Virus record (IMG/VR): IMGVR_UViG_3300027985_000695
Span: 1 to 63,746 of that record
Length of the DNA: 63,746 nucleotides
Origin: a virus
Taxonomy: Duplodnaviria > Caudoviricetes
Strand: one strand, 5' to 3'
In this document: one piece after another, positions 1 to 63,746 of the stretch
Position numbering within the stretch: position 1 is the first letter of the stretch
How the letters are laid out: every line of letters starts with the position of its first letter
Translations under genes and position numbers: made by a program
Notes under the pieces: generated by a model
What the model was told of the DNA's origin: nothing
Seen by the model: only the letters and a program-made list of their open reading frames with translations
The model's database searches: none

Positions 1-144
1 ACGCTCGACCAGCAGACGCTAACCTCTCTCATTAAAGACCTCATCATGCAAAACGGTGGCAAGCGCCCCACCGACGACGTGATTCTCGACGCCGTGCGCG
101 TCATGGCGGACAGTTCCGCCGAGAAGATGGAGCGCACCATCATG
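1..144. repeat. Terminal direct repeat (circular assembly overlap), copy 1
   Basis: 1-144 is identical to 63603-63746, and the portal reading frame continues across the junction. Confidence 0.97.
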
Positions 145-1947
145 GACCAGCTGGCCGAGAGTCAGGTCGGCGGCTATGAGAGCGTCATCAGGAAGTGCGT
201 GAAGTCTGGGAATCTCTTCGGCACCGGCATCCTGAAAGGCCCGCTCGTCAGGCGCGAGGAAAAGAAGCAGTGGGCGCCGGATCAGTCGGGCAAATGGAAC
301 TATGAAACCGTAAGGCGCCCCTCCGGCCCCGGAGTTTCCCCGCAGGGAATGCCGCCCACCGGCCCTGTCCGTCCCCCTGCGCCCCCGCAAGGGCCGGGGG
401 CGGGCTTTGTACCGGGAGGGGCTTTCAACGCGCCTCAGAACGCCCCCCAAGGCATGCCGCAGGGCATGCCGCCCCAAGCCGCTCCCGAGATGCCTGGACA
501 GCCCCCTGTGGCCCCGCCGCCGCAGGATCAGCCTGTCATCGAGAAGAAGCCGTACATCGAGTGCGTTCCGGTCTGGGATATCTATCCCGACATGAGCGCA
601 ACGTCCCTTGAGGACGCGCAATTCATCTTTCAGCGCAGCGTAATGACGAAAAAGGACTTGCTCGACCTGGCGAAGCGCGTCGATTTCGACGGCGAGCGCC
701 TGATGAACTACATCAAGGAGATGCCGAACGGCGACGCCGACGACTGGGAAACTTTCGAGCAGGAACTCAATTCGATGGGCGGCGACAGGGACTCCAACCC
801 GCAGCGCAGCCGCAAATACGAGTTCTTGGAGTATTGGGGACTCCTGTCGTCGGAAGAGCTCGAAGAGGCCGGCGCGACAATCCCCGAAGAGCTCAAAGGG
901 CTTGATGTATGGGCGAACGTCTGCGTCGTCGGCGATGTCGTCGTAAAGGCCAAGATGAACCCGCTCAAGGCATCAACGATGCCGTTCTACTTCTACTACT
1001 ACCAGAAGGACGAGACGAGCATCTTCGGAGAGGGCGTTCCCGACATCATCCGCGATATTCAGGATGTGCTCAACTCTGCCATTCGCCTATTGATCGACAA
1101 CGCCGCGCATTCGTCCGGCCCGATCTACGAGGTGAACCCGTACATGCTTCAGTCCGGCGAAGACCCGCTCGACATCAGCCCGTACAGGGTGTTCCTGCGA
1201 GCGGACGACGCCATGAACGCCGACAAGAAGTCGGTGCATATCCACGAGATACCGTCGCAGATATCCGATGCGATAAGCATCATCCAACTGTGCGAGAAGT
1301 ACCTCGACGACACGTCGGGCATACCTCGCTTCGACCATGCCGACAGCGACCTCGGCGGCGCCGGTGAAACCGCCGCCGGCCTGTCCATGCTGATGAACCG
1401 CTCAAACGCCTCCATCTCCGAACAGATCAAGGAGTTTGAGGAAGCCGTGATCATCAGGCTCATTACTGCGCTCTACCACTGGAACATGCAGTTTGGCAGC
1501 GCGAGGGATGCGAAGGGCGACATGAGCGTCGTCGTCGGCGGCGCGCAGGTTGTCCAGGCCAAGGAGGCCCGCGTCAACACGCTGATGACCTTCAGGGCGC
1601 AGATAGGCAACGACCCGGCGCTGATGGCGCTTGTGAAGTGGCCCGAGTTCCTGCGCGTGGTCGCGGATAACGCCGAGATACCTGAGAGCGTCATCTGCTC
1701 CGAGAAGGAGTACGAACAGATTCAGAATCAGCAGCAGCAAGAGATGGCCGCTGCTCAGGCCAATGAAGCGATGAAGCAGTTCATCGCCGAGTCGAAAAGG
1801 TTGCAGATGACTCCGGGCGAAGTGCTGCTCGACCTCGCGATGCGCGCCGGCCTTGTTGTCGATCCGAAGAAGGCGCAGCAGCTTGAACAGCAAACCAAGC
1901 CGCTTGAGCAAGTGCGGCAGATGGGGATGCAAAATGGCCAAGGATAG
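1..1947 (+). CDS. Portal protein, C-terminal part (gene starts at 63303; about 748 aa in total)
   Basis: The frame is open from base 1. It has podovirus-portal-like motifs (GNLFGTGILKGP, WDIYPD, SIFGEGVPDIIRDIQ..NSAIRLLIDNA) and lies between the terminase/lysis block and the head genes. Confidence 0.88.
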   Translation, partial: TLDQQTLTSLIKDLIMQNGGKRPTDDVILDAVRVMADSSAEKMERTIMDQLAESQVGGYESVIRKCVKSGNLFGTGILKGPLVRREEKKQWAPDQSGKWNYETVRRPSGPGVSPQGMPPTGPVRPPAPPQGPGAGFVPGGAFNAPQNAPQGMPQGMPPQAAPEMPGQPPVAPPPQDQPVIEKKPYIECVPVWDIYPDMSATSLEDAQFIFQRSVMTKKDLLDLAKRVDFDGERLMNYIKEMPNGDADDWETFEQELNSMGGDRDSNPQRSRKYEFLEYWGLLSSEELEEAGATIPEELKGLDVWANVCVVGDVVVKAKMNPLKASTMPFYFYYYQKDETSIFGEGVPDIIRDIQDVLNSAIRLLIDNAAHSSGPIYEVNPYMLQSGEDPLDISPYRVFLRADDAMNADKKSVHIHEIPSQISDAISIIQLCEKYLDDTSGIPRFDHADSDLGGAGETAAGLSMLMNRSNASISEQIKEFEEAVIIRLITALYHWNMQFGSARDAKGDMSVVVGGAQVVQAKEARVNTLMTFRAQIGNDPALMALVKWPEFLRVVADNAEIPESVICSEKEYEQIQNQQQQEMAAAQANEAMKQFIAESKRLQMTPGEVLLDLAMRAGLVVDPKKAQQLEQQTKPLEQVRQMGMQNGQG

Positions 1948-2962
1948 CGCAGACAGCGAATCTTACAGCGGCAACATGAGCACCGGCAATGTCGGAGGCT
2001 CGTCCGATTCTTCAGGATCGTCTTCAGGCTCGTCTTCCGGCAAGGGGTCGTCGAAGGGATCGTCTTCAAGCAAGTCGTCCGACTCCGATAAGAACTCGTT
2101 CGACGATGCGGAGTTTGAAGCCACCCAAAAGGCGCTGGCCGAGGAAGACGAGAAGCAGAGGGCTCTTGGCATCTCTAACGTCGAGATGAACAGAGGCTTG
2201 CGCTACTCTCAAGACCCCGCAGCCGCATCGGACATCGCTACCGCCAGAGGGTTCGGACTCACATCCGACAAGGGAAAGGACATCCTCGCCGACTTCGACC
2301 CCGATCCCGACTGGGTTGACAATCTGAGCAACTACGGGTGGGGCGACCTTGAAACCTCGTTCCGCCGCGGCGACATCGGAGATTTCGGATACGACCTTGG
2401 CCGCTTCGTCTCCCCTGTGGGCATGACAACGGGTCGAGTCCTCGGCGATGTCGGGCAAGGCGTTCTGAGTGGCGTCATGGGGGCGTTGCCGGGAGGCAGC
2501 GCCCTGACGCTTGGAGGCAAGGCGCTCGGCGCGGCAATGGGACGCCAGGCCACCGAAAGCCTGTCCAACAAGCAAATGACCACAGGTGACAGTTTCAGGA
2601 CGCAGGACTCCTACGCTTCAGGCAAGCCCGCCGCCGAGACGGGGCGCAACGCATTCGACGGCTCCATGAGCGAGCACGACGCCGGCGCTGCAACCGGCGG
2701 CATCGCCGATGGTGAACTTGAGGCCGGCCAGGATTTTATGAAGAAGAAGGTCGAGGGAGGCAATGTCTTTGACACCGACCAAGCGACAGCGCGCAAAACG
2801 CAGCAGAAGACGCAAGGCGCACAGGGGGCGACGGGCGCTCAAGGGGCGCAAGGAGCCGAGAGCGCGTCGATAAGCAGGACACCGATAATGTCGAGCGAGC
2901 AAATGCGGCGCAACCCGTTCGCCAGCTTCATGCAAAACATAGCGCCGTACATGAGGGCGTGA
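1934..2962 (+). CDS. Hypothetical Ser/Gly-rich protein, probably virion-associated
   Basis: ATG at 1934 overlaps the portal end; genome-typical codon usage. Confidence 0.7.
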   Translation: MAKDSADSESYSGNMSTGNVGGSSDSSGSSSGSSSGKGSSKGSSSSKSSDSDKNSFDDAEFEATQKALAEEDEKQRALGISNVEMNRGLRYSQDPAAASDIATARGFGLTSDKGKDILADFDPDPDWVDNLSNYGWGDLETSFRRGDIGDFGYDLGRFVSPVGMTTGRVLGDVGQGVLSGVMGALPGGSALTLGGKALGAAMGRQATESLSNKQMTTGDSFRTQDSYASGKPAAETGRNAFDGSMSEHDAGAATGGIADGELEAGQDFMKKKVEGGNVFDTDQATARKTQQKTQGAQGATGAQGAQGAESASISRTPIMSSEQMRRNPFASFMQNIAPYMRA

Positions 2963-3183
2963 ACATGAGCGACACGACTGCGACCTACAGAAACGCGGTG
3001 AACACGATCCGCAGGTTTTACGGAACCCCGTGCTACGAGGCTGCCATCGACCTTCTGAACTCCATGCAGTCGCTTAAAAACGACGAGATGGTGAATGGCA
3101 CCGACACCGAGGAAATGGTAAGGGCTCAAGGTGGAGTCCTGGCGATAAAGCGCATCGTATCCGACTTGAAGGCTACGGTGTAG
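2959..3183 (+). CDS. Small hypothetical protein near the portal gene
   Basis: 74-aa ORF overlapping the previous stop codon. Confidence 0.7.
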   Translation: MNMSDTTATYRNAVNTIRRFYGTPCYEAAIDLLNSMQSLKNDEMVNGTDTEEMVRAQGGVLAIKRIVSDLKATV

Positions 3184-3193
3184 GAGTAACATC

Positions 3194-4294
3194 ATGGCGA
3201 TACCTACCGTTACGGTGACAGCGCAGATTGATCTGCAAAATGGCGACCCCGCCGTTGGCGCTCGTATCATAGCGCGTCTTGACCGCGACGATAAGTACAA
3301 TGGCATTATCGTCAAGCGCAGGGTAATCGCCGAGACTGATGAAACCGGCCTTGCAACGCTTGAGTTGTTTCCGAACGAGCTTGGAGACAACGGAAGCCAG
3401 TACGACATTACGGTCATCACGCAGGAGTCTACGTTCGTCAAGAAGGCGTATGTCCCGAACTCAGACTGCGACCTTCACGATGTCATGGACCTACCTCCCG
3501 GCCCGTCTGTGTCTGTCGCAGAGGCTGCGAAGCGTGATGCGCTTGCCGCAAGCGTTACTGCCCAGGCGTCTGCCGCAGCAGCCGCAGTTTCTGCGGGCAG
3601 CGCGAGTACGAACAGTACGATTGCGCAGGCATCAGCCGTGTCTGCTCAGGCCGCGCAAATCCTCGCCGAGCATGCGAAGGATGACGCTGAAACCGCACAG
3701 GCCGCAACCGAGTCGGCGAGAGACACTACGCTCGCGGCAATCGCTGCGCTCGGAGACATACTCGTTTTTTCAGGAACGCTTGATTGCTCCACGGACCCGA
3801 ACTACCCCGCCGCCGACGCCGGCGCCGTGTACATCGCATCTGCCGCAGGGCATATCGGAGGCGCGTCCGGCAAGGTTGTCGAGGCTTTCGACGCCATCGT
3901 GTGCATCGTGGATGCATCTGCCACCGGCGACGAAGCCGCTGTCGGCGCGAACTGGGTCGTCTTGCAGAAGAACATCGATGGCCAGGTCACTGGGCCTACA
4001 AGCGCCACAGACGAGAACGTTGCCGTGTTCAACGGAACGACAGGCAAGATAGTCAAAGATGGCGGGTACACCGTCGCGCAGCTTCTTGCCGCGTCTATTT
4101 CAAAGGCTCTCGGGACTGCCGCCGGCGACCTCATAGTATTCACCGCAAGCGGCGTCCCCGCCGCCCTCCCTGTGGGAGCGGAGGGGCAGGGTCTTGTGAT
4201 AACCGGAGGCGTCCCGGCTTGGGGGCAGGTCGCCGCAAGCGGAGACGGAAGCGGCGGCGCGCAATACATTTACGAACGATACGGCGACTTTTAG
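3194..4294 (+). CDS. Fibre-like structural protein
   Basis: RBS AGGAG; N-terminal beta domain, Ala-rich coiled segment and fibre-like repeats (GPTSATDENVAVFNGTTGK, GDLIVF..LPVG..GQGL). Confidence 0.7.
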   Translation: MAIPTVTVTAQIDLQNGDPAVGARIIARLDRDDKYNGIIVKRRVIAETDETGLATLELFPNELGDNGSQYDITVITQESTFVKKAYVPNSDCDLHDVMDLPPGPSVSVAEAAKRDALAASVTAQASAAAAAVSAGSASTNSTIAQASAVSAQAAQILAEHAKDDAETAQAATESARDTTLAAIAALGDILVFSGTLDCSTDPNYPAADAGAVYIASAAGHIGGASGKVVEAFDAIVCIVDASATGDEAAVGANWVVLQKNIDGQVTGPTSATDENVAVFNGTTGKIVKDGGYTVAQLLAASISKALGTAAGDLIVFTASGVPAALPVGAEGQGLVITGGVPAWGQVAASGDGSGGAQYIYERYGDF

Positions 4295-4306
4295 GAGGGC
4301 CGAGAA

Positions 4307-4732
4307 ATGGCTGATCTGAACACCACCATGATTTACCCCGGCGACGTCACCCATGACGTCCTTGCCATGGAAAACGGCTCCCTGACGGACACCTATCAGG
4401 CCGACACTGCTGTTCCCGAGCGAATCATCGCCATGACGGCCAGTTCGGACGACACCACGGCCGTAACCCTGACCGTGACGCGGTTCACCTCCACAGACGT
4501 TCAGGGCTCGACGGTCATTCTCACGGCCAGCCCGATCCCGACGCTTGCCAACGGCGGCTTCCTCGACGTCCTGCCGCTCCTTCCGTGGGCGAGGCAGGAC
4601 GCGCAGGGAAACAACTACATGCCGCTCGCCAAGGGCGACAAGATCACCGTCGCCTGCGACGCCATCGCGTCCGGCAAGTACGTCAAGGTCGATGTCGATG
4701 CGACTCCGTACAAGCTCGGCTCCTACACCTAA
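4307..4732 (+). CDS. Putative virion structural protein
   Basis: RBS AGGAGG; beta-rich 141-aa protein within the structural operon. Confidence 0.7.
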   Translation: MADLNTTMIYPGDVTHDVLAMENGSLTDTYQADTAVPERIIAMTASSDDTTAVTLTVTRFTSTDVQGSTVILTASPIPTLANGGFLDVLPLLPWARQDAQGNNYMPLAKGDKITVACDAIASGKYVKVDVDATPYKLGSYT

Positions 4733-4741
4733 GAGGCGACC

Positions 4742-7528
4742 ATGACGCTTCCTATGCCGAACCCGAACCTGATCCACGCCGAGCGTGACGCCATCGTCAA
4801 GGCCGTCGCTGACGCCATGACCGCATCCGGCGAGTTCGACGGCGGCTTGGCGTGGCTGGCCGAGGATGATACGCGGGTGGCGTTTTGGCAGTACATAGGC
4901 GGGACAAATGGGTGGGGCGCATGGCAACAGCGCCAGCTTATTCCTGCAACGCTTATCCAACAAGGGGGCGGGAGCGTCAGCGTTGTCTTCCAAGCGGGTA
5001 CGGGCAGCGCCTACGATATCACCGCCGCGTCCATCGGCCATCAAGCGCAATCAGGTAACGGGTGGGATTTTGAATCAACGCCTGTTCCGATTACGTTTTC
5101 CGGCTCTGCTTCAGCGCAAGTCCCGGCAGGGGGCCAGCTAGAATCCGATTTTGTTGCGTTCGATCTGGACAACTCCAAGAACGTGCTTGTCGCAATCTAC
5201 CGTTCTGGCGGAGCGACGAACGATGATTCGGGCGCGAACACTTCTTCGGACAAGGGCTGCATCAATTACGCAAAGAGCGGAGCAACACAAGCTGAAACGG
5301 TAAGCGACCTTGCTCCGTCCGGCTTTGACGGAAGCATTATCGTTGGCGGCAACTACTCTGTTGCGGCCATAAAAGTTTCCGGCGCATCCTACGACTCAAC
5401 CGGCGACTATCTCAGCAATGATGAAGCTGGTCACGCTGTCCAATTTATTGTTGATGATTGGAATTATCGCTCGTCGGTGCTGTTTGATGGAGTCGGCTAC
5501 GCGGCCACTGGTGCTGCGGCAAAGCAGCCGTGTGCAAACAACAAAGCCATAGCGGGCAAGGGATGGAGTGTACCAGCGATATGTAATTCTGTAATCGTAT
5601 CCGCTCCAACAGATGTATACATGAACTACGGTGCGGCCGGAACGGGCACTCTAAAGCTGTATGGTGGAAACACTCAAGACCCTGATAGTGCCACTTTGCT
5701 TGCCACAACGACATTCGCTGATTCGGCAAACGCGAATCATACCATTACATCAACTGACGGACGTTCATTTCTTTTCCACTTCATTGAAATATCTTTTACG
5801 TCAGTACCGACGGGAATGTATTGCGATAACATCACCTTTGATGTTGATTTCGTCGGTGCGCCAACTGCCGTGATTGACCTGCCGAGTAGCGCGATTACGG
5901 AGGTCGTGGACAGCTACGAGACAGCGGTAACTTCTGTAAGCGCAGACATATACTCATCCTATCCGCTTCGCGGCCAGTGTATCACGCTTCCAAGTGGAAG
6001 GAATATCACCAAGGTCGCGTTCTACTTACAGAAGATCGGAGCGCCGACAGGAACAGCATACATATATTTTCAGGGTGTCACTGGAACAGTCGGGAGTACG
6101 GGCTATCGTGATACAGTCAACCTCTGCGATCCGATCTCCTTTGACGTTTCCGCTCTCTCAACAACCGCCGGATGGGTTGAGTTTGAGTTGCCTGTACCGC
6201 TCCAAGCTGTAGGGAATATCTCCTTCTTTGTGTATTATGCTGGTGGATCATCATCTGCATGTATACGGCTGTACTATGATAATGCCGGAGTCCATGCTGG
6301 GAACTACGTTGGACCGTCATCGTATATAGCTGCCGCTGACTCCCTGTTCAAGCTCCACGCCGAAAAGCATCCGCGTCGTAAGATGATTGATGGGTATGCG
6401 GCGTCGAATAGCAGCAATGTTCGCTGGATGTATAGCACAGGCAATCACGGCTACGGACAGGCGACGTATCTCAATAATGGAGACTGCCTGACAAATCTGC
6501 GTTTCTACCTTGGGATAAACGGCGCGCCTACCGGGACGTATAAGATAGCTATATATAACGCGGCAGGTAGTCCGTATAATGTTAGCGGCGATGCGTTATA
6601 TTCAAAAGACTTTGCAGTTTCTAGGCTCACGACTGACCTATCGATGACCTGCAACAGCATTGATTTCATCGCTCCATCGGACGGATGGTATATAGTCACT
6701 TGTGAGTATAGCGGAGGGGACACTTCAAACTACCTCAAGGTGGGGACTGACAATACATCTCCGACGCACAACGGGAATCTGTGCGCGCTGAATAGTTCCG
6801 ACGTATGGAGCGGAGACTCTGCCTACGATACTTGCTTTGAACTCTACGGCTACACCCCCCGCGACAACCGCCGCATCCAGCCGTACCTCCTGCACAGTGG
6901 TGGCGACTACCGCAACGATGTTAAAATTGACGTTGGGACAGGCGAGAAGCTGGTAAAGAGGACCGGTGACACCGTTACGGTGGAAGGCGTTAACGCGACG
7001 ACGGATATAACCTCGACTAGCCTTACGCATTACACGGATTCAGGATCAACTGCTACGAACATATCCGACAATAACAACGCCACATTCGTGCAGACGATGA
7101 CGTATATTGCTGTCGCCTTGGGACGTTCCGCGAAGGTCTGGAAGCTGCGACTCAATTTCAACGGGACGCAGGGGTGGGCAGACGCGATGAACGGAAGGAA
7201 GTTCCAGGGGTCCAACGATTCAACGAACGGAACAAATGGGACATGGACCGATCTCGTTACGCTTGCTTCACTCGGCGCGAACTGGACTGACTTCGTACTG
7301 GCTTCTCCCGACTATTATACTATGTATCGTTTGACCGGCGGCGGAACTGGAAGCGACATATATTGTGAGTGGGAACTGTATGAGGTTGAAGGCGAGGGAA
7401 CATATAACATCCTCCGCGCCCCGCTCCAACGCATCGATCACTTGACGCAAGCCCTGCCGCAATGCCGGGTGCATCTCAAGAACAATACTCAGCGCATCAA
7501 AGGCGTTGTGTTGATAGAAGAGGACTAG
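4742..7528 (+). CDS. Modular fibre/adhesin protein with carbohydrate-binding-like domains
   Basis: 928 aa, Ser/Thr/Gly/Tyr-rich; C-terminal discoidin-like motif (FQGSNDS..WTDL..YYTMYRL); internally repeated modules. Confidence 0.7.
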   Translation: MTLPMPNPNLIHAERDAIVKAVADAMTASGEFDGGLAWLAEDDTRVAFWQYIGGTNGWGAWQQRQLIPATLIQQGGGSVSVVFQAGTGSAYDITAASIGHQAQSGNGWDFESTPVPITFSGSASAQVPAGGQLESDFVAFDLDNSKNVLVAIYRSGGATNDDSGANTSSDKGCINYAKSGATQAETVSDLAPSGFDGSIIVGGNYSVAAIKVSGASYDSTGDYLSNDEAGHAVQFIVDDWNYRSSVLFDGVGYAATGAAAKQPCANNKAIAGKGWSVPAICNSVIVSAPTDVYMNYGAAGTGTLKLYGGNTQDPDSATLLATTTFADSANANHTITSTDGRSFLFHFIEISFTSVPTGMYCDNITFDVDFVGAPTAVIDLPSSAITEVVDSYETAVTSVSADIYSSYPLRGQCITLPSGRNITKVAFYLQKIGAPTGTAYIYFQGVTGTVGSTGYRDTVNLCDPISFDVSALSTTAGWVEFELPVPLQAVGNISFFVYYAGGSSSACIRLYYDNAGVHAGNYVGPSSYIAAADSLFKLHAEKHPRRKMIDGYAASNSSNVRWMYSTGNHGYGQATYLNNGDCLTNLRFYLGINGAPTGTYKIAIYNAAGSPYNVSGDALYSKDFAVSRLTTDLSMTCNSIDFIAPSDGWYIVTCEYSGGDTSNYLKVGTDNTSPTHNGNLCALNSSDVWSGDSAYDTCFELYGYTPRDNRRIQPYLLHSGGDYRNDVKIDVGTGEKLVKRTGDTVTVEGVNATTDITSTSLTHYTDSGSTATNISDNNNATFVQTMTYIAVALGRSAKVWKLRLNFNGTQGWADAMNGRKFQGSNDSTNGTNGTWTDLVTLASLGANWTDFVLASPDYYTMYRLTGGGTGSDIYCEWELYEVEGEGTYNILRAPLQRIDHLTQALPQCRVHLKNNTQRIKGVVLIEED

Positions 7529-7531
7529 CCT

Positions 7532-9568
7532 ATGCTGTTGCCTGGAAAGAAATACTCCGCACAAGCCAACGCCCGCGCAATCAAAGCCGCGCTATCCGGG
7601 TGCGTCAATCAGGGCGTATCCCGGTACGGCCAGGACGTTTGCGTGGATGCGATGGAAGAGGATCGGCGGGTGGTGTATTGGGACTCATTCTCAACAACCA
7701 GTTCGACAACCGCAAACTATATGTTTCGATACCTCATTCCAGCCGCAGTCATCGCAGGTGGCGGCAAGCGCGTATCTGTCACCCTGTATGCAGGGAACAC
7801 GACATGGGTTATTGCTGGCGCATCAATTGGAATACAGGCATCTAGCGGTAATCTGACTGATATGGTTGCGCCTGTTCGCTTGACGTTCAGCGGAAGCGAG
7901 GGTGTATCAATAACAACGTACACTGCAACAGAAAGCGATTTCGTTGACCTGGAATTTACAGAAAATGATTCGCTTGTAATTCACCTTGAATGCACATCAG
8001 GCACGCAGGGTGAGAGTGGCGTTATAACGGACAAGGGCGTCATAGTGTTTTATAAAAACGGCTTGACAGGGGCGGAACTTGATTCCGTCTTATCTGGCAT
8101 GACGCCTGCTACCCCCGGATATACTTATGGTATCCAGAAAATAACCGTTTCCGGCTCCACCTACGACTCCACCACCGACACCGCATCCGGCTCCGACCTC
8201 TCCCTGCGTACACCACTTGCCTACTACAGTGAGGCGGGGGTTGTGTCATATCCGTTCGGGCAGGAGAAGGCGCGGAGGTTGATTGATTCGTATGCGTTCA
8301 GCAATGTTGATAACGATACCGGACTCAACACGGGGTACAGTAAGCGCGGGATGCGCTTTACGCTCTCTGAAGATACTTACATCACCAACGCAAGAGTTAT
8401 GATGCTAAGTAGCGGAACGGTGTCGGGCGAAACAGAGATGCACATATACTCGTTGGACGGAAGCGGATTGCCAACTGGTAATCCGATGTTGACGGGGACG
8501 CCGATACAATCAACGCAAGTTCCAACGAGTAGGGCCGCGCTTACTTCAGTGTTTAGCGGCCACCTAAAGGCCGGGACATACCATCTCGTTGCCGCGTTTA
8601 CCGGCTCTGGTTCTGTCAGCCTCTCATACAAGGACGGGGCGGACAACGACCACGCATACTACACCGATTCCTCTGGTCTGTGGACGCTATCGGCATCATC
8701 GTTTGCCTTTGAACTCTACGGCTACACCGCATCAGACCGCCGCATCCGTCGCCTGACTGTGGCCGCGCTGGACGACACCACAGGCAAACTCCAAGCCCGC
8801 GCCAGCCTGGACGGCGGCGTAACGTGGACGCCGCGAAAGGTGATGCGGGATCAGGGTTTAAGCAAGCAAGTGGTTGACGGGAAGGATATCACCGTAAACG
8901 GCGGTGTTACTGCTAGTGATGACGGAGCCGTTTTTGACGGGTCTACTGGCTATCTGACTGCCACATACGACTCTGACTTCACGTTTGAGGGTGACTTCAG
9001 AATAGAGATGGATTTGTACCTCAACGCTTCACCAACGGTACAGACTCCAATTTTCTCAACATCGGATAATGCAGCCACGCTCACCGGCGTACTCTGTTCG
9101 CTCGGGTGGACTAGCGGCAAGGCTGCGCTTCAAGTCGCCGCTGGCGGATCGTGGTCGCCGTCTATTTCGACGTTCAGCGACCTTACGATCCCGACGCTTC
9201 AATGGTTTAATATTGCATGGGGCAGGACAGGATCAACGGTATGGTGTGAGGTTGACGGTGTACAGAGCGCGACAACTGGCACAAAGAGCGGTACGCTTAC
9301 TGGGTCAGTGTGTTTCATCGGTTGGCTTACAAGTTACAGCGGATACCTCGATGGCAACATGCGCAACCTTAAAGTTACAAACGATGGTGAGGTTGTTTTC
9401 GATTGTCCGTTCCTCGGCGACCTGGACGACCACAGTCTCGACGCAGATTACCACGCCCACACCATCGACCTTGATGTAGCGCACCTTTCCGGCTCCGCGC
9501 CTGTGTACGAAATCATAACTGATTCCGCCGACCATGCGATTCGTGGTGCGGCGATGCTCTTGGAGTAG
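7532..9568 (+). CDS. Modular fibre/adhesin protein with LamG/concanavalin-like domain
   Basis: AVFDGSTGYL..FTFEGDFRIE..WFNIAW..YLDGNMRNLKV LamG-like pattern; shares modules with 4742-7528. Confidence 0.7.
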   Translation: MLLPGKKYSAQANARAIKAALSGCVNQGVSRYGQDVCVDAMEEDRRVVYWDSFSTTSSTTANYMFRYLIPAAVIAGGGKRVSVTLYAGNTTWVIAGASIGIQASSGNLTDMVAPVRLTFSGSEGVSITTYTATESDFVDLEFTENDSLVIHLECTSGTQGESGVITDKGVIVFYKNGLTGAELDSVLSGMTPATPGYTYGIQKITVSGSTYDSTTDTASGSDLSLRTPLAYYSEAGVVSYPFGQEKARRLIDSYAFSNVDNDTGLNTGYSKRGMRFTLSEDTYITNARVMMLSSGTVSGETEMHIYSLDGSGLPTGNPMLTGTPIQSTQVPTSRAALTSVFSGHLKAGTYHLVAAFTGSGSVSLSYKDGADNDHAYYTDSSGLWTLSASSFAFELYGYTASDRRIRRLTVAALDDTTGKLQARASLDGGVTWTPRKVMRDQGLSKQVVDGKDITVNGGVTASDDGAVFDGSTGYLTATYDSDFTFEGDFRIEMDLYLNASPTVQTPIFSTSDNAATLTGVLCSLGWTSGKAALQVAAGGSWSPSISTFSDLTIPTLQWFNIAWGRTGSTVWCEVDGVQSATTGTKSGTLTGSVCFIGWLTSYSGYLDGNMRNLKVTNDGEVVFDCPFLGDLDDHSLDADYHAHTIDLDVAHLSGSAPVYEIITDSADHAIRGAAMLLE

Positions 9569-9570
9569 CA

Positions 9571-10530
9571 ATGGAAAAGCAACTCGCCTCCCTCAAGACG
9601 TTCCTGCTCAACTACGAGACGGAGTTCGCCGTCAATGGCCACTGGGCGCAGGATCATATCGTCGAGATCACGCCGAACTACGACGACGCGGCGCAGTCGA
9701 GCCAGGACAAGCTCAACCTTGAAAACGGCACGAACGCGCCTTACGTCTACGCGCTGGCCGAAGCCCTGGGCCTGGGCTGCGCCGGGCGCACGAAGCAGGC
9801 GCTCGACTCGTGGTGTCTCACGAATACCGGCCACAGCGGCAACGAGGGCGCGCTCACGCTCGTCTACAAGGGCCAGCGCATTCTTGAAGCCGCGGCCATG
9901 TGCGGGTACGACTGTTCGGTCTGGGCGACGAACGTCTACCTTCCGGCCTGCGACGCCATCATCAACGCCGGTAACTGGGGAAGCAAGGGCAACTGGGGCG
10001 CATGGGGGCGCTGCGGTCGCATGATGACATATGCTCTCCTCGGGATGAAGAACTCTCTTGAGTCAGAAGGCGCAGGGTTTGTGAAGCACCTTCAGAATGC
10101 GACGAAGAGCTTCCCGTTCGTCCGCACCGGCGACCTCTGGACTGAGGCGTACAGGAACAACTACTTCCTGTCGTATATGTCGTTCTACTTGACGCCCGCG
10201 CTGCGCGCCGCCATGCTCCACGCGCCACTTGCGCAAGCCCTTGTGGCTCCGCTGACGAAATACTGGGAGTATTGCTCTGAGCGCAACTGGCCGACGTCAT
10301 TCCCGTACAAGAAGCTGTGGGGTCCGCTTGGATGGTTGCAGCAACGCATCTGGTCGGCTGGAAGCGACTTCCACACGCCTGAGACTTCAAACTGGGCCGG
10401 GAGCCTATTCAGGGCTGCCGGGCTGTTCTATGGCCGTATTGACTGGGAAGAGTGGTCCTCCGATTGCGACACGACCGACACCACCATGTTTCGCTACCCT
10501 GATGCTTTCTGGTCGGCAAAGAAATTATAG
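9571..10530 (+). CDS. Putative alginate-lyase-like (alpha/alpha toroid) polysaccharide lyase
   Basis: GNWGAWG and E..R....SY..F.L.P patterns resemble Alginate_lyase-family proteins; adjacent to the fibre genes. Confidence 0.5.
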   Translation: MEKQLASLKTFLLNYETEFAVNGHWAQDHIVEITPNYDDAAQSSQDKLNLENGTNAPYVYALAEALGLGCAGRTKQALDSWCLTNTGHSGNEGALTLVYKGQRILEAAAMCGYDCSVWATNVYLPACDAIINAGNWGSKGNWGAWGRCGRMMTYALLGMKNSLESEGAGFVKHLQNATKSFPFVRTGDLWTEAYRNNYFLSYMSFYLTPALRAAMLHAPLAQALVAPLTKYWEYCSERNWPTSFPYKKLWGPLGWLQQRIWSAGSDFHTPETSNWAGSLFRAAGLFYGRIDWEEWSSDCDTTDTTMFRYPDAFWSAKKL

Positions 10531-10676
10531 AAGGCTTGCAATCATCTGTTTCATTTGATATGCGGCCCTCATGACTCCGCTAAAAAACGGACACTGCATG
10601 GATGAGATGCATCGACCCGCATGCGCGGACACCGATAGCGGCTCTGACTGCAACCCGGAATAATAAGGAGAGAGGA

Positions 10677-11687
10677 ATGACAGGCAACGAAGAAATGGAA
10701 GTCAACGAAGAACAGCAGACCGATGACGAGTTCGCAGCTGCCTTTGACGAAGAGCTCGGCGACGATCAGGAGAGTTCCGCGGCCTCCGATGAAACCGGAG
10801 ACACCGCTGGCGACGCTGACGATGCCGGATCGACCGATGAGGAAGACGGCGGGCAAGCTCAGGCAGGCGCTGATTCGACGGAAGAGACTCCACCCGACTA
10901 CAAGGCTCTGTACGAGCAGGAACAGGCCAAGGCCCGTGAATCCGAGCAGCGGTACAACACGCTGCAAGGAAAGTACAACGCCGAGGTCGAACGCGCCAGG
11001 CAGCAGCAGCAGTCGGGACAGACGCAGCAGCAGCAGCAACCCCAGGAGCCGCAGCGCCCGAGCGACGACGGGTACGACGAAGCGGAGAAGGCGGAACTCG
11101 CCGACTTCCGCAAGAAGAACCCCGAACTTGCGAAGGCCACGATTGACGGCCCGAAGAGCGAGACATTCAGAAAAATCCTGCTTAATCGCGGGGCCGAGGA
11201 TGTCGCGTACTACCATGACCTCATGCCTGCGCCTCAAGAGCAAGGCCCGGTGGAAGACACCGCCCTGCGCGAAGAGTTCGTCAAGCGCGAGATCAGCCGT
11301 CACGAATCCGAGATCGCATCAACGCACCCCGACTGGAAGGAGACGCTTTTCGAGGCCGAACCTCTCGCTCAGGGGCAGCGCACCGTCAAGAAGGAAATAT
11401 TCGACTGGATCAACAGGCTTCCGTTCATCATGGGCCGCGATGCGCTTTACGTGCTGAAAAAGGGCAACAGCAATCAGGTGTCGAACCTGCTGCAAGCCTA
11501 CAAGGATTTCAAAGCGCAGCGCGACGATCCCACGAAGGGCGGAGGCCAGGAACAACAGTCGGCAAGCACGGAAGAGGAAGATGCCGCCGCGCCCGTCAAG
11601 GGCAGATCGCCCGGCATCCCCACTCAGGGGATAGCCGCCGATGACTTCGACGGCGCCTTCGAGGCAGCTACCCGTCCTCGCCGATAA
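10677..11687 (+). CDS. Capsid scaffolding protein
   Basis: RBS upstream of ATG 10677; acidic N-terminus, coiled coil, HPDW motif and C-terminal DDFDGAFE; directly upstream of the capsid gene. Confidence 0.8.
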   Translation: MTGNEEMEVNEEQQTDDEFAAAFDEELGDDQESSAASDETGDTAGDADDAGSTDEEDGGQAQAGADSTEETPPDYKALYEQEQAKARESEQRYNTLQGKYNAEVERARQQQQSGQTQQQQQPQEPQRPSDDGYDEAEKAELADFRKKNPELAKATIDGPKSETFRKILLNRGAEDVAYYHDLMPAPQEQGPVEDTALREEFVKREISRHESEIASTHPDWKETLFEAEPLAQGQRTVKKEIFDWINRLPFIMGRDALYVLKKGNSNQVSNLLQAYKDFKAQRDDPTKGGGQEQQSASTEEEDAAAPVKGRSPGIPTQGIAADDFDGAFEAATRPRR

Positions 11688-11702
11688 TAGGAAGAACTCA
11701 TC

Positions 11703-12704
11703 ATGGCCAACACGACCTTCGGAGACATCTCTCCCCGTACCGCCGCCTACGTCGTCAAGGACTTGCTGGAACGCGCCCTGCCCGACCTCATCATCGAGCA
11801 GTTCGGTCAGAACAAGCCGCTCCCGGCCCGCAGCACCAAGACCCTGACCTTCAGAAAGTTCAACCCCCTGGACACCACGCCGCAGGCGCTGGTCGAAGGC
11901 GTCACCCCCTCGGCCAAGAAGATGACCGTCACCGACGTGTCTCTTACCCTCGTCCAGTACGGCGACCGGATCACCGTCACCGACGTCATTCAGGACACCC
12001 ACGAAGACCCCGTTCTTCAGGAAGGCACCGAGATCATCTCCGAGCAGGCCGCTCAGATGATTGAGCGTGTCCGGTACGGCGTCATTCGCGCCGGCACCAA
12101 CGTCGCCTACGCGAACGGCACCACCCGTACCGCCGTCAACACCCCCATCACCCTGAATCTTCAGCGCAAGATCACACGCGCCCTGAAGAACCAGAATACC
12201 AAGCGCGTGACCCGCGCCATCGCGCCGACCCCGAAGTTCAACACCCGCCCCGTGGCACCTGCGTTCATCTGCATGTGCCACCCGAACTGCGAGGCCGACA
12301 TCCGTGGCCTGGCCGGGTTCACCCCCGTCGAGGAATACGGCAGCGGCATGACCCCCTACGCCTCCGAGTTGGGCAAGGTCGAGGACGTTCGCTACGTCAC
12401 CTCGACCATGTTCGTGCCCTTCGAGGACGGCGGCGGCGCTTATGCCGGGTCCGGCACCAGCATGCTGACCACCAGCGGCACCAGCGCCGACGTTTACCCG
12501 ATGATCTTCACCGGCGCCAACGCCTACGCCTGCGTGGCCCTGCGCGGCAAATTCGCCATCACCCCGATGGTCGTCAACGCCAAGCCGTCCGACTCCGACC
12601 CGCTTGCCCAACGCAACCATGTCGGCTGGAAGACCATGCAGGGCGCCATCATCCTGTACGACCTCTACATGTGCCGCGCTGAAGTCGCCGTCACCGCCCT
12701 GTAG
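11703..12704 (+). CDS. Major capsid protein, N4-gp56 family
   Basis: MANTTFGDISPRTAAY, LVEGVTP, HP.CEADIR..GFTPVEEYG, ELGKVEDVRYV, SDPLAQR..VGWK; very strong C-ending codon bias. Confidence 0.93.
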   Translation: MANTTFGDISPRTAAYVVKDLLERALPDLIIEQFGQNKPLPARSTKTLTFRKFNPLDTTPQALVEGVTPSAKKMTVTDVSLTLVQYGDRITVTDVIQDTHEDPVLQEGTEIISEQAAQMIERVRYGVIRAGTNVAYANGTTRTAVNTPITLNLQRKITRALKNQNTKRVTRAIAPTPKFNTRPVAPAFICMCHPNCEADIRGLAGFTPVEEYGSGMTPYASELGKVEDVRYVTSTMFVPFEDGGGAYAGSGTSMLTTSGTSADVYPMIFTGANAYACVALRGKFAITPMVVNAKPSDSDPLAQRNHVGWKTMQGAIILYDLYMCRAEVAVTAL

Positions 12705-12740
12705 GTCGAGCGACCGGCAAACCACAAGGAGGTATAGGAC

Positions 12741-12947
12741 ATGATCAGACTGGATAAGGCGGCTGACGCCTTCAACACCATCGCCGACAGCACCGTGCGC
12801 AACGCGCTGTTCAAGTACCATGAGGCCGTCAAGGATCACTTGAACAACCACGTTCATCATGCGAGCGGCAACGCTGGCTACACTTCCGTAGCCAAGAATG
12901 AAACCGCCGGAACCGACACCGGCGACGACTACCCCTTCCCCGCTTAA
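12741..12947 (+). CDS. Small hypothetical protein
   Basis: Strong RBS AAGGAGG; 68 aa. Confidence 0.7.
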   Translation: MIRLDKAADAFNTIADSTVRNALFKYHEAVKDHLNNHVHHASGNAGYTSVAKNETAGTDTGDDYPFPA

Positions 12948-13000
12948 CCACATGGGGCCGCGTGACGAGCGCGGCCCCATAAAAAAAAGAGAGACGCAAG

Positions 13001-13309
13001 ATGGCAAAGACTCTTGAGGAAGCGTATAACGAAGCCGACGGCAAAGACGGCAAGATTGACAAGAAGCTGAAGAATCTCGGCTTTTGCGGGCGCCGCGCCG
13101 ACATCACAATCTTCAACGGCCCCGGAGAGAACGGCAAAGACGATGTGCAGTTGCAGATCGTCCCGCTCGCCATCAACGTGAAGCGCGAGCAGCGCGTGTC
13201 CGTCCCCGAGGAGTTCCTTGAAGTCCTCAACAATGCCCGCGAGATGGTGTATGACCCGAAGACCGGTATCGGCTCCGAAGTCATGCGCTTCCCGTATGTC
13301 AGGCATTAA
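13001..13309 (+). CDS. Hypothetical conserved-type phage protein
   Basis: 102 aa; ..VKRE..VSVPEEFLEVLNNA..RFPY pattern of the kind found after N4-like capsid genes. Confidence 0.7.
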   Translation: MAKTLEEAYNEADGKDGKIDKKLKNLGFCGRRADITIFNGPGENGKDDVQLQIVPLAINVKREQRVSVPEEFLEVLNNAREMVYDPKTGIGSEVMRFPYVRH

Positions 13310-13324
13310 ACACGGAGAACGTCA

Positions 13325-14008
13325 ATGACCCTGCTTGCATCGACGCTTACAGACTACGCAGCGCACATCCTGCATGACGACGACCACGACAGATTCTCTG
13401 TCGCGAGGTTGCTGTCGTACCTCAACGCTGCGCAGCGTCAGTTGATGAGCGTAAGGCCCGAGGCCAACGCGGTCTATTCAGTCCTTACGTTGCAGCAGGG
13501 TATATTGCAGCAGATACCGTCTGCGCTCAACCCGCTGAGACTGCTTACCATCACGCGCAACATGGGCGCAGACGGCGCTACCCCTGGCAAGGCTGCCGCT
13601 GCGACTGACCGAAGTTCTCTCGACTCGCTGCTTATCTCATGGGATACCGGGGAGACTGTCACGGAGATTGAAAGCTACGTCTATGACGAGCGCACTCCGG
13701 TTAACTTCTTCGTGTATAAGCCGCCCGATGGCGTCAACGTAGTGACCGTCGAGGCGCTGGTGTCGGTGATGCCTGACGACATTACCGATGTTTCAGAAAG
13801 CCTTGTCTTCCTCGACACGTATTTCAGCCCGCTCATTCACTGGATGCTATACTGCGCATACACGATGGAACTTGACGACTCGGCGTCATACAGCAAGGCG
13901 CTGCATCACTATCAGTGTTTCGCCCTTGAACTTGGGCAAGACCTGTCGGCTGCGACTCTTGTCAACCCGAACCTGTTTGAGTTCTACATGACTCGCAATA
14001 CGGGGTAG
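13325..14008 (+). CDS. Head-tail adaptor-like protein (DUF6682-like)
   Basis: L.D....RF....LL.YLN.AQRQL...RPEA N-terminal motif; position in the operon. Confidence 0.7.
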   Translation: MTLLASTLTDYAAHILHDDDHDRFSVARLLSYLNAAQRQLMSVRPEANAVYSVLTLQQGILQQIPSALNPLRLLTITRNMGADGATPGKAAAATDRSSLDSLLISWDTGETVTEIESYVYDERTPVNFFVYKPPDGVNVVTVEALVSVMPDDITDVSESLVFLDTYFSPLIHWMLYCAYTMELDDSASYSKALHHYQCFALELGQDLSAATLVNPNLFEFYMTRNTG

Positions 14009-14011
14009 AGC

Positions 14012-14674
14012 ATGACAAAGGAATGGAGCGACTTTGTAAACTTGGTGCAGGTGAGCGTCCCCGGATGCCCGCCTGCATCTGTTCGTGACGCCATCAAGCG
14101 TTCCGTAAACGAGCTGTGCATGCGAAGCGCGCTATGGCAGGAGAGGCTCCCTGTGGCCTCGTTGTTCGCAGACATCGATGAGGTGCCGCTCACCCCTACG
14201 TCAGATGCTCGCGTTTCCGGCATCCTATCTGCCAAGTACGGCAACGCGCCGCTTACGCATGCCGGCCCTTCACGACTCGACGAAATCTTTCCCGAGTGGG
14301 AGAACACCACGCAGGGGCCGCCGTCTTTCTGCTACCTTTACGACTACGACGGCTATCAGGTGATGAAAATCGTCCCGACGCCAGAAGAAGACGAGGATGA
14401 CTGCATCAACATCAGGGTTTCGTTGAAGCCCAAAAGTGATGCCGAGTCCATCCCCGACTTCTTCTATGACGACTGGCGAGATGTCATCGCCGCAGGAGCG
14501 CTTGCTGAATTGTGTGCAATCCCTGAGAAGACATGGACGTCGGACAAACTTGTCGAATACTATGCCAGCAAGTTTAGGGCCGGCATCGCTCGCGCAGGAG
14601 CCGTTGACGTCTTAAACGGCGCAAGGCGCTCAACCTACGTCAAACCAGTGGAGTTCGGACAAAATGGGTATTAA
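14012..14674 (+). CDS. Phage adaptor/tail protein
   Basis: VPGCP..V.DAI....ELC.RS..W and IPDFFYDDW..VIAAGAL..L..IP.K.WT motifs. Confidence 0.7.
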   Translation: MTKEWSDFVNLVQVSVPGCPPASVRDAIKRSVNELCMRSALWQERLPVASLFADIDEVPLTPTSDARVSGILSAKYGNAPLTHAGPSRLDEIFPEWENTTQGPPSFCYLYDYDGYQVMKIVPTPEEDEDDCINIRVSLKPKSDAESIPDFFYDDWRDVIAAGALAELCAIPEKTWTSDKLVEYYASKFRAGIARAGAVDVLNGARRSTYVKPVEFGQNGY

Positions 14675-15530
14675 GATTGCCGACCTCGCCGGGACCGTAC
14701 TGGCCCTCGGCATCACCGACTCGGACGTGGAGGCGCAGGTTGCATCGACTGCATTGTTCCCTGCGCTCTCTGCTGGCGACTACTTCTACGCCACCATTGA
14801 GGACTCTTCAGGCAACAAGGAGATCGTGAAAGTCACCGGCCTGACCGGGGACGTTTATGACATCGTTCGCGCTCAAGCAGGCACGACGGCGCGCGCCTTC
14901 GACGCAGGCAGTGTGTTTCAACTGCGCGTATCCGCCGTCGCGCTTGAGACGTGGATGAGCGAGTTTGAAACCGAATTCAACGATGCTCTTTCCGACATGC
15001 AGGACGACATCGACGCGCTCAAGATCGCACCTGCCGGAACGCCGTACATGCACCTGTCCGAAATCCTGCCGACAGGCTTCCTGTGGATGGATGGAGCGGC
15101 GTACAGCCGCACGACCTACGCTGCGCTGTATGCGGCCATCGGTACGCGGTATGGGGCCGGCGACGGACTCACCACCTTCAACGTCCCCGATGTGCGAGGC
15201 CTCTTCCCTCGCTTCTGGGATAACGGGGCAGGCATCGACCTCGACAGTGCGACCAGAACTGACCGCGGCGACGGAACAGGCGGCGACGTGCCGGGTTCAA
15301 AGCAGGACTGGGCCATCGTCGATCACCGCCACATCATCTACTACAGCGTCGAGGGACTGAGCCAAGGCGGCGCGAACTGCATGGACTGGATCGAACTTAC
15401 GGCGACAGGCCATGTCACCGGCTATTCGCAGTACATGAGCCAAGGCTCGTCAGGCGTTAGCGCCGACAACATCTCGTCGAACGAAGTCCATCCTGCGAAC
15501 ATGTACTTCGCCGGTATCATTAAATATTAG
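14664..15530 (+). CDS. Tail fibre protein with tail-collar domain
   Basis: EIVKVT....D.YDIVRAQAGTTARAF anchor and collar motif PTGFLWMDGAAYSRTTYAALYAAIGTRYGAGDGLTTFNVPDVRG.F.R.WD. Confidence 0.9.
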   Translation: MGIKIADLAGTVLALGITDSDVEAQVASTALFPALSAGDYFYATIEDSSGNKEIVKVTGLTGDVYDIVRAQAGTTARAFDAGSVFQLRVSAVALETWMSEFETEFNDALSDMQDDIDALKIAPAGTPYMHLSEILPTGFLWMDGAAYSRTTYAALYAAIGTRYGAGDGLTTFNVPDVRGLFPRFWDNGAGIDLDSATRTDRGDGTGGDVPGSKQDWAIVDHRHIIYYSVEGLSQGGANCMDWIELTATGHVTGYSQYMSQGSSGVSADNISSNEVHPANMYFAGIIKY

Positions 15531-15538
15531 GAGAGGCC

Positions 15539-16249
15539 ATGCAGCTTTATACCTACCATAAGGTGACTGGCGAATTCCTCGGCGCCCTTGAGGCGAACAT
15601 CGATCCTCTTGAGTCGCAGCGCGCCGGTGGCCCCGTGTACGTGACGACTGTCCCGCACACCACCACCGAACGCCCCCCTGTGGCCGAGCAGGGGAAGGTG
15701 CGCGTCTTCAAGTCAGGGTCATGGTCGCTCGTCGAAGACCACAGGGGGAAGAAGGCTTACGCGACGGCGAACGGCGCCTTGCTTGTCGTCAGCGCGCTCG
15801 GGCCGCTTTCTGAAGCGTACACCTTCAAGGAGTACCCCGGAGACGGGTACTACTGGGACGGCGAGAACTGGACCCCCGACATCGCCAAGCTGGCCACGGC
15901 CGCGATGGCTGATGTCGACCTTACCGCCGAGGCGCTGCGACAGAGGGTGCTGACGCAGGGGTCCGGCCAGGCTCTCGCCTACAAGAAGAAGGAAGAGGAA
16001 GCGCTTGCATGCCTGTCCGACAGCAGTCCGTCCGAGGAAGACTATCCGTTCCTCGCCGCTGAAGTCGGCGTTACCGCCGACACCCTTCTCGACGTTGCGC
16101 AGACGGTTGTGGACGCTGCGAATGCGTGGTATGCCGTAGGCGTCGAACTTGAGCGGCTTCGCCTCACCGCGAAGAAGCGCCTCGCCAGCGCGACGACTGC
16201 CGGCGAGATCGCGTCCATAGTCAACGGGATAGAGTGGCCCGAGGTCTAA
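15539..16249 (+). CDS. Tail fibre assembly chaperone-like protein
   Basis: LYTYH..TGEFLG..DPLES..WSLVEDHRG pattern; immediately follows the fibre gene. Confidence 0.8.
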   Translation: MQLYTYHKVTGEFLGALEANIDPLESQRAGGPVYVTTVPHTTTERPPVAEQGKVRVFKSGSWSLVEDHRGKKAYATANGALLVVSALGPLSEAYTFKEYPGDGYYWDGENWTPDIAKLATAAMADVDLTAEALRQRVLTQGSGQALAYKKKEEEALACLSDSSPSEEDYPFLAAEVGVTADTLLDVAQTVVDAANAWYAVGVELERLRLTAKKRLASATTAGEIASIVNGIEWPEV

Positions 16250-16283
16250 GACCTCTTTATACTATAACAGATTGGAGGAAGCC

Positions 16284-16775
16284 ATGTCTCGTATCATCTT
16301 CTACGACTTCATCAACCATGCCCCGCTTGCGAAACTGCTCGGACACCTGAGCAACGTCACCTTCGGAGCGGCCGGTCTTGCCATCAAGGCCTCTTCAAGT
16401 GCCGATGCCAAGACGGCGAACGCCGTCGCCCAGAGCATCAATGGCAAGATCAACGCGCTGGCCGCGATTGCGACCATCGACCTGTCTGACCTGTGCTCCG
16501 ACGAGGACGCGCTGGCCGACGGCGAGGGCATCCTCATCTGCCTCTTCTCCGATGCCAGCGATACCGTCAGCGCCGTCATCAGCGACCCGACGACCTCGTA
16601 CTCGTCCATCGCCGTTCCGGCCTTCGACGAGACCGACAAGGCTCCCTTCGGAGTCATGAAGGTCGTCAACAACTCCGGGTCGGCGTTCACCCTCGGCACC
16701 ACCGCCCTGGACACCACGGACGTCACCGTCACCTACACGGACGTTTCGCACCTGATCCCCGGCGACACGTTCTAA
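16284..16775 (+). CDS. Abundant virion structural (decoration-like) protein
   Basis: RBS GGAGG; strong codon bias like the capsid gene; followed by a terminator. Confidence 0.65.
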   Translation: MSRIIFYDFINHAPLAKLLGHLSNVTFGAAGLAIKASSSADAKTANAVAQSINGKINALAAIATIDLSDLCSDEDALADGEGILICLFSDASDTVSAVISDPTTSYSSIAVPAFDETDKAPFGVMKVVNNSGSAFTLGTTALDTTDVTVTYTDVSHLIPGDTF

Positions 16776-16780
16776 AGCGG

Positions 16781-16806
16781 GAGGGCCGGGGAAACCCGGC
16801 CCTTTC
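16781..16806 (+). terminator. Intrinsic terminator
   Basis: GGGCCGGG-GAAA-CCCGGCCC followed by TTT. Confidence 0.6.
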
Positions 16807-16822
16807 AGCATGAGGCGACGGC

Positions 16823-18670
16823 ATGGCCCTGTACCTGAATGTAAGAGGATTCGGCGGCGAAGAGCCGCGCACATCGTCGCGCCTGATCGCGGACAACGCC
16901 GCGCAGCTTGCAGAGAATTCCAAGCTGCTTTCAGGCGAGATTCGTCCTTTCTACGACCCACGCACGGTGAACACGCCGTACAAGACCGACGCGCTTCAAA
17001 GCATATTTCTCTACAAAGACGCCTACTGGTGTCACTGGGAAGAAGACGTCTGCGTTCAGCGCGGCCCAGTTGCCGGCGACACGAAAGAGCGCACCTACAT
17101 CACCGGCCTCGACGTGCCCCGCGTCTTCAACTCCGATGGAGTCGCATCAGGTGGTTCTTCCGACTACCCGGCGCTCACGTACCCTCTCGGCGTCCCGGCG
17201 CCTGACAATTCAGGTTCAACATTCACCGCCACCGACACAGGGACAGGAGGATCTGGAGCAGACCGCGATGTCGTGTACTGCTACACCTACGTAACAGCGT
17301 GGGGAGAGGAAGGACCGATATCCGAAACGTCGAACGCCGTGACGTGCATGAACGGTGAGCAGGTTGACCTGACGAACATCACGCCATGTCCGTCAGGGCG
17401 CAACCTCGACAAAATTCGCATCTACCGCTCGCTCTCTGGTTACTCGTCCGACTACTGGGCGCGAGTGGCGGAAGTGGCGGGTACAACGACATCGTATTCC
17501 GACACGGTCCTCGACGACATGCTCGGCGCAGAGCTCACGTCTCTCACATGGCTTGCGCCTGACGAGGACTTGCACGGCATCTGCGCGCACCCAGGAGGAT
17601 TCCTCGTCGGCTTCTTCGACAACACGATCTCGTGCTCGGTGCCGTACTTCCCCCATGCTTGGCCTGTGGCGAACCAGTACACGATCCCATACGACATCAT
17701 GGGCATCGGCGTGTACGAGGACAAGATCGTCGTCGCAACGACTGCGTTCCCATACGTCTTTTCAGGCTCTTCACCGAGCGCTCTTCGCGGCGACAGGATA
17801 CCGTCGCGGCAACCGTGCCTCTCAAGGCGCGGCGTCGTATCTGGCGAGCTTGGCGTCCTGTGGCCTTCTCCTGACGGCATATACGGCGTTGGGCCACAGG
17901 GGACCGGCCTCATTACGAGCGACATCCTGACCAAGAACGAGTGGAACAAGTTCAACCCGCAGACCATTCACGCCGCCGTCGCCGACAACAAGTACATCGC
18001 CTTCTACAAGACGAGCGTCGATGGCGGCGTAATCAGCGGGCGCGGCTTCTCGGTTGACCTTGCGGAGCCTACGGCGAAGTTCATCGAATTCGACTTTTAC
18101 GCGCATGCCCTGTACGCCGATCCGTACACCGACAACCTCTACATGGCCATGCGCAACGAGGACGAGGACGGGAACTACATTCAGAAGTGGGAGGGCGGCA
18201 GCACCCGCAAGCAGTTCACATGGCGCAGCAAAACTTTCGGATGCGTCCCGACCAACCCCGCAGCGGCGCAGGTCATTGCCGACTTTACTCCGAGCGAGGC
18301 TGAATTTACGCAGGCTGAACTCGACGACTTTGAGGCTGCGCGTGACATCATCATTGCTGACAACGAGGACTTGATCACGTATGACCAGACTCGTGGTTAC
18401 ATGAGCGGCCAAATGTTTGGAGAGTACGTTTTTTCCGGTTCTGCAATCAAAGAGGCCGGCGACATTTTTTCAGACACGACGTACTTGAACTTCAAGCTGA
18501 TCGCAGACGGAATCGTTGTTTTCCAAAAGGCGATCAGCGACTGCGAGCCTTTCAGGATTCCGTCGAACTTCCTTGCAAGGGAACTCGCGTTTGAATTGGA
18601 AGGCAACGCTTTCATCAAGAACGTCAGCGTGGCGTCAAGCGTTACGACAATATATCAAGCGGGGTACTAG
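16823..18670 (+). CDS. Tail tubular/stabilisation protein
   Basis: GFGGE.PR....LI..NAAQLAEN..L.SGEIRP N-terminus, YCYTYVTAWGEEGP and FTWRSK motifs of podoviral tail proteins. Confidence 0.75.
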   Translation: MALYLNVRGFGGEEPRTSSRLIADNAAQLAENSKLLSGEIRPFYDPRTVNTPYKTDALQSIFLYKDAYWCHWEEDVCVQRGPVAGDTKERTYITGLDVPRVFNSDGVASGGSSDYPALTYPLGVPAPDNSGSTFTATDTGTGGSGADRDVVYCYTYVTAWGEEGPISETSNAVTCMNGEQVDLTNITPCPSGRNLDKIRIYRSLSGYSSDYWARVAEVAGTTTSYSDTVLDDMLGAELTSLTWLAPDEDLHGICAHPGGFLVGFFDNTISCSVPYFPHAWPVANQYTIPYDIMGIGVYEDKIVVATTAFPYVFSGSSPSALRGDRIPSRQPCLSRRGVVSGELGVLWPSPDGIYGVGPQGTGLITSDILTKNEWNKFNPQTIHAAVADNKYIAFYKTSVDGGVISGRGFSVDLAEPTAKFIEFDFYAHALYADPYTDNLYMAMRNEDEDGNYIQKWEGGSTRKQFTWRSKTFGCVPTNPAAAQVIADFTPSEAEFTQAELDDFEAARDIIIADNEDLITYDQTRGYMSGQMFGEYVFSGSAIKEAGDIFSDTTYLNFKLIADGIVVFQKAISDCEPFRIPSNFLARELAFELEGNAFIKNVSVASSVTTIYQAGY

Positions 18671-18672
18671 AC

Positions 18673-19971
18673 ATGGCATTTGGATGGGATGACGCACTCG
18701 CCATAGGCACCACCGGCGCCGGACTTCTCGGCGGCATTTTCGGTGGAAGCAGCAGCGAAACATCACCTTCTGAGGCTGCGTACACCAACAACGCCCCGGT
18801 GATGAACCTGTCTATTCTGGACTACTTGAGCGGCAACAACATGTCGAACAAGTTCCAGACGTACCTTGACTCCCTCATGGGAGATTACGGCTCCGACAGG
18901 TCGCGCTGGAATCAGTACACAAGTCCTATCCTCGACCAGATGTTTGAGGAATACGACCAGATGTCACCGTACCGTGACGCCATGCTTGGGCAGGGAGCAC
19001 GCAGTTACGGCATCATGGCCGACATCCTTGAAGGCGCTAAACCTGCGTTCGACGCCGCATCCAACGATGTGCAGGATGCGTTCAGATACGCCCAGGATGT
19101 GTACCGCCCCGCCCAGGCCGAAAACATCAACTGGATGCAGACCACAGGGCGTGATGCCGTACAGAATGCCTTCGACTCCGCCCAGGAATACTACGGCGAT
19201 ACGAGGGACTACCTAGGCAAGACGCAGGACTATTACAACATGTCCTTCGACGTCGTTGACCCTGAACAGCAGGCAACGATGGCCGCAGCCGACATCGCCA
19301 ACGAGTACAACAAGAGCGTCGCCTCCATGCGCGAGCAAAACGCCGCTTACGGCCTCGACCCGTCCTCCGGCGCGTCTCAGGCGATGGAAACGCAGATGGC
19401 CGCAGATAAGGCGCTCTCCACCGCAGGAGCTCGCACCCGTGGCCGCACTGAAGGACAGCAGCAGCAGTTCGAGAATGTCGGAGCCGGGCTGAATGCGCTG
19501 CAAAGCGGCACGTCTGCCGTAGGCTCAGGCGCTTCAGCCGTGAACAACGCGGCGAGCGGCATGACGAACTTCGGCGGCGTCATGGGCAGCACGCTTTCCG
19601 CCGGCCCCGTGAATCAGGGCACAGGCATCGTGCAGTCGGCGGGCAACATGGGCAGCAACCTCGTAAGCGGCGTGTCGAACATGTTCAACAACCCGCTGAC
19701 CTCGAACATGGCCAGCACCGTCAACAACCTGCTTCTGAACCCGACTGCGCCGCAGTCGCTCGTAGGATACCTCGGCAAGTTCGGCGAGGACCGCATGGGC
19801 AACATTTACGATACATGGGGCGACTTCAACGACACGTACAACAGCATCTACAAGTCGAACAGCAGCAACCAAAGCGGCTCAGGGTCGGGAAGCTTGCTCG
19901 GTCAAGGCTTGTCGATGCTCGGAAAAAGCTTCGACAAGTGGGGAACGAGCACCTCCACCAAGAAGTCGTAG
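18673..19971 (+). CDS. Putative internal virion (ejection) protein
   Basis: Gly/Ala/Asn/Gln-rich helical protein with a YGLDPSSG motif; upstream of the other ejection genes. Confidence 0.65.
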   Translation: MAFGWDDALAIGTTGAGLLGGIFGGSSSETSPSEAAYTNNAPVMNLSILDYLSGNNMSNKFQTYLDSLMGDYGSDRSRWNQYTSPILDQMFEEYDQMSPYRDAMLGQGARSYGIMADILEGAKPAFDAASNDVQDAFRYAQDVYRPAQAENINWMQTTGRDAVQNAFDSAQEYYGDTRDYLGKTQDYYNMSFDVVDPEQQATMAAADIANEYNKSVASMREQNAAYGLDPSSGASQAMETQMAADKALSTAGARTRGRTEGQQQQFENVGAGLNALQSGTSAVGSGASAVNNAASGMTNFGGVMGSTLSAGPVNQGTGIVQSAGNMGSNLVSGVSNMFNNPLTSNMASTVNNLLLNPTAPQSLVGYLGKFGEDRMGNIYDTWGDFNDTYNSIYKSNSSNQSGSGSGSLLGQGLSMLGKSFDKWGTSTSTKKS

Positions 19972-19982
19972 GGGGTTAAGGA

Positions 19983-22310
19983 ATGCCCTTCAATCTCGAC
20001 AATTTCTTAGGCGGCGTAGGCACCGGGTATCTCAATCAGGAGAAGCTATACGACCAGCAGGCGCGCACCGACATCGCCGACAGGTCGATGACGCTTGAGG
20101 AAGAGGAAGCGCTTAGAAAAGAGCAGGAACTTGAGCGTCAGCTTGCGGAGCAAGCCCGCATCGCTTCCATTCTTTCTCCCGGCGTATATGGCCGGCAGGG
20201 CGCCACAGGGGCTGTTGGGGCGCAGGGACAGCCGTTGCGCGAGCACGACCTTCCCGTCAACTCGAACCTCACTGTGGGTGGCGTTGACCCGACGTCAGAA
20301 CTCGGCAAAGCCATCGCCTCGTACACGCAGAACGACCCCGGCCTCGGCGACTACCTGAGCGCTGTCGCTCAGGCAGAGAGCGGCGGCAACCTTAATGCGC
20401 GGTCTGACACGTCGAGCGCAAGCGGGCCGTTCCAGTTCATCAACGGAACAAAAGAAGGGCTGTTCGGAGACTACGGCGAGGAGATGAAGCGTCTCGGTCT
20501 TCCTTTCGACGTGACGAGTCCGCAGACCGCGGCGTACCTCGCTCGCAAGTACACGCTCGACAACGACGCGCAGTTCGCGAAGCTTAACGGCAGGGCTCCG
20601 ACAAACGGCGAGCGGTACATGAACGCCTTCCTCGGCGTCAACGGCTACAACCGCATGATGAAAGATGCGGAGCGGCTCGGGTGGGATGCGCCTGCGCATC
20701 TCATGGCCAGCGCCGAAGCCGTGGCCGCGAACAGCAGCGTCTTCTACGACAGCAAGGGAAACCCCCGCACCGCAAAGCAGGTGCGCGACCTAATGACCAA
20801 CAAGATCAGCCCGCAGGAAGCCGCGCGCGGCGTCGGGACCGGCAAGGAGTACCTGTACGAACCGCAGCGAGGCTACGGCGTCAGCGGCGTTCCGCAGATG
20901 AACATGGAACAGATCAACGCCATCATGGCCGACCCGAATATCGGGACAGAAACCAAGATGAAGTTCATGCAGGCGCTCAACACCAACGCCAGCACTGTGG
21001 AATCAGGTCGCAGCAATCTGGAAAGCGAGAACTACCGCTCGGCGAACATGGCGCAGGAGGATCAGCAGCATCGTGAGCGCATGGCCTTCAACTACGCGCA
21101 ACTGAACGAGCAAATCAGAAAGAACGACCTCGATGCGTCGTCTCCTGAAGAGATTCTCTCCAAGGCGATGATCCAGGGCGACAAGGTCGTGTACATGTCG
21201 AAAGACGGCAAGACGCACAACCTCGAAATTACGCCCGATGAATTCATCGCCACCCGCGATGCAGTCCTGCGCGGAAGCGGCAAAGGCGGGAAGAGCGGGT
21301 CCGGGTCAGGCTCCGGCGGCACAGGCGTTGCGGCATGGCAGTACGATCAGTTGAGCAAGGCGTTCTCTCCGTATGTTGCAAGGACCAGCAACATCAACGA
21401 GGACGACCTCGACAACACCGAACTCGGCAAGTCCGCCGCTCAGATGGCCCAGAACCAGCTTTCGGCTGTGGTGTCCGAAGTCACCAACGTCTTCAGGGAG
21501 AACGGCATGGAGCCGCAGCTTGACGAGCGCACGTTAAACGCGCTCGGCGATCAGGCCGGCAAGCGATATTCCGAACTGTACCCTGAAGTGAAAAAGAACA
21601 TCATCGCAAAGACGAAAGATGCAGGCATCGAAGTGCGGCCTGAAGAGGTCGAATTCCGCACGATGCAGGCGACGATGGGCATAGTCAAGAACGACATGCT
21701 GAAAAGCGGTATGGCTGCTGAGATTCTTTCAGGCGGGAAAGTCAAGATGCGCCCGAAGACAACGCCGCAGGATACCGCTGACAAGGCGTCACCTGCGTCC
21801 GGCGCTCAAGCTGGACCGTATACCGCCAGGCTCGCAGACCAGAAGAAGCGCGTTGAAGGCGATGCTTCCGGCGCTATGGCGCAGGTAGCTTCGGCCGGCG
21901 GCGTCGGAGCCACGCGCGGTCCAAACGCTCCGATTGCGCCCGCCGCTCCTTCACCTCAGAAGAAGGTCGTCCAGGGCGAGAACGGCGACGTTGTTGGCGG
22001 CATATACGGGAACTACGGCGGCGACAACGCCATCAAGCGAGGCGTTCGCTTCTACAGCGGCTACGACGGCGCGAAGTACATCACGGACTCCATCGGTGCA
22101 GGAATCAAGAAGGTCATGGACACGTTGAGTATGCCAGAGGCTACACAGATGTTCCTTATGAAAAAGTACCCGCAGCTTGAGCAGATTGTAACTGGCCTTC
22201 CCGACGAACAGAAGGTATACCTCTTGAAAGCGTTCCGTGACAGCAGCCCTGAGCAGATCGACGCGATGCTGCAAGAAATCATCAGAATTAACACGGACAG
22301 GGGGCGTTGA
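19983..22310 (+). CDS. Internal virion protein with lytic transglycosylase domain
   Basis: AVAQAESGGNLNARSDTSSASGPFQFINGT..YMNAFLG SLT-like catalytic motifs at about 20360-20660. Confidence 0.8.
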   Translation: MPFNLDNFLGGVGTGYLNQEKLYDQQARTDIADRSMTLEEEEALRKEQELERQLAEQARIASILSPGVYGRQGATGAVGAQGQPLREHDLPVNSNLTVGGVDPTSELGKAIASYTQNDPGLGDYLSAVAQAESGGNLNARSDTSSASGPFQFINGTKEGLFGDYGEEMKRLGLPFDVTSPQTAAYLARKYTLDNDAQFAKLNGRAPTNGERYMNAFLGVNGYNRMMKDAERLGWDAPAHLMASAEAVAANSSVFYDSKGNPRTAKQVRDLMTNKISPQEAARGVGTGKEYLYEPQRGYGVSGVPQMNMEQINAIMADPNIGTETKMKFMQALNTNASTVESGRSNLESENYRSANMAQEDQQHRERMAFNYAQLNEQIRKNDLDASSPEEILSKAMIQGDKVVYMSKDGKTHNLEITPDEFIATRDAVLRGSGKGGKSGSGSGSGGTGVAAWQYDQLSKAFSPYVARTSNINEDDLDNTELGKSAAQMAQNQLSAVVSEVTNVFRENGMEPQLDERTLNALGDQAGKRYSELYPEVKKNIIAKTKDAGIEVRPEEVEFRTMQATMGIVKNDMLKSGMAAEILSGGKVKMRPKTTPQDTADKASPASGAQAGPYTARLADQKKRVEGDASGAMAQVASAGGVGATRGPNAPIAPAAPSPQKKVVQGENGDVVGGIYGNYGGDNAIKRGVRFYSGYDGAKYITDSIGAGIKKVMDTLSMPEATQMFLMKKYPQLEQIVTGLPDEQKVYLLKAFRDSSPEQIDAMLQEIIRINTDRGR

Positions 22311-25300
22311 TGCCTTACGAACCGTATCAGGATGAAGATCCGAACATCCTCGACCAAGAGAGCGCGCAAGCCGCTCAGGCTGTTGACTCCAAGCTTGAGC
22401 GGCTTTCCGATGTCGGCAACGGCGACGATGAGATAGAATACGCGCTGAAGATGCTCAAGGGCAGCGCCCCGCCGCCAGAGACTTCAGGCGACTCCTATTT
22501 CGATGCGCTCGGCGTCTTCGGCCGCACTCTTAAAGACCTTCCCACGCACATCAAGGCGTCAGTCGCGCAGGGCTTTTACGACCCGGAGGACATGACGCTT
22601 GACCGCTCGTCCTGGCATGAAAAGGCCATGGACGAGAGCAATGCAGCGATGGAAGAGGCCCGTCGCTACTACGATCCTGTCCTCGGCAAGAACATCGTTC
22701 CCGGCATTACTGCGGGGGACATACTTGACACCGGCCCGTCTGTCGGATTCTCAACCGCGAGCATGGGCGCCTACGGCGTCGGAGCGCTTGCCGGCGGCGC
22801 CGTCGGCATGCCGACCGTTGGCGGCGGCGCAGCGTCTCTGTTCGCCACCAAGGAGATGGCCACCGGCCAGTTCAACGACATGCTCGGTCGTGCGCTCGCC
22901 GAATCTGCGAAAGCCGAAGGCAGGAACTACACGCAGGCCGACTTGCAGCAGGACGTCGCATACTTCCAGAGCGAGGCCGACAAGTACGGATGGTACGAAT
23001 CCGCCCTTGAAACCATCGGCAACATCGTCATGGGCAAGACGTTCGGCGCGGGGAAGGAAGCGTTCTCAGGTCTTCTCAACAAGGTTTTCGGGGAGAAGGT
23101 CGGCGGCTACCTCGGCAAGAACATCGTCACGCGAACCCTGTCGAAGCTTGGGATCAACACTGCGGAGGAACTCCCCTCCGAGACTGCGACGCAGATAGGA
23201 CAGGGAGGCGTCGAGGCTGACGTTGCCAACCAACTGAGAGGCATCGGACTTGAAATGCCGGGCTGGCGCACCGAAGCGCCGGGCGTGACGCAGGCTCTCG
23301 GCGAGGTCGCCGCCCCTGTGGCCGCTCAAACGCTCTTCACCGGCGGCCTGGCGGCAGGTACGCGAGGCGTCTACGACCTTGCAAAGAAGGGCATGGAAGT
23401 CTCCCGCCGCGCCGACGATGAACTCGCAACGCAAGCCGCGAACGAGGAAGCTGCGCGCACCATTCCTCCGAAGACCTCGCCCGTCGAGATGCCGCAACCC
23501 GAAGCCGCCCCTGTGGAACCACAGGGGGAGGGCTTCACGCCTGTTCGCGGCGCCCTTGATACAATGCAGATCGTGAGCGACCCTGAAGAGAACGCGCGGT
23601 ACATAGCTGCGATGAAGACGAATTTGAAGATCGCCGACGAGGAAGATATCAGCGACAGGGCCGAGAGGCTCTTTGCCGAGGGGAAGTCTCGCGCCGAGGT
23701 AATGACCGCGCTGAAGCAGGAACTTCAGGCCATCGAAGAGAAGCACGGCATCAAGCCTGCTTCAATCATTAACGCCGTCGTCAGGGACCGCAAGATTCCT
23801 GGCTTTGAGAGCGAGGGCAGGAAACAGTGGCTTGCCGACATGGCCGGGTACTACAAGTCTCAGGATGCCGCGAAGCCGAAGGTTGAGTTTGATGAGGATG
23901 GAGTCGAGGTTGCGCAGAAAGACCTCAACCATCCTTATGGCCACCTGCGCGGCATTCCTCGTCCGATGTCGAATTACCTCGGCAACAAGCGCAGCATGAT
24001 CCAGGCAGGCGCCTTCATCGGAGCCATTGCCGACAAGATCAAGCAGAGCAACATCGTTGACGTCTTCGCCGGTTCAAGCCTTCTGAGCCAGCTTGTCGGC
24101 AAGCAGAACCCGAACGCCAAGCGCGTCGTCAACGACCTCAACGCCGACGTGTTCAACTTCCATGATGTTGCCCGCAACAAGCCCGACGAGTTGATGTCTG
24201 AGGTGTCGAACAGCCTCAACAAGATTCGCTCAGTCATGTCGCGCTTCAACGAAGGAGGCAAGCTTGCGCATTCTGAGATTGCCGATCTTTGGAAGGAAAT
24301 CAAAACGCGCAGCGAGTTCGGCGATCCGGTTCAGAAAGCCGCTGCGATGGCTCTTGTGTCCGGCCAACTCGGTCAATTCGGCAAGGCAAAAGACACCGTT
24401 GACGCCGAGTCCGGCGTCCAGGGAAGTCAGCGCATCATCAAGGGCGAAGGCGCATCGAAGCCGTATGCCTGGACTGCATCTACAAAGAGCCTTGACAACT
24501 ACGAGGAGACGCTCAGGCAGTTCGTTGCCGATGCAAAGAACACTGAAGTAACGAACAAGGACGCCACCGAAGTATTGAACAATGCTACGGCTGACGGACT
24601 GTACCTTGTCGATCCTCCTTATGTTGCAGGTGAGGGGAAGGAAGGAGTCAACGACTATAAGGAAGGGAAGGAATTGACTTCCCTGGAAGGCGCCTTATCC
24701 TTTATAAATGGCCCCCTGAAAGCCGCCCATGAAAAGGGCGCGGGCTTGGTTTACACAAACAATTTTACCCCGGAACTTGCGACTGCATTGCGCGACCTCG
24801 GCTTTGCAGTCAGGAAGGTAAAGAATCTCAAGAGCCAGAACACCGGAAGCGAGGCAGGGAGCAGAGATGAAATCGTCGCCTACAACTCAGCAGCCGCAGG
24901 CAGGGATGTTGATGGACAGAATGCAGATGCTCGGCGAGGGGACAGTGCCACCGCAGGTGTTCGACAGCCTGACGCCGGAGGATCAGAGAACGTTCCTGAC
25001 GGAACCGGACCCGAAGATGTGGAGTCCAAGCCTGCAAGCAGCGATGCAGGAGTACCTGACGCTGGAACGCGACCCGGAGATGGAGGACGAGGAGCCGCAG
25101 CCGCAGGCATCGGAGAGCAGCATACCCTCCCCGGCGTAGAGACTGCTGAGAAGCAGGAAGAGTCTCCCGAGTCAAAGCCATCTCTTGCGGAGGCTTTGGA
25201 AGCGGCCAGCGACAAGCCCGCCAGAAGCCAGGAAGCGAAAAATCCGACCGAAGGTGCGCCGGAAGGGGAAAAACCCGCGACAGCGCCCCCTGTAGCCCCT

Positions 25301-28300
25301 GAGAGGGAAGCGGCCAAAAACGCCGCCGAACAGGGCGAAAAAACCACCATTTCCCCCGCCGAACTGGCCGACGCCATTGAGTCCGGGCTTGGCGACGCAT
25401 CGTTTGTGCCGTTCAGGGCCAACGAGCGCAGGCTCGCCGACGCCATCAGGAATGGCAAGACCGAATTCAACGTCAGCAAGAATCTCAGCCGCGTCATAGC
25501 TGACAGGCTCAATGCCGCAGTCGGCAAGGAAGAGAACGTATTCGGCGGCAAGGTGACGAAGATTGAGGGCGGGGCTGGTAAGCGCAAGTACGCAGTCTCC
25601 CGCAATCACGGCAGCATCGTCTTCAATGAAGCCACAGGCGCATTCACCCATGAAGCGACTGCGAAGGAAGAAGCACCCGACATTCTTTATTCCACCAAGG
25701 GGATGCGGCTGCGGCGAGATGACCGTCGTGAGACTCGCCAGACCGTTCGTGACATTGTAGGAAATAGTGCCTCTCGCACAATGGTCAATGAAGTTCTTCA
25801 AAACTCCATCGATGCGCTGCGTGAACGGTTCGGCGTTGACAGGTCGTCGTCACCTAAGAAGGGTGACATCAAAATCAAGGTAGTCAAGTTCTTTGGTGGC
25901 AATTATCACTTTGACGACGCCAAGATGAATGATGATGTCGAAAGATATGATTCGTCTATCATTCGCTTTGAGATTGAGGACAACGGCACCGGTATGACTG
26001 CCGATGACGTTCGCGAGAAGTTCCTCAAAATTTCTGGAGAGGGCAAGGATGCAACCTTGCTGTCAGGTGGCTACGGCAGGGCGAAGCTTGCGTTCCTGTT
26101 TATCCCGCATCACTGGCGTCTTGAGACCACGAAGAACGGCGTGACGACTTATGTCTCAGGCAACCGTGAACAGATGTACGACGGCCTTGAGCTTGATCAC
26201 TACTCCAAGAAGGAAGGGAAGGAACGCGGCACCAAGCTGACGTTGTACTGCTACGGCAACGGAAAATACGCCGAGAACGATCCCGTTGACCCTAACGCAG
26301 ACCTTCATGTTCCCGGCTACAACATCGACGCGATGGTGAAGTCGTATGTCAATTCGCTGGCGCTAAACGTGCCCGTGGAGTACCATGAGTCGAACTACTA
26401 CAACAACGATGAAGCTGCGGAGAACAATAACCTTGATGCTCCGGTAAAGTACCATGAAAAGCCTTCCATGCTGCAAGGCTCTGCCCTTGACGACAGAAAG
26501 CTTTTCATGGACCCGAAGCGCGACATTATGATTAACGGCTCTCGCGTAAATATTTTCTACGTCGAGAGGCCGGAACACGAAGTCAAGCACGCAAAGAAGT
26601 ACAACTACGCGCCGAAGTTCGCTTTCTCGTTCTACAACAAAGGAATCAAGCTGCATGAACTCAGCTTTGACATGCAGGCGCCTGACCACCCTCCGTTCGA
26701 CATACATGTCAACGTTGCGCGCACCCCCGATACCGAGGATGCAAAATATCCCTTCCGTGACAACAGGCGCAGGTTGCAGGGAGACTTCAGCGAGAAGCTG
26801 ACTGATATCATTCGGCGCGACGTGCAGTCATTCAATGAACGCATCATAAAAATGCACCGCGATCGTCTCAAGGACATGTACGATTCGTCTCCTGAGTTTG
26901 AAGGCGTGAAGGTTCTCATCCCGTATGAGAAAAAAGACGTCGAGAGCATCAAGGATGACATCAACAGGCATCGCTTCCTGTTTGAAGATATCGCGAAGCT
27001 GTTCAAGGCGTTTGAGACAACCATCAAGGACGCCGTTGGAGAAAAAGTCGTCGATGCGCTCAAGAAAGTTGGCGGGACTCAAGACAGCGAGTTCGACAAC
27101 GACTTTGAGTTCGACATTTCGTTGGATGAGAAGAGCCACGGATTCAGACTCGGCAAGGCAGTCGCTGGTCGTCCTGTTTATGCGTTGAACCCGTTCGCCA
27201 TCACAAAGCAGTTGATGGAAGGCAACGGAATCTACAAGGCGCTCATAGACGTAGAGGATGCAATCGAGCGTGACGCCGTTATGAAGAGCCTGATGGCGAA
27301 CAACCTCGTCAACACCTTCATCCATGAATACGCTCACAACTTCGTGCAGTCTCACTACGAGTCATTCTCAAGCGTAGAGGACTTGCTGCATGCCCAGATA
27401 GGGTATGGAACCATAGCCGAACTGGCCGATCAGGCTTACCAGCTGTTCGACACGCATCAGGAGGCCATTGATGAAATCACGTCCAAAAAGCGAACAAGAC
27501 AAGAGACAGACCTTAAACTCATGCGCAACAACTCTCTTGTTCAGTCCAAGGAACTCGCTGGACGAGAAGATTCTGGACTATCACGCGAAGGACAAGGAGA
27601 AGGCGCGGCAGAAGATTCACGAGAACGGCGGGATGGAGTCGATGAAGGACGCGGTGATCGCGGAAGCGATGAACCGCAAGGCCCGCCTGAGTTCAAGCGC
27701 GACGTAAAGAATCAGCGCGATGCGATCAATAAAAAGACCGCCGGCATCTTCAAGACGAAGGCGATTCCTCGCGTCAAAGACTTCCTCTCCACCGTCCTGA
27801 ACCCGCAGACTGTCGAGGAGCGGCGCTTTGTGAAGGCAGGCGACCAGATGGCCACGATCTACACCGACAGGTCGTTCGGCCCCTTGCGCCGCGCCATCGC
27901 CCTGCCTTCCGCTGTGGCCCGAAAGTTCCCCGACCTCTTCAAGCCGCTGATGGACATTCAGGCGTTCCGCGAAGATACGCACCAGGAATACATCACGGAT
28001 GCGTTCAAAAACCTTGAGCAGATGATGAACCTGAAAGGCCAGGACGCCGACAGGCTCGTGAACGTCATCCACGACCTCGATGGAAATTTTGACGCATACA
28101 AGGAGTTCGGCGTCAAGTGGTTCAAAGAGGCCGGCGACGGAACGATGGAGGCCAACGACGAGTTCTACGAGAAGCTTCCAGACTTCCTGCGTGAGAGGTA
28201 TCCGAAGATGTCGGACGCTTCCATCAACTCGTTCGTGGCCATCCAGCAGGAACTTACCAAGACCTTCATTACCGTCCACAACAACGCGCATCAGGTCGGC

Positions 28301-30502
28301 GGCGAGGCGACGCATGCCTCCCTGAAAGACTACCGCAACGCGATGGGGAAGCTGCCTTTCTACTTCCCGCACAAGCGATACGGCTCGCACTACCTGAAGG
28401 CGACGAATGACAAGGGCGAAACGATCTATCGTGAGCACTTCGACAAGCGCAGCCTGGAAGTTCTCGGTAAGGGCATCGACCAGTTCGTGAAGGACCGCAT
28501 CAAGGCGATCCCGAGCGAGCTCTTGAAGCAGCCCCAGTTCGCGGACACCGACCTCTCAGGAGCGCACTGGGAAGTCCGAAAGGTAAAGAAGCTGCCTGAA
28601 GCCGTGTTCGACACGCCGATACCTGAGCGCGCCATTCAGCAGGTCATCACGCATGGCCTTGACAAGTTCGACGATGAAACGAAAGAGCGACATCGCGAGA
28701 TGCTCATGCAGGCTTTCTCCGACGTGTTCAAACAGCGCGGAGCCGGATCGTCGTTCATCAAGAGACAGAACATCCCCGGATACGAGCGCACGGACGTTCG
28801 CCGCGTGGTCTACGACCATGTTTCCGGCATGTACGGCTACATCACCAAGGCCGACGCCGCCAGGCGCATGACTGCCCACATGTGGAACATTCACGGCGCC
28901 GAAGACCCGGAGCTCTACGAGTACAGCGAGCGGTACGTCAAGGACATGCTTCAGAACGCCGACGTGCATGACAAGCTTGTCTCATGGTGGAAGTCCCTCG
29001 GGTTCGTCGTCTACCTTGGCGCCCGCGTTTCCACCGCCGCGGTGAACCTGACGCAGAACATCATCACAGGCATCCCGGCCCTCGGCATGTACGTCAAATA
29101 CTCGGAGAAGAGCTATTTCGACGCGCTGAAGGACATCACGACGCTTGTCAGGTACTCGCTCACCGGCAAGGCCGAAGGATACCGCAAGGAGTCCGGGCTT
29201 ACCCGCGACGAGTGGACGATGATCCAGAAGCTTTACGCTCAGGGCGACTTGCAGGATCAGTATTTCCGCAGCTTCCAGGCTGAGATGCAGGGCAAGGTGT
29301 CGAGGGCGTGGCACAAGGCCGTCACCTTCATGGGCATACCGATGACCGTGACCGAACGCTTCAACCGCGCATCGTTGGCGCTGGCCGCGTACCGCTCGGC
29401 CAAGAAGGGACACATCACCGACTCGGCCTGGACTACGAAGGTCGGGACCGGGGCATCGTTCAACGAGGATCAGGCCATTGAGTTCTGCAAGATGATAGTG
29501 AACAAAGCGCACTTCATCTACCGCAAGGGCAATGTCCCGCAAGCGATGCGCGGCACGACCGGCGGCAAGTATCTCTCGACCGCATACCAGTTCAGGCGCT
29601 TCACCCACAACATGCTCTCCCTGTGGACTGAGATGTTGCAGAGCGGGCCACGGGGGAGGATTGCGCTGATGAAGTCTCTGGCGGGCCTTATGAGCGTCGG
29701 CGGCCTCGCGTCCATGCCTCTCTATGCGACGTTTATGAATGCCGCGTTCGCCGCAACCGGCGACGACTGGGAGGAGAAACTCAGGAAGATGATGCCGAAG
29801 GATGCCGACGCGATGCGCGACATGCTCATCTACGGGCTTCCGTCGCTTGCCGGCGTGAACCTCTCAGGCTCGATGGCCATCGACCTTCCGTATGTGAGCG
29901 ACACGATGCCGAAGGGCGCTGGCGAAACGTCTGCGCTGGAAATCCTCGGCATCCCGTATGCGTTCCTCGTCGAGCAGCCGCAGAAATTCAACCGCAGCAT
30001 GGAGGCAGGCGAGTATTACCGCGCCTTCACCGAAGACTTCCCGTTCATGCCGATGGCCGCGAGGCAGGTCTTCTCGGCGATTAGGCTCGGGACTGAAGGC
30101 AGTTACACGCGCAGCGGTCGAGAGGTCAGGGCGCCGGGCGAACGCGGCCCCATGAAGCTTGGATTCATGGCCGCGCTCGGCAAGTCACTCGGATTCCAGC
30201 CGACGAGCATGTCCAACGCCTTCAAGGCCAGCGTCAGCGTGCAGAAGTCGAAGGAATTCCTTGATGGCTTCAAGCGCAACCTCGCCGACGAGTATACGAA
30301 TGCGCAGCGGCGCGGAGACAAGGAGGCGATGCTCGACATTCGCCGCCAGGTCAGGGAGTGGAACAAAGAGGCGCGCAGTGAGAAGAAGCCGTATTACGTC
30401 ATCGACCTTTCGGATTCGCTGAGGGCAAGACGCAGGCCGGTGGGAGGCGCGGGCAAGAAATTCCGCAGTCGCGAGAAAGAAGCGCAGGACGCCTACATGT
30501 AA
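22310..30502 (+). CDS. Giant polyvalent virion protein (DarB-like position): DNA adenine methyltransferase + GHKL ATPase + HExxH + PLxRFG-like C-terminus
   Basis: YLGNK/DVFAGS/NDLN/DPPY (about 23960-24880); NEVLQNSIDA, EDNGTGM, GGYGRAK (about 25780-26100); IHEYAH (27320-27337); YFPHKRYG (about 28361). Confidence 0.85.
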   Translation: MPYEPYQDEDPNILDQESAQAAQAVDSKLERLSDVGNGDDEIEYALKMLKGSAPPPETSGDSYFDALGVFGRTLKDLPTHIKASVAQGFYDPEDMTLDRSSWHEKAMDESNAAMEEARRYYDPVLGKNIVPGITAGDILDTGPSVGFSTASMGAYGVGALAGGAVGMPTVGGGAASLFATKEMATGQFNDMLGRALAESAKAEGRNYTQADLQQDVAYFQSEADKYGWYESALETIGNIVMGKTFGAGKEAFSGLLNKVFGEKVGGYLGKNIVTRTLSKLGINTAEELPSETATQIGQGGVEADVANQLRGIGLEMPGWRTEAPGVTQALGEVAAPVAAQTLFTGGLAAGTRGVYDLAKKGMEVSRRADDELATQAANEEAARTIPPKTSPVEMPQPEAAPVEPQGEGFTPVRGALDTMQIVSDPEENARYIAAMKTNLKIADEEDISDRAERLFAEGKSRAEVMTALKQELQAIEEKHGIKPASIINAVVRDRKIPGFESEGRKQWLADMAGYYKSQDAAKPKVEFDEDGVEVAQKDLNHPYGHLRGIPRPMSNYLGNKRSMIQAGAFIGAIADKIKQSNIVDVFAGSSLLSQLVGKQNPNAKRVVNDLNADVFNFHDVARNKPDELMSEVSNSLNKIRSVMSRFNEGGKLAHSEIADLWKEIKTRSEFGDPVQKAAAMALVSGQLGQFGKAKDTVDAESGVQGSQRIIKGEGASKPYAWTASTKSLDNYEETLRQFVADAKNTEVTNKDATEVLNNATADGLYLVDPPYVAGEGKEGVNDYKEGKELTSLEGALSFINGPLKAAHEKGAGLVYTNNFTPELATALRDLGFAVRKVKNLKSQNTGSEAGSRDEIVAYNSAAAGRDVDGQNADARRGDSATAGVRQPDAGGSENVPDGTGPEDVESKPASSDAGVPDAGTRPGDGGRGAAAAGIGEQHTLPGVETAEKQEESPESKPSLAEALEAASDKPARSQEAKNPTEGAPEGEKPATAPPVAPEREAAKNAAEQGEKTTISPAELADAIESGLGDASFVPFRANERRLADAIRNGKTEFNVSKNLSRVIADRLNAAVGKEENVFGGKVTKIEGGAGKRKYAVSRNHGSIVFNEATGAFTHEATAKEEAPDILYSTKGMRLRRDDRRETRQTVRDIVGNSASRTMVNEVLQNSIDALRERFGVDRSSSPKKGDIKIKVVKFFGGNYHFDDAKMNDDVERYDSSIIRFEIEDNGTGMTADDVREKFLKISGEGKDATLLSGGYGRAKLAFLFIPHHWRLETTKNGVTTYVSGNREQMYDGLELDHYSKKEGKERGTKLTLYCYGNGKYAENDPVDPNADLHVPGYNIDAMVKSYVNSLALNVPVEYHESNYYNNDEAAENNNLDAPVKYHEKPSMLQGSALDDRKLFMDPKRDIMINGSRVNIFYVERPEHEVKHAKKYNYAPKFAFSFYNKGIKLHELSFDMQAPDHPPFDIHVNVARTPDTEDAKYPFRDNRRRLQGDFSEKLTDIIRRDVQSFNERIIKMHRDRLKDMYDSSPEFEGVKVLIPYEKKDVESIKDDINRHRFLFEDIAKLFKAFETTIKDAVGEKVVDALKKVGGTQDSEFDNDFEFDISLDEKSHGFRLGKAVAGRPVYALNPFAITKQLMEGNGIYKALIDVEDAIERDAVMKSLMANNLVNTFIHEYAHNFVQSHYESFSSVEDLLHAQIGYGTIAELADQAYQLFDTHQEAIDEITSKKRTRQETDLKLMRNNSLVQSKELAGREDSGLSREGQGEGAAEDSRERRDGVDEGRGDRGSDEPQGPPEFKRDVKNQRDAINKKTAGIFKTKAIPRVKDFLSTVLNPQTVEERRFVKAGDQMATIYTDRSFGPLRRAIALPSAVARKFPDLFKPLMDIQAFREDTHQEYITDAFKNLEQMMNLKGQDADRLVNVIHDLDGNFDAYKEFGVKWFKEAGDGTMEANDEFYEKLPDFLRERYPKMSDASINSFVAIQQELTKTFITVHNNAHQVGGEATHASLKDYRNAMGKLPFYFPHKRYGSHYLKATNDKGETIYREHFDKRSLEVLGKGIDQFVKDRIKAIPSELLKQPQFADTDLSGAHWEVRKVKKLPEAVFDTPIPERAIQQVITHGLDKFDDETKERHREMLMQAFSDVFKQRGAGSSFIKRQNIPGYERTDVRRVVYDHVSGMYGYITKADAARRMTAHMWNIHGAEDPELYEYSERYVKDMLQNADVHDKLVSWWKSLGFVVYLGARVSTAAVNLTQNIITGIPALGMYVKYSEKSYFDALKDITTLVRYSLTGKAEGYRKESGLTRDEWTMIQKLYAQGDLQDQYFRSFQAEMQGKVSRAWHKAVTFMGIPMTVTERFNRASLALAAYRSAKKGHITDSAWTTKVGTGASFNEDQAIEFCKMIVNKAHFIYRKGNVPQAMRGTTGGKYLSTAYQFRRFTHNMLSLWTEMLQSGPRGRIALMKSLAGLMSVGGLASMPLYATFMNAAFAATGDDWEEKLRKMMPKDADAMRDMLIYGLPSLAGVNLSGSMAIDLPYVSDTMPKGAGETSALEILGIPYAFLVEQPQKFNRSMEAGEYYRAFTEDFPFMPMAARQVFSAIRLGTEGSYTRSGREVRAPGERGPMKLGFMAALGKSLGFQPTSMSNAFKASVSVQKSKEFLDGFKRNLADEYTNAQRRGDKEAMLDIRRQVREWNKEARSEKKPYYVIDLSDSLRARRRPVGGAGKKFRSREKEAQDAYM
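24867..25139 (+). CDS. Candidate overprinted small gene nested in the +1 frame of the giant gene
   Basis: GGAG RBS upstream; G/C-ending codon bias moves into this frame while the host frame becomes low-complexity. Confidence 0.55.
   Translation: MKSSPTTQQPQAGMLMDRMQMLGEGTVPPQVFDSLTPEDQRTFLTEPDPKMWSPSLQAAMQEYLTLERDPEMEDEEPQPQASESSIPSPA
27471..27707 (+). CDS. Second candidate overprinted small gene in the +1 frame of the giant gene
   Basis: AGGAGG 6 nt before ATG 27471; GC3 bias in this frame over its 3' half. Confidence 0.5.
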   Translation: MKSRPKSEQDKRQTLNSCATTLLFSPRNSLDEKILDYHAKDKEKARQKIHENGGMESMKDAVIAEAMNRKARLSSSAT

Positions 30503-30504
30503 AC

Positions 30505-30541
30505 AAAAAGGCGCTGAAGCTTGTTGCTTCAGCGCCTTTTC
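30505..30541. terminator. Bidirectional intrinsic terminator between convergent blocks
   Basis: AAAAAGGCGCTGAAGC-TTGTT-GCTTCAGCGCCTTTT. Confidence 0.85.
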
Positions 30542-30554
30542 TGCAAGATGCCTC

Positions 30555-30791
30555 TCAGCAGCCGAACACGCCGTCCTTGTCGAAAAACGCCGTGATGAGT
30601 AGATACCCATCGGCGCAATCCTGAATTACAGCCACGACGCCGTTATGGATGGCTTTGAACCTGAATATTCCATCCTTGTACTTCCCGTCAGTGTACCACA
30701 GGCCGTTGTGTAGCGACTTCCTGACGCTGCCCATGGAGATGTTGCGCCTCTCCATCGCCTTCCTCGCGTGGTCTGAGACTATGAGCTTCAT
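30555..30791 (-). CDS. DUF4258-like small protein
   Basis: MKLIVSDHARKAMERRNIS...LLITAF pattern. Confidence 0.65.
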   Translation of the reverse strand: MKLIVSDHARKAMERRNISMGSVRKSLHNGLWYTDGKYKDGIFRFKAIHNGVVAVIQDCADGYLLITAFFDKDGVFGC

Positions 30792-31171
30792 TTGACGCAA
30801 GCCCCCTCTATCTCGCCGTCGCTCTTGAAGCACCTGTATCCTGGGGCGCAGTCAACGTCGAACGAGCACGTATCGCCGTATGGACGATCATACGGCGAAG
30901 ACGGGTACGCATCGTTGTCGTTGCCGGGCCATATGCCTCCGACGCATGCGCCACCAAGGCCGTCAATCTGCAAACACTCGCTGCCGATGGCGCAGTCCGC
31001 GTCTGTTACGCACCCCTCCGCATCATCGACAGACGAGGCAACCACCAGGCACGCCAAGGCAGCAATGAATATGGCAATCTTCAACACCCTGTTGTTGTCG
31101 TCGATGTCTATTTCAAACTTATACATCGCGACGACTATTGCGCTGAGTATAGCGATTGTGAACAGTATCAT
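30788..31171 (-). CDS. Membrane-anchored Cys-rich protein
   Basis: Two hydrophobic segments, then two C-x2-D-x-DC-x2-G-x2-C...G.C repeats. Confidence 0.7.
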   Translation of the reverse strand: MILFTIAILSAIVVAMYKFEIDIDDNNRVLKIAIFIAALACLVVASSVDDAEGCVTDADCAIGSECLQIDGLGGACVGGIWPGNDNDAYPSSPYDRPYGDTCSFDVDCAPGYRCFKSDGEIEGACVK

Positions 31172-31704
31172 TTCACGCCTCCAGATGGTGTTTCTTTAAT
31201 GTTGACGCCAAGGTCTTTAAGTACGGCAGAAAGCATCTTTATAATGGAAGCGTTCTGCTTAATAATGACATTATTCTGAGACTGCATAGTTTCAATGTTG
31301 CGTTCGATGCGCTGTGTGTCAGACTTGTCAAGATGGATCAAGCTGCCCTGAACAGACGCTCCGGCATCGACGCTCTCCCTCCTTGCCGCTTCTTCACGGG
31401 CTGCAACCACCTTGGCGTCAAGCACTTTGTGCAGTTCCTCAACAAAGCGGCTGCGCGTTTCTTCAGTGACGACGCCTCCGCTGTACAAGACCTTTCCGCC
31501 CCTTCCTGAGTTGACTGCAAGCTTTGCGTTGACAAGCGCCGTGATGAACGTGTGCGTGTTAGCGCCTGCATCCGATGCGGCATCGGCAGCCGACTTATCC
31601 GGGTCTTGGCTGAGCGACGCTGCATATAATGCAGTCACAGCCCTATTTACTGCATTGATTCGCTTCTTACTGCTTCTGAGTTCTACGTCTACCTCATTGC
31701 TCAT
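31168..31704 (-). CDS. Hypothetical protein
   Basis: 178-aa ORF with overlapping start/stop junctions. Confidence 0.7.
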   Translation of the reverse strand: MSNEVDVELRSSKKRINAVNRAVTALYAASLSQDPDKSAADAASDAGANTHTFITALVNAKLAVNSGRGGKVLYSGGVVTEETRSRFVEELHKVLDAKVVAAREEAARRESVDAGASVQGSLIHLDKSDTQRIERNIETMQSQNNVIIKQNASIIKMLSAVLKDLGVNIKETPSGGVK

Positions 31705-32701
31705 GGTTAGCCCCCTGTAGTAACATTTCGGTTTTTACGATTGCCGCAAGAATCATTGCAGCTACTTGCGGAACTATGGCGTTCCCGTATCCTCTAATCT
31801 GGCCCACCCTTCCGGGTATCCCATTAGCCAGCAGGGGAAGTCCGGGTTTAATCCGCCGCACCTTGCCATCGGCGCACCAGATGCGTCCGGTTCGATGCCA
31901 TGATGAACGGCCTTCGCCATAACCTGCAAATCCGTAATTGCTTTCCGCGTCCCTCCTTTCATGTTGCGTTTCATCTCCATGTGTGCAGCCGGCGACTTCC
32001 CGTCCGGCTGTGCCGTCGGCGTAGGCCAGACCGCAAACTGCGCCTGAGTCGCCAAGCCGTCGCCAGAGTTGGCCGACGCCCCCTTGCGGTTGTAGTTTCC
32101 GCAAACGCTCGGAGTTGACCATGCCGCCATGTGCATCACAAAGTCGTTCAGTTGAAGCCCGAACGCCCCCTCGCGCCTCTTCTCCAGCGACTCCTCCGAC
32201 CTCGCGCCCCTGTAATCCCTCGCCAGCGGAGTGGGCCAGAACCCAAACTCGTTCGCGGATATGCGGGGCATCGACGGCGCAAGCCGGAACAATAAGCGGC
32301 CTTGCGGAGTAACCTGAATCCTCCAAGTCAAGAAGAACTCCATCGAGGCCCAGAGTGACGTGTCCAACAACATTTTCACACACGACCCAAGAGGGCCGTG
32401 CAGCCCTGATAACCCTGAGCATTTCCGGCCAGAGCCAGCGGTCATCGCTCTCGCCCTCTCGCCGCCCGGCAAGGGACGTCGGTTGGCACGGGTATCCTCC
32501 GGTAACAAGTCCAAAAGACTGGTCTGGTTCATAAGTAGTGATGTCCTCATGTATTGGAATGCCGCTGAAGTTCTTACGCAGTATGGATTGCGCGTTCGGG
32601 TCGCACTCTACAAATTGCAGCGTGTCGATGTGGCCTACCATCTTTGCGGCGAGAGCGAAGCCTCCGATGCCGCTGAATAGGTCGAGATGCGTAATAATCA
32701 C
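31694..32701 (-). CDS. dcm: DNA (cytosine-5) methyltransferase, large (alpha) polypeptide
   Basis: LDLFSGIGG (motif I), GGYPCQ (IV), CENV (VI), APHIRERVWV (VIII), YGNAIVPQVA (X). Confidence 0.9.
   Translation of the reverse strand: MIITHLDLFSGIGGFALAAKMVGHIDTLQFVECDPNAQSILRKNFSGIPIHEDITTYEPDQSFGLVTGGYPCQPTSLAGRREGESDDRWLWPEMLRVIRAARPSWVVCENVVGHVTLGLDGVLLDLEDSGYSARPLIVPACAVDAPHIRERVWVLAHSAGEGLQGREVGGVAGEEARGGVRASTERLCDAHGGMVNSERLRKLQPQGGVGQLWRRLGDSGAVCGLAYADGTAGREVAGCTHGDETQHERRDAESNYGFAGYGEGRSSWHRTGRIWCADGKVRRIKPGLPLLANGIPGRVGQIRGYGNAIVPQVAAMILAAIVKTEMLLQGANHEQ
31774..32550 (-). CDS. Alternative-frame (beta) polypeptide of the C5 methyltransferase, nested inside dcm; exact start uncertain
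   Basis: Repeated WPTP/WSTP units and motif IX-like LNPDFPCWLMGYPEGW, which the alpha frame lacks. Confidence 0.75.
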   Translation of the reverse strand: MRTSLLMNQTSLLDLLPEDTRANRRPLPGGERARAMTAGSGRKCSGLSGLHGPLGSCVKMLLDTSLWASMEFFLTWRIQVTPQGRLLFRLAPSMPRISANEFGFWPTPLARDYRGARSEESLEKRREGAFGLQLNDFVMHMAAWSTPSVCGNYNRKGASANSGDGLATQAQFAVWPTPTAQPDGKSPAAHMEMKRNMKGGTRKAITDLQVMAKAVHHGIEPDASGAPMARCGGLNPDFPCWLMGYPEGWARLEDTGTP

Positions 32702-32716
32702 GCAGTTAGCCCCCAG

Positions 32717-33187
32717 TTAATCATCCATTAATGTTTTACTGTATTCCCATCGAATCTTTTTTGCGGTGTATATATTTCTCTTAACTCTTTCGCGTCCATT
32801 TCCATCCCATTGCCTATTTTTTCCACCAGCTACTCTAGCGGCTTGTTTCCAGCCTGCACCCTTTAGCGATGCGCCTGATTCACTATTGAGTGTGTACGTA
32901 ACCATACGATTGCCACCCATTGCGAACCATGCCCTTTGACATGCGGAATACAGCTTTGAGCATGCGCCTTTAGGTGCGTGTTCAAGCACGCATACCCTAG
33001 TGACTTCACCGCACAGTCCGTCGTCTATCGCTCTAGCTACAGGGCGTCCAACAACAGCAACTCCGATAAGCTCGCTTTCATACACCAACCCTATGGCAAA
33101 CCTGCATCCTCGCGTTGGGTTACTGTGTCTATGATAGCGCGATATAAAGTCGTTTGCAGTTTTAAGTGTTACCGGAACTATCTTCAC
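32717..33187 (-). CDS. XF1762-family protein (GNAT-like)
   Basis: ANDFISRYHRH..GCRFAIG..GVAVVGRPVAR..EVTR.C..ACSKLY..TYTL..ESGASLKGAGW; visibly AT-rich. Confidence 0.8.
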   Translation of the reverse strand: MKIVPVTLKTANDFISRYHRHSNPTRGCRFAIGLVYESELIGVAVVGRPVARAIDDGLCGEVTRVCVLEHAPKGACSKLYSACQRAWFAMGGNRMVTYTLNSESGASLKGAGWKQAARVAGGKNRQWDGNGRERVKRNIYTAKKIRWEYSKTLMDD

Positions 33188-33687
33188 GCAGTCAACACCT
33201 CAATGAATGCTTCCCCTGTGGCTCCGCCGCTGTCCATGTGCTCTCGCTCGGAGAGGTCCGGGTCGTAGTCCTCATACAGTTTGATGAGGCCTAGCAGCGC
33301 GTCGTTCCACAGGATGAGGCGGCGCTGGTTGTTCGCAGGAAGCTGGTCAACGAGGTCGGAGACTACGAGAATGACCGCCGACAGGAAGTCTCTCGCGTCG
33401 ATGTGATCCCCGTACCGCGTTTGTATGATGCGCTTGAGCATCATTAGCGGGCGCTGGTAGGCGATGGTTTCCTTGACGTCGAGGACGAACCTGCCATGAC
33501 CGTCCGTTCTTCCGTAGGCGTATTTAGCCGCCTCGGACGCGCTTGAGTCGATGACGACAAGCATGTTTTCGATGTCTTTCGGGATGTCCATCTTCGCCTC
33601 TTCATACGCCCCGCGACATGCGTCTACGGCGCCGCGAACAAGGTCGGCGGTAAGCAGTTGCCGCCGCTGCGATCTCGACATTTTCAT
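33184..33687 (-). CDS. Hypothetical protein
   Basis: 167-aa ORF with typical codon usage. Confidence 0.7.
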   Translation of the reverse strand: MKMSRSQRRQLLTADLVRGAVDACRGAYEEAKMDIPKDIENMLVVIDSSASEAAKYAYGRTDGHGRFVLDVKETIAYQRPLMMLKRIIQTRYGDHIDARDFLSAVILVVSDLVDQLPANNQRRLILWNDALLGLIKLYEDYDPDLSEREHMDSGGATGEAFIEVLTA

Positions 33688-33754
33688 TTATAATGCCTCC
33701 ATATTGCAACGACGACAACCGCCGCCAGGACTGCGTAGAATACGACGTAGCCGC

Positions 33755-35065
33755 TCACTCGGAACGCTCCGACTCGTTGATGAACCTGAACACGTTCTCG
33801 GAGAAGCCGTCGATGTGCGTCCACGCTCCGTAGCCGACGCCGTTCTCGTAGCTGGCCACGTTGATGATGTACGCATCCTTGGCATACGGATCCGGAACTC
33901 GGTCGTCCGTGATGACGATGATTCTGTCATGCTCGACCTTGTTCATGTCTGACACCGTCTTGCCAAGGTACGTAGCGTTGTGGTCGGTTGCGCGCATGAT
34001 CGTGTCGCCGAGAGGGAATCCGCGGTGAGGCGCAACGACCCTGTGGAATGTCGAGAAGGCGACGATCATGCATTCCTCGCAAATCTCCCTCGCGATCATG
34101 GCGAGGGCGCAGGCGGCATGGATTCGCTCCATGTCGCTCTTGGCCGACACCTTGGTTTGGTACATGGACCCGGAGTTGTCCACGACGATGATCGTCTTGC
34201 CGGGGAGTTTCGGCATGTCGAAACAGCACGAGAACAGCTTTTTCTCAAGAGCGTCGAGGACGATGCTCGACTGCGTGTATGAGGCGGCTGCGACGAACCT
34301 GAAGGGCAGGACGCGGGATGCGTTCATGTCCTCGATTGCGCCGGCGATCTTCTTGGGCGGAACATCGACGAGATGCATATTCCTGATGTTCCTGAGCACC
34401 GCCAGGCCGCCGAGCTTCTTCTCGTCGATCAGTCGCTCCCAGACCTCGCGCTTTTCTTCATCGCTTTTGCACTGCGACAAGCCGACCTCCCACGTGTCGG
34501 GAACGGCAAGCTTGTCGTCGAGCAGCTTTCCGAAAATATCGCTCTGGGCGACGTCTTTCGGCCTCGGATGAATCAGAAGCATGGCGTCCTTGAGCGTGAT
34601 CTCGCGCTTGCGATTGTATTTCGCAAGCTGGTACTCGCTGAACTTGTTGAAGGCGTCGCCGAGGCCGCGCTTCACGCATGCGGCGATGGGAGTCTTCCCG
34701 TCCTGCCAGTACATGGCCATGAACTCGGTGATCTCGTCGGGGCGCCCTATGATGTTGGCTAGGAGGTCGGCGACCAGATGGCGGGCATCCTTGCGGCGAA
34801 CGAGCTCGCGCGCCAGGAGAAGCGGAACGTGGCGCAGCTTGAAGTCGTACCGCGCTTCGATGGCGAGGTCGGCCACCTTCGACGGCTCAACGGACGCGCA
34901 CAGCGTCTTTATACGGTCGGCGATGCTCACGCCGTCCTCGTAGAACTGGTTTTCCCACAGGAGGCACGCGGACACCGTTCGGCGCAGTTGACGATATCCG
35001 TCGAGAATGACGGCCTTGGCGCCCTCATGGGTGTTCGGCTTCTTTTTCGCTTTGTTCAATCGCAT
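33755..35065 (-). CDS. rsr: Ro60-family TROVE + vWA RNA-binding protein
   Basis: THEGAKA..QLRRTVSACLLWENQFYE, FSEYQLAKYNR, TWEV.LS, LRNIRNM, SRVLPFRFVAA, MIDAS DNSGSM; RBS AAGGAG 7 nt before ATG 35065. Confidence 0.92.
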   Translation of the reverse strand: MRLNKAKKKPNTHEGAKAVILDGYRQLRRTVSACLLWENQFYEDGVSIADRIKTLCASVEPSKVADLAIEARYDFKLRHVPLLLARELVRRKDARHLVADLLANIIGRPDEITEFMAMYWQDGKTPIAACVKRGLGDAFNKFSEYQLAKYNRKREITLKDAMLLIHPRPKDVAQSDIFGKLLDDKLAVPDTWEVGLSQCKSDEEKREVWERLIDEKKLGGLAVLRNIRNMHLVDVPPKKIAGAIEDMNASRVLPFRFVAAASYTQSSIVLDALEKKLFSCCFDMPKLPGKTIIVVDNSGSMYQTKVSAKSDMERIHAACALAMIAREICEECMIVAFSTFHRVVAPHRGFPLGDTIMRATDHNATYLGKTVSDMNKVEHDRIIVITDDRVPDPYAKDAYIINVASYENGVGYGAWTHIDGFSENVFRFINESERSE

Positions 35066-35087
35066 GTCCATGCTCCTTTGAAGCCCC

Positions 35088-35130
35088 AAAATAAAAGGAC
35101 GCCACACGGGGGCTAGTCGTGTGGCGTCCT
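35088..35130 (-). terminator. Intrinsic terminator between the Y RNAs and the Ro60 gene
   Basis: Minus strand AGGACGCCACACG-ACTAGCCCC-CGTGTGGCGTCCT followed by TTTATTTT. Confidence 0.7.
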
Positions 35131-35138
35131 ATGAAAAA

Positions 35139-35201
35139 CCGGGGAAAAAGCGCGGCGGGTGTAGTTTCGACCAATGAAGTAACCCGACGCAACGCCACCG
35201 G
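35139..35201 (-). ncRNA. Short Y-RNA-like RNA 3
   Basis: 5' GGTGGCGTTGCGTCGGGTTACTTC motif shared with the two upstream RNAs; 5' and 3' ends pair (CCGG). Confidence 0.7.
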
Positions 35202-35212
35202 AAATGTCAAAA

Positions 35213-35296
35213 GCAGGGGAAGGGATCGCACCGGGATGCTCAGGTCTCAGACCTGATTTCATTATGAGTGAAGTAGCCCGACGCTTCGCCACCTGC
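35213..35296 (-). ncRNA. Y-RNA-like RNA 2
   Basis: GCAGG/CCTGC terminal stem; GGTGGCGAAGCGTCGGGCTACTTC motif; hairpins TTCA-CTCATAA-TGAA and TCAGGTC..GACCTGA. Confidence 0.75.
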
Positions 35297-35310
35297 ATTG
35301 ATGGCATGAT

Positions 35311-35451
35311 AGAAGGAGGTAAATGACGGAGCGGGGAACAGGTTGCTCTAACAGACTGAGCTATTGCGTGTTCGTTGGTCACGCAAGTGGGATTTGAACC
35401 CACGACCCACCGCTTAACAGGCGAAGTAACCCGCACCTGCGCCATCCTTCT
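35311..35451 (-). ncRNA. yrlA: YrlA-type Y RNA with a circularly permuted tRNA-like domain
   Basis: AGAAGGA/TCCTTCT terminal stem, GGGTTACTTC motif, CGC-CTGTTAA-GCG, T arm GTGGG-TTCAAAT-CCCAC, closed acceptor stem TTGCGTG-ACCAACGAA-CACGCAA, then D arm GCTC-AGTCTGTTA-GAGC. Confidence 0.88.
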
Positions 35452-35457
35452 TTTCAT

Positions 35458-35486
35458 ACAGTACATATCCATATATACTTTGTCAA
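35458..35486 (-). promoter_or_regulatory. Sigma70-type promoter for the Y RNA/Ro60 operon
   Basis: TTGACA-17 nt-TACTGT; the predicted +1 (about 35451) coincides with the 5' end of YrlA. Confidence 0.8.
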
Positions 35487-35509
35487 CGGTTTTTTGAAAA
35501 AAGTTATCC

Positions 35510-35764
35510 TTAAAAGTCAACAGGTTGCGCGTTCTTACCGCCCGCTTGGGTCAGGCGTACCTCGTCCTTGCTCCATGAGCACAGGTCGCCCTCCCTGTGA
35601 TTGCGGTGATGGATGTTCCAAGCAACAGCGCATGTCTGCGGCCATAGGCACTTGCCGTCGCGACACTGTGTACACCATTCCTTGCAGAAGTCGGCAAGAT
35701 GCTTTCGCATGTACACGACGCTATGGTGCATCTTCCCAAGCTCGCGACGAACTGTCTTACTCAA
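35510..35764 (-). CDS. Small Cys-rich hypothetical protein (start uncertain)
   Basis: Fills the gap after the 35757 stop; several Cys pairs. Confidence 0.5.
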   Translation of the reverse strand: MSKTVRRELGKMHHSVVYMRKHLADFCKEWCTQCRDGKCLWPQTCAVAWNIHHRNHREGDLCSWSKDEVRLTQAGGKNAQPVDF

Positions 35765-36293
35765 CGGTCGCGGGCGAGGCATCGGCGTATGCATCCTCGA
35801 TGTATGCCATGATGTCGGCGTAGTAGCCGTTAACCTGCATGTCGGTAAACCCTCGACGCTCAAGCTCCATCGTGGCGGCCCTGTTTGTAAGATCGTCATC
35901 GTCAAACAGCGCAAGCCTTATAAGTTGCGCGTTCGTGACGTTGCTAAAGGTGCTCTCAAGGAACTTCTCGTTGTTCTCGCATCTTGCGTATGTCGGCCTG
36001 TCATCGCTGCCGAGGCCATGCTTCTGGTAGGCAAGCAGGAACATCATGTTGCACATGGCGTGTGCAAGATGGTTCAGGCCGCTCTCAGGGTCAATGTCCT
36101 CGCCAAAGAGCCACGACTCCATGTGCCTCTTGGCGGCGTCGTAGCAGCGCGTCCAGTCCATGCCGCCGGTCCAGTTGTAGTCGCCGTACTTGTCCGCGCC
36201 CATCATCAACACGCGCACCAACTCGTCGATGGCTTCCTTGTCGAGAAGGTGGTGTTTCAGCTTTCCGTAGTCGAACTTGTTCGCATCAGACAT
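35757..36293 (-). CDS. dATP/dGTP diphosphohydrolase-domain protein (DUF5664-like)
   Basis: KFDYGK..LL....GADKYGDYNW..G..W...YDAA.RH...W..GEDIDPESGLNHLAHAMCN. Confidence 0.88.
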   Translation of the reverse strand: MSDANKFDYGKLKHHLLDKEAIDELVRVLMMGADKYGDYNWTGGMDWTRCYDAAKRHMESWLFGEDIDPESGLNHLAHAMCNMMFLLAYQKHGLGSDDRPTYARCENNEKFLESTFSNVTNAQLIRLALFDDDDLTNRAATMELERRGFTDMQVNGYYADIMAYIEDAYADASPATVE

Positions 36294-36304
36294 GTTGCTC
36301 TCCT

Positions 36305-36784
36305 TTATTCTTCTGCAATGTTTGTCGTGCGCCACGATGCGCGCCCGTGGTTCTTGTCCCTGCAATCCGTAAATCCGACAGCCCATGCTTTGCGCAACTC
36401 GGAGTCGTCGGTTAATCCTGCATACGGATTGTCGGTGTACAGGTCTTCGCCGGCCTGGCATGCCGTGCGTCCTTCATCAACGGCATCGGAAATCATCTTT
36501 TCGCGCACTCTCAAAATCTCGGCGCGAATGCAACGTTCGATGACGCACAGGTTGTTCGTGTTTATGTCGGCGTGGTTGTTGAAGTCGATGATGATGAAGT
36601 CGCCGCACACGGTGCTCTCTGTCCCGTCCACCGATATTTCGCCGTGAGACGCCACCATTTCCATGAGCATACGAGAAAGCGCGATGGAGTTGATGTCGTG
36701 GACATTGACGTTGATCTCTCCGAGTTCAACCTCGAATGCCATCTTGACGTTGCTGCGGTGTATTTTGAAGCGATCCCCTTCCAT
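36305..36784 (-). CDS. Hypothetical protein with an Rmf-like C-terminal motif
   Basis: EGR.A......NPY.......KAWAVGF. Confidence 0.6.
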   Translation of the reverse strand: MEGDRFKIHRSNVKMAFEVELGEINVNVHDINSIALSRMLMEMVASHGEISVDGTESTVCGDFIIIDFNNHADINTNNLCVIERCIRAEILRVREKMISDAVDEGRTACQAGEDLYTDNPYAGLTDDSELRKAWAVGFTDCRDKNHGRASWRTTNIAEE

Positions 36785-36785
36785 C

Positions 36786-37241
36786 CTATTCACCCCCTCC
36801 GTGATTCTTGCAGGTTATCTCGACTCCGCAAGGCGCCGGGGCGGGGATGTTCATCTCCTTGCGAACTTCCTGCGCAAGCGGCGCCTCCGCCCTGATGACG
36901 CCCTCAATCCCACACTCCGAGCATTTGAAGTAGACGCCGCCCTCTTCAACGAGGCGCTTGTGCTCCATGACCTCTTGCTCGCATGCCTCGCACAGCCCGC
37001 CGGGAAGGCGCTCGTTGTCCTCGATGCGATCCACCTTGCCGCCGCGCAGATTGGTCTTGCACTTCCCGCAGTTCTCTGACGGCCGTGAGCCAAAGTTGAC
37101 CGTGCCGCAGGACGGGCACGTGATCTTGTTCTTCCTGTTGCCGATGAGCATCAACTCGCGTCCATCGCCTCCGCAGCGCGGGCAATATGTGAGATGCGGG
37201 TTGACGCCGAGTTTCGGGTCAAGAGTAATGCTGCCGCTCAT
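36786..37241 (-). CDS. Zn-finger protein
   Basis: GVNPHLTYCPRCG and several CxxC pairs; RBS AGGGGG. Confidence 0.75.
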   Translation of the reverse strand: MSGSITLDPKLGVNPHLTYCPRCGGDGRELMLIGNRKNKITCPSCGTVNFGSRPSENCGKCKTNLRGGKVDRIEDNERLPGGLCEACEQEVMEHKRLVEEGGVYFKCSECGIEGVIRAEAPLAQEVRKEMNIPAPAPCGVEITCKNHGGGE

Positions 37242-37256
37242 GGTATCCCCCTGTGG

Positions 37257-37859
37257 TTACTGGTTTGCCGCTTCCATCGCGGCGAAAGGATCAATCGAAG
37301 AAGCCTGAGCATCCGGCGGCAGCATCCTGCCAAGTTCGGCGACAGACTTCTTGAACGCATCGCGTGTCTTCCTGGCGCTGACAGCTGCACGCTTCGCAAG
37401 GGCGGCGTTGTCGCCGCGCTTCTCAAGCTGCCGCGTATACTTTCTGCGGTTTGAGCAGAAATGAGAGCAGTACCGCTGCGTCGGAGTCCTCTTGACGAAC
37501 GGATCGCCGCACACCAAGCACTCGGCGTCAGGTTCTTTCTGCTTTGCGACCTTGTTGCGGTATGCGATTGCGCAGGTGCAGCAGCAGAAGAATTGCGTCT
37601 TGCCCTTGACCTGATTCGTATAGCGCTCAAACTGCTTTCCGCAGTTTCCGCAGACGAGGCTCGTCATGGACCTCGGCTTGCGACCCTCTCCGCTTGCCTC
37701 GCGCTTCTTGGCCGTTCGCTTCATCAGCTTGATTGCGCATGCCGGCGAGCACGTCTTCTTTTTCTTCTGACGGTAGTTCGCGTAGAACTCCGCCCCACAT
37801 ATCTCGCAGATTCTCGTTTCAGTCTTGAGCACGCGCCCTCCTTTCCCTGGCCGACACAT
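37257..37859 (-). CDS. Repeated Zn-ribbon (CxxCG..F...CS..C) DNA-binding-like protein
   Basis: Three CxxC...C-x3-C units. Confidence 0.7.
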   Translation of the reverse strand: MCRPGKGGRVLKTETRICEICGAEFYANYRQKKKKTCSPACAIKLMKRTAKKREASGEGRKPRSMTSLVCGNCGKQFERYTNQVKGKTQFFCCCTCAIAYRNKVAKQKEPDAECLVCGDPFVKRTPTQRYCSHFCSNRRKYTRQLEKRGDNAALAKRAAVSARKTRDAFKKSVAELGRMLPPDAQASSIDPFAAMEAANQ

Positions 37860-38184
37860 CGACTACGCAGCCACAGGCGGGGCAGATGAATTTTCCGTCT
37901 ACGGAATCGTAGAACATAGGTATTCTGCCTCCCCATGACGCGCACTCCGAGCACAGCCGTTTCGATTTCGTGAGACGCCAGCAGAACTCGGCGTCCATTT
38001 CCTCAGAGCATTCGTCGCCGGACATGCGGCACTTGTAGCCGGGTTCGTCGCCGGGATAGTATCTGCCCCACATCGACTCAGGGACTCCGTTATCCCTCGG
38101 CTGACGCCACCCCTTGTAGTACCTTTGGAATTGACATTCGTCCGGGTCGAGGATAGCCTTCAGGCTGAACGCTGTCGTGACCAT
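37819..38184 (-). CDS. Cys-rich hypothetical protein
   Basis: RBS AGGAG before ATG 38184; CxxC pairs. Confidence 0.6.
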   Translation of the reverse strand: MVTTAFSLKAILDPDECQFQRYYKGWRQPRDNGVPESMWGRYYPGDEPGYKCRMSGDECSEEMDAEFCWRLTKSKRLCSECASWGGRIPMFYDSVDGKFICPACGCVVDVSARERRARAQD

Positions 38185-38243
38185 TTGTTGAACTCCTTTG
38201 GCGGGAAGCCCAGTCGAGCCAAGCGACTGGGCTTCTTCCGTTT

Positions 38244-38474
38244 TCAGCACACCCTGATTCTTGCGACGGCGCTGCTGTCGATATCCACAACGGCGTCGTG
38301 GTGTCCGAGCCTGAACACCGTTGATCTGATTGCGCTTTTGACCTGCGCAAGCGTTCCCTGCGTTATCATCTTCTTGTTGCTCGGCGGCGGGAGGATCAAC
38401 TCGACCTCGACCCATCCGTTCGCCTTGGCGCCGTGCGCCTTCTCCCAACACTCGGAGTTTACGATGATGCTCAT
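38244..38474 (-). CDS. Hypothetical protein
   Basis: RBS AAGGGGG before ATG 38474. Confidence 0.55.
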   Translation of the reverse strand: MSIIVNSECWEKAHGAKANGWVEVELILPPPSNKKMITQGTLAQVKSAIRSTVFRLGHHDAVVDIDSSAVARIRVC

Positions 38475-38543
38475 AAAAACCCCCTTGCCTTGATGACGAG
38501 GTATATGGCAGCAGCTATGCACGCCATCACCAGCGCCAGGTCT

Positions 38544-38870
38544 TTAATGTTGCATGTCGGAGTTTTCATCGATCTTCACCGACATTGAGATGTGTTCTTC
38601 AAGCGATGCGATGATTTCGGAAGGCGGAACGCTTTCCAGCTTGAAAACCATGATGCCGACGAGATGCATAATCACCTCGTCTCTGAGCATCAACGTGGCT
38701 ATTACCCTCGCGATCTCATGCGTCGGCATGCAAGAGATGCAAGTCATGACTCCATCATCGTTGCAGGACATGAGGAAGAACATGTTGCTGTCGCCGACCT
38801 TCTTTGAAGCTTCCTTCTTCATTGATTCTATGATGCCGTGGATTCTCGGATCATCACTCGAAATTTCCAT
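38544..38870 (-). CDS. Hypothetical protein (first gene of the leftward block)
   Basis: RBS AGGGG before ATG 38870. Confidence 0.65.
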   Translation of the reverse strand: MEISSDDPRIHGIIESMKKEASKKVGDSNMFFLMSCNDDGVMTCISCMPTHEIARVIATLMLRDEVIMHLVGIMVFKLESVPPSEIIASLEEHISMSVKIDENSDMQH

Positions 38871-39009
38871 AATAGCCCCTTTCCCCGGCCCTATTATAAG
38901 GATGCGGCGCGGGCCGCTCCCGCCGCTCCCTGAGAACAAGCCCCGTATACCATAATTGCATTTTTTTGTAAAGAACTTGGAAAAATTTGCTATAAATTTG
39001 AAAAACCCC

Positions 39010-39038
39010 TTGACTCCCGCCCGCTTTTCCCGTATGTT
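39010..39038 (+). promoter_or_regulatory. Sigma70-type promoter in the divergent control region
   Basis: TTGACT-17 nt-TATGTT with an AT-rich upstream tract; +1 falls at about 39045. Confidence 0.7.
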
Positions 39039-39044
39039 CCGCCC

Positions 39045-39443
39045 ATGAGAAGGGGATATGCAAAGAATACAAGAGGTCAGGGGCTGCATGAGCGTCAACC
39101 GCGCAACGCGGTAGAGTATTACTCCGCTCTATATGGCTTCACGCAGGCGCAGCTTGCACGTATCGTCGGCTTGCCTCGGTGTTCCATAAAGAAGTTCATA
39201 GACAATACCGATGGCATGACGTTGCGTTCAGTGTTGACGTTCTCTGAAGCTATGGGCATCAACCCCATCGAGTTCTTTGCAACCGAGTTGATGTTTATGC
39301 GCGCCCGCAACTTTGCCGAAGTCACCGCGCCTGAGTTTGAGGATGGCGACGACGAGGTTCTCACCTTCCGTGGCCACGACGACAAGCGCGATGATCCCGA
39401 AGCAGGGAAGCCGAAAGCCGGAGAGCAGTTGACCCTAATCTAA
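39045..39443 (+). CDS. XRE-family HTH transcriptional regulator
   Basis: GFTQAQLARIVGLPRCSIKKF..MTLRSVLTFSEAMGINPIEFF. Confidence 0.8.
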   Translation: MRRGYAKNTRGQGLHERQPRNAVEYYSALYGFTQAQLARIVGLPRCSIKKFIDNTDGMTLRSVLTFSEAMGINPIEFFATELMFMRARNFAEVTAPEFEDGDDEVLTFRGHDDKRDDPEAGKPKAGEQLTLI

Positions 39444-39452
39444 GGAGCGAGC

Positions 39453-41117
39453 ATGGAGTTTCTACAGATCGGCGACGGCCGCATAGGCGTTCGTTGCCCG
39501 TTCGGACTCAACCCGATAATGCGCAGCATCCGAGGCGCCGAGTGGCAGAACGAACTCAAGGCGTGGATGGTTCCATGCGACGAGGCGACCGCCGGAGCGA
39601 TTATAGACGGGCTTGGCGACGTAGCGGTCAAGAAGGCGAAAAACGCGGCTCTCGTGACCGATTTGGCCCCGAAGGCGCGGGGCGTCGTCAGGGAGTTTCC
39701 AAGCGAGTTGCCGAACCTGCCGGATATCAACAAGGAAGCCTGGCGTCACCAGCGCGAAGCCTTCCATGTTGCAAGAAACGCTCCGTCATGCAAGGCGCAT
39801 AATGGATCGTACCTTGCTATGGACATGGGCACAGGCAAGTCGCTCACGACCATCGGCCTCATAAACCAAGCAATCAACGATGCCACAGGGGGGTTCAAGG
39901 CGCTCATTTCGTGCCCGAAGAGCGTCATCGACGTATGGCCGCATGAATTTACAAAGCACAGCGAGCGCGACGACTACATCATACACCCGATGAACGGCTC
40001 AGGCACGATCAAGAAGAAGACCGAGCGCGCATACACGGCAGCTGTCAAGGCGAAGTCTAGCGGAAGGCCGCTCATCCTCGTAGGCAACTACGACATGATA
40101 TGGAGACCGCCGTTCGGCGACTGGGCGAGGAAAATGGCATGGGACATGGTAATCGGCGACGAGGGGCACAAGCTGAAGAGTCCTACCGGGCGCGCATCGC
40201 GCTACTTCAAGGACTTGGGCAAACTGGTCCGCATGCGCCTTCTCTTGTCGGGGACGCCTATGCCGCACTCGCCGCTCGACTTGTTCGCGCAGTTGCGCTT
40301 CCTGGCGCCGAAGATTTTAGGATGGAGCTACACGGCTTTCAAGAACGAGTACGCCGTGATGAGCCAGTTCAACCAGCACCAAGTCATCGGCTACCGTAAC
40401 CAGCAAAAGCTTGCAATGCTGTTCGGAGCCATCGCCTACTACGTCAACAAGCGCGACTGCCTTGACCTCCCCCCTGTGGAGGACGTCACGGTAAACGTTC
40501 AGCTTGAGCCGAAGACGGCGAAGCAGTACCGGCTGCTTGAGCGCGACATGCACCTTCAGCTTGAGCGAGGCGAAGTCACCGCAGCGAACGCGCTCGTCAA
40601 GCTTTTGAGATTGCAGCAGCTTGCCGCAGGGTTTCTCAAGACCGACGATGATCGCATCGTTGAGATAGGCGGCGAGAAGGAGTCAGCGCTTCTTGAGATC
40701 ATCGACAGCATCCCGTCGTATGAACCGTTTGTGACGTTTTGCAGGTTCCACACGGACCTCGACGCGGTTGCAAGGTGCTCAGAGAAGCTTGGACGCACAT
40801 GCGGAGAGTTGTCGGGAAGGCGCAACGACCTTGCGGCCTGGCAGCGTGGAGAATTCGATGACCTCGCCGTCCAGATTCAAGCCGGCGGCGTCGGCATAGA
40901 CCTGACTAGGGCATGTTATGGAGCGTATTACACGCTCGGCTACTCGCTTGGCGAATACGAGCAGTCGAGGGCGCGCCTTGACAGACCGGGGCAAACCCGC
41001 CCTGTGACGTACTATCACCTTATTGCCGCAGGAACGGTGGACGAGCGCGTTTATTCAGCGCTCTCATCCCGTGAAGAGGTGATCGGCTACGTTATCAACC
41101 AAATGCGGCATGCATAA
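39453..41117 (+). CDS. SNF2-family helicase
   Basis: AMDMGTGKS, DEGH, LSGTP, AGGVGIDLT, QSRARLDRPGQ. Confidence 0.93.
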   Translation: MEFLQIGDGRIGVRCPFGLNPIMRSIRGAEWQNELKAWMVPCDEATAGAIIDGLGDVAVKKAKNAALVTDLAPKARGVVREFPSELPNLPDINKEAWRHQREAFHVARNAPSCKAHNGSYLAMDMGTGKSLTTIGLINQAINDATGGFKALISCPKSVIDVWPHEFTKHSERDDYIIHPMNGSGTIKKKTERAYTAAVKAKSSGRPLILVGNYDMIWRPPFGDWARKMAWDMVIGDEGHKLKSPTGRASRYFKDLGKLVRMRLLLSGTPMPHSPLDLFAQLRFLAPKILGWSYTAFKNEYAVMSQFNQHQVIGYRNQQKLAMLFGAIAYYVNKRDCLDLPPVEDVTVNVQLEPKTAKQYRLLERDMHLQLERGEVTAANALVKLLRLQQLAAGFLKTDDDRIVEIGGEKESALLEIIDSIPSYEPFVTFCRFHTDLDAVARCSEKLGRTCGELSGRRNDLAAWQRGEFDDLAVQIQAGGVGIDLTRACYGAYYTLGYSLGEYEQSRARLDRPGQTRPVTYYHLIAAGTVDERVYSALSSREEVIGYVINQMRHA

Positions 41118-41466
41118 GGAGAGCGACATGAGCGGTGAAGAAGTCAAGACGCATGAGAGCGAGAGCGTCGATCTGAGCGGGATGGACACTGGAGCGCAGA
41201 ATGCGCACATGGAAGCGACGATGGACGGAGCCATCGCCTCCATCAACAAAATCAGGGAAGAGGGCAAGGCAGGTAAACACGTGTCCATGTTTTGCGTGGC
41301 CGTGTCCGCAAACGACGACGGCACGCTTTGTCTCGAACACCATGCAGGCGGTGAGATGGTTCATCTCGCCAACGTGTTTGCGAGATTGATGGTCAGCAAC
41401 CCCAACTTCGTTTCCGCGCTGGCGATGGCGTCTCACATCTGCAACTCCATGCAAGGAGAAGAGTAA
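41110..41466 (+). CDS. Hypothetical protein
   Basis: ORF in a tightly packed operon; may start at 41128. Confidence 0.65.
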   Translation: MHKESDMSGEEVKTHESESVDLSGMDTGAQNAHMEATMDGAIASINKIREEGKAGKHVSMFCVAVSANDDGTLCLEHHAGGEMVHLANVFARLMVSNPNFVSALAMASHICNSMQGEE

Positions 41467-41468
41467 CC

Positions 41469-41825
41469 ATGAGCGAGTTTAAGGAAGAGCACAGGGAGAA
41501 GATGACAAAGGTCCGTTCGGAGACTCGCCCAAGCGTAACGTCCGACGATGAGCTCGACGAGTTCATCGCCGACTTGCAGAACGCCAAGGGAACCGGCCCG
41601 TCCGTCCTGATGCTGGTACTCGTTCCTGACAAGAACGATGACAAAAAGACTCAGTCGCATTTCAGGATTTCCGGCATCGGGACCGAAATCATCAGCGGCC
41701 TCGCAAACGCGCTCGGACAAAGTGACTACTTCGAGGAGATCGTGAGCGAGGCGGTAAAGCGTCACATGATGGAAACCATCGTGCCCCGCATGATGGGACA
41801 GAAGGAGGAACGAAATGCCGAATAG
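41469..41825 (+). CDS. Hypothetical protein
   Basis: RBS and tight gene packing. Confidence 0.7.
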   Translation: MSEFKEEHREKMTKVRSETRPSVTSDDELDEFIADLQNAKGTGPSVLMLVLVPDKNDDKKTQSHFRISGIGTEIISGLANALGQSDYFEEIVSEAVKRHMMETIVPRMMGQKEERNAE

Positions 41826-42276
41826 CGACGACATGATGGTCAACCTTAAGCGATTCTCGGCGCTTGCGACGCGCAAGGCCGTCCTCGAAAGCGAACTCGA
41901 CGAGGTCAAGAAGGACATGAAGGCGCTCGAAGAGGTCGTCATCAACGACATGGACAACTTCGGCCTAGAACGCCCCGTGGTCGATGGCCGCTGCATCTTC
42001 AAGCGCGTGGACATCAGGGCGGGGGCAAGGAGCGGCGATGGCAACAAGGAAGCGCTCATCGAAGGCTTGAAGGCCGTGGCGCCCGCACTCATCAAGGAAG
42101 GCTACAACGCCAACTCGCTGGCCGCGTGGGTGCGCGAGATCGTTCGCGACTACCGCGACCAGGAGGGCCAGGAAACGGCGCCGATGGAAGACATCCTCAA
42201 GACCTTCCCGCCCGAGGTGCGCGACGTGCTGGCAATCCATGAAATCCCGACGCTCTCCACAAGGGTTGCGTCTTAA
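41815..42276 (+). CDS. Hypothetical coiled-coil phage protein
   Basis: RBS GGAGG; strong codon bias. Confidence 0.75.
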   Translation: MPNSDDMMVNLKRFSALATRKAVLESELDEVKKDMKALEEVVINDMDNFGLERPVVDGRCIFKRVDIRAGARSGDGNKEALIEGLKAVAPALIKEGYNANSLAAWVREIVRDYRDQEGQETAPMEDILKTFPPEVRDVLAIHEIPTLSTRVAS

Positions 42277-42296
42277 CACCAAAAGGAGCGACAACA

Positions 42297-42746
42297 ATGG
42301 CTGATGTGAAACAACTCTCGCTTGCAAATATCGGAAACGGCGCGGCTGTGGCTCTTTTCGATGAGCAGTTGCAGAAGGTGCTCGACAACATCAAGGACTT
42401 GGACACCCCCGCCGAAGCCGTGCGCGAGGTGGCCATCGTCGTGAAGATCAAACCGAACATCAACCGCAACATGGCCGATATCGCCTACGTGGCCGACTGC
42501 AAGCTGGCGAGACGTTCACCGCTTGCCAGCAACATCCTGATCGACAGGAAGAAGTCAGGCCAGGTGATCGCCGCCGAGATGCTTGCCGGCGGCCTCGACC
42601 CCGACAGGGCGCTGATTCCCGGCGTCGAGGAAGAGGTCGAGCGACTGCATATGAACCCTCCCACCGTCAAGGTCGTCGGAGGACGCAAGCAGCAGCGGCC
42701 CGCGAAAGAGTCGAAGACGATTGACGTCGAAGCCGCCGAAGCTTAA
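42297..42746 (+). CDS. Conserved phage protein (first of a common gene pair)
   Basis: GAAVALFDEQLQKVLDNIKD..T.A...REV.I.VKIKP. Confidence 0.75.
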   Translation: MADVKQLSLANIGNGAAVALFDEQLQKVLDNIKDLDTPAEAVREVAIVVKIKPNINRNMADIAYVADCKLARRSPLASNILIDRKKSGQVIAAEMLAGGLDPDRALIPGVEEEVERLHMNPPTVKVVGGRKQQRPAKESKTIDVEAAEA

Positions 42747-42774
42747 TCGGCAACAACATAAAGGAGTTTGATTC

Positions 42775-43524
42775 ATGGAATACGACATCAAGGAAGCCCT
42801 GGAGTTCATGCACGAAACCGGCAAGGAAACGCAGCGACTGCGCATGATCGACCCGCAGGAGTTCACGTTCCAGGGGCGCACGTTCGTCACCAACTCTGAA
42901 CGGTGCCGCGAAATCAGCCAGCGCGATTATCCGAAGGTCGAAATCTCGACCCTCAAAGGCGCCGTTGACTCCATCGTGGCCATCGGCGCCGGGACTGATT
43001 ACAGCGACATGATGGTGGTCGTCGAATCCTCCCGCGTCGTCAGCGTCGTTTCCCGCATCGTTGGCGACGCGAGAATCCGCGACACGTTCGTGGAGGCCGT
43101 GGCCGACACGCATCGCATGCCGACCTGCCATCTCAACCAGGAGGATTTCATCATCGCCATCAACACCTGCTTTGAGCCTGATGAAACCACCGAGACGCTG
43201 ATCAAGATCATCGGCTCTCTCAAGCAGGAATCCTCCGTGCAGCAGGACGACGACGGCATGAGCTCCAAGGTTCTGGTGCGCGACGGCATCATCTCCAACG
43301 CCGAGGTCACGCTCAAGAACCCAGTCACCCTGACGCCGCGGGCCTCGTTCCATGACGTTGACAACATCGAGCGCGAGTACATCCTCCGCATTCACAAGGG
43401 GCTGGAAGTCTCGCTGGTCCCGTGCAACGAGGAATGGGAACCGCTGATGAAGGCCAACGTCATGGCCCGCATCAAGGCTCTCATGGCCGAAGCGAACATC
43501 GACGGCATTCCTGTCGTGATGTAG
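42775..43524 (+). CDS. Conserved phage protein (second of the pair)
   Basis: QEDFIIA..DDDG.S..V..R.G....V.LKNPVTL.PR.SF. Confidence 0.75.
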   Translation: MEYDIKEALEFMHETGKETQRLRMIDPQEFTFQGRTFVTNSERCREISQRDYPKVEISTLKGAVDSIVAIGAGTDYSDMMVVVESSRVVSVVSRIVGDARIRDTFVEAVADTHRMPTCHLNQEDFIIAINTCFEPDETTETLIKIIGSLKQESSVQQDDDGMSSKVLVRDGIISNAEVTLKNPVTLTPRASFHDVDNIEREYILRIHKGLEVSLVPCNEEWEPLMKANVMARIKALMAEANIDGIPVVM

Positions 43525-43585
43525 CGATACCACAGGGGGAGGACGGCCTCCCCCTCAACCTTCAACACATTGAACGAGGATTACA

Positions 43586-44350
43586 ATGAATCAGAGCACC
43601 ACTGAAATCGCCACCATCGACCCGGCCATTCTGCCCGCCATCGCGCAGGAGTACAAAATCTTCAGCCCCGAAGCGGCCGAGGCCATCGAGGTCATGCAGG
43701 TCAACACCGACGGCGACACCATGAGCGTCAGCGACCTGCCCCGCGTCAAATGCCCCTCCGGCGGCGGCGTGATGTGGGAGTTGCCCGAGACCGACGACAA
43801 GGGCAACCCCGACACCGTGAAGGAGCTCGACGGCATCATCCTGTTCGCCCAGTATTCCCGCGCCTACTGGGAGAAGGAGTACGGCACCAAGGACGCGAGC
43901 ATTCAACCCGACTGCTCGTCCTACAACGGCCTGGAAGGCGTCGGCAATCCCGGCGGCCTGTGCCAGCACTGCCCGCTGAACGCCTACGAGACCGCCTCCA
44001 AGGGAAGCGGCAAGGCTTGCAAGGAGTTTCAGATTCTCTTCTTCCTGCGCCAAGGCGACATCCTGCCGACCGTGCTGCGCGTGCCGCCGGCCAGCCTAAA
44101 GAACTTCAAGCGGTATCGCACCGTCACGCTCACCAACGCTGTGGCCTTCATGCACAACTGCCTCACCCGCATGACGCTCACCAAGACGAAGAACGACGAC
44201 GGCGTCGAGTACGCTGAGATCAATTTCGAGATGCTCGAAAAGCTTCCGCGTGAGGTCAAGGAATTCACCGGCAGCATGTCTCAGATGTTGCAGCCGCTGT
44301 TCAAGCGCATCATCGAAAGCGGATCCGCTTACGACGGCGCAAACGACTAA
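43586..44350 (+). CDS. Putative ssDNA-binding/recombination protein
   Basis: DLPRVK.PSGG, RAYW..PDCSS.NG..G..C..CPLN..GKACK, VPPASLK; highly biased codons. Confidence 0.6.
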   Translation: MNQSTTEIATIDPAILPAIAQEYKIFSPEAAEAIEVMQVNTDGDTMSVSDLPRVKCPSGGGVMWELPETDDKGNPDTVKELDGIILFAQYSRAYWEKEYGTKDASIQPDCSSYNGLEGVGNPGGLCQHCPLNAYETASKGSGKACKEFQILFFLRQGDILPTVLRVPPASLKNFKRYRTVTLTNAVAFMHNCLTRMTLTKTKNDDGVEYAEINFEMLEKLPREVKEFTGSMSQMLQPLFKRIIESGSAYDGAND

Positions 44351-44359
44351 CACGGCATC

Positions 44360-44642
44360 ATCGCATGAGTTCCCATAATCCTGGGTCGTTCAGCCTCATG
44401 CGATTGCAGCGGCGGGGAGTCGTTCCCCGCCGCTTATTGAGGGAGAGGCGACAAGCGCAACCGATGCGTTGCAGCGCAAATGTTGCGTGGCGATATTGGG
44501 GTTCACGGCTGCAACCGTGAGAAAAGAACATCGCCCTGATAAGCGAAGGTCCGGGTTGCCCGACCGGCTGCGTTCATAGCGCGGATAGTTTAAGAAGCGC
44601 CAGTCGCCTTTCCCTCCGATGCAGCGAACCATCGTTGCATCG
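44360..44642 (+). ncRNA. Candidate structured non-coding RNA(s)
   Basis: Four consecutive helical elements, including a 14-bp long-range stem 44439-44452/44603-44616; no convincing ORF. Confidence 0.45.
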
Positions 44643-44659
44643 CAAACACAGGAGCGAGC

Positions 44660-54684: not shown

Positions 54685-55110
54685 ATGAGCGAGGCTCTCA
54701 TCATAGGTTGCGGCCCAACGCTGCGCAGCGACTTGGCGCATTTGAACGCCGAGCGCATCTACTATCCTGCGTCCGCCATTTTCCTTGTGAACGATGCGGT
54801 CGGCTACTATCCCGGTCCCGCATATCACGCCGTATCTTATCACTGGAACAGGCTCGGCTGTCTTCTGACGCTGCGTCATTTCCGCAAATATCCCAAGATT
54901 CGCAACATCCACGGCCTGAGTCCTTCCTCCGACGACGCGTGCGATTTCATAACGACGAGATGGCCGTGGCGCCCGGACAAGCCGTCGAACAGCGGCGGTT
55001 TTGCAGCCTGGATAGCGGGCCGACTCGGGTACGAAAGCGTGTATCTGTGCGGCTTCGGAGGCCAGGGACATTTTTATGACCTCCCCTCCTTGACCTCTCA
55101 GTGTAGATAG
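54685..55110 (+). CDS. Rossmann-like protein (DUF115/glycosyltransferase-like)
   Basis: ALIIGCGP.L..VND..NSGGFAAWIA..LGY..VYLCGF. Confidence 0.6.
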   Translation: MSEALIIGCGPTLRSDLAHLNAERIYYPASAIFLVNDAVGYYPGPAYHAVSYHWNRLGCLLTLRHFRKYPKIRNIHGLSPSSDDACDFITTRWPWRPDKPSNSGGFAAWIAGRLGYESVYLCGFGGQGHFYDLPSLTSQCR

Positions 55111-55136
55111 GAGTATATACCAAAAAAGGACAAGAG

Positions 55137-55991
55137 ATGGCAGACCTTTCAAAAGTAGCAAGCACATCGTATGTAGTCACTCCTATTGAAGTGATGAAGC
55201 ATATTGTTGCGGATGAACTCAAGATTAAGCCTGAAGAGGTTGATGTCGGAGAGTTCCCTGAGTTCATGCCTATTGAAGATTTCAAGGAGTTGCACGATAA
55301 GCACAGAAAGCGCGTACAGCGACTCATCAAGGAGGCGGTAGCCAACGAGTACGAGAACGGCGTGCTGCCTGTCCACATCATCGCATACGCCTACGGCATG
55401 AACACCAAGAACGTATACGGCGCTATCCGCGCCTGTGGCGTCGAGGCCCGCAAGACATGTGATGCGCTGAAGGACAGGGTGTCTCGCAGGGCCGAGTTGT
55501 ACGGTCAGCATAACGACCACCTCGCGCAGTTGCGTCGCAACCACCCGATGAACGAGGGTCAGGAACTCGCGGTTGATCGTGGTGGCCTGACAGCCCCTGC
55601 CATGATGGAGGCGGCTGAGATGGATGCTTCTGACGTCATAACGTCGCATCGCAAGATTCTCGGCAGGCTCAGGGGCATAGCGAGCCGTATGATTGAGAAG
55701 ATGGAGACTCCGCACCGCTACGGCATGACCGAGTGCGACCTAAATGAGCGCTTCAAGATCGTGACGTCCGGCCTCGCCCGCCTCATCCTTCTTGAGCGTC
55801 AGGCGCATGGACTGGACTCCGGCATACATGATGAGACTGAGCCTGCGCGTTTCGAGATCGTGTTCAACAACATGGCCGACGGCAAGATGCAAAGCGCCAG
55901 CGTAAGGCAGCAGCAGATAATCGACGTTGACGCAGAGGAAGACTGCAAGGAGATGAGCATCCCTGAAGTGCAGTTTGGTAGGCAAACCTAA
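55137..55991 (+). CDS. Putative terminase small subunit
   Basis: HTH-like IAYAYGMNTKNVYG; C-terminal LARLILLERQAHGLD; upstream of the large subunit. Confidence 0.6.
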   Translation: MADLSKVASTSYVVTPIEVMKHIVADELKIKPEEVDVGEFPEFMPIEDFKELHDKHRKRVQRLIKEAVANEYENGVLPVHIIAYAYGMNTKNVYGAIRACGVEARKTCDALKDRVSRRAELYGQHNDHLAQLRRNHPMNEGQELAVDRGGLTAPAMMEAAEMDASDVITSHRKILGRLRGIASRMIEKMETPHRYGMTECDLNERFKIVTSGLARLILLERQAHGLDSGIHDETEPARFEIVFNNMADGKMQSASVRQQQIIDVDAEEDCKEMSIPEVQFGRQT

Positions 55992-56002
55992 AAGGAGCGA
56001 GC

Positions 56003-56524
56003 ATGTTCTACTGTCCAAGTTGCAAAGAGTTGAACGACGAAAGGCTTGTCGGCGTTGTTAAGGGAATACCGAGCGACCTTGACCCTCTCGGCATGCATGA
56101 GACGTATGTGTGCAACAAGTGCAAGAAAAAAATCGAGTACATGCATGAGACGACGACTGAGTATCGTCATGCAGCCAAGCAGGTTCACTGCTGCATGTGC
56201 AGGCACAGCGATGGCGACATCATAATGGTTAACCTTGACTTCTTGCGCAATGGCAACATCCACCGCTTCGAGCAGGAAGACAGCAATGGGAACGTGTACG
56301 AGGTCAAGATGACGGGTATCCGTCATTCCGACTTACCACGCGTTCTGTTGACGTGCCGTCGTTTCCCGCCGCGAGACGGTAAGCATGTCGAGGTAGACGG
56401 CATGGATCATTGCGGTGAGTTTGACAGGAGCGAGGTGAAAACGCGGGCCTTTGCGAAGGACGCCGTTGAAAAATATCTGGAATGGAAAAAGAAAGGAGCG
56501 AGCGATGAAAATTCTGTTCGGTGA
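56003..56524 (+). CDS. Cys-rich hypothetical protein
   Basis: CxxC pairs; CRRFPP...CGEF. Confidence 0.7.
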   Translation: MFYCPSCKELNDERLVGVVKGIPSDLDPLGMHETYVCNKCKKKIEYMHETTTEYRHAAKQVHCCMCRHSDGDIIMVNLDFLRNGNIHRFEQEDSNGNVYEVKMTGIRHSDLPRVLLTCRRFPPRDGKHVEVDGMDHCGEFDRSEVKTRAFAKDAVEKYLEWKKKGASDENSVR

Positions 56525-57194
56525 CACCGAGACTACCGGCGTGTCGGAGGAGCGCAACTGCATTCACCAGTTTGCTGGAATCATCGACAACTTGAGTCCC
56601 CATGATGGAGAGTTGACTCACATGGACTCTATGGTTGTCGAGATGCGTCCGCATGAGAACGCCATCGTCGAAGCCGAGGCATTGGCCGTTTCCGGCCTGG
56701 ACGTCGATGCGGTAATGAATCGCGACGTGACCTTCAACATGGGCATGAAGCGCATCCTCGCCTTCATGGACCGCCACGTAGACCGCTACAACAAGAGCGA
56801 CAAGCTGTGGTTCGTCGGCTACAACGGCAACTTCGACAAGAACATGATGTACTCCGGGTGCAAGCGCATCGGCTTCAAGTATCTCGGCAGTCTCATGTTC
56901 TGGCCGCCGATAGAGGTATCGAGCATGGCGGCCCTCATGCTTGGCCCTGACAGGCATTACATGACGAACTTCAAGCTGGCCTCTGTGGCCGCGCAGCTTG
57001 ACATCACCGAGGACAAGGTCCGCTCCGAGGCCGAGAAGATCGGCATAGAGCTTGGCGACGACCTGTACCATGACGCCATGTACGACACTCTCGTCACCCG
57101 CGAGATGTTCAAGATCGTCGCGGCCCCCTACCTGATCGCGCATAGCGCCACGCTGCATTCGCGCCAGGTTGAGCGGGCTGCGGTTCAGGGGTAG
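56505..57194 (+). CDS. DEDDh 3'-5' exonuclease (DnaQ-like)
   Basis: GDTETTG, YNGNFD, HDAMYD. Confidence 0.9.
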   Translation: MKILFGDTETTGVSEERNCIHQFAGIIDNLSPHDGELTHMDSMVVEMRPHENAIVEAEALAVSGLDVDAVMNRDVTFNMGMKRILAFMDRHVDRYNKSDKLWFVGYNGNFDKNMMYSGCKRIGFKYLGSLMFWPPIEVSSMAALMLGPDRHYMTNFKLASVAAQLDITEDKVRSEAEKIGIELGDDLYHDAMYDTLVTREMFKIVAAPYLIAHSATLHSRQVERAAVQG

Positions 57195-57333
57195 CCATGT
57201 ACATCACGATTGACGTATGGATGCCGTGTGCCCAAGCGACGCATGCGGCGTCAACTCAATATGAAAGCAACGCCGTGATACCGCGCGCCAAGGGGGTGCG
57301 TATGGGTAACAGGTAGGAGCAAACAAAGTCGCT

Positions 57334-57368
57334 GCGGCGTCGGGGCATGCTGTCCCGGCGCCGCTTTT
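57334..57368 (+). terminator. Intrinsic terminator
   Basis: GCGGCGTCGGG..CCCGGCGCCGC-TTTT. Confidence 0.6.
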
Positions 57369-57382
57369 CAAAGGGGGTGACC

Positions 57383-57757
57383 ATGAGCAAGGTTGACATG
57401 CTGTACTACATGCGCGATGAGGCTGTGAGAAAAGAGAAACACATCTGGCTCGTCGTGAACTTGTCATATGAATCGTTTTATTCCCTGATGTGCTCCATCA
57501 CGGAAGACTTTCACAGGGCCGGGTACGCTCCGTGCCCTCCAATAGAGAAACGCGACAACGGCGACTTCAAGGTAATTGGTATGACGTTCAGACCTGTCGT
57601 CGCCGACATATACACCATGATTCGTAAGCTTAGGGGTTCTTCCCGGTATTATTGCGGCGCACTGATTAATATGCCGCAGGATGACAAGCGCCTTTCAGAG
57701 ATACTCGCGTTGCTGAAGCAGTTCGACATTGAGCCATATTACATCAACGAGATATAA
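57383..57757 (+). CDS. Hypothetical protein
   Basis: RBS AGGGGG before ATG 57383. Confidence 0.65.
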   Translation: MSKVDMLYYMRDEAVRKEKHIWLVVNLSYESFYSLMCSITEDFHRAGYAPCPPIEKRDNGDFKVIGMTFRPVVADIYTMIRKLRGSSRYYCGALINMPQDDKRLSEILALLKQFDIEPYYINEI

Positions 57758-57769
57758 AGGAGTAGCAAC

Positions 57770-58075
57770 ATGTGCGAAGAGAAGAGTTGCGATGAACCGC
57801 AGGAATGCTGCGAGGACGCCCGCGCCGTCGAGCGCAGGAAGCTGCATGAGGCCGTCGCGAAGGCGTACTGCGATAAAGACCCCTGGAAACACCGCGCATC
57901 CGGCATGCGCTGCCAGACATGCATGTACTACGTCGCCAAGGCCGGCGCCCCTGTGTCGAGCGAGAAAGGCAGCTTCGGGCGCTGCCGCCGTCACGCTCCG
58001 ACGATGAACGGCTACCCCGCGTGCTTCGGAATGGACTGGTGCGGCGACCACAAACTCGACGAGAACAAGCTTTAG
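57770..58075 (+). CDS. Small Cys-rich conserved phage protein
   Basis: CQTCMYY..GRCRRHAP...YP.....WCGDH. Confidence 0.75.
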   Translation: MCEEKSCDEPQECCEDARAVERRKLHEAVAKAYCDKDPWKHRASGMRCQTCMYYVAKAGAPVSSEKGSFGRCRRHAPTMNGYPACFGMDWCGDHKLDENKL

Positions 58076-59548
58076 ATGGCCCTGAAGCGTTTCGTTCCGC
58101 CGCCGACGCTTGAGCGGTTCATGCTCAACGACGCGTTCTACCGTGGCGTCCTCGGCCCTGTGGGATCGGGGAAGTCCTCCGCGTGTTGTTGGGAGATCAT
58201 GCGCCGCGCCCAGATGCAACGCCCATCGACCGACGAGTCCCGTAAAAAGGTTCGTCGGTCGAGGTGGGCCATCATCAGGAACACCAGCCCGCAGCTTCGC
58301 GACACCACCATCAAGACCTGGCACTACTGGTTCCCGCCCGAGTCGGTGGGGGTGTTCTCCAAGACGGACATGTCGCACTACATCAGGCTCGGCGACATAG
58401 AGCTCGAAGTGATGTTTCGCGCCCTGGACCGTCCCGACGACGTAAGGAAACTCCTGTCGATGGAACTCACTGGCGCATGGGTCAACGAGGCCCGCGAGGT
58501 TCCGCTTCAGATCATCCAGTCGCTCGGCGACCGCGTTGGCCGCTTCCCGTCGATGGACGAGGGCGGCAGCGCATGGACAGGCGTCATCATGGACACCAAC
58601 CCGCCGGACGAGGATCACTGGTGGTACAAGTTCGCCGAAGAGGACGAGTGGCGGAAGAATCACGTCGAGGGCGCCGGCGAGTGGGCGTTCTACCGTCAAC
58701 CCGGCGGCTTGATTGAAGTGACCGGAGAAAACGGCGAGCCTGCGTTCATACCGAACCCGCATGCGGAGAACCTTGAGCATCTGGAGCCGAACTACTATGC
58801 GAAGCGAGTTAGCGGCAAGGACACGCATCATATTCAGGTGTACTACTGCGCCCAGTACGGCATGGTCAGGGACGGCAAGCCTGTCTTTCCTGAGTTTCGC
58901 GACGAGATACACATCGCAAAGAGTCCGCTTGAGTACATCAACGGAGTTCCGCTTGTGCTTGCTTGGGACTTCGGAAACACTCCCGCCTGTGTTGTGCTGC
59001 AACCGTCCCCGCGAGGACAACTACGTGTGCTCCGTGAGTTCGTGACGCCTGAAGGCGAGTCCCGCGGCATCAAGCAGTTCGCCCAGAACATCGTCAAGCC
59101 CGCGCTCGACGTTGAGTTCCCCGAGGCGAAGTACATAAGTTACGGCGACCCCGCCGGTGGCCAGAAGGCGCAGACAGACCAGAATACGTGCTTTTCCATC
59201 CTGCGTGACGTCGGCATCCCGACAGGTCCGGCAAAGAAGCAGGATTTGAAGAGTCGTCAGGAGGCGGTGCGTCACTACCTGACGACGATGATAGACGGCA
59301 TGCCCGGCTTCATCATCGACCGCTCCTGTGGCTACCTGCGCCGCGCCCTTGCGGGGAAATACTGCTACAGGCGCTTGCAGGTTTCAGGCGACGAGCGATA
59401 CCATGAAGTACCGGACAAGAATCAGTATTCACACATAGCCGACGCGCTTCAGTACGCTTGCGTATCGTTGTGGGCGCCGGTAAGGAGGAGCGATGAACGG
59501 TATAGACGAAGACAAGAAAGCTACGGAGGTGGCGCAGGAGGCTACTGA
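58076..59548 (+). CDS. terL: Terminase large subunit
   Basis: GPVGSGKS, WAIIRNT..QL.DTT, LSMELTGAW.NE, MDTNPP, AWDFG.TPA, GDPAG, KN.YSH..DALQY. Confidence 0.95.
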   Translation: MALKRFVPPPTLERFMLNDAFYRGVLGPVGSGKSSACCWEIMRRAQMQRPSTDESRKKVRRSRWAIIRNTSPQLRDTTIKTWHYWFPPESVGVFSKTDMSHYIRLGDIELEVMFRALDRPDDVRKLLSMELTGAWVNEAREVPLQIIQSLGDRVGRFPSMDEGGSAWTGVIMDTNPPDEDHWWYKFAEEDEWRKNHVEGAGEWAFYRQPGGLIEVTGENGEPAFIPNPHAENLEHLEPNYYAKRVSGKDTHHIQVYYCAQYGMVRDGKPVFPEFRDEIHIAKSPLEYINGVPLVLAWDFGNTPACVVLQPSPRGQLRVLREFVTPEGESRGIKQFAQNIVKPALDVEFPEAKYISYGDPAGGQKAQTDQNTCFSILRDVGIPTGPAKKQDLKSRQEAVRHYLTTMIDGMPGFIIDRSCGYLRRALAGKYCYRRLQVSGDERYHEVPDKNQYSHIADALQYACVSLWAPVRRSDERYRRRQESYGGGAGGY

Positions 59549-59765
59549 GCCTGCGCTGACAGAGTTTGTGAGCGAGGAGACGCCGACAGTCCTGGCCATC
59601 GAGCATGTAGAGAGACTCGTGTACCAGATGTACGAGTCGTTCTCCAACGCATTCGCCGAAATGGTGCAGATGCAGCAGCGCACAATCAACATGCTGGAAG
59701 CCGAGCAAAAACGCCGCGAGGGCGGCATATTCAAGCGCGTATACTATGCGCTTTTTGGTGGATGA
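59493..59765 (+). CDS. Hypothetical protein
   Basis: RBS AGGAGG; overlaps the terL end. Confidence 0.65.
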   Translation: MNGIDEDKKATEVAQEATEPALTEFVSEETPTVLAIEHVERLVYQMYESFSNAFAEMVQMQQRTINMLEAEQKRREGGIFKRVYYALFGG

Positions 59766-59974
59766 TGATCTGTCCGAATCCTGAATGCCTCGCTGAGAAC
59801 GAGACTACTGTGCGAGATACTGACTCTTCTCACGGCTTTGCAGTTGTGCGTCTTAGAAGATGCAAGAAATGCGGGGCGGTGATAGAGACAGCGGAGGTCG
59901 TTACAGAGTGGCACATGCCTGTCACCCGTGACCGCGCCTCATCCCTCGCCGAAGCCTTGCACCTCAAAGAGTAA
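59762..59974 (+). CDS. NrdR-like Zn-ribbon protein
   Basis: CPNPEC...TTVRDT....RLRRCKKCG..IETAE. Confidence 0.75.
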   Translation: MMICPNPECLAENETTVRDTDSSHGFAVVRLRRCKKCGAVIETAEVVTEWHMPVTRDRASSLAEALHLKE

Positions 59975-60041
59975 ATCAACACATCTACCTTGCATCGCCG
60001 CCTCCATAGTGTTAATGGCCCGTAAACACTGGGAGGCGGCG

Positions 60042-60581
60042 ATGGCCAAGATAGCCCTGATCGTAGGACACAAGAAGCAGCGTCCAGGCTCCTGCAACCA
60101 GAGAGACGGTGTTTGCGAGTGGGGCGTCATGAACGAGTTGGTTGAAGACATCCTCTTCAGCTACTCAGGCAAGCACGACCTCAGAAAAGTTCTTCGCGTC
60201 ACATACGACACACTCCCCTACAGCGTAAACAAGGCCGGATTCGACATGGCCATCTCGTTTCATGCCAACGGAGGCCCGCCGAAGGCCACCGGCAGCGAAA
60301 CGATCTACTGCAAGCATAAGCCGTTGTCGCTTGAGTTCGCGCAGATCATGCATGAGCAGATCGTGGACGCGATGTGCCTGCGCGACCGCGGCATCATCAC
60401 GCCTTACAACGGTCGCGGCAGTCACATTCTGTGCGAGACGGACATGCCGTGCATCCTCATCGAGCCGTTCTTCATCACCAACGACGACGACCTCGACAAG
60501 TTCTTCGACGTCAGGTTCGACCTGATCTGGAATATCTGCGAAGGAATCGAGGAGGCGAGCCATGCCATCAAAATACCTTGA
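60042..60581 (+). CDS. N-acetylmuramoyl-L-alanine amidase (Amidase_3) endolysin
   Basis: IVGH, E, ISFHAN, GSE, LRDRGI, PCILIEPFF. Confidence 0.88.
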   Translation: MAKIALIVGHKKQRPGSCNQRDGVCEWGVMNELVEDILFSYSGKHDLRKVLRVTYDTLPYSVNKAGFDMAISFHANGGPPKATGSETIYCKHKPLSLEFAQIMHEQIVDAMCLRDRGIITPYNGRGSHILCETDMPCILIEPFFITNDDDLDKFFDVRFDLIWNICEGIEEASHAIKIP

Positions 60582-60867
60582 AGACGACGACGGCAACCAG
60601 TCGTCATCGCGCCTCTTCCTCATCTTCGGCGGCCTTGTCGCGCCTCTTCTGTGCCTCATCGTCTGGGCATACTCCATCTACAAGACGGGCATCTACTCGC
60701 CCCCCGGTTGGGAGGTTGCGGGCATGAGCGTCGTCCCCGGCGCGACGAAGGTCGGCGCCGACTTCGCGAAGCGCCGGCGTCCGAAGAAGCCCGAGCCGCA
60801 GGACGAGGAAGAGCTTGCAGGCTCCCCTGTGGACCCTGAGCTTTTGGAGGAACGAGGCGATGCCTGA
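60562..60867 (+). CDS. Putative holin
   Basis: LEDD.GN.SSSRL followed by a transmembrane segment; charged C-terminus; lies between two hydrolases. Confidence 0.65.
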   Translation: MPSKYLEDDDGNQSSSRLFLIFGGLVAPLLCLIVWAYSIYKTGIYSPPGWEVAGMSVVPGATKVGADFAKRRRPKKPEPQDEEELAGSPVDPELLEERGDA

Positions 60868-61315
60868 TTACAACGCCCTGCTTGAAGCCATGCCGGAAGA
60901 CGAGCTCTTGGCCCGAGTCATCTACGGTGAATGCCGCGGCGGCGACGACGCGAGCGCAATCGCATGGGTCGTCAGAAACCGCGTCGACGAAGACCTGAAC
61001 GACGACGGCCTCGACGACTGGTGGGGCGAGGGCTACGACGGCGTGCTTCTCAAGAAGTACCAGTTTTCCTGCCTCAACTACTTCAGCAAGAACAAGAACA
61101 TCCTGGTGAACTTCAGGCGCCTCATGGACGTTCAGGAAGGCGACCCGCGCTACGACAGGTGCCTCAAGATAGCGCGTGGAGTTATGAGCGGCGAGCTCCC
61201 CGATCCTACGGGCGGGGCCACAGGGTATCACGCCGACTACTGCCGGCCTTCCTGGGCCGACAAGTGCGAGTTCCTATGCAAGATAGGCAAGCACCTTTTC
61301 TACAGGACGAGGTAG
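60860..61315 (+). CDS. SleB-like cell wall hydrolase (Hydrolase_2)
   Basis: LARVIYGECRG..AWVVRNR..YQFSC.N..DPTGGAT.YH..P.WA..IG.H.FY. Confidence 0.92.
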   Translation: MPDYNALLEAMPEDELLARVIYGECRGGDDASAIAWVVRNRVDEDLNDDGLDDWWGEGYDGVLLKKYQFSCLNYFSKNKNILVNFRRLMDVQEGDPRYDRCLKIARGVMSGELPDPTGGATGYHADYCRPSWADKCEFLCKIGKHLFYRTR

Positions 61316-61318
61316 ACC

Positions 61319-61891
61319 ATGGGAATCCTTGCGACGATTTTCGCTGCCGCTTTTGGCGGTTTCTCCATCAGGGAGTACGTCATCGGGGCGATTGCCCTAG
61401 CCGCAAGCTGTGCGCTGGTGGTCATGTATGTCCTATGGCAAGGAGCGCAGACGGAAATTGCTCGAAAGGAGGTTGTCATCGTCTCCTTGAAGCAGGTGCT
61501 GGAAATCAGGGAGAGGATGATCTCGGAGCAGAAAGCCGAGATTGACGGACTTGAAGACGCGAATGCGGAGTTGCGCGACATGGTAGGCGACATTTCCGTG
61601 CTGTACCAATCAGCGCTCAGGTCGATACGCAGCAACGAGGTTTTCTTTTCGGAGGTTGAAGATGAGCCGATCAAGGATCAGGGCGTTGTGTCTTCCGCTG
61701 CTTCTCGCGCTATCATTGCTCGCCATGCAGGGCTGTTGCAGTCTGTGCGATCCGGTGGTCACGGAGCGCCTGGTGGTGCGGACGCAGAAGCCGAAGGCGG
61801 TGCCGGAGGCGTACACTCCTACGAGCGAGATACCGGAGATTCGGTACAACCCGAAGTATCACGTCGGCAGCAAGGTCAACCAGCGAATTGA
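61319..61891 (+). CDS. Rz-like inner-membrane spanin
   Basis: N-terminal transmembrane segment plus coiled coil; 3' end overlapped by a lipoprotein ORF. Confidence 0.65.
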   Translation: MGILATIFAAAFGGFSIREYVIGAIALAASCALVVMYVLWQGAQTEIARKEVVIVSLKQVLEIRERMISEQKAEIDGLEDANAELRDMVGDISVLYQSALRSIRSNEVFFSEVEDEPIKDQGVVSSAASRAIIARHAGLLQSVRSGGHGAPGGADAEAEGGAGGVHSYERDTGDSVQPEVSRRQQGQPAN

Positions 61892-61973
61892 CATGGACTA
61901 CCATGTCATGCTTTTCATGGAAATCATGCTGCGCGACAAGACCATCGAGAAATACAAGGCGCAGACGGAATAG
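61662..61973 (+). CDS. Rz1-like outer-membrane lipoprotein spanin
   Basis: RBS GGAGG; lipobox LLAMQGC; overlaps the Rz-like gene in the +1 frame. Confidence 0.65.
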   Translation: MSRSRIRALCLPLLLALSLLAMQGCCSLCDPVVTERLVVRTQKPKAVPEAYTPTSEIPEIRYNPKYHVGSKVNQRIDMDYHVMLFMEIMLRDKTIEKYKAQTE

Positions 61974-61976
61974 GCC

Positions 61977-62885
61977 ATGTGTCACATTTTGATGATAGAA
62001 GACGATGCCGTTGCGGCTGAAGCCGCCGCGAGGATTCTTGAAAGGTCGCCAATCGACAACTTCTCCGTCGATGCGGTCAGGACTTTCTCGGAAGCGATGG
62101 AGCGCCTTGAAACATGCTTCTACGACGCTGTGTTGCTGGACTTGTTCCTGCCTGACTCGTCTGGCGTTGACACGGTGAGGAGAGCGAGAGAGATGTGCCC
62201 CGCGATGCCGATAATCGTATTGTCAGGTATCGACGACTGCAGGACGACGCAGCAATGCATAGACGCAGGGGCCGACTGCTTTGTAGTGAAGCCGTATATC
62301 AATCTGCTGCCGCGTCAGGTTTACAGCGTCGTGCAGCTTGTACACTCAAAGAACAAACTGAAGGCGCAAAGCATACAGCTTGAGAAGGCAATGAAGCTGT
62401 ATGAGGGCATACTTAACGCATCGCCTGACTGGATAGTTCGCACAACTCCCGATGGAGTCATTATATATGCAAACAGCGCGGCTTGCGCTGGAGCAGGTAA
62501 AGACATCAACGATGTTATCGGAACATCAATCTACGACTACATCTCTCCTGAGTACCACCAGCTTGCAAGGCTAAACTATGCAAGACTGTCGCAAGAGAGC
62601 AAGGTTGTGACAGGCAGTGAGTTCAAGGTGTGCGGCAGGTGGATTGCATGGATCAAAGTTGCGATATTTGACTCCAACGGAAACATCGAGGAGGTACAGT
62701 CGATAGGCCGCGACATGACGCAGTTTCATACGCAGGCTCTTGAGTTTGTACAGCACCTTGAAGACAAATACAACGCATTCAGCACGGCGAGTGAGGGCGC
62801 GGTTGAAACTACGCGGCAGGTGATGTCAGACACGATCAAGCTAATCGCACAGGCGAAGCAGGAATTAATCAGTGGAAGGCAATGA
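61977..62885 (+). CDS. Response regulator receiver + PAS domain protein
   Basis: ILMIEDD, LLDLFLPD (phospho-Asp), IIVLSG, GAD.FVVKP; PAS ..DG.IIYAN..IGTSI..IGRDMT. Confidence 0.9.
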   Translation: MCHILMIEDDAVAAEAAARILERSPIDNFSVDAVRTFSEAMERLETCFYDAVLLDLFLPDSSGVDTVRRAREMCPAMPIIVLSGIDDCRTTQQCIDAGADCFVVKPYINLLPRQVYSVVQLVHSKNKLKAQSIQLEKAMKLYEGILNASPDWIVRTTPDGVIIYANSAACAGAGKDINDVIGTSIYDYISPEYHQLARLNYARLSQESKVVTGSEFKVCGRWIAWIKVAIFDSNGNIEEVQSIGRDMTQFHTQALEFVQHLEDKYNAFSTASEGAVETTRQVMSDTIKLIAQAKQELISGRQ

Positions 62886-63306
62886 TCGCGGTAACGACAC
62901 TTCAATGAGCGTGTACTTCAACTTCTTGGAGCGCATGATGGGTAACTTCTACTCGCAGATCAATACGCTGTCTAATGGCATCACAGAGGTGGCCAAACAG
63001 TCTGCGACTATGATAGAACTCATCAAGCGCGACCCTAGCAACGCCGATGTTGCCGCCAGAATGAGCGAGAAGTTTGAAGATTTCATGGAAGAACACGAGA
63101 CAGGCTGTAAGAGCCGCTCGGTTGCCTCAAAGGACGATATCATCAAAGCGCTGCAACCGCTTGAAGTGATGAAGAAGCGCACCGATTTCGTGCTCTGGCT
63201 CGCCTCCTTCATAACCGTCGTGGCACTCCCGACGCTGTGGTTCCTATACGAAAAAATATCGCTGCTTGATGCTGCGGTGCAGGCTCTTGAGAGGGCTCCA
63301 AAATGA
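62872..63306 (+). CDS. Coiled-coil protein with a C-terminal transmembrane segment
   Basis: FVLWLASFITVVALPTLWFLY. Confidence 0.7.
   Translation: MEGNDRGNDTSMSVYFNFLERMMGNFYSQINTLSNGITEVAKQSATMIELIKRDPSNADVAARMSEKFEDFMEEHETGCKSRSVASKDDIIKALQPLEVMKKRTDFVLWLASFITVVALPTLWFLYEKISLLDAAVQALERAPK

Positions 63307-63746: not shown

Follow-up and report, generated by a model that had tools for sequence, protein, structure and literature searches.

The window analyzed here is a 63,746-nucleotide stretch, bounded by a 144-bp exact terminal repeat, that represents the 63.6-kb genome of an uncultured phage. Its genes were called with a crude codon-usage caller made for this analysis, rather than with a standard program, and they include a predicted primase gene that lies next to a candidate replication origin (Table 1). 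Spread over the whole genome is an exact 9-mer, which reads CCCCTGTGG 11 times and CCACAGGGG 6 times on the plus strand; the terminal repeat contains zero copies.

Table 1. Copies of the 9-mer and other features of the window
Feature	Position	Strand	Context
Exact CCCCTGTGG	503..511	+	Portal/adaptor gene 46-1947; read xCC-CCT-GTG-Gxx (PPVA)
Exact copy	2412..2420	+	Gene 1934-2962, frame PV (SPVG)
Exact copy	15675..15683	+	Tail-fibre-assembly-like gene 15539-16249 (PPVA)
Exact copy	15739..15747	-	Same gene, 15539-16249; 64 nt from copy at 15675
Exact copy	17894..17902	-	Internal virion protein gene 16823-18670 (PQG)
Exact copy	20203..20211	-	Gene 19983-22310 (ATGA)
Exact copy	23313..23321	+	2730-aa virion protein gene 22310-30502 (APVA)
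Palindrome, two exact copies, CCCCTGTGG-AA-CCACAGGGG	23508..23527	.	Within 2730-aa gene; surrounding 40 nt, as single-stranded DNA, fold at -12.2 kcal/mol (z -3.07)
C5-methyltransferase	31694-32701		Modification/anti-restriction gene
Mom-like protein	32717-33187		Modification/anti-restriction gene
Exact copy	33213..33221	+	In minus-strand gene 33184-33687, at its 3' end; the start of the Mom-like gene (33187) lies 25 nt downstream
Exact intergenic copy	37248..37256	+	Minus-strand reading CCACAGGGGgataccATG lies at the ribosome-binding position of gene 36786-37241
Exact copy	39883..39891	-	SNF2 helicase gene 39453-41117 (ATGG)
Exact copy	40471..40479	+	SNF2 helicase gene 39453-41117 (PPVE)
Exact intergenic copy	43530..43538	-	5 nt past end of gene 42775-43524; overlaps hairpin GGGGGAGG-ACGG-CCTCCCCC (-10.5 kcal/mol, z -3.5)
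Predicted AEP-superfamily primase, 612 aa	46104..47942	+	AlphaFold2 model, Foldseek, PHROG, homolog alignment
Candidate replication origin	47943..48489	.	547 bp, non-coding, A+T-rich, directly 3' of primase gene
Variant copy CGCCTGTGG	48021..48029	-	Left arm of inverted pair around candidate origin
Variant copy CGCCTGTGG	48429..48437	+	Right arm of inverted pair; 399 nt from left arm
Exact copy	49693..49701	+	UvrD-like helicase gene 48490-50211; sole PLW-frame copy
Exact intergenic copy	52904..52912	+	Minus-strand reading CCACAGGGGgagaacATG lies at the ribosome-binding position of gene 52679-52897
Exact copy	60824..60832	+	Gene 60562-60867 (SPVD)

A 9-mer selected at the DNA level

The original prediction, made by inspection of the sequence, had counted at least 17 exact copies; 17 are found, each at the position and on the strand it gave, along with the palindrome and all six of its one-mismatch examples (near 4167, 14148, 19142, 29618, 58155, and 61218). 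The mean in 100 dinucleotide shuffles is 0.27 (sd 0.49, largest 2), and an order-3 Markov model predicts 0.36. No 9-mer in the genome is more over-represented; the excess is about 50-fold and the density 1 per 3.7 kb. Sites with at most one mismatch number 46 vs. 12.36 expected (sd 3.58, largest shuffle 23), and the core CCTGTGG is present 38 times vs. 7.4 expected. Tolerance of mismatches within CCCCTGTGG differs by position: changes at positions 1, 2, and 4 of the C-run are enriched (7 vs. 1.14, 8 vs. 1.96, and 5 vs. 1.01 expected, respectively), whereas one-mismatch variants at G6 (0 vs. 0.61), T7 (0 vs. 1.89), and G8 (2 vs. 2.11) show no excess. At each of the two positions preceding the word, 14 of the 17 copies have a pyrimidine (p=0.013 each), and the flanks of the copies are not conserved past about 2 nt.

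Called genes contain 14 of the copies; the other 3 are intergenic. For the 14 genic copies, synonymous-codon shuffles within genes give a mean of 0.54 (max 3), codon permutation gives 0.25 (max 2), and a dicodon-preserving Euler shuffle of all codons, the null under which the original prediction had allowed that the excess might be lost, gives 0.74 (max 4; n=500 for each). In the commonest frame, a first-order codon Markov model expects 0.338 copies and 7 are observed. Because the excess outlasts all three kinds of shuffle, CCCCTGTGG is under selection as a DNA sequence. Rare codon choices preserve the word: CCT-GTG is used in 14 of 57 Pro-Val pairs, while CCT accounts for 175 of 826 Pro codons overall. 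These codon choices, together with the position-specific tolerance of mismatches and the presence of the word in unrelated phages, argue against a functionless by-product, left either by a biased repair/recombination tract or as remnants of a short repeated insertion. Because the flanks are not conserved, the copies do not descend from a longer element. A by-product would accord with the random spacing of the copies; we consider it highly improbable.

The sense strand carries CCCCTGTGG in 8 copies and CCACAGGGG in 9, when intergenic copies are assigned by the strand of the neighboring genes, in agreement with the earlier observation that the word has no tie to the direction of transcription. 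An RNA or promoter element does not fit this arrangement, with copies on both strands and no link to transcription; the same properties fit a signal recognized in single-stranded DNA of either polarity. On the genome strands, the orientation bias (11:6, p=0.33) and an unsupervised search for strand segregation (p 0.18-0.50) are not significant, and the spacing of copies along each strand is consistent with chance (CV 0.66 and 1.16; not significant in either case).

The codon-aware nulls thus uphold the original idea of a selected DNA signal, while the particular candidates that it named (Chi-like, regulator, nucleoid/partition) fare less well. Duplex CCCCTGTGG could be the site of another phage protein that binds DNA, for example a regulator, a nucleoid-coating/partition protein, or a packaging factor. 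Selection on the DNA itself would be expected of such a site, two copies form a perfect palindrome, the non-coding DNA, roughly 9% of the genome, has 3 of the 17 copies, two of them placed exactly at the ribosome-binding positions of minus-strand genes, and the phage has many small ORFs that lack an assigned function. However, the genic copies are unrelated to gene starts, and their orientation relative to transcription is random, in contrast to that of the stoperators considered below. In addition, four unrelated carriers of the word (the window, G406, G408, and G422) have only a SNF2 helicase in common and share no DNA-binding protein, as judged by BLASTP at E<1e-4, a comparison that could miss a small, fast-evolving protein. 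The SNF2 family is itself no predictor of the word, because 0 of 72 SNF2-bearing loci are enriched for it (112 copies vs. 103.7 expected). We regard a site of this kind as unlikely.

The phage primase and its candidate origin

The predicted primase has a RepB'-like catalytic domain, then a helical bundle, and a C-terminal part that has no assignment. With the AlphaFold2 model (mean pLDDT 80.3), the top Foldseek match is full-length RepB' (3h20, E 4.1e-8), followed by S-2L PrimPol (6zp9, E 1.5e-6) and then by CAPP prim-pol. The protein also matches phrog_2478, 'DNA polymerase/primase' (E 3.3e-10), and its residues D88 and D90 and the motif RxPGTxNxK are invariant in 19 homologs; at the sequence level, RepB' is not matched when the PDB is searched with phmmer or profiles (E up to 1 and 10). 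The model thus indicates an AEP primase whose fold is closest to that of RSF1010 RepB'. PHROG and Pfam scans of the gene calls reveal no DnaG-type primase, DNA polymerase, or second primase; what they do reveal is an exonuclease-subunit-like protein.

The gap downstream of the primase gene carries iteron-like repeats, AAACGCC(A/G)CC, and its sequence features make it a candidate origin. The two CGCCTGTGG arms form an exact 9-nt inverted pair that brackets this region. When the origin is set at 48.2 kb, counts of the 7-mer core are 13+/4- for the right arc and 9+/12- for the left arc, a borderline asymmetry (Fisher p=0.052) in the direction that lagging-strand priming predicts; the same test is not significant for the 8-mer and the 9-mer (p 0.21 and 0.30).

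Excerpts of PMC8718748 describe AEP helix-bundle enzymes in which a short word in the ssDNA template is read by the helix bundle, with synthesis starting at or adjacent to it: pRN1 ORF904 requires GTG, NrS-1 prim-pol works best with GTGG and GTGA, and the word for human PrimPol, BcMCM, and TthPrimPol is CCTG. RepB', according to excerpts of PMC8567376, starts with dATP on thymine 32, within a GTG triplet, and has one site per strand of oriV. The enriched phage core CCTGTGG is CCTG overlapping GTGG. Together with the selection for the word on both strands, the fold of the primase, the position-specific tolerance of mismatches, the pair bracketing the candidate origin, and the lack of enrichment in the host genomes searched, this analogy leads us to infer, tentatively, that CCCCTGTGG provides start sites for the phage's own RepB'-type AEP primase, a reading that was not among the original candidates and that we favor as the most likely one, though it is short of probable. 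On unwinding of the duplex, the primase would bind the 5'-CCCCTGTGG-3' strand at the G-T-G(G) end of the word. The primer would have A as its first base, opposite either of the two T's, and would go on to copy the C-run, giving 5'-A(CA)GGGG..., and a polymerase, presumably that of the host, would extend it. Discontinuous synthesis would rely on the copies of both strands, spaced about one per 2.7-3.7 kb, and one variant copy per strand would flank the probable origin beside the primase gene.

The word in other phages and in hosts

The word is not found in 80 capsid relatives, and it is common to a few unrelated phage contigs, G410, G406, G422, and L383, and more weakly G408. Two carriers unrelated to the window phage, G408 and G422, have homologous primases of the RepB' type. 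That of G408 aligns to the primase profile (hhalign probability 95%, E 3.5e-8) and matches Pfam RepB_primase; that of G422, a contig with 16 copies of CCTGTGG vs. 2 of a control word in 16.7 kb, is a 983-aa protein with 22% identity. G422 is not an independent case, because it was found through its primase. Among 67 loci with primase relatives, the core word is present at 1.32x expectation vs. 1.05-1.08x in three control sets; taken singly, only one of the 67 (L225) reaches significance.

Several observations count against the primase reading, among them the wordless closest homologs, a carrier with a Toprim primase, and the irregular spacing of the copies. Contigs of the closest full-length primase homologs (about 27-31% identity) show no excess over a control word, with counts of 1, 2, and 3 in G416, G418, and G419, respectively. 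G406, which is among the clearest of the other carriers (9-mer 8 vs. 0.55), has a zinc-ribbon/Toprim primase and no match to the window's primase family within the 66% of its genome examined. No replication genes lie on G410 and L383, which are fragments. Top dispersed words are no stronger in primase-bearing loci than in three control sets (median z 6.9 vs. 7.0, 6.7, and 6.8; Mann-Whitney p = 0.72, 0.43, and 0.11), and many of the strong 8-mers of these loci are clustered iterons.

The occurrence of the word in architecturally unrelated phages would also be explained by a common host factor, if the word were a host-linked signal adopted by the phage, either a Chi-like hotspot or an uptake-type word belonging to a host clade outside the sample. 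As a Chi-like site, it would shield linear phage DNA from host RecBCD/AddAB. Its density resembles that of Chi in E. coli, and neither a recombinase nor a RecBCD inhibitor is detected in the phage gene calls. Phages without recombinases are reported to over-represent Chi (PMC3784561). Nevertheless, the enrichment in candidate hosts that the original prediction had proposed to look for is seen neither in 401 Burkholderiales genomes (maximum 68 copies, in a 3.5-Mb genome) nor in 301 phylum-sampled genomes (maximum 181 copies in 6.7 Mb), nor in any of 5 genomes that carry prophage relatives. No searched genome comes within ten-fold of the phage density, the densest having 1 copy per 37 kb. The carriers span GC contents of 0.48-0.65, and their tetranucleotide signatures are unlike that of the window (r 0.23-0.45, ranks 32-39 of 41 GC-matched contigs), which argues for different hosts. 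The orientation bias is not significant, whereas Chi is active in one orientation, and at nine bases the word exceeds the 5-8 nt of known Chi sites. A host-linked signal seems quite unlikely.

The word might instead be tied to DNA modification or anti-restriction, with marked copies having a protective or recognition role. The phage has an unusual load of modification genes, including, besides those in Table 1, a methyltransferase domain within the 2730-aa DarB-like virion protein, and such genes are present in all 4 assessable carriers. These systems, however, differ in kind: G406 and G408 have 7-deazaguanine (Que) genes, and G422 has a methyltransferase and a thymidylate-synthase-like protein, as well as a dGTP/dATP pyrophosphohydrolase that is 48.6% identical to that of the window. 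Moreover, the word departs from the target consensus of Mom, and an enrichment of about 50-fold is atypical for modification or restriction targets, which are normally avoided or neutral; we know of nothing that predicts enrichment of a modification target. This explanation is very unlikely.

Comparison with known systems

The stoperators of Cluster A mycobacteriophages are repressor sites scattered through genes and oriented with transcription. Like them, the phage word is short and asymmetric and is present phage-wide in tens of copies, many of them genic; unlike them, it is mixed relative to transcription, and no repressor is identified in the phage. Chi, as described by Bobay, Touchon and Rocha 2013 (PMC3784561), is also a short, asymmetric, G-rich word that is strongly over-represented, coding regions included, at kilobase-scale density, and its over-representation is reported in lambdoid phages without recombinases. 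In contrast to the phage word, Chi belongs to the host and is abundant in its chromosome, is active in one orientation, and is concentrated between the origin and the packaging site.

For the primase start-site reading, the nearest parallel is RSF1010 RepB', the best structural match of the window's primase. RepB' is site-specific and copies a C-containing template stretch (excerpts of PMC8567376); in the phage word, the G-T-G positions would likewise be critical, with the C-run 5' of them. The bracketing of the origin-like gap by one CGCCTGTGG per strand, beside the primase gene, also resembles the RSF1010 origin. The RSF1010 sites ssiA and ssiB, however, are 40-nt hairpins that occur once per strand of a plasmid replicated only in leading-strand mode, whereas the phage word is 9 nt, lacks a conserved hairpin, and occurs about 17-24 times, dispersed over 63.6 kb. 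A REP-type stem cannot form, because only 1 of the 17 copies has a G directly 3' of the word.

Among the full-text literature matches listed, there is no report of a phage genome enriched for AEP priming words. The core includes both CCTG and GTGG, words of helix-bundle AEPs, and, as with NrS-1 prim-pol, whose template words in excerpts of PMC8718748 are GTGG/GTGA and TTTGGTTA, the GTG bases of the phage word weigh most and the fourth base less. The AEP words in these excerpts are 3-4 nt long, except for one NrS-1 site of 8 nt, and come from in vitro work, whereas the phage unit under selection is 7-9 nt and is defined by genome statistics alone.

Selection on a dispersed nine-base word

All 17 exact copies of the 9-mer that the original prediction had located are present in the window, against a chance expectation of 0.27 (dinucleotide shuffles) or 0.36 (order-3 Markov model), and no other 9-mer in the genome is as strongly over-represented. 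The enrichment is graded: the 7-mer core CCACAGG (CCTGTGG on the complement) occurs 38 times versus 7.4 expected, the 8-mer CCACAGGG 24 times versus 1.5, and the 9-mer 17 times versus 0.36, while a 12-base form, ACCACAGGGGGA, has 6 copies in the window. If one mismatch is allowed, the sites number 46 versus 12.4 expected, and these include all six of the one-mismatch examples picked out earlier.

Fourteen of the 17 copies lie inside genes. Seven of the eight genic copies on the same strand as their gene are in the frame xCC-CCT-GTG-Gxx (Pro-Val), and three of the six on the opposite strand are in the frame xCC-ACA-GGG-Gxx. Shuffling synonymous codons within each gene gives a mean of 0.54 copies (maximum 3), permuting codons within each gene gives 0.25 (maximum 2), and shuffling all codons with every codon-pair count kept gives 0.74 (maximum 4), versus the 14 observed. 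(It should be noted that the last of these nulls already includes the motif's own pairs; loss of the enrichment under such a dicodon-preserving model was the refuting outcome named in the original prediction, and it does not occur.) Together the three shuffles rule out a codon artefact. There is very little chance that the word is a by-product. Of the 57 Pro-Val pairs, 14 are CCT-GTG, though CCT supplies only 175 of the 826 proline codons, and 7 of the 14 belong to copies of the motif. This excess and the codon-null results show that selection maintains the word as DNA; the bias in reading frame is best understood as the least costly way of accommodating it in proteins. Codon choice before valine is also skewed more broadly: proline in this position is coded CCT in 29 of 57 cases, CCT being 21% of proline codons, and CCG is 49% of proline codons yet fills 9 of the 57, with the motif accounting for only 7 of the 29 CCT cases.

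As originally noted, the copies have no tie to the direction of transcription (8 sense versus 9 antisense), unlike stoperator-type repressor sites, which take one orientation relative to it. Nor is there the orientation bias of a Chi element, since the strand splits of the 9-mer (11 plus, 6 minus; binomial p=0.33) and the 8-mer (16 versus 8; p=0.15) are not significant. Regular spacing is not seen, placement being compatible with random both per strand and overall, and an unsupervised partition finds no significant segregation of strands by genome arc (p 0.18-0.50). The largest 8-mer gap, counting both strands, is 9,981 nt, and the word is present on both strands of the whole replicon at the scale of Okazaki fragments. 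Three copies are intergenic (see the table). A duplex-binding phage protein that reads the word is an unlikely explanation.

The flanks are not conserved, except that each of the two bases 5' of the word is a pyrimidine in 14 of 17 copies. Within the word, a C-run lies 5' of G6, T7, and G8. One-mismatch variants are enriched in the C-run (position 1, 7 versus 1.14 expected; position 2, 8 versus 1.96; position 4, 5 versus 1.01), and no enrichment is seen for variants changed at G6 (0 versus 0.61), T7 (0 versus 1.89), or G8 (2 versus 2.11). This tolerance pattern is the most telling feature of the word.

The phage, its relatives, and possible hosts

As a complete viral record, the window measures 63,746 bases; its direct terminal repeats are 144 bp long, which leaves 63,602 bp of unique genome. 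Our own gene calls place 76 genes over 91% of it, and these were scanned with PHROG and Pfam. Judged from its sequence, the phage is podovirus-like, with Burkholderia phage Bcep22 and Ralstonia phage GP4 as distant kin (~30% identity, internal virion protein). No close relative is present in the collections searched, and 20 kb of the window has no megablast match among 50,697 phage records; the 9 kb that were tested are present whole in the public runs X1 and X2, from which the DNA may have come, and of which X1 is labelled hydrothermal vent metagenome.

Features of the window, with coordinates where assigned
Feature	Position	Strand	Remark
Intergenic word copies	37248, 52904		ribosome-binding position of minus-strand genes
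Intergenic word copy	43530		overlaps hairpin after gene 42775-43524
Portal			
Capsid			phrog_1357
Internal virion proteins			
2,730-aa virion-module protein	22310-30502	+	DNA methyltransferase region, residues 556-784; HATPase_c_3 domain, 1158-1286; DarB-like helicase C-terminus, 2016-2725
SNF2 helicase			
UvrD-type helicase			
612-aa protein (the primase)	46104-47942	+	annotated 'DNA polymerase/primase'
DNA-modification island	31694-37241	-	
C5-cytosine methyltransferase	31694-32701	-	
Mom-like protein	32717-33187	-	
dATP/dGTP diphosphohydrolase N-terminal domain protein	35757-36293	-	PF18909
HNH endonuclease	37257-37832		just outside modification island
TROVE (Ro60-like) + vWA protein	33755-35065	-	
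Gap adjoining TROVE + vWA gene	35066-35756		~690 bases without confident gene call
Receiver domain fused to PAS domain	61992-62885	+	response regulator; Pfam E 1.3e-17 and 2.8e-11
AGGTCTTTAA	32-41	-	
AGGTCTTTAA	22530-22539	-	
AGGTCTTTAA	31211-31220	+	
AGGTCTTTAA	38538-38547	+	
AGGTCTTTAA	63634-63643	-	
AGGTCTTTAA, one mismatch	51095	-	

The genes of the modification island stand beside the proposal of a modification-linked role for the word, which we regard as very improbable; no PurZ or Que genes were detected in the window. The phage also encodes a TROVE protein. Ro60 proteins are usually partnered by Y RNAs; an Rfam scan of the window gives no match at the gathering threshold, and a tRNA scan finds none. 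Several 6-base palindromes are avoided to an extreme degree throughout the window, namely CTCGAG (0 versus 22.4 expected), GGGCCC (0 versus 11.3), CCCGGG (0 versus 10.9), GGTACC (0 versus 10.4), AGTACT (0 versus 7.2), and AGATCT (0 versus 7.1), a pattern that suggests restriction systems have selected strongly against them. Another word in excess, AGGTCTTTAA, has 5 exact copies versus ~0.03 expected (order-3 Markov model); two of the five represent one site, in the terminal repeat, and all copies are on the strand opposite local transcription.

Prophage relatives of the capsid gene are mainly from Burkholderiales, and the tetranucleotide signature nearest that of the window belongs to a Janthinobacterium prophage region (r=0.71). 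Five genomes with prophage relatives hold 4-24 copies of the word each, 401 genomes across Burkholderiales hold at most 68, with a reversed-word control of similar size, and 301 genomes across the phylum hold at most 181, in 6.7 Mb. (The Burkholderiales set includes four unpublished genomes, G384, G299, G031, and G210, with 3, 4, 8, and 11 copies; the conclusion about hosts is independent of them.) The densest of these 5 + 401 + 301 genomes has 1 copy per 37 kb, and the phage density scaled to such a genome corresponds to roughly a thousand copies. The counts are far below this: the enrichment, which the original prediction had proposed to look for in candidate hosts, is not found in the genomes searched, and a host word is rejected for those sampled. 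That the word belongs to a host outside the sample is quite unlikely. Two members of the phylum sample, G639 and G481 (6.7 and 6.5 Mb), do have 12-14 times more of the 9-mer than of the reversed control (181 versus 15 and 101 versus 7), but the density there is still just 1 per 37-64 kb.

The word is not a lineage trait either, since 80 loci that surround relatives of the capsid (55-66% identity; 1,100,829 bases) contain just 7 copies of the 9-mer, and in five relatives of greater length the 8-mer occurs 0-3 times. Two relatives, L066 and L032, have enriched words that seem to resemble it, but these prove to be a tandem repeat in the one and an Ala/Thr coding repeat in the other. The best capsid match, contig G411 (37% GC), shares 8 of the 76 gene products (tblastn, E up to 1e-3), and because so few are shared, gene subtraction with it is uninformative.

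Unrelated carriers of the word

A scan of IMG/VR for inverted copies of the word lying close together returned 62 loci, most of them isolated hairpins; a small number of contigs with no relation to the window phage are enriched along their whole length. G410 (7.3 kb, with HK97-type head genes) has the 9-mer 5 times versus 0.05 expected and CCTGTGGCA 7 times versus 0.11. In G406 (52.7 kb) the 9-mer, with 8 copies versus 0.55, is likewise the top 9-mer, and the 7-mer has 39 versus 12; G408 (52 kb, complete) has the 8-mer 10 times versus 1.7. L383 (6.7 kb), from a second scan, has the 7-mer 9 times versus 1.6, and G422 (16.7 kb), found through the primase search, has 16 copies of CCTGTGG versus 2 of a control word. 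The carriers range in GC from 0.48 to 0.65 and have tetranucleotide signatures unlike that of the window; because the signatures disagree, one common host is argued against. The cultured relatives of G408 and G406 gave no clue to a host, their matches (only ~27-33% identity) being spread over phages of many hosts.

The second scan, for the opposite inverted arrangement, otherwise yielded mostly GC-rich elements of 6-9 kb where the word merely forms the tip of a REP-like hairpin, CCTCCCCC-TGT-GGGGGAGG. This family (L361, L384, L352, L363, L365, L372, L377, and L358) consists of viral contigs with a GC content of 70-73%, several of which come from isolate genomes, with 3-8 copies of the hairpin, usually followed by a second, GTCGGC-GAAG-GCCGAC. 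The window word is not such a loop or stem tip and could not pair into this stem: just 1 copy in 17 is followed by G, and the sole copy in a hairpin, at 43530, is in one of a different register. A third scan, for the same-strand arrangement, found tandem coding repeats only, its five best loci being local one-strand clusters with no match to the primase profile.

In an all-against-all BLASTP, the only family common to the window, G406, G408, and G422 is the SNF2 helicase. As a common factor it fails, since none of 72 viral SNF2 loci of at least 8 kb (from 80 collected) is enriched (112 copies versus 103.7 expected), and G411 encodes the helicase yet lacks the word. G422 also encodes a copy of the window's dATP/dGTP diphosphohydrolase (48.6% identical).

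The phage primase as candidate reader

The 612-aa protein proposed to read the word has no Pfam match and no PDB match at the level of sequence or profile, and its single sequence finds no related loci. Its AlphaFold2 model, built with 19 homologs, has a mean pLDDT of 80 (>85 over most of residues 1-220) and has the predicted alpha/beta fold of an AEP catalytic domain. In Foldseek the best match is RepB' of RSF1010 (3h20, E 4.1e-8), followed by S-2L PrimPol (6zp9, E 1.5e-6; target TM 0.68) and the RepB' catalytic domain (3h25, E 1.2e-4); the CAPP prim-pol is also matched. The top match, to full-length RepB', spans 351 aligned columns, and after the catalytic domain the model has six helices at residues 248-345 (pLDDT ~82-96), a candidate helix bundle. 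The conserved acidic metal-binding residues of RepB' are three aspartates, D77/D78/D134. In the sequence alignment of the 19 primase homologs, D88 and D90 (a DxD pair) and an RxPGTxNxK block are invariant, and D56 is nearly so.

Primases of this class are described as reading short words. RepB' starts with dATP on the T inside GTG, at one site per strand of oriV (PMC8567376); ORF904 reads GTG and NrS-1 reads GTGG or GTGA, while human PrimPol, TthPrimPol, and BcMCM read CCTG (PMC8718748). The core CCTGTGG is CCTG joined with GTGG. The word thus holds the known triplet and tetramer of the family, and change is tolerated least there: it is precisely G-T-G where variants show no excess, whereas they are tolerated in the C-run, the stretch that the primer would copy. 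A 547-bp A+T-rich gap with AAACGCC(A/G)CC repeats follows the primase gene directly. The variant CGCCTGTGG brackets this gap as an exact inverted pair, with a single copy on each strand; from these sequence features the gap is a probable origin. With the origin set at 48.2 kb, the 7-mer divides 13+/4- versus 9+/12- (Fisher p=0.052), leaning as priming of the lagging strand predicts; under the same model the 8-mer (p 0.21) and 9-mer (p 0.30) splits are not significant.

Comparison across loci gives a mixed outcome. In favour of the primase reading, the G408 primase is a homolog (hhalign 95%, the alignment reaching profile column 298; Pfam RepB_primase), and G422 encodes a distant one; against it, the two-thirds of the G406 genome that were examined encode a primase of the Toprim type. 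Over 67 primase-bearing loci the core is at 1.32 times expectation versus 1.05-1.08 in controls, again in favour; against the reading, only 1 of the 67 is individually significant, and G416, G418, and G419, which have the closest full-length homologs, lack the word beyond the level of a control. A general link between the primase family and dispersed words is not supported, the dispersed words of these loci being no stronger than those of controls (p=0.72); their strong 8-mers are mostly clustered iterons. In five viral contigs with AEP primase relatives (L189, L197, L204, L223, and L231), an 8-mer is densely clustered, its 10-16 copies recurring with periods of 9-36 nt; the clusters lie within ~3 kb of the primase gene in L197 and L223 and ~8.5 kb from it in L189 and L231. 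The 8-mer differs in each of the five, and the clusters are probably origin iterons.

Taken together, the signal is selected on DNA, and the most likely mechanism, which we put forward tentatively, is that the word marks the start sites of the phage's own primase. This reading is favoured because it alone covers all five of these features: the two-stranded, transcription-blind distribution, the lack of enrichment in sampled hosts, the match of the core to words known for the class, the GTG-centred tolerance, and the pair at the probable origin. A more speculative possibility is that the phage took a site-specific plasmid-type primase of the RepB' kind and wrote its 9-base start signal over both strands, with rare codons in genes where needed, creating its own priming map, and that unrelated phages reached the same GTG-core word as an optimum of the enzyme class.

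If the primase does read the word, its specificity would shape codon choice and word content over a whole phage genome, the priming sites of uncultured phages could become readable from sequence alone, plasmid primases with one site per strand would be linked to genome-wide discontinuous priming, and a defined enzyme/word pair would become available for primer-free DNA synthesis tools. If it does not, there remains a strongly selected signal, common to a handful of unrelated phages and not found enriched in the sampled host genomes, that still needs explanation. Among the matches listed in a full-text search of the literature, nothing concerned phage genomes enriched for primase words. Like RepB'/ssi or NrS-1-type systems, the one proposed here would prime at specific sites; unlike them, it would use a short, hairpin-free word scattered over the entire genome.

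Follow-up and report, generated by a model that had tools for sequence, protein, structure and literature searches.

What can it mean when the reading frame of a giant phage virion gene passes, directly behind an enzymatic module, into a low-complexity stretch with atypical codon endings, while the neighboring +1 frame takes on the appearance of an ordinary gene? This question is raised by the tailed-phage record IMGVR_UViG_3300027985_000695 (Duplodnaviria; Caudoviricetes), whose 63,746 nucleotides were analyzed in full and are termed the window here. At this locus, we consider it probable (about 0.7) that the +1 open reading frame at 24867-25139 is a genuine small gene which existed before the giant virion protein gene came to read through it. 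The features on which this reading depends are collected in Table 1.

Table 1. Coordinates in the window of the giant gene, its methyltransferase module and the two nested reading frames
Feature	Position	Strand	Details
Giant virion polyvalent protein gene	22310..30502	+	Enclosing ORF, 2730 aa from ATG 22310
Dam-like N6-adenine methyltransferase module (D12-type motif order)	23975..24886	+	aa 557-860; YLGNKR, DVFAGSS, DPPY, ...IVAYN
Predicted co-fold contact region of the methyltransferase	24224..24505	+	aa 640-733, between motif I and DPPY
Shine-Dalgarno-like GGGAG	24857..24861	+	5 nt before nested ATG 24867
Nested small gene	24867..25139	+	+1 frame of giant ORF; 90 codons, stop TAG 25137-25139
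Giant-frame linker over nested gene	24887..25139	+	84 residues; G 20%, A 18%, D 12%; A/T-ending codons
AGGAGG	27459..27464	+	6 nt ahead of second nested ATG
Second +1 ORF	27471..27707	+	78 aa, pI 9.6, under second G/R/E/D linker of giant protein

The enclosing giant gene

The giant gene lies downstream of the genes for the portal, the major head protein, an internal virion protein and a transglycosylase. A TTG at 22307 shares the frame of its ATG, and the database copy of the protein is likewise 2730 residues long. Its C-terminal ~500 residues show 24% identity to the "DarB-like antirestriction" giants of Erwinia PEp14 and Pavtok and of Pseudomonas Itty13 and Skulduggery, and tblastn with the giant protein gave a C-terminal match only, at 22-25% identity. 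With a HATPase_c_3 domain at residues 1159-1287, an HExxH motif and the Dam-like module, a single virion-module ORF combines several unrelated enzymatic domains, as polyvalent proteins do; of the LPD and MPTase signature domains of Pfam, none was matched at E <= 0.1, WLM (zincin) being the one weak exception at E 0.052.

The methyltransferase assignment draws on several sources. The motifs YLGNKR, DVFAGSS and DPPY follow the alpha-class order, BLASTP of the module against the Pfam-confirmed D12 methylase of locus L010 gave E 1e-8, and the TIGR00571 "dam" model matched at E 2.3e-8 (34 bits, below its cut-off of 114.85); Pfam returned no match to the module. For the middle part of the giant gene, no close relatives were found among viral contigs, metagenome contigs or, by blastn, GenBank phages, and the sole return from a protein collection searched at 1502-4780 aa was the giant protein itself. 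A search with the methyltransferase module turned up no relative of the giant gene in 30 related phage records, and no homologues were found of the giant-frame linker that covers the small gene.

A coding frame within the linker

The nested ORF would encode an acidic protein of 90 aa (10.1 kDa, pI 4.05) with a methionine content of 8.9%, more than natural proteins usually have. Because the methyltransferase module stops at ...IVAYN (residue 860, nt 24886), the ORF begins six codons inside the end of the domain. The nearest upstream stop in the +1 frame is at 24819-24821, and the frame is open from 24822. In the original prediction the small gene was started at 24855, a position that takes in the GGGAG ahead of the ATG, and the peptide quoted there (MDRMQMLGEG...) is that of the ORF from residue 16 on. 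Other genes of the phage carry GGAG, AGGAG or GGGGG at a similar distance from their starts. Within the giant gene there are 83 out-of-frame ATGs, 11 of which follow an SD-like tetramer; the longest ORFs opened by these 11 are those at 24867 (90 codons) and 27471 (78 codons), the third reaching 52. The surroundings of the nested ORF also include an imperfect direct repeat, with copies at 24834-24852 and 25220-25238 that agree at 16/19 nt.

The codon pattern changes sharply at this point. Over the entire giant gene GC1/2/3 is 0.59/0.41/0.72, as compared to 0.74-0.79/0.62/0.46 for the giant frame in windows within 24827-25186, where the normal pattern falls in the +1 frame. The shift in codon endings claimed earlier was confirmed by per-frame GC3, the check that had been proposed for it: the nested ORF has a GC3 of 0.80, which is typical of the phage genome, as against 0.45-0.69 across 17 bacterial homologues. 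When a codon model derived from 24 further genes of the phage (8514 codons) was applied, the +1 frame was preferred between ~24857 and 25156, scoring -3.65 to -4.0 as compared to -4.0 to -4.3 for the giant frame; real genes score about -3.8 to -4.0. When 31 genes (14202 codons) were scanned for maximal alternative-frame segments, the top two, 24888-25106 (31.9 nats) and 27552-27689 (30.9 nats), both fell within the giant gene, in its +1 frame; the third-ranked, at 15.4 nats, was within a doubtful gene.

The amino-acid composition of the giant-frame linker is likewise what an out-of-frame read would give, with a log-ratio of 0.01 per residue versus 0.29 +/- 0.09 for windows that are truly in frame. 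Two control linkers from the giant gene behave in the opposite manner (0.23 and 0.11), and its other low-complexity linkers at 25140-25370 and 23400-23560 retain the normal phase, the giant frame being favored. The mere absence of stops carries little weight: T makes up 12% of the nested ORF, four of the six frames are open for at least 105 codons, and 18% (1579/8568) of 91-codon windows in real genes of the phage are open in the corresponding offset. Openness by itself is unremarkable here, and it is homology, not openness, that lifts the ORF above chance.

The family to which the small protein belongs

With the stop-to-stop +1 peptide as query, phmmer found seven matches (E 1.7e-5 to 1e-3) among 1.84 billion representatives, six of them proteins of 60-141 aa with the common pattern R..M.GEG.IP...F..L......FLTEPDP.KWPP...L..YL. 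A 37-member profile built without the phage ORF matches the +1 frame at E 6.6e-16 (54.8 bits, profile positions 7-76), and its runner-up among the 1170 six-frame pieces of the window has E 3.5. The family, which we refer to by its FLTEPDPxKWPP core, numbers 74 clusters of 37-171 aa, with names from Desulfobacterota MAGs, and has no match in Pfam or NCBIfam. Although the phage ORF is only 22-38% identical to any known member, it carries R18, P28, E46, P47, D48, P49 and P54, which are invariant in one alignment of the family, and retains all the near-invariant columns of two further alignments. M1 is itself an invariant column and aligns with ATG 24867, so that the N-terminus lies some dozen residues ahead of the core, as in the family at large. 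This homology, the ORF's own SD-ATG and its normal codon phase bear out the proposal of a nested gene behind the methyltransferase module, and on sequence grounds they indicate a genuine protein-coding frame as opposed to a by-product of composition.

Elsewhere the family gene occupies its own intergenic slot, being free-standing in 17 of the 18 loci inspected (L012 is unclear), nested in none and never fused in frame to a larger protein; the phage copy departs from this arrangement in lying wholly inside a giant ORF. In each of these 17 free-standing copies, the frame corresponding to that of the giant gene is interrupted by 1-7 stops. Their bacterial neighbors include genes for ATP sulfurylase, an M42 peptidase and a trpD-like protein, among others. 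Members were found neither in viral contigs (with two alignments) nor in GenBank phages (tblastn) nor in any of 30 related phage records, which suggests that the presence of the family in phages is a one-off at this ORF.

An AlphaFold2 model of the small protein, computed with a 76-row alignment, has four helices over residues 11-67 (pLDDT 70.3). Foldseek gave no match in the PDB at E <= 0.001, and a wide VIA search gave no functional lead (best Z 3.8); judged by title, Xre/HipB-type HTH domains make up 16 of the 50 best-ranked entries, but their Z of 2.3-3.0 is too weak to use.

Which frame came first

The small gene had been described as overprinted, that is, as the younger of the two frames. 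The genealogy of overlapping frames is conventionally judged, following Keese-Gibbs and Pavesi, by phylogenetic distribution and codon usage, as set out in PMC8227390. A gene arisen de novo should have the narrower distribution, and here the nested frame has 74 clusters as compared to none for the enclosing linker; its codon usage should also lie further from that of the genome, and here the +1 frame is closer than the giant frame. On both of these standard criteria the small gene is the ancestral frame and the G/A/D/R linker of the giant protein the derived one, so that the direction of overprinting first proposed has to be reversed.

A predicted contact with the methyltransferase

It had further been suggested that the small protein might inhibit or chaperone the adjacent enzyme. 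When residues 545-862 of the giant protein were paired with the small protein in a complex prediction, the median ipSAE was 0.76, the best of three controls reaching 0.00; the mark applied is reached by 58/80 solved complexes and 2/110 mismatched pairs. The methyltransferase chain was modeled without an alignment, and among the runs, one of three scored 0.46, contact agreement was at least 21% and partner pLDDT at least 59. In alpha-class methyltransferases the target-recognition domain lies between motif I and DPPY, and the predicted interface (giant-protein residues 640-663, 683-687 and 717-733) falls where we presume this domain to sit. The model thus supports docking of the small protein on the Dam-like module next to it. 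The bacterial gene neighborhoods lend this no support: a Dam-like neighbor occurs at only one of 31 loci of the family (three of these loci being duplicates), and the link between family and methyltransferase is not general.

Further nested frames in this gene and in relatives

The second +1 ORF of the giant gene lies directly downstream of a HEYAH zincin-like motif (nt 27323-27337) and has the same codon signature as the first. Three per-genome matches at E 8.5e-4 to 9e-3 are at the noise level for 401 genomes searched, and no homologues were found in five genomes, small proteins, the ESM Atlas, phages or the 30 relatives. Its single-sequence AlphaFold2 model tentatively suggests two long helices (pLDDT 77.5, pTM 0.31). 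A junction element shared by the two nested starts was considered and rejected; they have only GATGAAATC in common, which we treat as coincidence.

A different +1 gene, X (98 aa), occurs in relatives of the phage: in 5/31 records it lies inside an open giant frame, with a conserved SD-ATG. Between genomes G414 and G427 its amino-acid identity is 62% in the +1 frame versus 47% in the giant frame, and changes silent only in the +1 frame occupy 26 of 58.3 sites as against 16 of 75 for those silent only in the giant frame, which shows selection in favor of the +1 frame for this gene. A codon-phase scan detected embedded +1 genes in four of the six genomes tried. The giant genes of these relatives encode InPase, LPD37, ART-PolyVal, SNF2 and methylases (LPD37, ART-PolyVal and InPase in G427), and their nested genes lie beside an N6-methylase (X) or at the LPD37 end (Y).

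Alternative explanations

Could the small gene be a passenger, recently inserted from a host-like source at a domain boundary, untranslated and without a role in the phage? Its uniqueness to this phage would fit such an origin, as would the frequency with which real-gene windows are open in this offset, the codon match that a host donor could confer without long residence, and the direct repeat flanking the ORF. A fossil would hardly be expected, however, to be intact between an SD-ATG that matches the N-terminus of its homologues and its own stop, or to keep every near-invariant residue of the family at such low overall identity. The similar arrangement in the second linker, the conserved embedded genes of related phages, where selection favors the +1 frame, and the co-fold that passed its controls also speak for a functional gene, and we therefore regard an inert insertion as unlikely. 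The other role once envisaged for the +1 frame, an alternative C-terminus, would require a +1 shift near 24860-24915 and termination at TAG 25139, joining the N-terminus and the methyltransferase to a small-protein tail. The +1 frame is indeed open ahead of the domain end, and GGGAG is just upstream, an SD-like element being what stimulates the +1 shift in prfB. Yet the family members are independent, free-standing proteins with an M1 that matches the nested ATG in the alignment, the embedded genes of relatives keep their own ATG and SD, and inspection of 24822-24918 by eye found no homopolymer or slippery run of four or more identical bases, in-frame stop or known +1 motif, although +1 signals are varied; we hold this route to be very improbable. 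A related candidate, a ghost C-terminal tail in which the ends of old genes became fused by single frameshifts, was dropped since the homologues are complete, free-standing proteins, each with a start of its own.

A trivial cause also has to be weighed. The record, of an uncultured phage, is a metagenome assembly, and a chimeric join or paired indels might have shifted a segment that is truly in frame, the more so as both runs containing the stretch may be its source; among the runs on record as RNA, none was listed as containing it. Against this, a second assembler gave a single 59,278-nt contig of even depth (20.4) with 0 differences and 0 gaps relative to the record over 22000-30800, that is, no indels or joints in 8.8 kb, although the reads were probably shared; a 2730-codon frame would not survive a chimera, and the family was never seen fused in frame in the inspected loci. 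An assembly artefact is thus scarcely credible. Nor can the T-poor, purine-rich linker account for the ORF as a chance opening, even though most of its frames are open and the +1-frame GC3, identical to the giant-frame GC1, is set by amino-acid composition (G, A, D and E codons begin with G) and could mimic a coding signal: the profile that recovers the ORF is independent of the query, the family is not spurious, its 74 clusters lying in intergenic slots of their own, and the other low-complexity linkers keep the normal phase. This last reading is refuted and may be set aside for practical purposes.

Proposed mechanism and implications

We therefore return to the pre-existing small gene read through by the giant gene, for which the following scheme is proposed. 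The late mRNA of the virion module would be translated in two ways. Ribosomes starting at 22310 would produce the polyvalent protein of 2730 residues, in which the stretch over the small gene would need only to be open and to serve as a flexible connection from the Dam-like methyltransferase to the module that follows; internal initiation at GGGAG-N5-ATG would yield the 10-kDa acidic four-helix protein. Because it would be made from the same message, right beside the module, this protein is proposed to dock on the recognition-domain region of the methyltransferase and, as one co-fold would suggest, might be its cognate partner, keeping the enzyme masked or in place up to packaging or beyond. 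As to origin, a captured gene of cellular type, or a cassette of methyltransferase plus small gene, may have come to lie at a domain boundary, where the chance absence of stops from the giant frame over its length would have let it be tolerated.

It is possible, although we think it somewhat doubtful, that this is the rule in the podovirus clade: that its giant polyvalent virion genes routinely house +1 genes at domain boundaries, each encoding the cognate partner of the neighboring effector, and that the giant ORFs grow and swap cassettes by read-through, the out-of-frame read becoming a linker. If this were so, the partners would be inhibitors, immunity-like proteins or chaperones of the adjoining domain; the window would hold two cassettes, one pairing the Dam-like methylase and the 90-aa protein, the other the zincin-like module and the 78-aa protein, and those with X and Y would be further cassettes in the relatives. 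As embedded genes were found in most of the genomes scanned by codon phase, the idea is testable at scale.

Nested genes are usually taken to be young inventions superimposed on an older one; in this phage it is the inner gene that is old and the giant stretch that is new, which offers a simple possible route for stitching multi-enzyme polyvalent phage proteins across genes that lie in between. Nested ORFs of this kind are dropped by gene callers, and small phage proteins that possibly control injected enzymes are for this reason systematically missed; the phage copy of the small protein is missing from a collection of 5.8 billion proteins in which the giant protein is present.

Comparison with known systems

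Nesting within genes is already known from the Rz/Rz1 spanins of tailed phages, in which the +1 frame of Rz contains the whole of Rz1 and the products are thought to act together; Erwinia phage PEp14, a distant relative, has such a pair annotated at 43240-43809 and 43457-43759. The locus described here has the same layout, a small same-strand gene fully inside a larger one, in a different frame and with its own SD and start. It differs in that Rz1 is confined to the overlap and forms one functional unit with Rz, whereas the inner gene of this phage has a free-standing cellular family and the outer frame above it is a mere linker of a 2730-aa multi-enzyme protein.

The hepadnavirus polymerase, whose spacer lies over the surface gene, is the case for which Pavesi's "modular evolution" model is described in PMC8227390. 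There too a short older gene lies between modules of a long protein, the spacer is the newer frame, and the genealogy was called from sliding-window codon usage. Unlike those animal reverse-transcribing viruses with their extreme compaction, a 64-kb dsDNA phage has ample space, and its inner gene has cellular homologues.

The giant gene itself, with its Dam-like methylase, GHKL ATPase, zincin-like motif and a C-terminus common to "DarB-like" proteins, is of the kind formed by the polyvalent proteins of Iyer et al. 2017 (PMC5512222) and the P1 DarB-like virion proteins. Genes nested in linkers are not described in the accessible text of that paper, in which "overlapping", "frameshift" and "linker" occur 0 times and "embedded" and "reading frame" once each, in other senses; searches of the full-text literature, main texts only, likewise brought up no account of nesting within the genes of polyvalent proteins.

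In polymorphic toxin systems a gene for a cognate small binder, the immunity protein, directly follows the effector domain. The methyltransferase is not a toxin, and the phage binder gene lies inside the ORF of the effector instead of past its stop. With these differences, a small binder encoded right after its predicted target domain, and kept linked to it, may be akin to such toxin-immunity cassettes; a cassette analogy is also drawn by Iyer et al. 2017 (PMC5512222).

The polyvalent protein gene and its codon phase

Genes for a portal, a major head protein, an internal virion protein and a transglycosylase protein occupy the left half of this complete virus record (63,746 bp, direct terminal repeats), and they are followed by a single ORF of 2,730 codons at 22310-30502, the giant gene. 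Its product carries the modules listed in the table, and towards the C-terminus it shares 22-25% identity with giant virion proteins of Erwinia PEp14 and Pavtok, Pseudomonas Itty13 and Skulduggery, and some Vibrio phages, which are named "DarB-like antirestriction" or "DNA methylase". By the usage of Iyer et al. 2017 (PMC5512222), the product is a polyvalent virion protein. GC3 forms a mosaic along 22307-30502: it is 0.70-0.82 in the N-terminal part, drops to 0.53-0.65 over the methylase and the early GHKL region, and reaches 0.80-0.88 in the C-terminal third, which suggests modules of different origin.

The peptide quoted in the original prediction is contained in a +1-frame ORF of 90 codons (24867-25139, the nested ORF), and the codon-phase flip described there proved real in a per-frame GC check. 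Across 24827-25186 the giant frame has GC1/2/3 of 0.74-0.79/0.62/0.46, compared with a gene mean of 0.59/0.41/0.72, and the +1 frame takes on the normal pattern; with 24 other genes as its training set, a codon model favours that frame from about 24857 to 25156. When all maximal alternative-frame segments were scored in 31 genes (14,202 codons), the best two, 24888-25106 (31.9 nats) and 27552-27689 (30.9 nats), both fell in the +1 frame of the giant gene, and the third (15.4 nats) lay within a doubtful gene. We note that many such segments (15.4, 13.4, 10.4 nats and more) occur in a 344-codon plus-strand ORF at 35613-36647, which may have been miscalled, the true genes lying in other frames or on the opposite strand.

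Open reading by itself is weak evidence, because T makes up 12% of the sequence here, four of the six frames are open for at least 105 codons, and the corresponding offset is likewise open in 18% of 91-codon windows taken from real genes of the phage. Since +1-frame GC3 is giant-frame GC1, a Gly/Ala/Asp-rich linker could also mimic some of the signal. No such mimicry is seen in two further low-complexity linkers of the giant gene (25140-25370 and 23400-23560), which keep the normal phase and have an in-frame-like amino-acid composition (0.23 and 0.11 per residue). Over the nested ORF the composition score is 0.01 in the giant frame and 0.24 in the +1 frame, the reference being 0.29 +/- 0.09 for real in-frame windows and -0.31 +/- 0.12 for out-of-frame windows.

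A bacterial small-protein family

Searching 1.84 billion representative proteins by phmmer with the stop-to-stop +1 peptide returned seven matches (E 1.7e-5 to 1e-3), six of them proteins of 60-141 aa; the seventh, a repeat protein, was set aside. The nested ORF and the six homologues all start at the aligned M1 and have in common the core R..M.GEG.IP...F..L......FLTEPDP.KWPP...L..YL. By profile search the family comprises 74 clusters (37-171 aa, mostly 66 aa), none with a Pfam domain, whose named members are hypothetical proteins from Desulfobacteraceae, Deltaproteobacteria or Thermodesulfobacteriota MAGs; a sample of 401 genomes from that phylum has it in 13. Among the 13 genome and 5 metagenome loci inspected, the gene is small and free-standing in 17 (L012 is unclear), and in all 17 copies the frame used by the giant gene in the phage holds 1-7 stops. 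Identity of the nested ORF to any family member is only 22-38%, yet every near-invariant residue is retained; its GC3 of 0.80 is phage-like, the known homologues having 0.45-0.69. Fold searches with the small protein were uninformative.

Neighbours of the subfamilies are lineage-specific: the 135-146-aa form adjoins ATP sulfurylase (L007, L008), the 66-aa form a trpD-like glycosyltransferase-3 gene (L002, L020), and the 64-aa form is divergent from an M42 peptidase gene, with BFN nuclease and LOG-like genes close by (L009, L011, L013, L014, L021, L022).

A working gene or a passenger

We consider the nested ORF to be a predicted functional, independently translated gene, with a probability of about 0.7. 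Five nucleotides ahead of its ATG stands GGGAG, which resembles the sites found before other genes of the phage. Such a site precedes only 11 of the giant gene's 83 out-of-frame ATGs, and of the ORFs that start at these 11 the nested ORF and that at 27471 are the longest. Modelled by AlphaFold2 with the family alignment, the product is a compact four-helix domain at residues 11-67 (block pLDDT 75-90, mean 70.3).

A chance ORF has a negligible probability: a profile built from 37 members with the phage ORF left out matches the +1 frame at E 6.6e-16, and its runner-up among the window's 1,170 six-frame pieces has E 3.5. This homology settles the ORF's identity as a member of the small-protein family, and the original observation is not only real but stronger than first thought in having homologues. 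An assembly artefact is hardly credible, as a second assembly, probably from the same reads, holds 22000-30800 within one 59-kb contig (depth 20.4) with zero differences; the window sequence at the giant gene is sound. It had also been proposed that the segment might be an alternative C-terminus produced by frameshift, which we consider very improbable; the ORF extends from the homologous start through its own stop. An unexpressed recent capture is unlikely, and in its favour the family is absent from 30 capsid relatives, IMG/VR motif scans and GenBank phages, so that the phage copy is unique there. Close relatives of the giant gene were likewise looked for in viral contigs, GenBank phages and metagenome contigs, and none turned up. 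An imperfect 19-nt direct repeat (24834-24852 and 25220-25238, 16/19 nt, spacing 386 nt) brackets the gene, and could be an insertion trace or have arisen by chance in a purine-rich stretch.

A possible methyltransferase partner

The suggestion that the small protein is a partner of the adjacent enzyme gains support from a model. Co-folding with giant residues 545-862 scored 0.46, 0.77 and 0.76 in three runs (median 0.76) versus 0.00 in all three controls; 58 of 80 solved complexes attain this mark, as do 2 of 110 mismatched pairs. The runs agreed in at least 21% of contacts, with partner pLDDT of at least 59. The predicted interface takes in residues 640-733, which lie between motif I (585) and DPPY (769), in the region where alpha-class adenine methylases have their target-recognition domain. 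With a pI of 4.05, the acidic small protein could, if so placed, mask DNA binding. In bacteria, gene neighbourhoods give no backing to a general family-methylase link: the phage's order of methylase then small gene recurs in one of 31 loci, a Thermodesulfobacteriota MAG (L010) with a Pfam D12 Dam methylase (6926-7747) and a 145-aa family member 188 nt downstream (7935-8372). We give binding to the methyltransferase module slightly less than an even chance.

Other genes nested in giant genes

Embedded +1 genes and giant protein modules
Feature	Record (locus)	Position	Frame or strand	Remarks
Dam-like methyltransferase module	window	giant protein aa 557-860
GHKL ATPase domain, HATPase_c_3	window	giant protein aa 1159-1287
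HEYAH zincin-like motif	window	giant protein aa 1673
Second +1 ORF	window	27471-27707	+	78 aa, basic; AGGAGG 27459-27464, 6 nt ahead of ATG; 30.9 nats
X	G427 (L138)	13292-13585	+1 of giant gene
X	G423 (L139)	66071-66364	+1 of giant gene
X	G432 (L140)	37133-37414	+1 of giant gene
X	G413 (L141)	33367-33660	+1 of giant gene
X	G414 (L142)	56907-57200	+1 of giant gene
Y	G423 (L130)	1246-1662	+1 of giant gene	139 aa, ends FQTGCYNE
Y	G427 (L134)	19226-19642	+1 of giant gene	139 aa

The nesting is not isolated, for it extends to a second ORF in the same giant gene and to two further genes, X and Y, in related phages. The second ORF sits beneath the second of the giant protein's G/R/E/D linkers, directly after the HEYAH motif; its alternative-frame codon score is on par with that of the nested ORF, and its 3' half is helical-looking and well coded. 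Since no homologue appeared in any protein, genome, phage or relative search made, this ORF may represent a nested orphan gene. Both ORFs have the 9-nt start context GATGAAATC (24866-24874 and 27470-27478), reading D-E-I in the giant frame and M-K-S in +1, which is probably coincidence because the flanks are otherwise unrelated.

The same scan on five capsid relatives (57-66% capsid identity) revealed that the giant gene contains strong +1 segments in G414, G423 and G427, and none in G418 or the 37%-GC G404. X (94-98 aa, MIPPLQ...LPTSAL...) occurs in 5 of 31 related phage records, in each inside the open giant frame and over giant-frame R/G/D/A text, with ATG and SD-like site conserved. Because its variable sites by codon position number 34, 30 and 48 (94 ungapped codon columns), the giant-frame third position is the least variable. 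Between G414 and G427, identity is 62% for X and 47% for the giant frame, and silent changes number 26 of 58.3 sites for X only and 16 of 75 for the reverse; the substitution pattern favours +1 over the giant frame. Y, which ends FQTGCYNE, overlaps the C-terminal end of an LPD37 domain, with no clear SD seen before it in G423 or G427, and may be truly dual-coding, as both frames are 70% identical between these two. The G427 giant protein (InPase, FtsK-gamma, C5- and N6-methylases, SNF2, LPD37, ART-PolyVal) is a textbook polyvalent protein. X and Y belong to families other than that of the nested ORF, and back the nested arrangement, not the nested ORF's function. Full-text literature searches and the main text of PMC5512222 yielded no account of genes lying nested within those for polyvalent proteins.

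Which frame is older

Criteria discussed for the genealogy of overlapping genes include phylogenetic distribution and codon usage (PMC8227390). By both, the small ORF is the ancestral frame, and it is the 84-residue G/A/D/R stretch of the giant protein that is derived, so that "overprinted small gene", as it was originally called, reverses the relation. The closest published reasoning that we found is Pavesi's model for the hepadnavirus polymerase spacer (PMC8227390), in which the spacer came to overlie a short surface gene that already existed.

Follow-up and report, generated by a model that had tools for sequence, protein, structure and literature searches.

Could a phage carry the RNA-binding protein Ro60 together with Y RNAs of its own? 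The window analysed here, the whole 63,746-nt stretch of DNA (63.7 kb), carries direct terminal repeats and is the complete record of a mid-sized, podovirus-like phage whose nearest cultured relatives are Bcep22-like at ~30% identity. The locus in question is located among DNA-modification and anti-restriction genes. On its minus strand we found, in order, a promoter-like site, three RNA units, an intrinsic terminator and a Ro60 gene; each of these elements had been claimed by an earlier sequence-only reading and was confirmed in place. From the sequence, this is very probably a phage-borne Ro60/Y RNA cassette, in which three predicted Y RNA genes lie ahead of a Ro60 orthologue and share its strand.

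The Ro60 orthologue gene (33755..35065, minus strand) starts with an ATG at 35065, with AAGGAG at 35078-35073, and encodes 436 aa with a TROVE (HEAT-repeat ring) domain and a vWA domain. The TROVE domain scored well above the curated Pfam cut-off (PF05731; 75 bits, E 8.8e-21, cut-off 23); VWA_2 was matched at 22.3 bits (E 2e-4), below its cut-off of 27, and the vWA domain of the translation contains the MIDAS motif DNSGS. The protein was assigned to PHROG 850 and by sequence matched the Ro60 of Thermus phage phiLo (9KOP; E 1.3e-19). An AlphaFold2 model was obtained with pLDDT 87 and pTM 0.83, and its 13 best Foldseek matches were all Ro60 structures (9kop, TM 0.74; 1yvp, 0.72; 2nvo, 0.63), consistent with HEAT-like repeats arranged in a ring that a MIDAS-bearing vWA domain closes. 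The earlier call of a TROVE/vWA gene is thus upheld by the TROVE score and the Foldseek list, VWA_2 itself being below threshold, and the identification of the protein as Ro60 is supported by its family, its similarity to a solved phage Ro60 and its predicted fold.

Upstream of the gene, the motif TGGCGNNGNNNCGGGYTACTTC occurs three times, always on the minus strand (35423-35444, 35270-35291 and 35176-35197), against 0.00 occurrences expected from 100 shuffles, in agreement with the shared motif reported before. The three RNA units (RNA1, RNA2 and RNA3) have in common a handle made of a terminal stem, a bulged U, GG:CC, a 5' strand GGCG-NNG...UUACUUC and a pyrimidine-rich 3' strand CG-N6-7-CC. 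In the unconstrained minimum-energy fold of each RNA, with the boundaries chosen here, the 5' and 3' ends pair, as had been proposed. Of the lengths suggested earlier (141, 84 and 63 nt) the last two stand, while the first RNA measures 139 nt by the boundaries drawn here; the spacers between units are A/U-rich and 15 nt and 11 nt long. The handle contains two features published for bacterial Y RNAs, YUAY and, with varying fidelity, GNCGAAN0-1G (described in the available text of PMC4201824). Near the 5' end, RNA2 has the exact motif (GGCGAAG), RNA1 has one change (GGCGCAG) and RNA3 has two (GGCGUUG), the commonest form in this clade being GGCGUAG. Judged from sequence and as part of the cassette reading as a whole, the handle is in all likelihood a Ro60-docking element common to the three units, each of which carries a different cargo module.

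RNA1 (35312..35450, minus strand), a 139-nt RNA of the YrlA type, was identified by its motif, its fold and a covariance model (model R1, below), and was delimited by script. Its terminal stem, GAAGGA/UCCUUC, is followed by the bulged U and GG:CC, with the 5' handle UGGCGCAG...GGGUUACUUC and the 3' handle CG-UCAUUUA-CC, and the handle is closed in the minimum-energy fold. RNA1 has a YUAY sequence (UUAC) and then a 4-bp hairpin with a 7-nt loop; a small hairpin that looks like an anticodon arm, UCGC-CUGUUAA-GCGG (35426-35412), lies ahead of a tRNA-like, circularly permuted core (35340..35411, minus strand). The core, located by a local Rfam YrlA match and parsed into arms, consists of a T arm (GUGGG-UUCAAAU-CCCAC), a 7-bp acceptor-like stem (UUGCGUG/CACGCAA) closed by the loop ACCAACGAA, which begins ACCA, and a D arm (GCUC-AGUCUGUUA-GAGC). 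This parse bears out the proposal that the first RNA is a circularly permuted tRNA with ACCA in the loop closing its acceptor stem, and RNA1 follows the order described by Chen et al. (2014): V stem-loop, T arm, acceptor-like stem-loop, D arm. We considered the encoded ACCA as a family trait and rejected it: among the tRNA-like units parsed, only RNA1 of the window and unit 4 of Caulobacter phage CcrColossus have it.

The YrlA assignment was partly upheld by Infernal. The RNA1 core matched Rfam YrlA (RF02553) over model positions 23-86 of 114 at 36 bits (E 3.3e-6), so that the predicted match stands at a relaxed threshold, but the gathering score of 69 bits was not reached, and at gathering thresholds Rfam gave 0 matches in the window. 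Units from related phages scored 30-56 bits, all under 69. Together, the permuted tRNA core, the local Rfam match and a Ro60 gene on the same strand agree with the YrlA architecture that had been claimed.

Could RNA1 instead be a tRNA gene that is unusual or has degenerated, or else give rise to tRNA halves, with RNA2 and RNA3 as functionless decayed duplicates? RNA1 does possess T and D arms, an acceptor stem of 7 bp and ACCA, and in GenBank parts of such units in related phages are labelled tRNA-Thr, tRNA-Gln and tRNA-Ser. However, ARAGORN found no tRNA or tmRNA in the window, the T arm of RNA1 precedes its D arm and the acceptor stem is loop-closed. Moreover, the handle is conserved and the stems covary across phages and bacteria, which decaying copies would not keep. 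We consider this explanation very improbable.

RNA2, a short Y RNA of 84 nt (35213..35296, minus strand; model R1 and folds), has the terminal stem GCAGG/CCUGC, the 5' handle UGGCGAAG and the 3' handle CG-AUCCCUU-CC. A second stem, CGUCGGG/CCCGGUG, is accompanied by the hairpins UUCA-CUCAUAA-UGAA and then CAGGUC-UGA-GACCUG. RNA3, a minimal Y RNA of 63 nt (35139..35201, minus strand; model R1 and fold), has the terminal stem CCGG/CCGG, the 5' handle UGGCGUUG and the 3' handle CG-CUUUUU-CC, followed by UUUUU; its stem 2 is CGUCGGG/CCCGCCG, with one mismatch, and its hairpin UUC-AUUGGUC-GAA. RNA1 is shown by these sequences to carry a permuted tRNA mimic of the YrlA type, while the predicted RNA2 and RNA3 carry only small hairpins. 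The fold energies of RNA2 and RNA3 alone were not better than those of shuffles (z = -0.26 and +0.40, respectively). With the thermodynamic fold weak for both, their reality rests on comparative evidence.

For this purpose a covariance model, R1, was built from handle-bearing units. MAFFT placed stem 2 out of register, so R1 was limited to 7 pairs and stem 2 was examined with a permutation script; RNAalifold on the MAFFT seed alignment recovered the terminal stem only. With filters off, the three best matches of R1 in the whole genome were RNA3 (55.6 bits, itself in the seed), RNA2 (34.7 bits, E 9e-6 to 1.9e-5; outside the seed, but with a 5' handle close to that of seed member RNA3) and RNA1 (35313-35449; 19.2 bits, E 0.037), and the next match had E 0.37. 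A model made from such units thus recovered all three units of the window, RNA3 being a seed member.

We then asked where else such units occur. A loose motif scan of viral contigs fetched 80 loci, 13 with R1 matches and 67 without. A TROVE gene lay within 1.2 kb in 11/13 of the former and 0/67 of the latter; we discarded these 67 loci, with neither an R1 match nor a TROVE gene, as chance motif matches. In other phages, tandem rows of 2-8 units adjoin TROVE genes, always on the gene's strand, and at bacterial TROVE loci R1 gave 66 matches in 37 of 80 loci, all 66 on the gene's strand and upstream of it. R1 found no units next to TROVE in crAss001, Rhizobium phage RHph_TM30, phiLo and RsoM2USA; any RNAs at these four genes would use another handle. 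These results support assigning the three RNAs, by sequence, to a handle family whose members, in phages as in bacteria, adjoin a TROVE gene and share its strand.

Base pairing within this family has been preserved while the sequence changed. In an alignment that was fitted to structure and with RNA3 in the model seed, terminal-stem positions paired in 95.1% of 426 cells from 61 units, compared with 64.8% in shuffles (reached by 0/500) and 54-63% in slid controls. Cells changed on both sides numbered 131 versus 39.9 in shuffles, indicating strong covariation. For stem 2, native partners had a mean energy of -8.27 kcal/mol, against -5.08 for partners drawn from other loci (40 units). The general hallmark of a Y RNA, an end-pairing stem that carries the Ro60 site and covaries, is accordingly found in the folds, the pair counts and the stem-2 permutation test.

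The same data bear on the idea that the repeats function at the DNA level, for instance as recombination sites or as iterons bound by protein. They are, after all, three direct repeats of a 22-nt motif in an intergenic region, and sense and antisense strands fold about equally well, sense units being more stable than their reverse complements in only 25/40 cases. Yet what is conserved is the complementarity of distant segments, the sequence being free to change; G-U cells outnumber A-C cells 17 to 5; the orientation is that of the TROVE gene in every one of the 66 bacterial matches; and tRNA T-loop and D-loop sequences appear on the TROVE strand only. A role as DNA repeats is the least probable of the explanations weighed here, to the point of being extremely unlikely.

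The signals that flank the array suggest how it may be expressed; among sequencing runs listed for this DNA, none was an RNA run. A promoter-like site (35458..35486, minus strand) consists of TTGACA (35486-35481), a 17-nt spacer and TACTGT (35463-35458), the last ending 7 nt ahead of the first base of the RNA1 terminal stem. The sequence described previously is therefore present, with a weak -10: it agrees with TATAAT at only 3/6 positions, which is why the site is missing from the list of a consensus promoter scan that called no promoter on the minus strand. Of 18 arrays, 6 have TTGAC-N16-18-TAnnnT in the 80 nt that precede their first unit, compared with 0.3% of background 86-nt windows. A candidate internal promoter for the Ro60 gene was dismissed: at a spacing of 16-18 nt from the TTGACA at 35210-35205, no hexamer resembles a -10. 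The array is separated from the gene by an intrinsic terminator (35088..35130, minus strand), with a 13-bp G+C-rich stem and a 9-nt loop (hairpin at 35130-35096), followed by TTTATTTT at 35095-35088. Its fold energy of -25.2 kcal/mol (z = -5.6) was equalled in 0/200 shuffles, in line with the strong terminator claimed for this site. The consensus terminator scan did not list this hairpin on the minus strand, only because it permits loops of 3-8 nt.

The position of the terminator raises the possibility that the units and terminator form a cis-acting leader, an attenuator of the Ro60 message that is possibly autoregulated by Ro60, instead of stable trans-acting RNAs. The terminator stands between the units and the ORF, the ~20-nt gap before the start codon is too short for a promoter, UUUUU follows the RNA3 stem, and in one relative (L067) a hairpin lies over the ribosome-binding site. 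Against this, Microcystis phage Mvi-JY20 (L005) and L041 have units of the family on the downstream side of TROVE, a position that rules out a leader; an array can comprise as many as 8 units, whose cargo modules differ; and by script a comparable terminator was seen in the window only, the count being 0/13 for related arrays that precede TROVE. Furthermore, three bacteria have homologous RNAs that are stable and bound by Rsr, according to the available text of PMC4201824. Thus a leader function appears improbable. Two features seem particular to the window phage: the dedicated terminator between RNAs and gene, and the ACCA encoded in the loop.

How does the cassette compare with known systems? 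In bacteria, YrlA and YrlB have been described with Rsr in Salmonella Typhimurium, Mycobacterium smegmatis and Deinococcus radiodurans (Chen et al. 2014, PMC4201824, available text). As at these loci, the window RNAs share a strand with the Ro60 gene and lie no more than a few hundred bases away from it (the end of RNA1 is 247 nt upstream of the start codon, consistent with the proximity used by Chen et al. 2014), and the Y RNAs number two or more, one tRNA-like and the others simple hairpins. Like YrlA, the window RNAs include an exact GNCGAAN0-1G (in RNA2), YUAY before a small stem-loop, and, in RNA1, T arm, acceptor-like stem-loop and D arm in that order. They differ from YrlA in the Rfam score of RNA1 (36, with a gathering score of 69) and in the departure of RNA1 and RNA3 from GNCGAA, and from YrlA/YrlB with Rsr in the ACCA encoded after the 7-bp acceptor stem and in the terminator before the gene. 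Whereas the bacterial rsr-yrlBA-rtcBA RNA repair operon has the RtcB ligase adjoining rsr, the phage lacks an RtcB/RtcA operon, and a search of its complete genome gave no RtcB match anywhere, as the sequence-only reading had anticipated. Unlike Salmonella, with its sigma-54/RtcR control, the cassette has a sigma-70-like promoter.

Among phages, the Ro60 of phiLo is reported to bind two upstream Y-like RNAs and host PNPase, slowing PNPase (PMC12135203, available text). The resemblance extends to Y-like RNAs just upstream of a phage Ro60 gene (Yrl1/Yrl2; PDB 9KOP, 9L5Y), to the lack of both PNPase and RtcB in the phage, and to the protein, phiLo Ro60 being the closest solved structure to that of the window by sequence and by fold. 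However, the two Ro60 proteins are only ~25% identical, the RNAs differ in sequence, since the handle model had no match next to the gene of phiLo, and phiLo has two RNAs, with no tRNA-like module reported in the available text of that paper. CcrColossus shares with the window the short Ro60 subfamily (43% identity) and the handle; its array, too, is tandem and lies upstream of the gene, and one unit has a 7-bp acceptor stem followed by ACCA. It differs in being a jumbo phage, in lacking a terminator between array and gene and in having 8 units by our count, where three putative YrlA were tabulated in 2014 (PMC4201824, Table S2, as available). In Escherichia phage Bas63, the Ro60-like gp130 counters the ppl defence, and some tRNA-like genes near it were suggested as Y RNAs by the authors (both from the available text of PMC11482910). 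Here the likeness is one of description, a phage Ro60-like protein adjoining tRNA-like genes, and the counter-defence role against ppl has been shown for Bas63 only. The novelty implied earlier was therefore too high: phage Ro60 with Y RNAs, including three tandem YrlA-like RNAs in one phage (that 2014 table), and action on PNPase or defence were already published, making the cassette a further example of a known arrangement.

Based on these findings, we propose the following scheme. Host sigma-70 RNA polymerase would start at the TTGACA/TACTGT site, at about the first base of RNA1, and produce a single precursor of ~360 nt that ends mostly at the strong terminator. Host RNases would cut in the two A/U-rich spacers, comparable to M. 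smegmatis, where YrlA and YrlB are processed from a single precursor upstream of rsr (PMC4201824, available text). The Ro60 message would be present only on read-through transcripts, and so the RNAs would be expected to outnumber the protein. Ro60 would bind the handles, and the cargo modules would tether the ring to, or gate it towards, factors of the host; for Ro60/Y RNA particles, bacterial and phage alike, the partner on record is the exonuclease PNPase (for the phage case, PMC12135203, available text). Such a particle could reshape host RNA decay in the phage's favour, or blunt host defence. The earlier suggestions of RNA excess over protein and of redirected host RNA decay or repair are reasonable and agree with findings on one other phage Ro60 (PMC12135203, as available).

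A bolder possibility, which we regard as unlikely, is a role of the cassette in counter-defence or host takeover, with its RNAs serving as tRNA decoys. RNA1 might then be a complete permuted tRNA (anticodon-like arm with loop CUGUUAA, variable loop, T arm, 7-bp acceptor stem with encoded ACCA, D arm) that RNase P could cut to give a nicked molecule resembling a tRNA and ending in CCA, while RNA2 and RNA3 would present bare anticodon-arm-like hairpins. In M. smegmatis YrlA the acceptor stem is opened to a CCA end. Kept in excess by the terminator and held by Ro60, these RNAs could soak up or redirect host tRNA- or RNA 3'-end enzymes, candidate targets being anticodon nucleases, PNPase and modification enzymes. 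If this were true, the position of the cassette among DNA-modification and anti-restriction genes would be no accident.

In summary, the reading of the locus as a Ro60/Y RNA cassette is well supported, as a new instance of a layout that bacteria and phages were already known to have, and it leaves the current picture of Ro60 biology unchanged. It provides a clean and complete example in a mid-sized podovirus-like phage, and it indicates that one Ro60-docking handle is common to very different phages and to bacteria. The terminator between RNAs and gene may be a simple means of fixing the ratio of RNA to protein. These RNAs escape standard annotation: none reaches the Rfam gathering score and some are mislabelled as tRNA in GenBank. 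A model based on the handle would therefore bring to light many Y RNAs that lack annotation. Host PNPase is slowed by one phage Ro60 and a defence system is countered by another, which makes cassettes of this kind candidate means by which phages control the RNA metabolism of their hosts.

The 444-nt gap on the minus strand between the stop codon of the upstream open reading frame (35510) and the TROVE start codon (35065) holds a promoter-like site, three tandem RNAs and a terminator. In minus-strand order, the promoter-like sequence (TTGACA, 35486-35481; 17 nt; TACTGT, 35463-35458) is followed by RNA1 (35450-35312) and a 15-nt spacer, RNA2 (35296-35213) and an 11-nt spacer, RNA3 (35201-35139) and UUUUUCAU, a 13-bp terminator hairpin (35130-35096) and TTTATTTT, and the ribosome-binding site AAGGAG (35078-35073) with the ATG. 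The sequence-only reading, which had placed a promoter, three RNAs, a terminator and the TROVE gene in this order, is thus borne out. A 22-nt motif, TGGCGNNGNNNCGGGYTACTTC, is common to the units, with three occurrences against 0.00 expected. Folded without constraints from its exact ends, each RNA has a minimum-energy structure closed by a terminal stem, a bulged U and GG:CC pairs. The folding energy of RNA1 gave a shuffle z of -2.2, while RNA2 and RNA3 alone folded no better than shuffled sequences (z = -0.26 and +0.40).

The end of the -10 element lies 7 nt 5' of the first paired base of RNA1. A consensus scan of the minus strand called neither promoter nor terminator; the -10 matches at 3 of 6 positions, and the 9-nt hairpin loop exceeds the limit of the scan. 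Of 18 arrays, 6 have TTGAC-N16-18-TAnnnT within 80 nt 5' of their first unit, versus 0.3% of background windows. The terminator hairpin (-25.2 kcal/mol, z = -5.6) is particular to the window, a hairpin and T-run between the last unit and the start codon being present in 0 of 13 related upstream arrays. With only ~20 nt between the T-run and the ribosome-binding site, read-through must be the source of the Ro60 message, an arrangement that would raise RNA relative to protein. Another perfect TTGACA occurs in the spacer between RNA2 and RNA3 (35205-35210, minus strand), with no -10-like hexamer at 16-18 nt. In one related locus (L067, ~1420-1446) a hairpin, GGGCUUUC-AAUGGA-GAAAGCCC, covers the ribosome-binding site immediately 5' of the TROVE start codon and could be a translational switch.

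Similar units could be made out by eye, in rows beside TROVE genes, in Xanthomonas phage 10KY502B, Caulobacter phage CcrColossus, Microcystis phage Mvi-JY20 and two IMG/VR contigs. The shared closing part of the units, here called the handle, was surveyed in 58 delimited units from 18 loci, with three more motif sites lacking a 3' partner. Its 5' half comprises a 4-23-bp terminal stem, a single bulged U or C, GG and CG-(N)AG, after which come one strand of stem 2 (5-7 nt), (U)UACUUC and then the cargo, the modules carried inside the handle. The 3' half consists of the stem 2 return strand, CG, a pyrimidine-rich run of 5-7 nt (most commonly YUUGUU), CC and the terminal-stem return strand. All three window units fit this pattern. 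At least two units occur in 17 of the 18 loci and eight in CcrColossus, where they form a tandem array upstream of the TROVE gene (L004, 1217-2420). In two loci, Mvi-JY20 (L005, 3851-4068) and L041 (1046-1369), units lie downstream of TROVE and are followed by ordinary tRNA genes.

A covariance model from phage homologues, proposed in the sequence-only reading as a check, was built with nine short units drawn from six sources, RNA3 included (model R1; 66 positions, 7 pairs), and the three window units proved to be its three best matches in the window. With filters off, R1 scored RNA3 at 55.6 bits, RNA2 at 34.7 bits (E about 1e-5) and RNA1 at 19.2 bits (35313-35449, E 0.037, across a 103-nt insert), all remaining matches having E >= 0.37; the RNA2 score depends partly on the seed, since the RNA2 5' handle is close to that of RNA3. 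A loose 14-base motif was used to fetch 80 viral loci, of which R1 matched 13; a TROVE gene lay within the 1.2-kb flanks of 11 of these 13 versus 0 of the 67 without matches. In 80 bacterial loci encoding proteins ~50% identical (Acidobacteriota, Bradyrhizobium, Desulfococcaceae, Flavobacteriia, candidate phyla and others), R1 gave 66 matches in 37 loci, every one upstream of the gene and on its strand. In Bacteroides phage crAss001, R1 found no match in the unannotated stretch of ~900 nt downstream of TROVE (L127, 3850-4756), so any RNA partner of crAss-like Ro60 would be of another type. This crAss001 region does contain a 144-nt tRNA-model match with a large insert (46.6 bits).

Across 61 aligned units, 95.1% of terminal-stem cells form standard pairs versus 64.8% in shuffles, a level reached by 0 of 500 shuffles, and both sides have changed in 131 cells versus 39.9; these counts lean towards structure because the alignment was fitted to it. 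The slid control, in which moving partners by 1-3 columns left 54-63% pairing, is independent of that fitting, as are the strand and position biases. Stem 2 was tested in the 40 of 58 delimited units with a clean CG...CC 3' handle, its strands set by sequence anchors only, and native partners gave -8.27 kcal/mol versus -5.08 (sd 2.47) when the partner was taken from another locus. G-U cells are more frequent than A-C cells (17 versus 5), which favours an RNA on the TROVE strand; over the whole unit, the sense fold was better than the antisense in only 25 of 40.

RNA1 carries a circularly permuted tRNA-like cargo. The Rfam YrlA model (RF02553) matches it locally (35340-35411, 36 bits, E 3.3e-6 with 601 bases searched) over model positions 23-86 of 114, which span the T arm, an acceptor-like stem-loop and the D arm. 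The anticipated YrlA match therefore exists, but lies below the gathering score of 69, and a whole-window Rfam run at gathering threshold returned nothing. The related phage units also fall short of 69, with scores of 30-56 bits, and would therefore all be missed by routine annotation. On the 5' side of the T arm are a conserved UUAC, equivalent to the YUAY published for YrlA, a 4-bp hairpin with the 7-nt loop CUGUUAA, and UGGGUC. Chen et al. call the stem-loop at this place V (PMC4201824). By position and shape, V in RNA1 could equally be an anticodon arm plus variable loop. A hairpin here (stem of at least 4 bp, 7-nt loop) was found in 20 of 58 units versus 7.9% of shuffled controls, and the identical CUGUUAA follows UUACUUC in six units from different loci (window, 35426-35412; L004, L050, L060, L051 and L027). 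This loop has an anticodon-loop shape, YU-NNN-RN; the RNA2 counterpart is CUCAUAA.

The acceptor-like stem of RNA1 has 7 bp (UUGCGUG/CACGCAA), and its loop starts with ACCA, in the place of a discriminator base and CCA. The YrlA of M. smegmatis, with a 7-bp acceptor stem, is the only one reported by Chen et al. to be cut by RNase P, and it gains CCA in vivo (PMC4201824); RNA1 could be processed in a similar way. Only CcrColossus unit 4, of the further tRNA-like units parsed, shares the ACCA after the acceptor-like stem, so it is ruled out as a family trait. Three GenBank annotations, tRNA-Thr in 10KY502B (L002, 2331-2398), tRNA-Gln in CcrColossus (L004, 1628-1695) and tRNA-Ser in Brevundimonas phage Gurke (L129, 2266-2340), fall within or next to Y RNA units upstream of TROVE and look like mis-called permuted tRNA mimics. 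Gurke also has a permuted tmRNA match (RF04321, 57.7 bits, gathering 47) ~2 kb downstream of TROVE (L129, 5842-6187).

The open reading frame at 33755-35065 (minus strand) encodes a 436-aa protein with a Pfam TROVE match (75 bits, cut-off 23), a sub-threshold VWA_2 match and the MIDAS motif DNSGS. By sequence, its only solved relative at E <= 0.01 is Ro60 of Thermus phage phiLo (9KOP/9L5Y, E 1.3e-19). An AlphaFold2 model from 43 aligned sequences has a mean pLDDT of 87, and its best 13 Foldseek matches are all Ro60 structures (phiLo, Xenopus, human, Deinococcus; query-normalised TM 0.62-0.74). The subfamily is very large, with at least 7,958 clusters at 90% identity matching at E <= 1e-10, most of ~430-445 aa.

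Such systems have precedents. Chen et al. (2014, PMC4201824) listed 254 bacteria and 22 phages in which YrlA-like RNAs adjoin Ro60. In each of three bacteria they demonstrated two or more Y RNAs, and in M. smegmatis they showed that YrlA and YrlB are processed out of a single precursor; their Table S2 lists one RNA each for mycobacteriophages and Bacillus phage G and three for CcrColossus, which correspond to units 3, 4 and 6 of the eight counted here. In phiLo, two Y-like RNAs lie upstream of the phage Ro60 gene, and binding to Ro60 and host PNPase was shown, with slower PNPase action (PMC12135203). A study of a Listeria phage proposed that three strongly transcribed regions preceding an Rsr-like gene are Y RNAs (PMC12282133), and a preprint reports that the Ro60-like gp130 of phage Bas63 counters ppl defence and suggests that nearby tRNA genes are Y RNAs (PMC11482910). 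Our literature search found no description of the handle consensus or of short tRNA-less phage units.

At 63,746 bases, the window covers an entire virus record, which carries direct terminal repeats and is estimated to be complete; no RtcB match was found in this genome. PHROG matches include portal, internal virion proteins, tail fibres, terminase, helicases, endolysins and a virion protein of 2,731 aa that has methyltransferase and DarB-like parts. For one internal virion protein, the best cultured relatives were found in Bcep22-like podoviruses of Burkholderia and Ralstonia, with no more than ~30% identity. Same-strand neighbours of the cassette encode a dATP/dGTP diphosphohydrolase-domain protein (N-terminal domain PF18909, 3.1e-30), an HNH-like protein, a Mom-like protein and a C5 DNA methylase. 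Genes of DNA-modification or anti-restriction type surround the cassette (30555-33187 and 35757-36461, minus strand; 22307-30502, plus strand), namely those for the diphosphohydrolase-domain protein, the Mom-like protein, the C5 cytosine methylase, a DUF4258 protein and the 2,731-aa virion protein. Taken together, the results confirm the original observation and support its interpretation: a new phage carries a Ro60/Y RNA cassette of an already known kind, and the cassette's neighbours, while proof of nothing, hint at a counter-defence neighbourhood.
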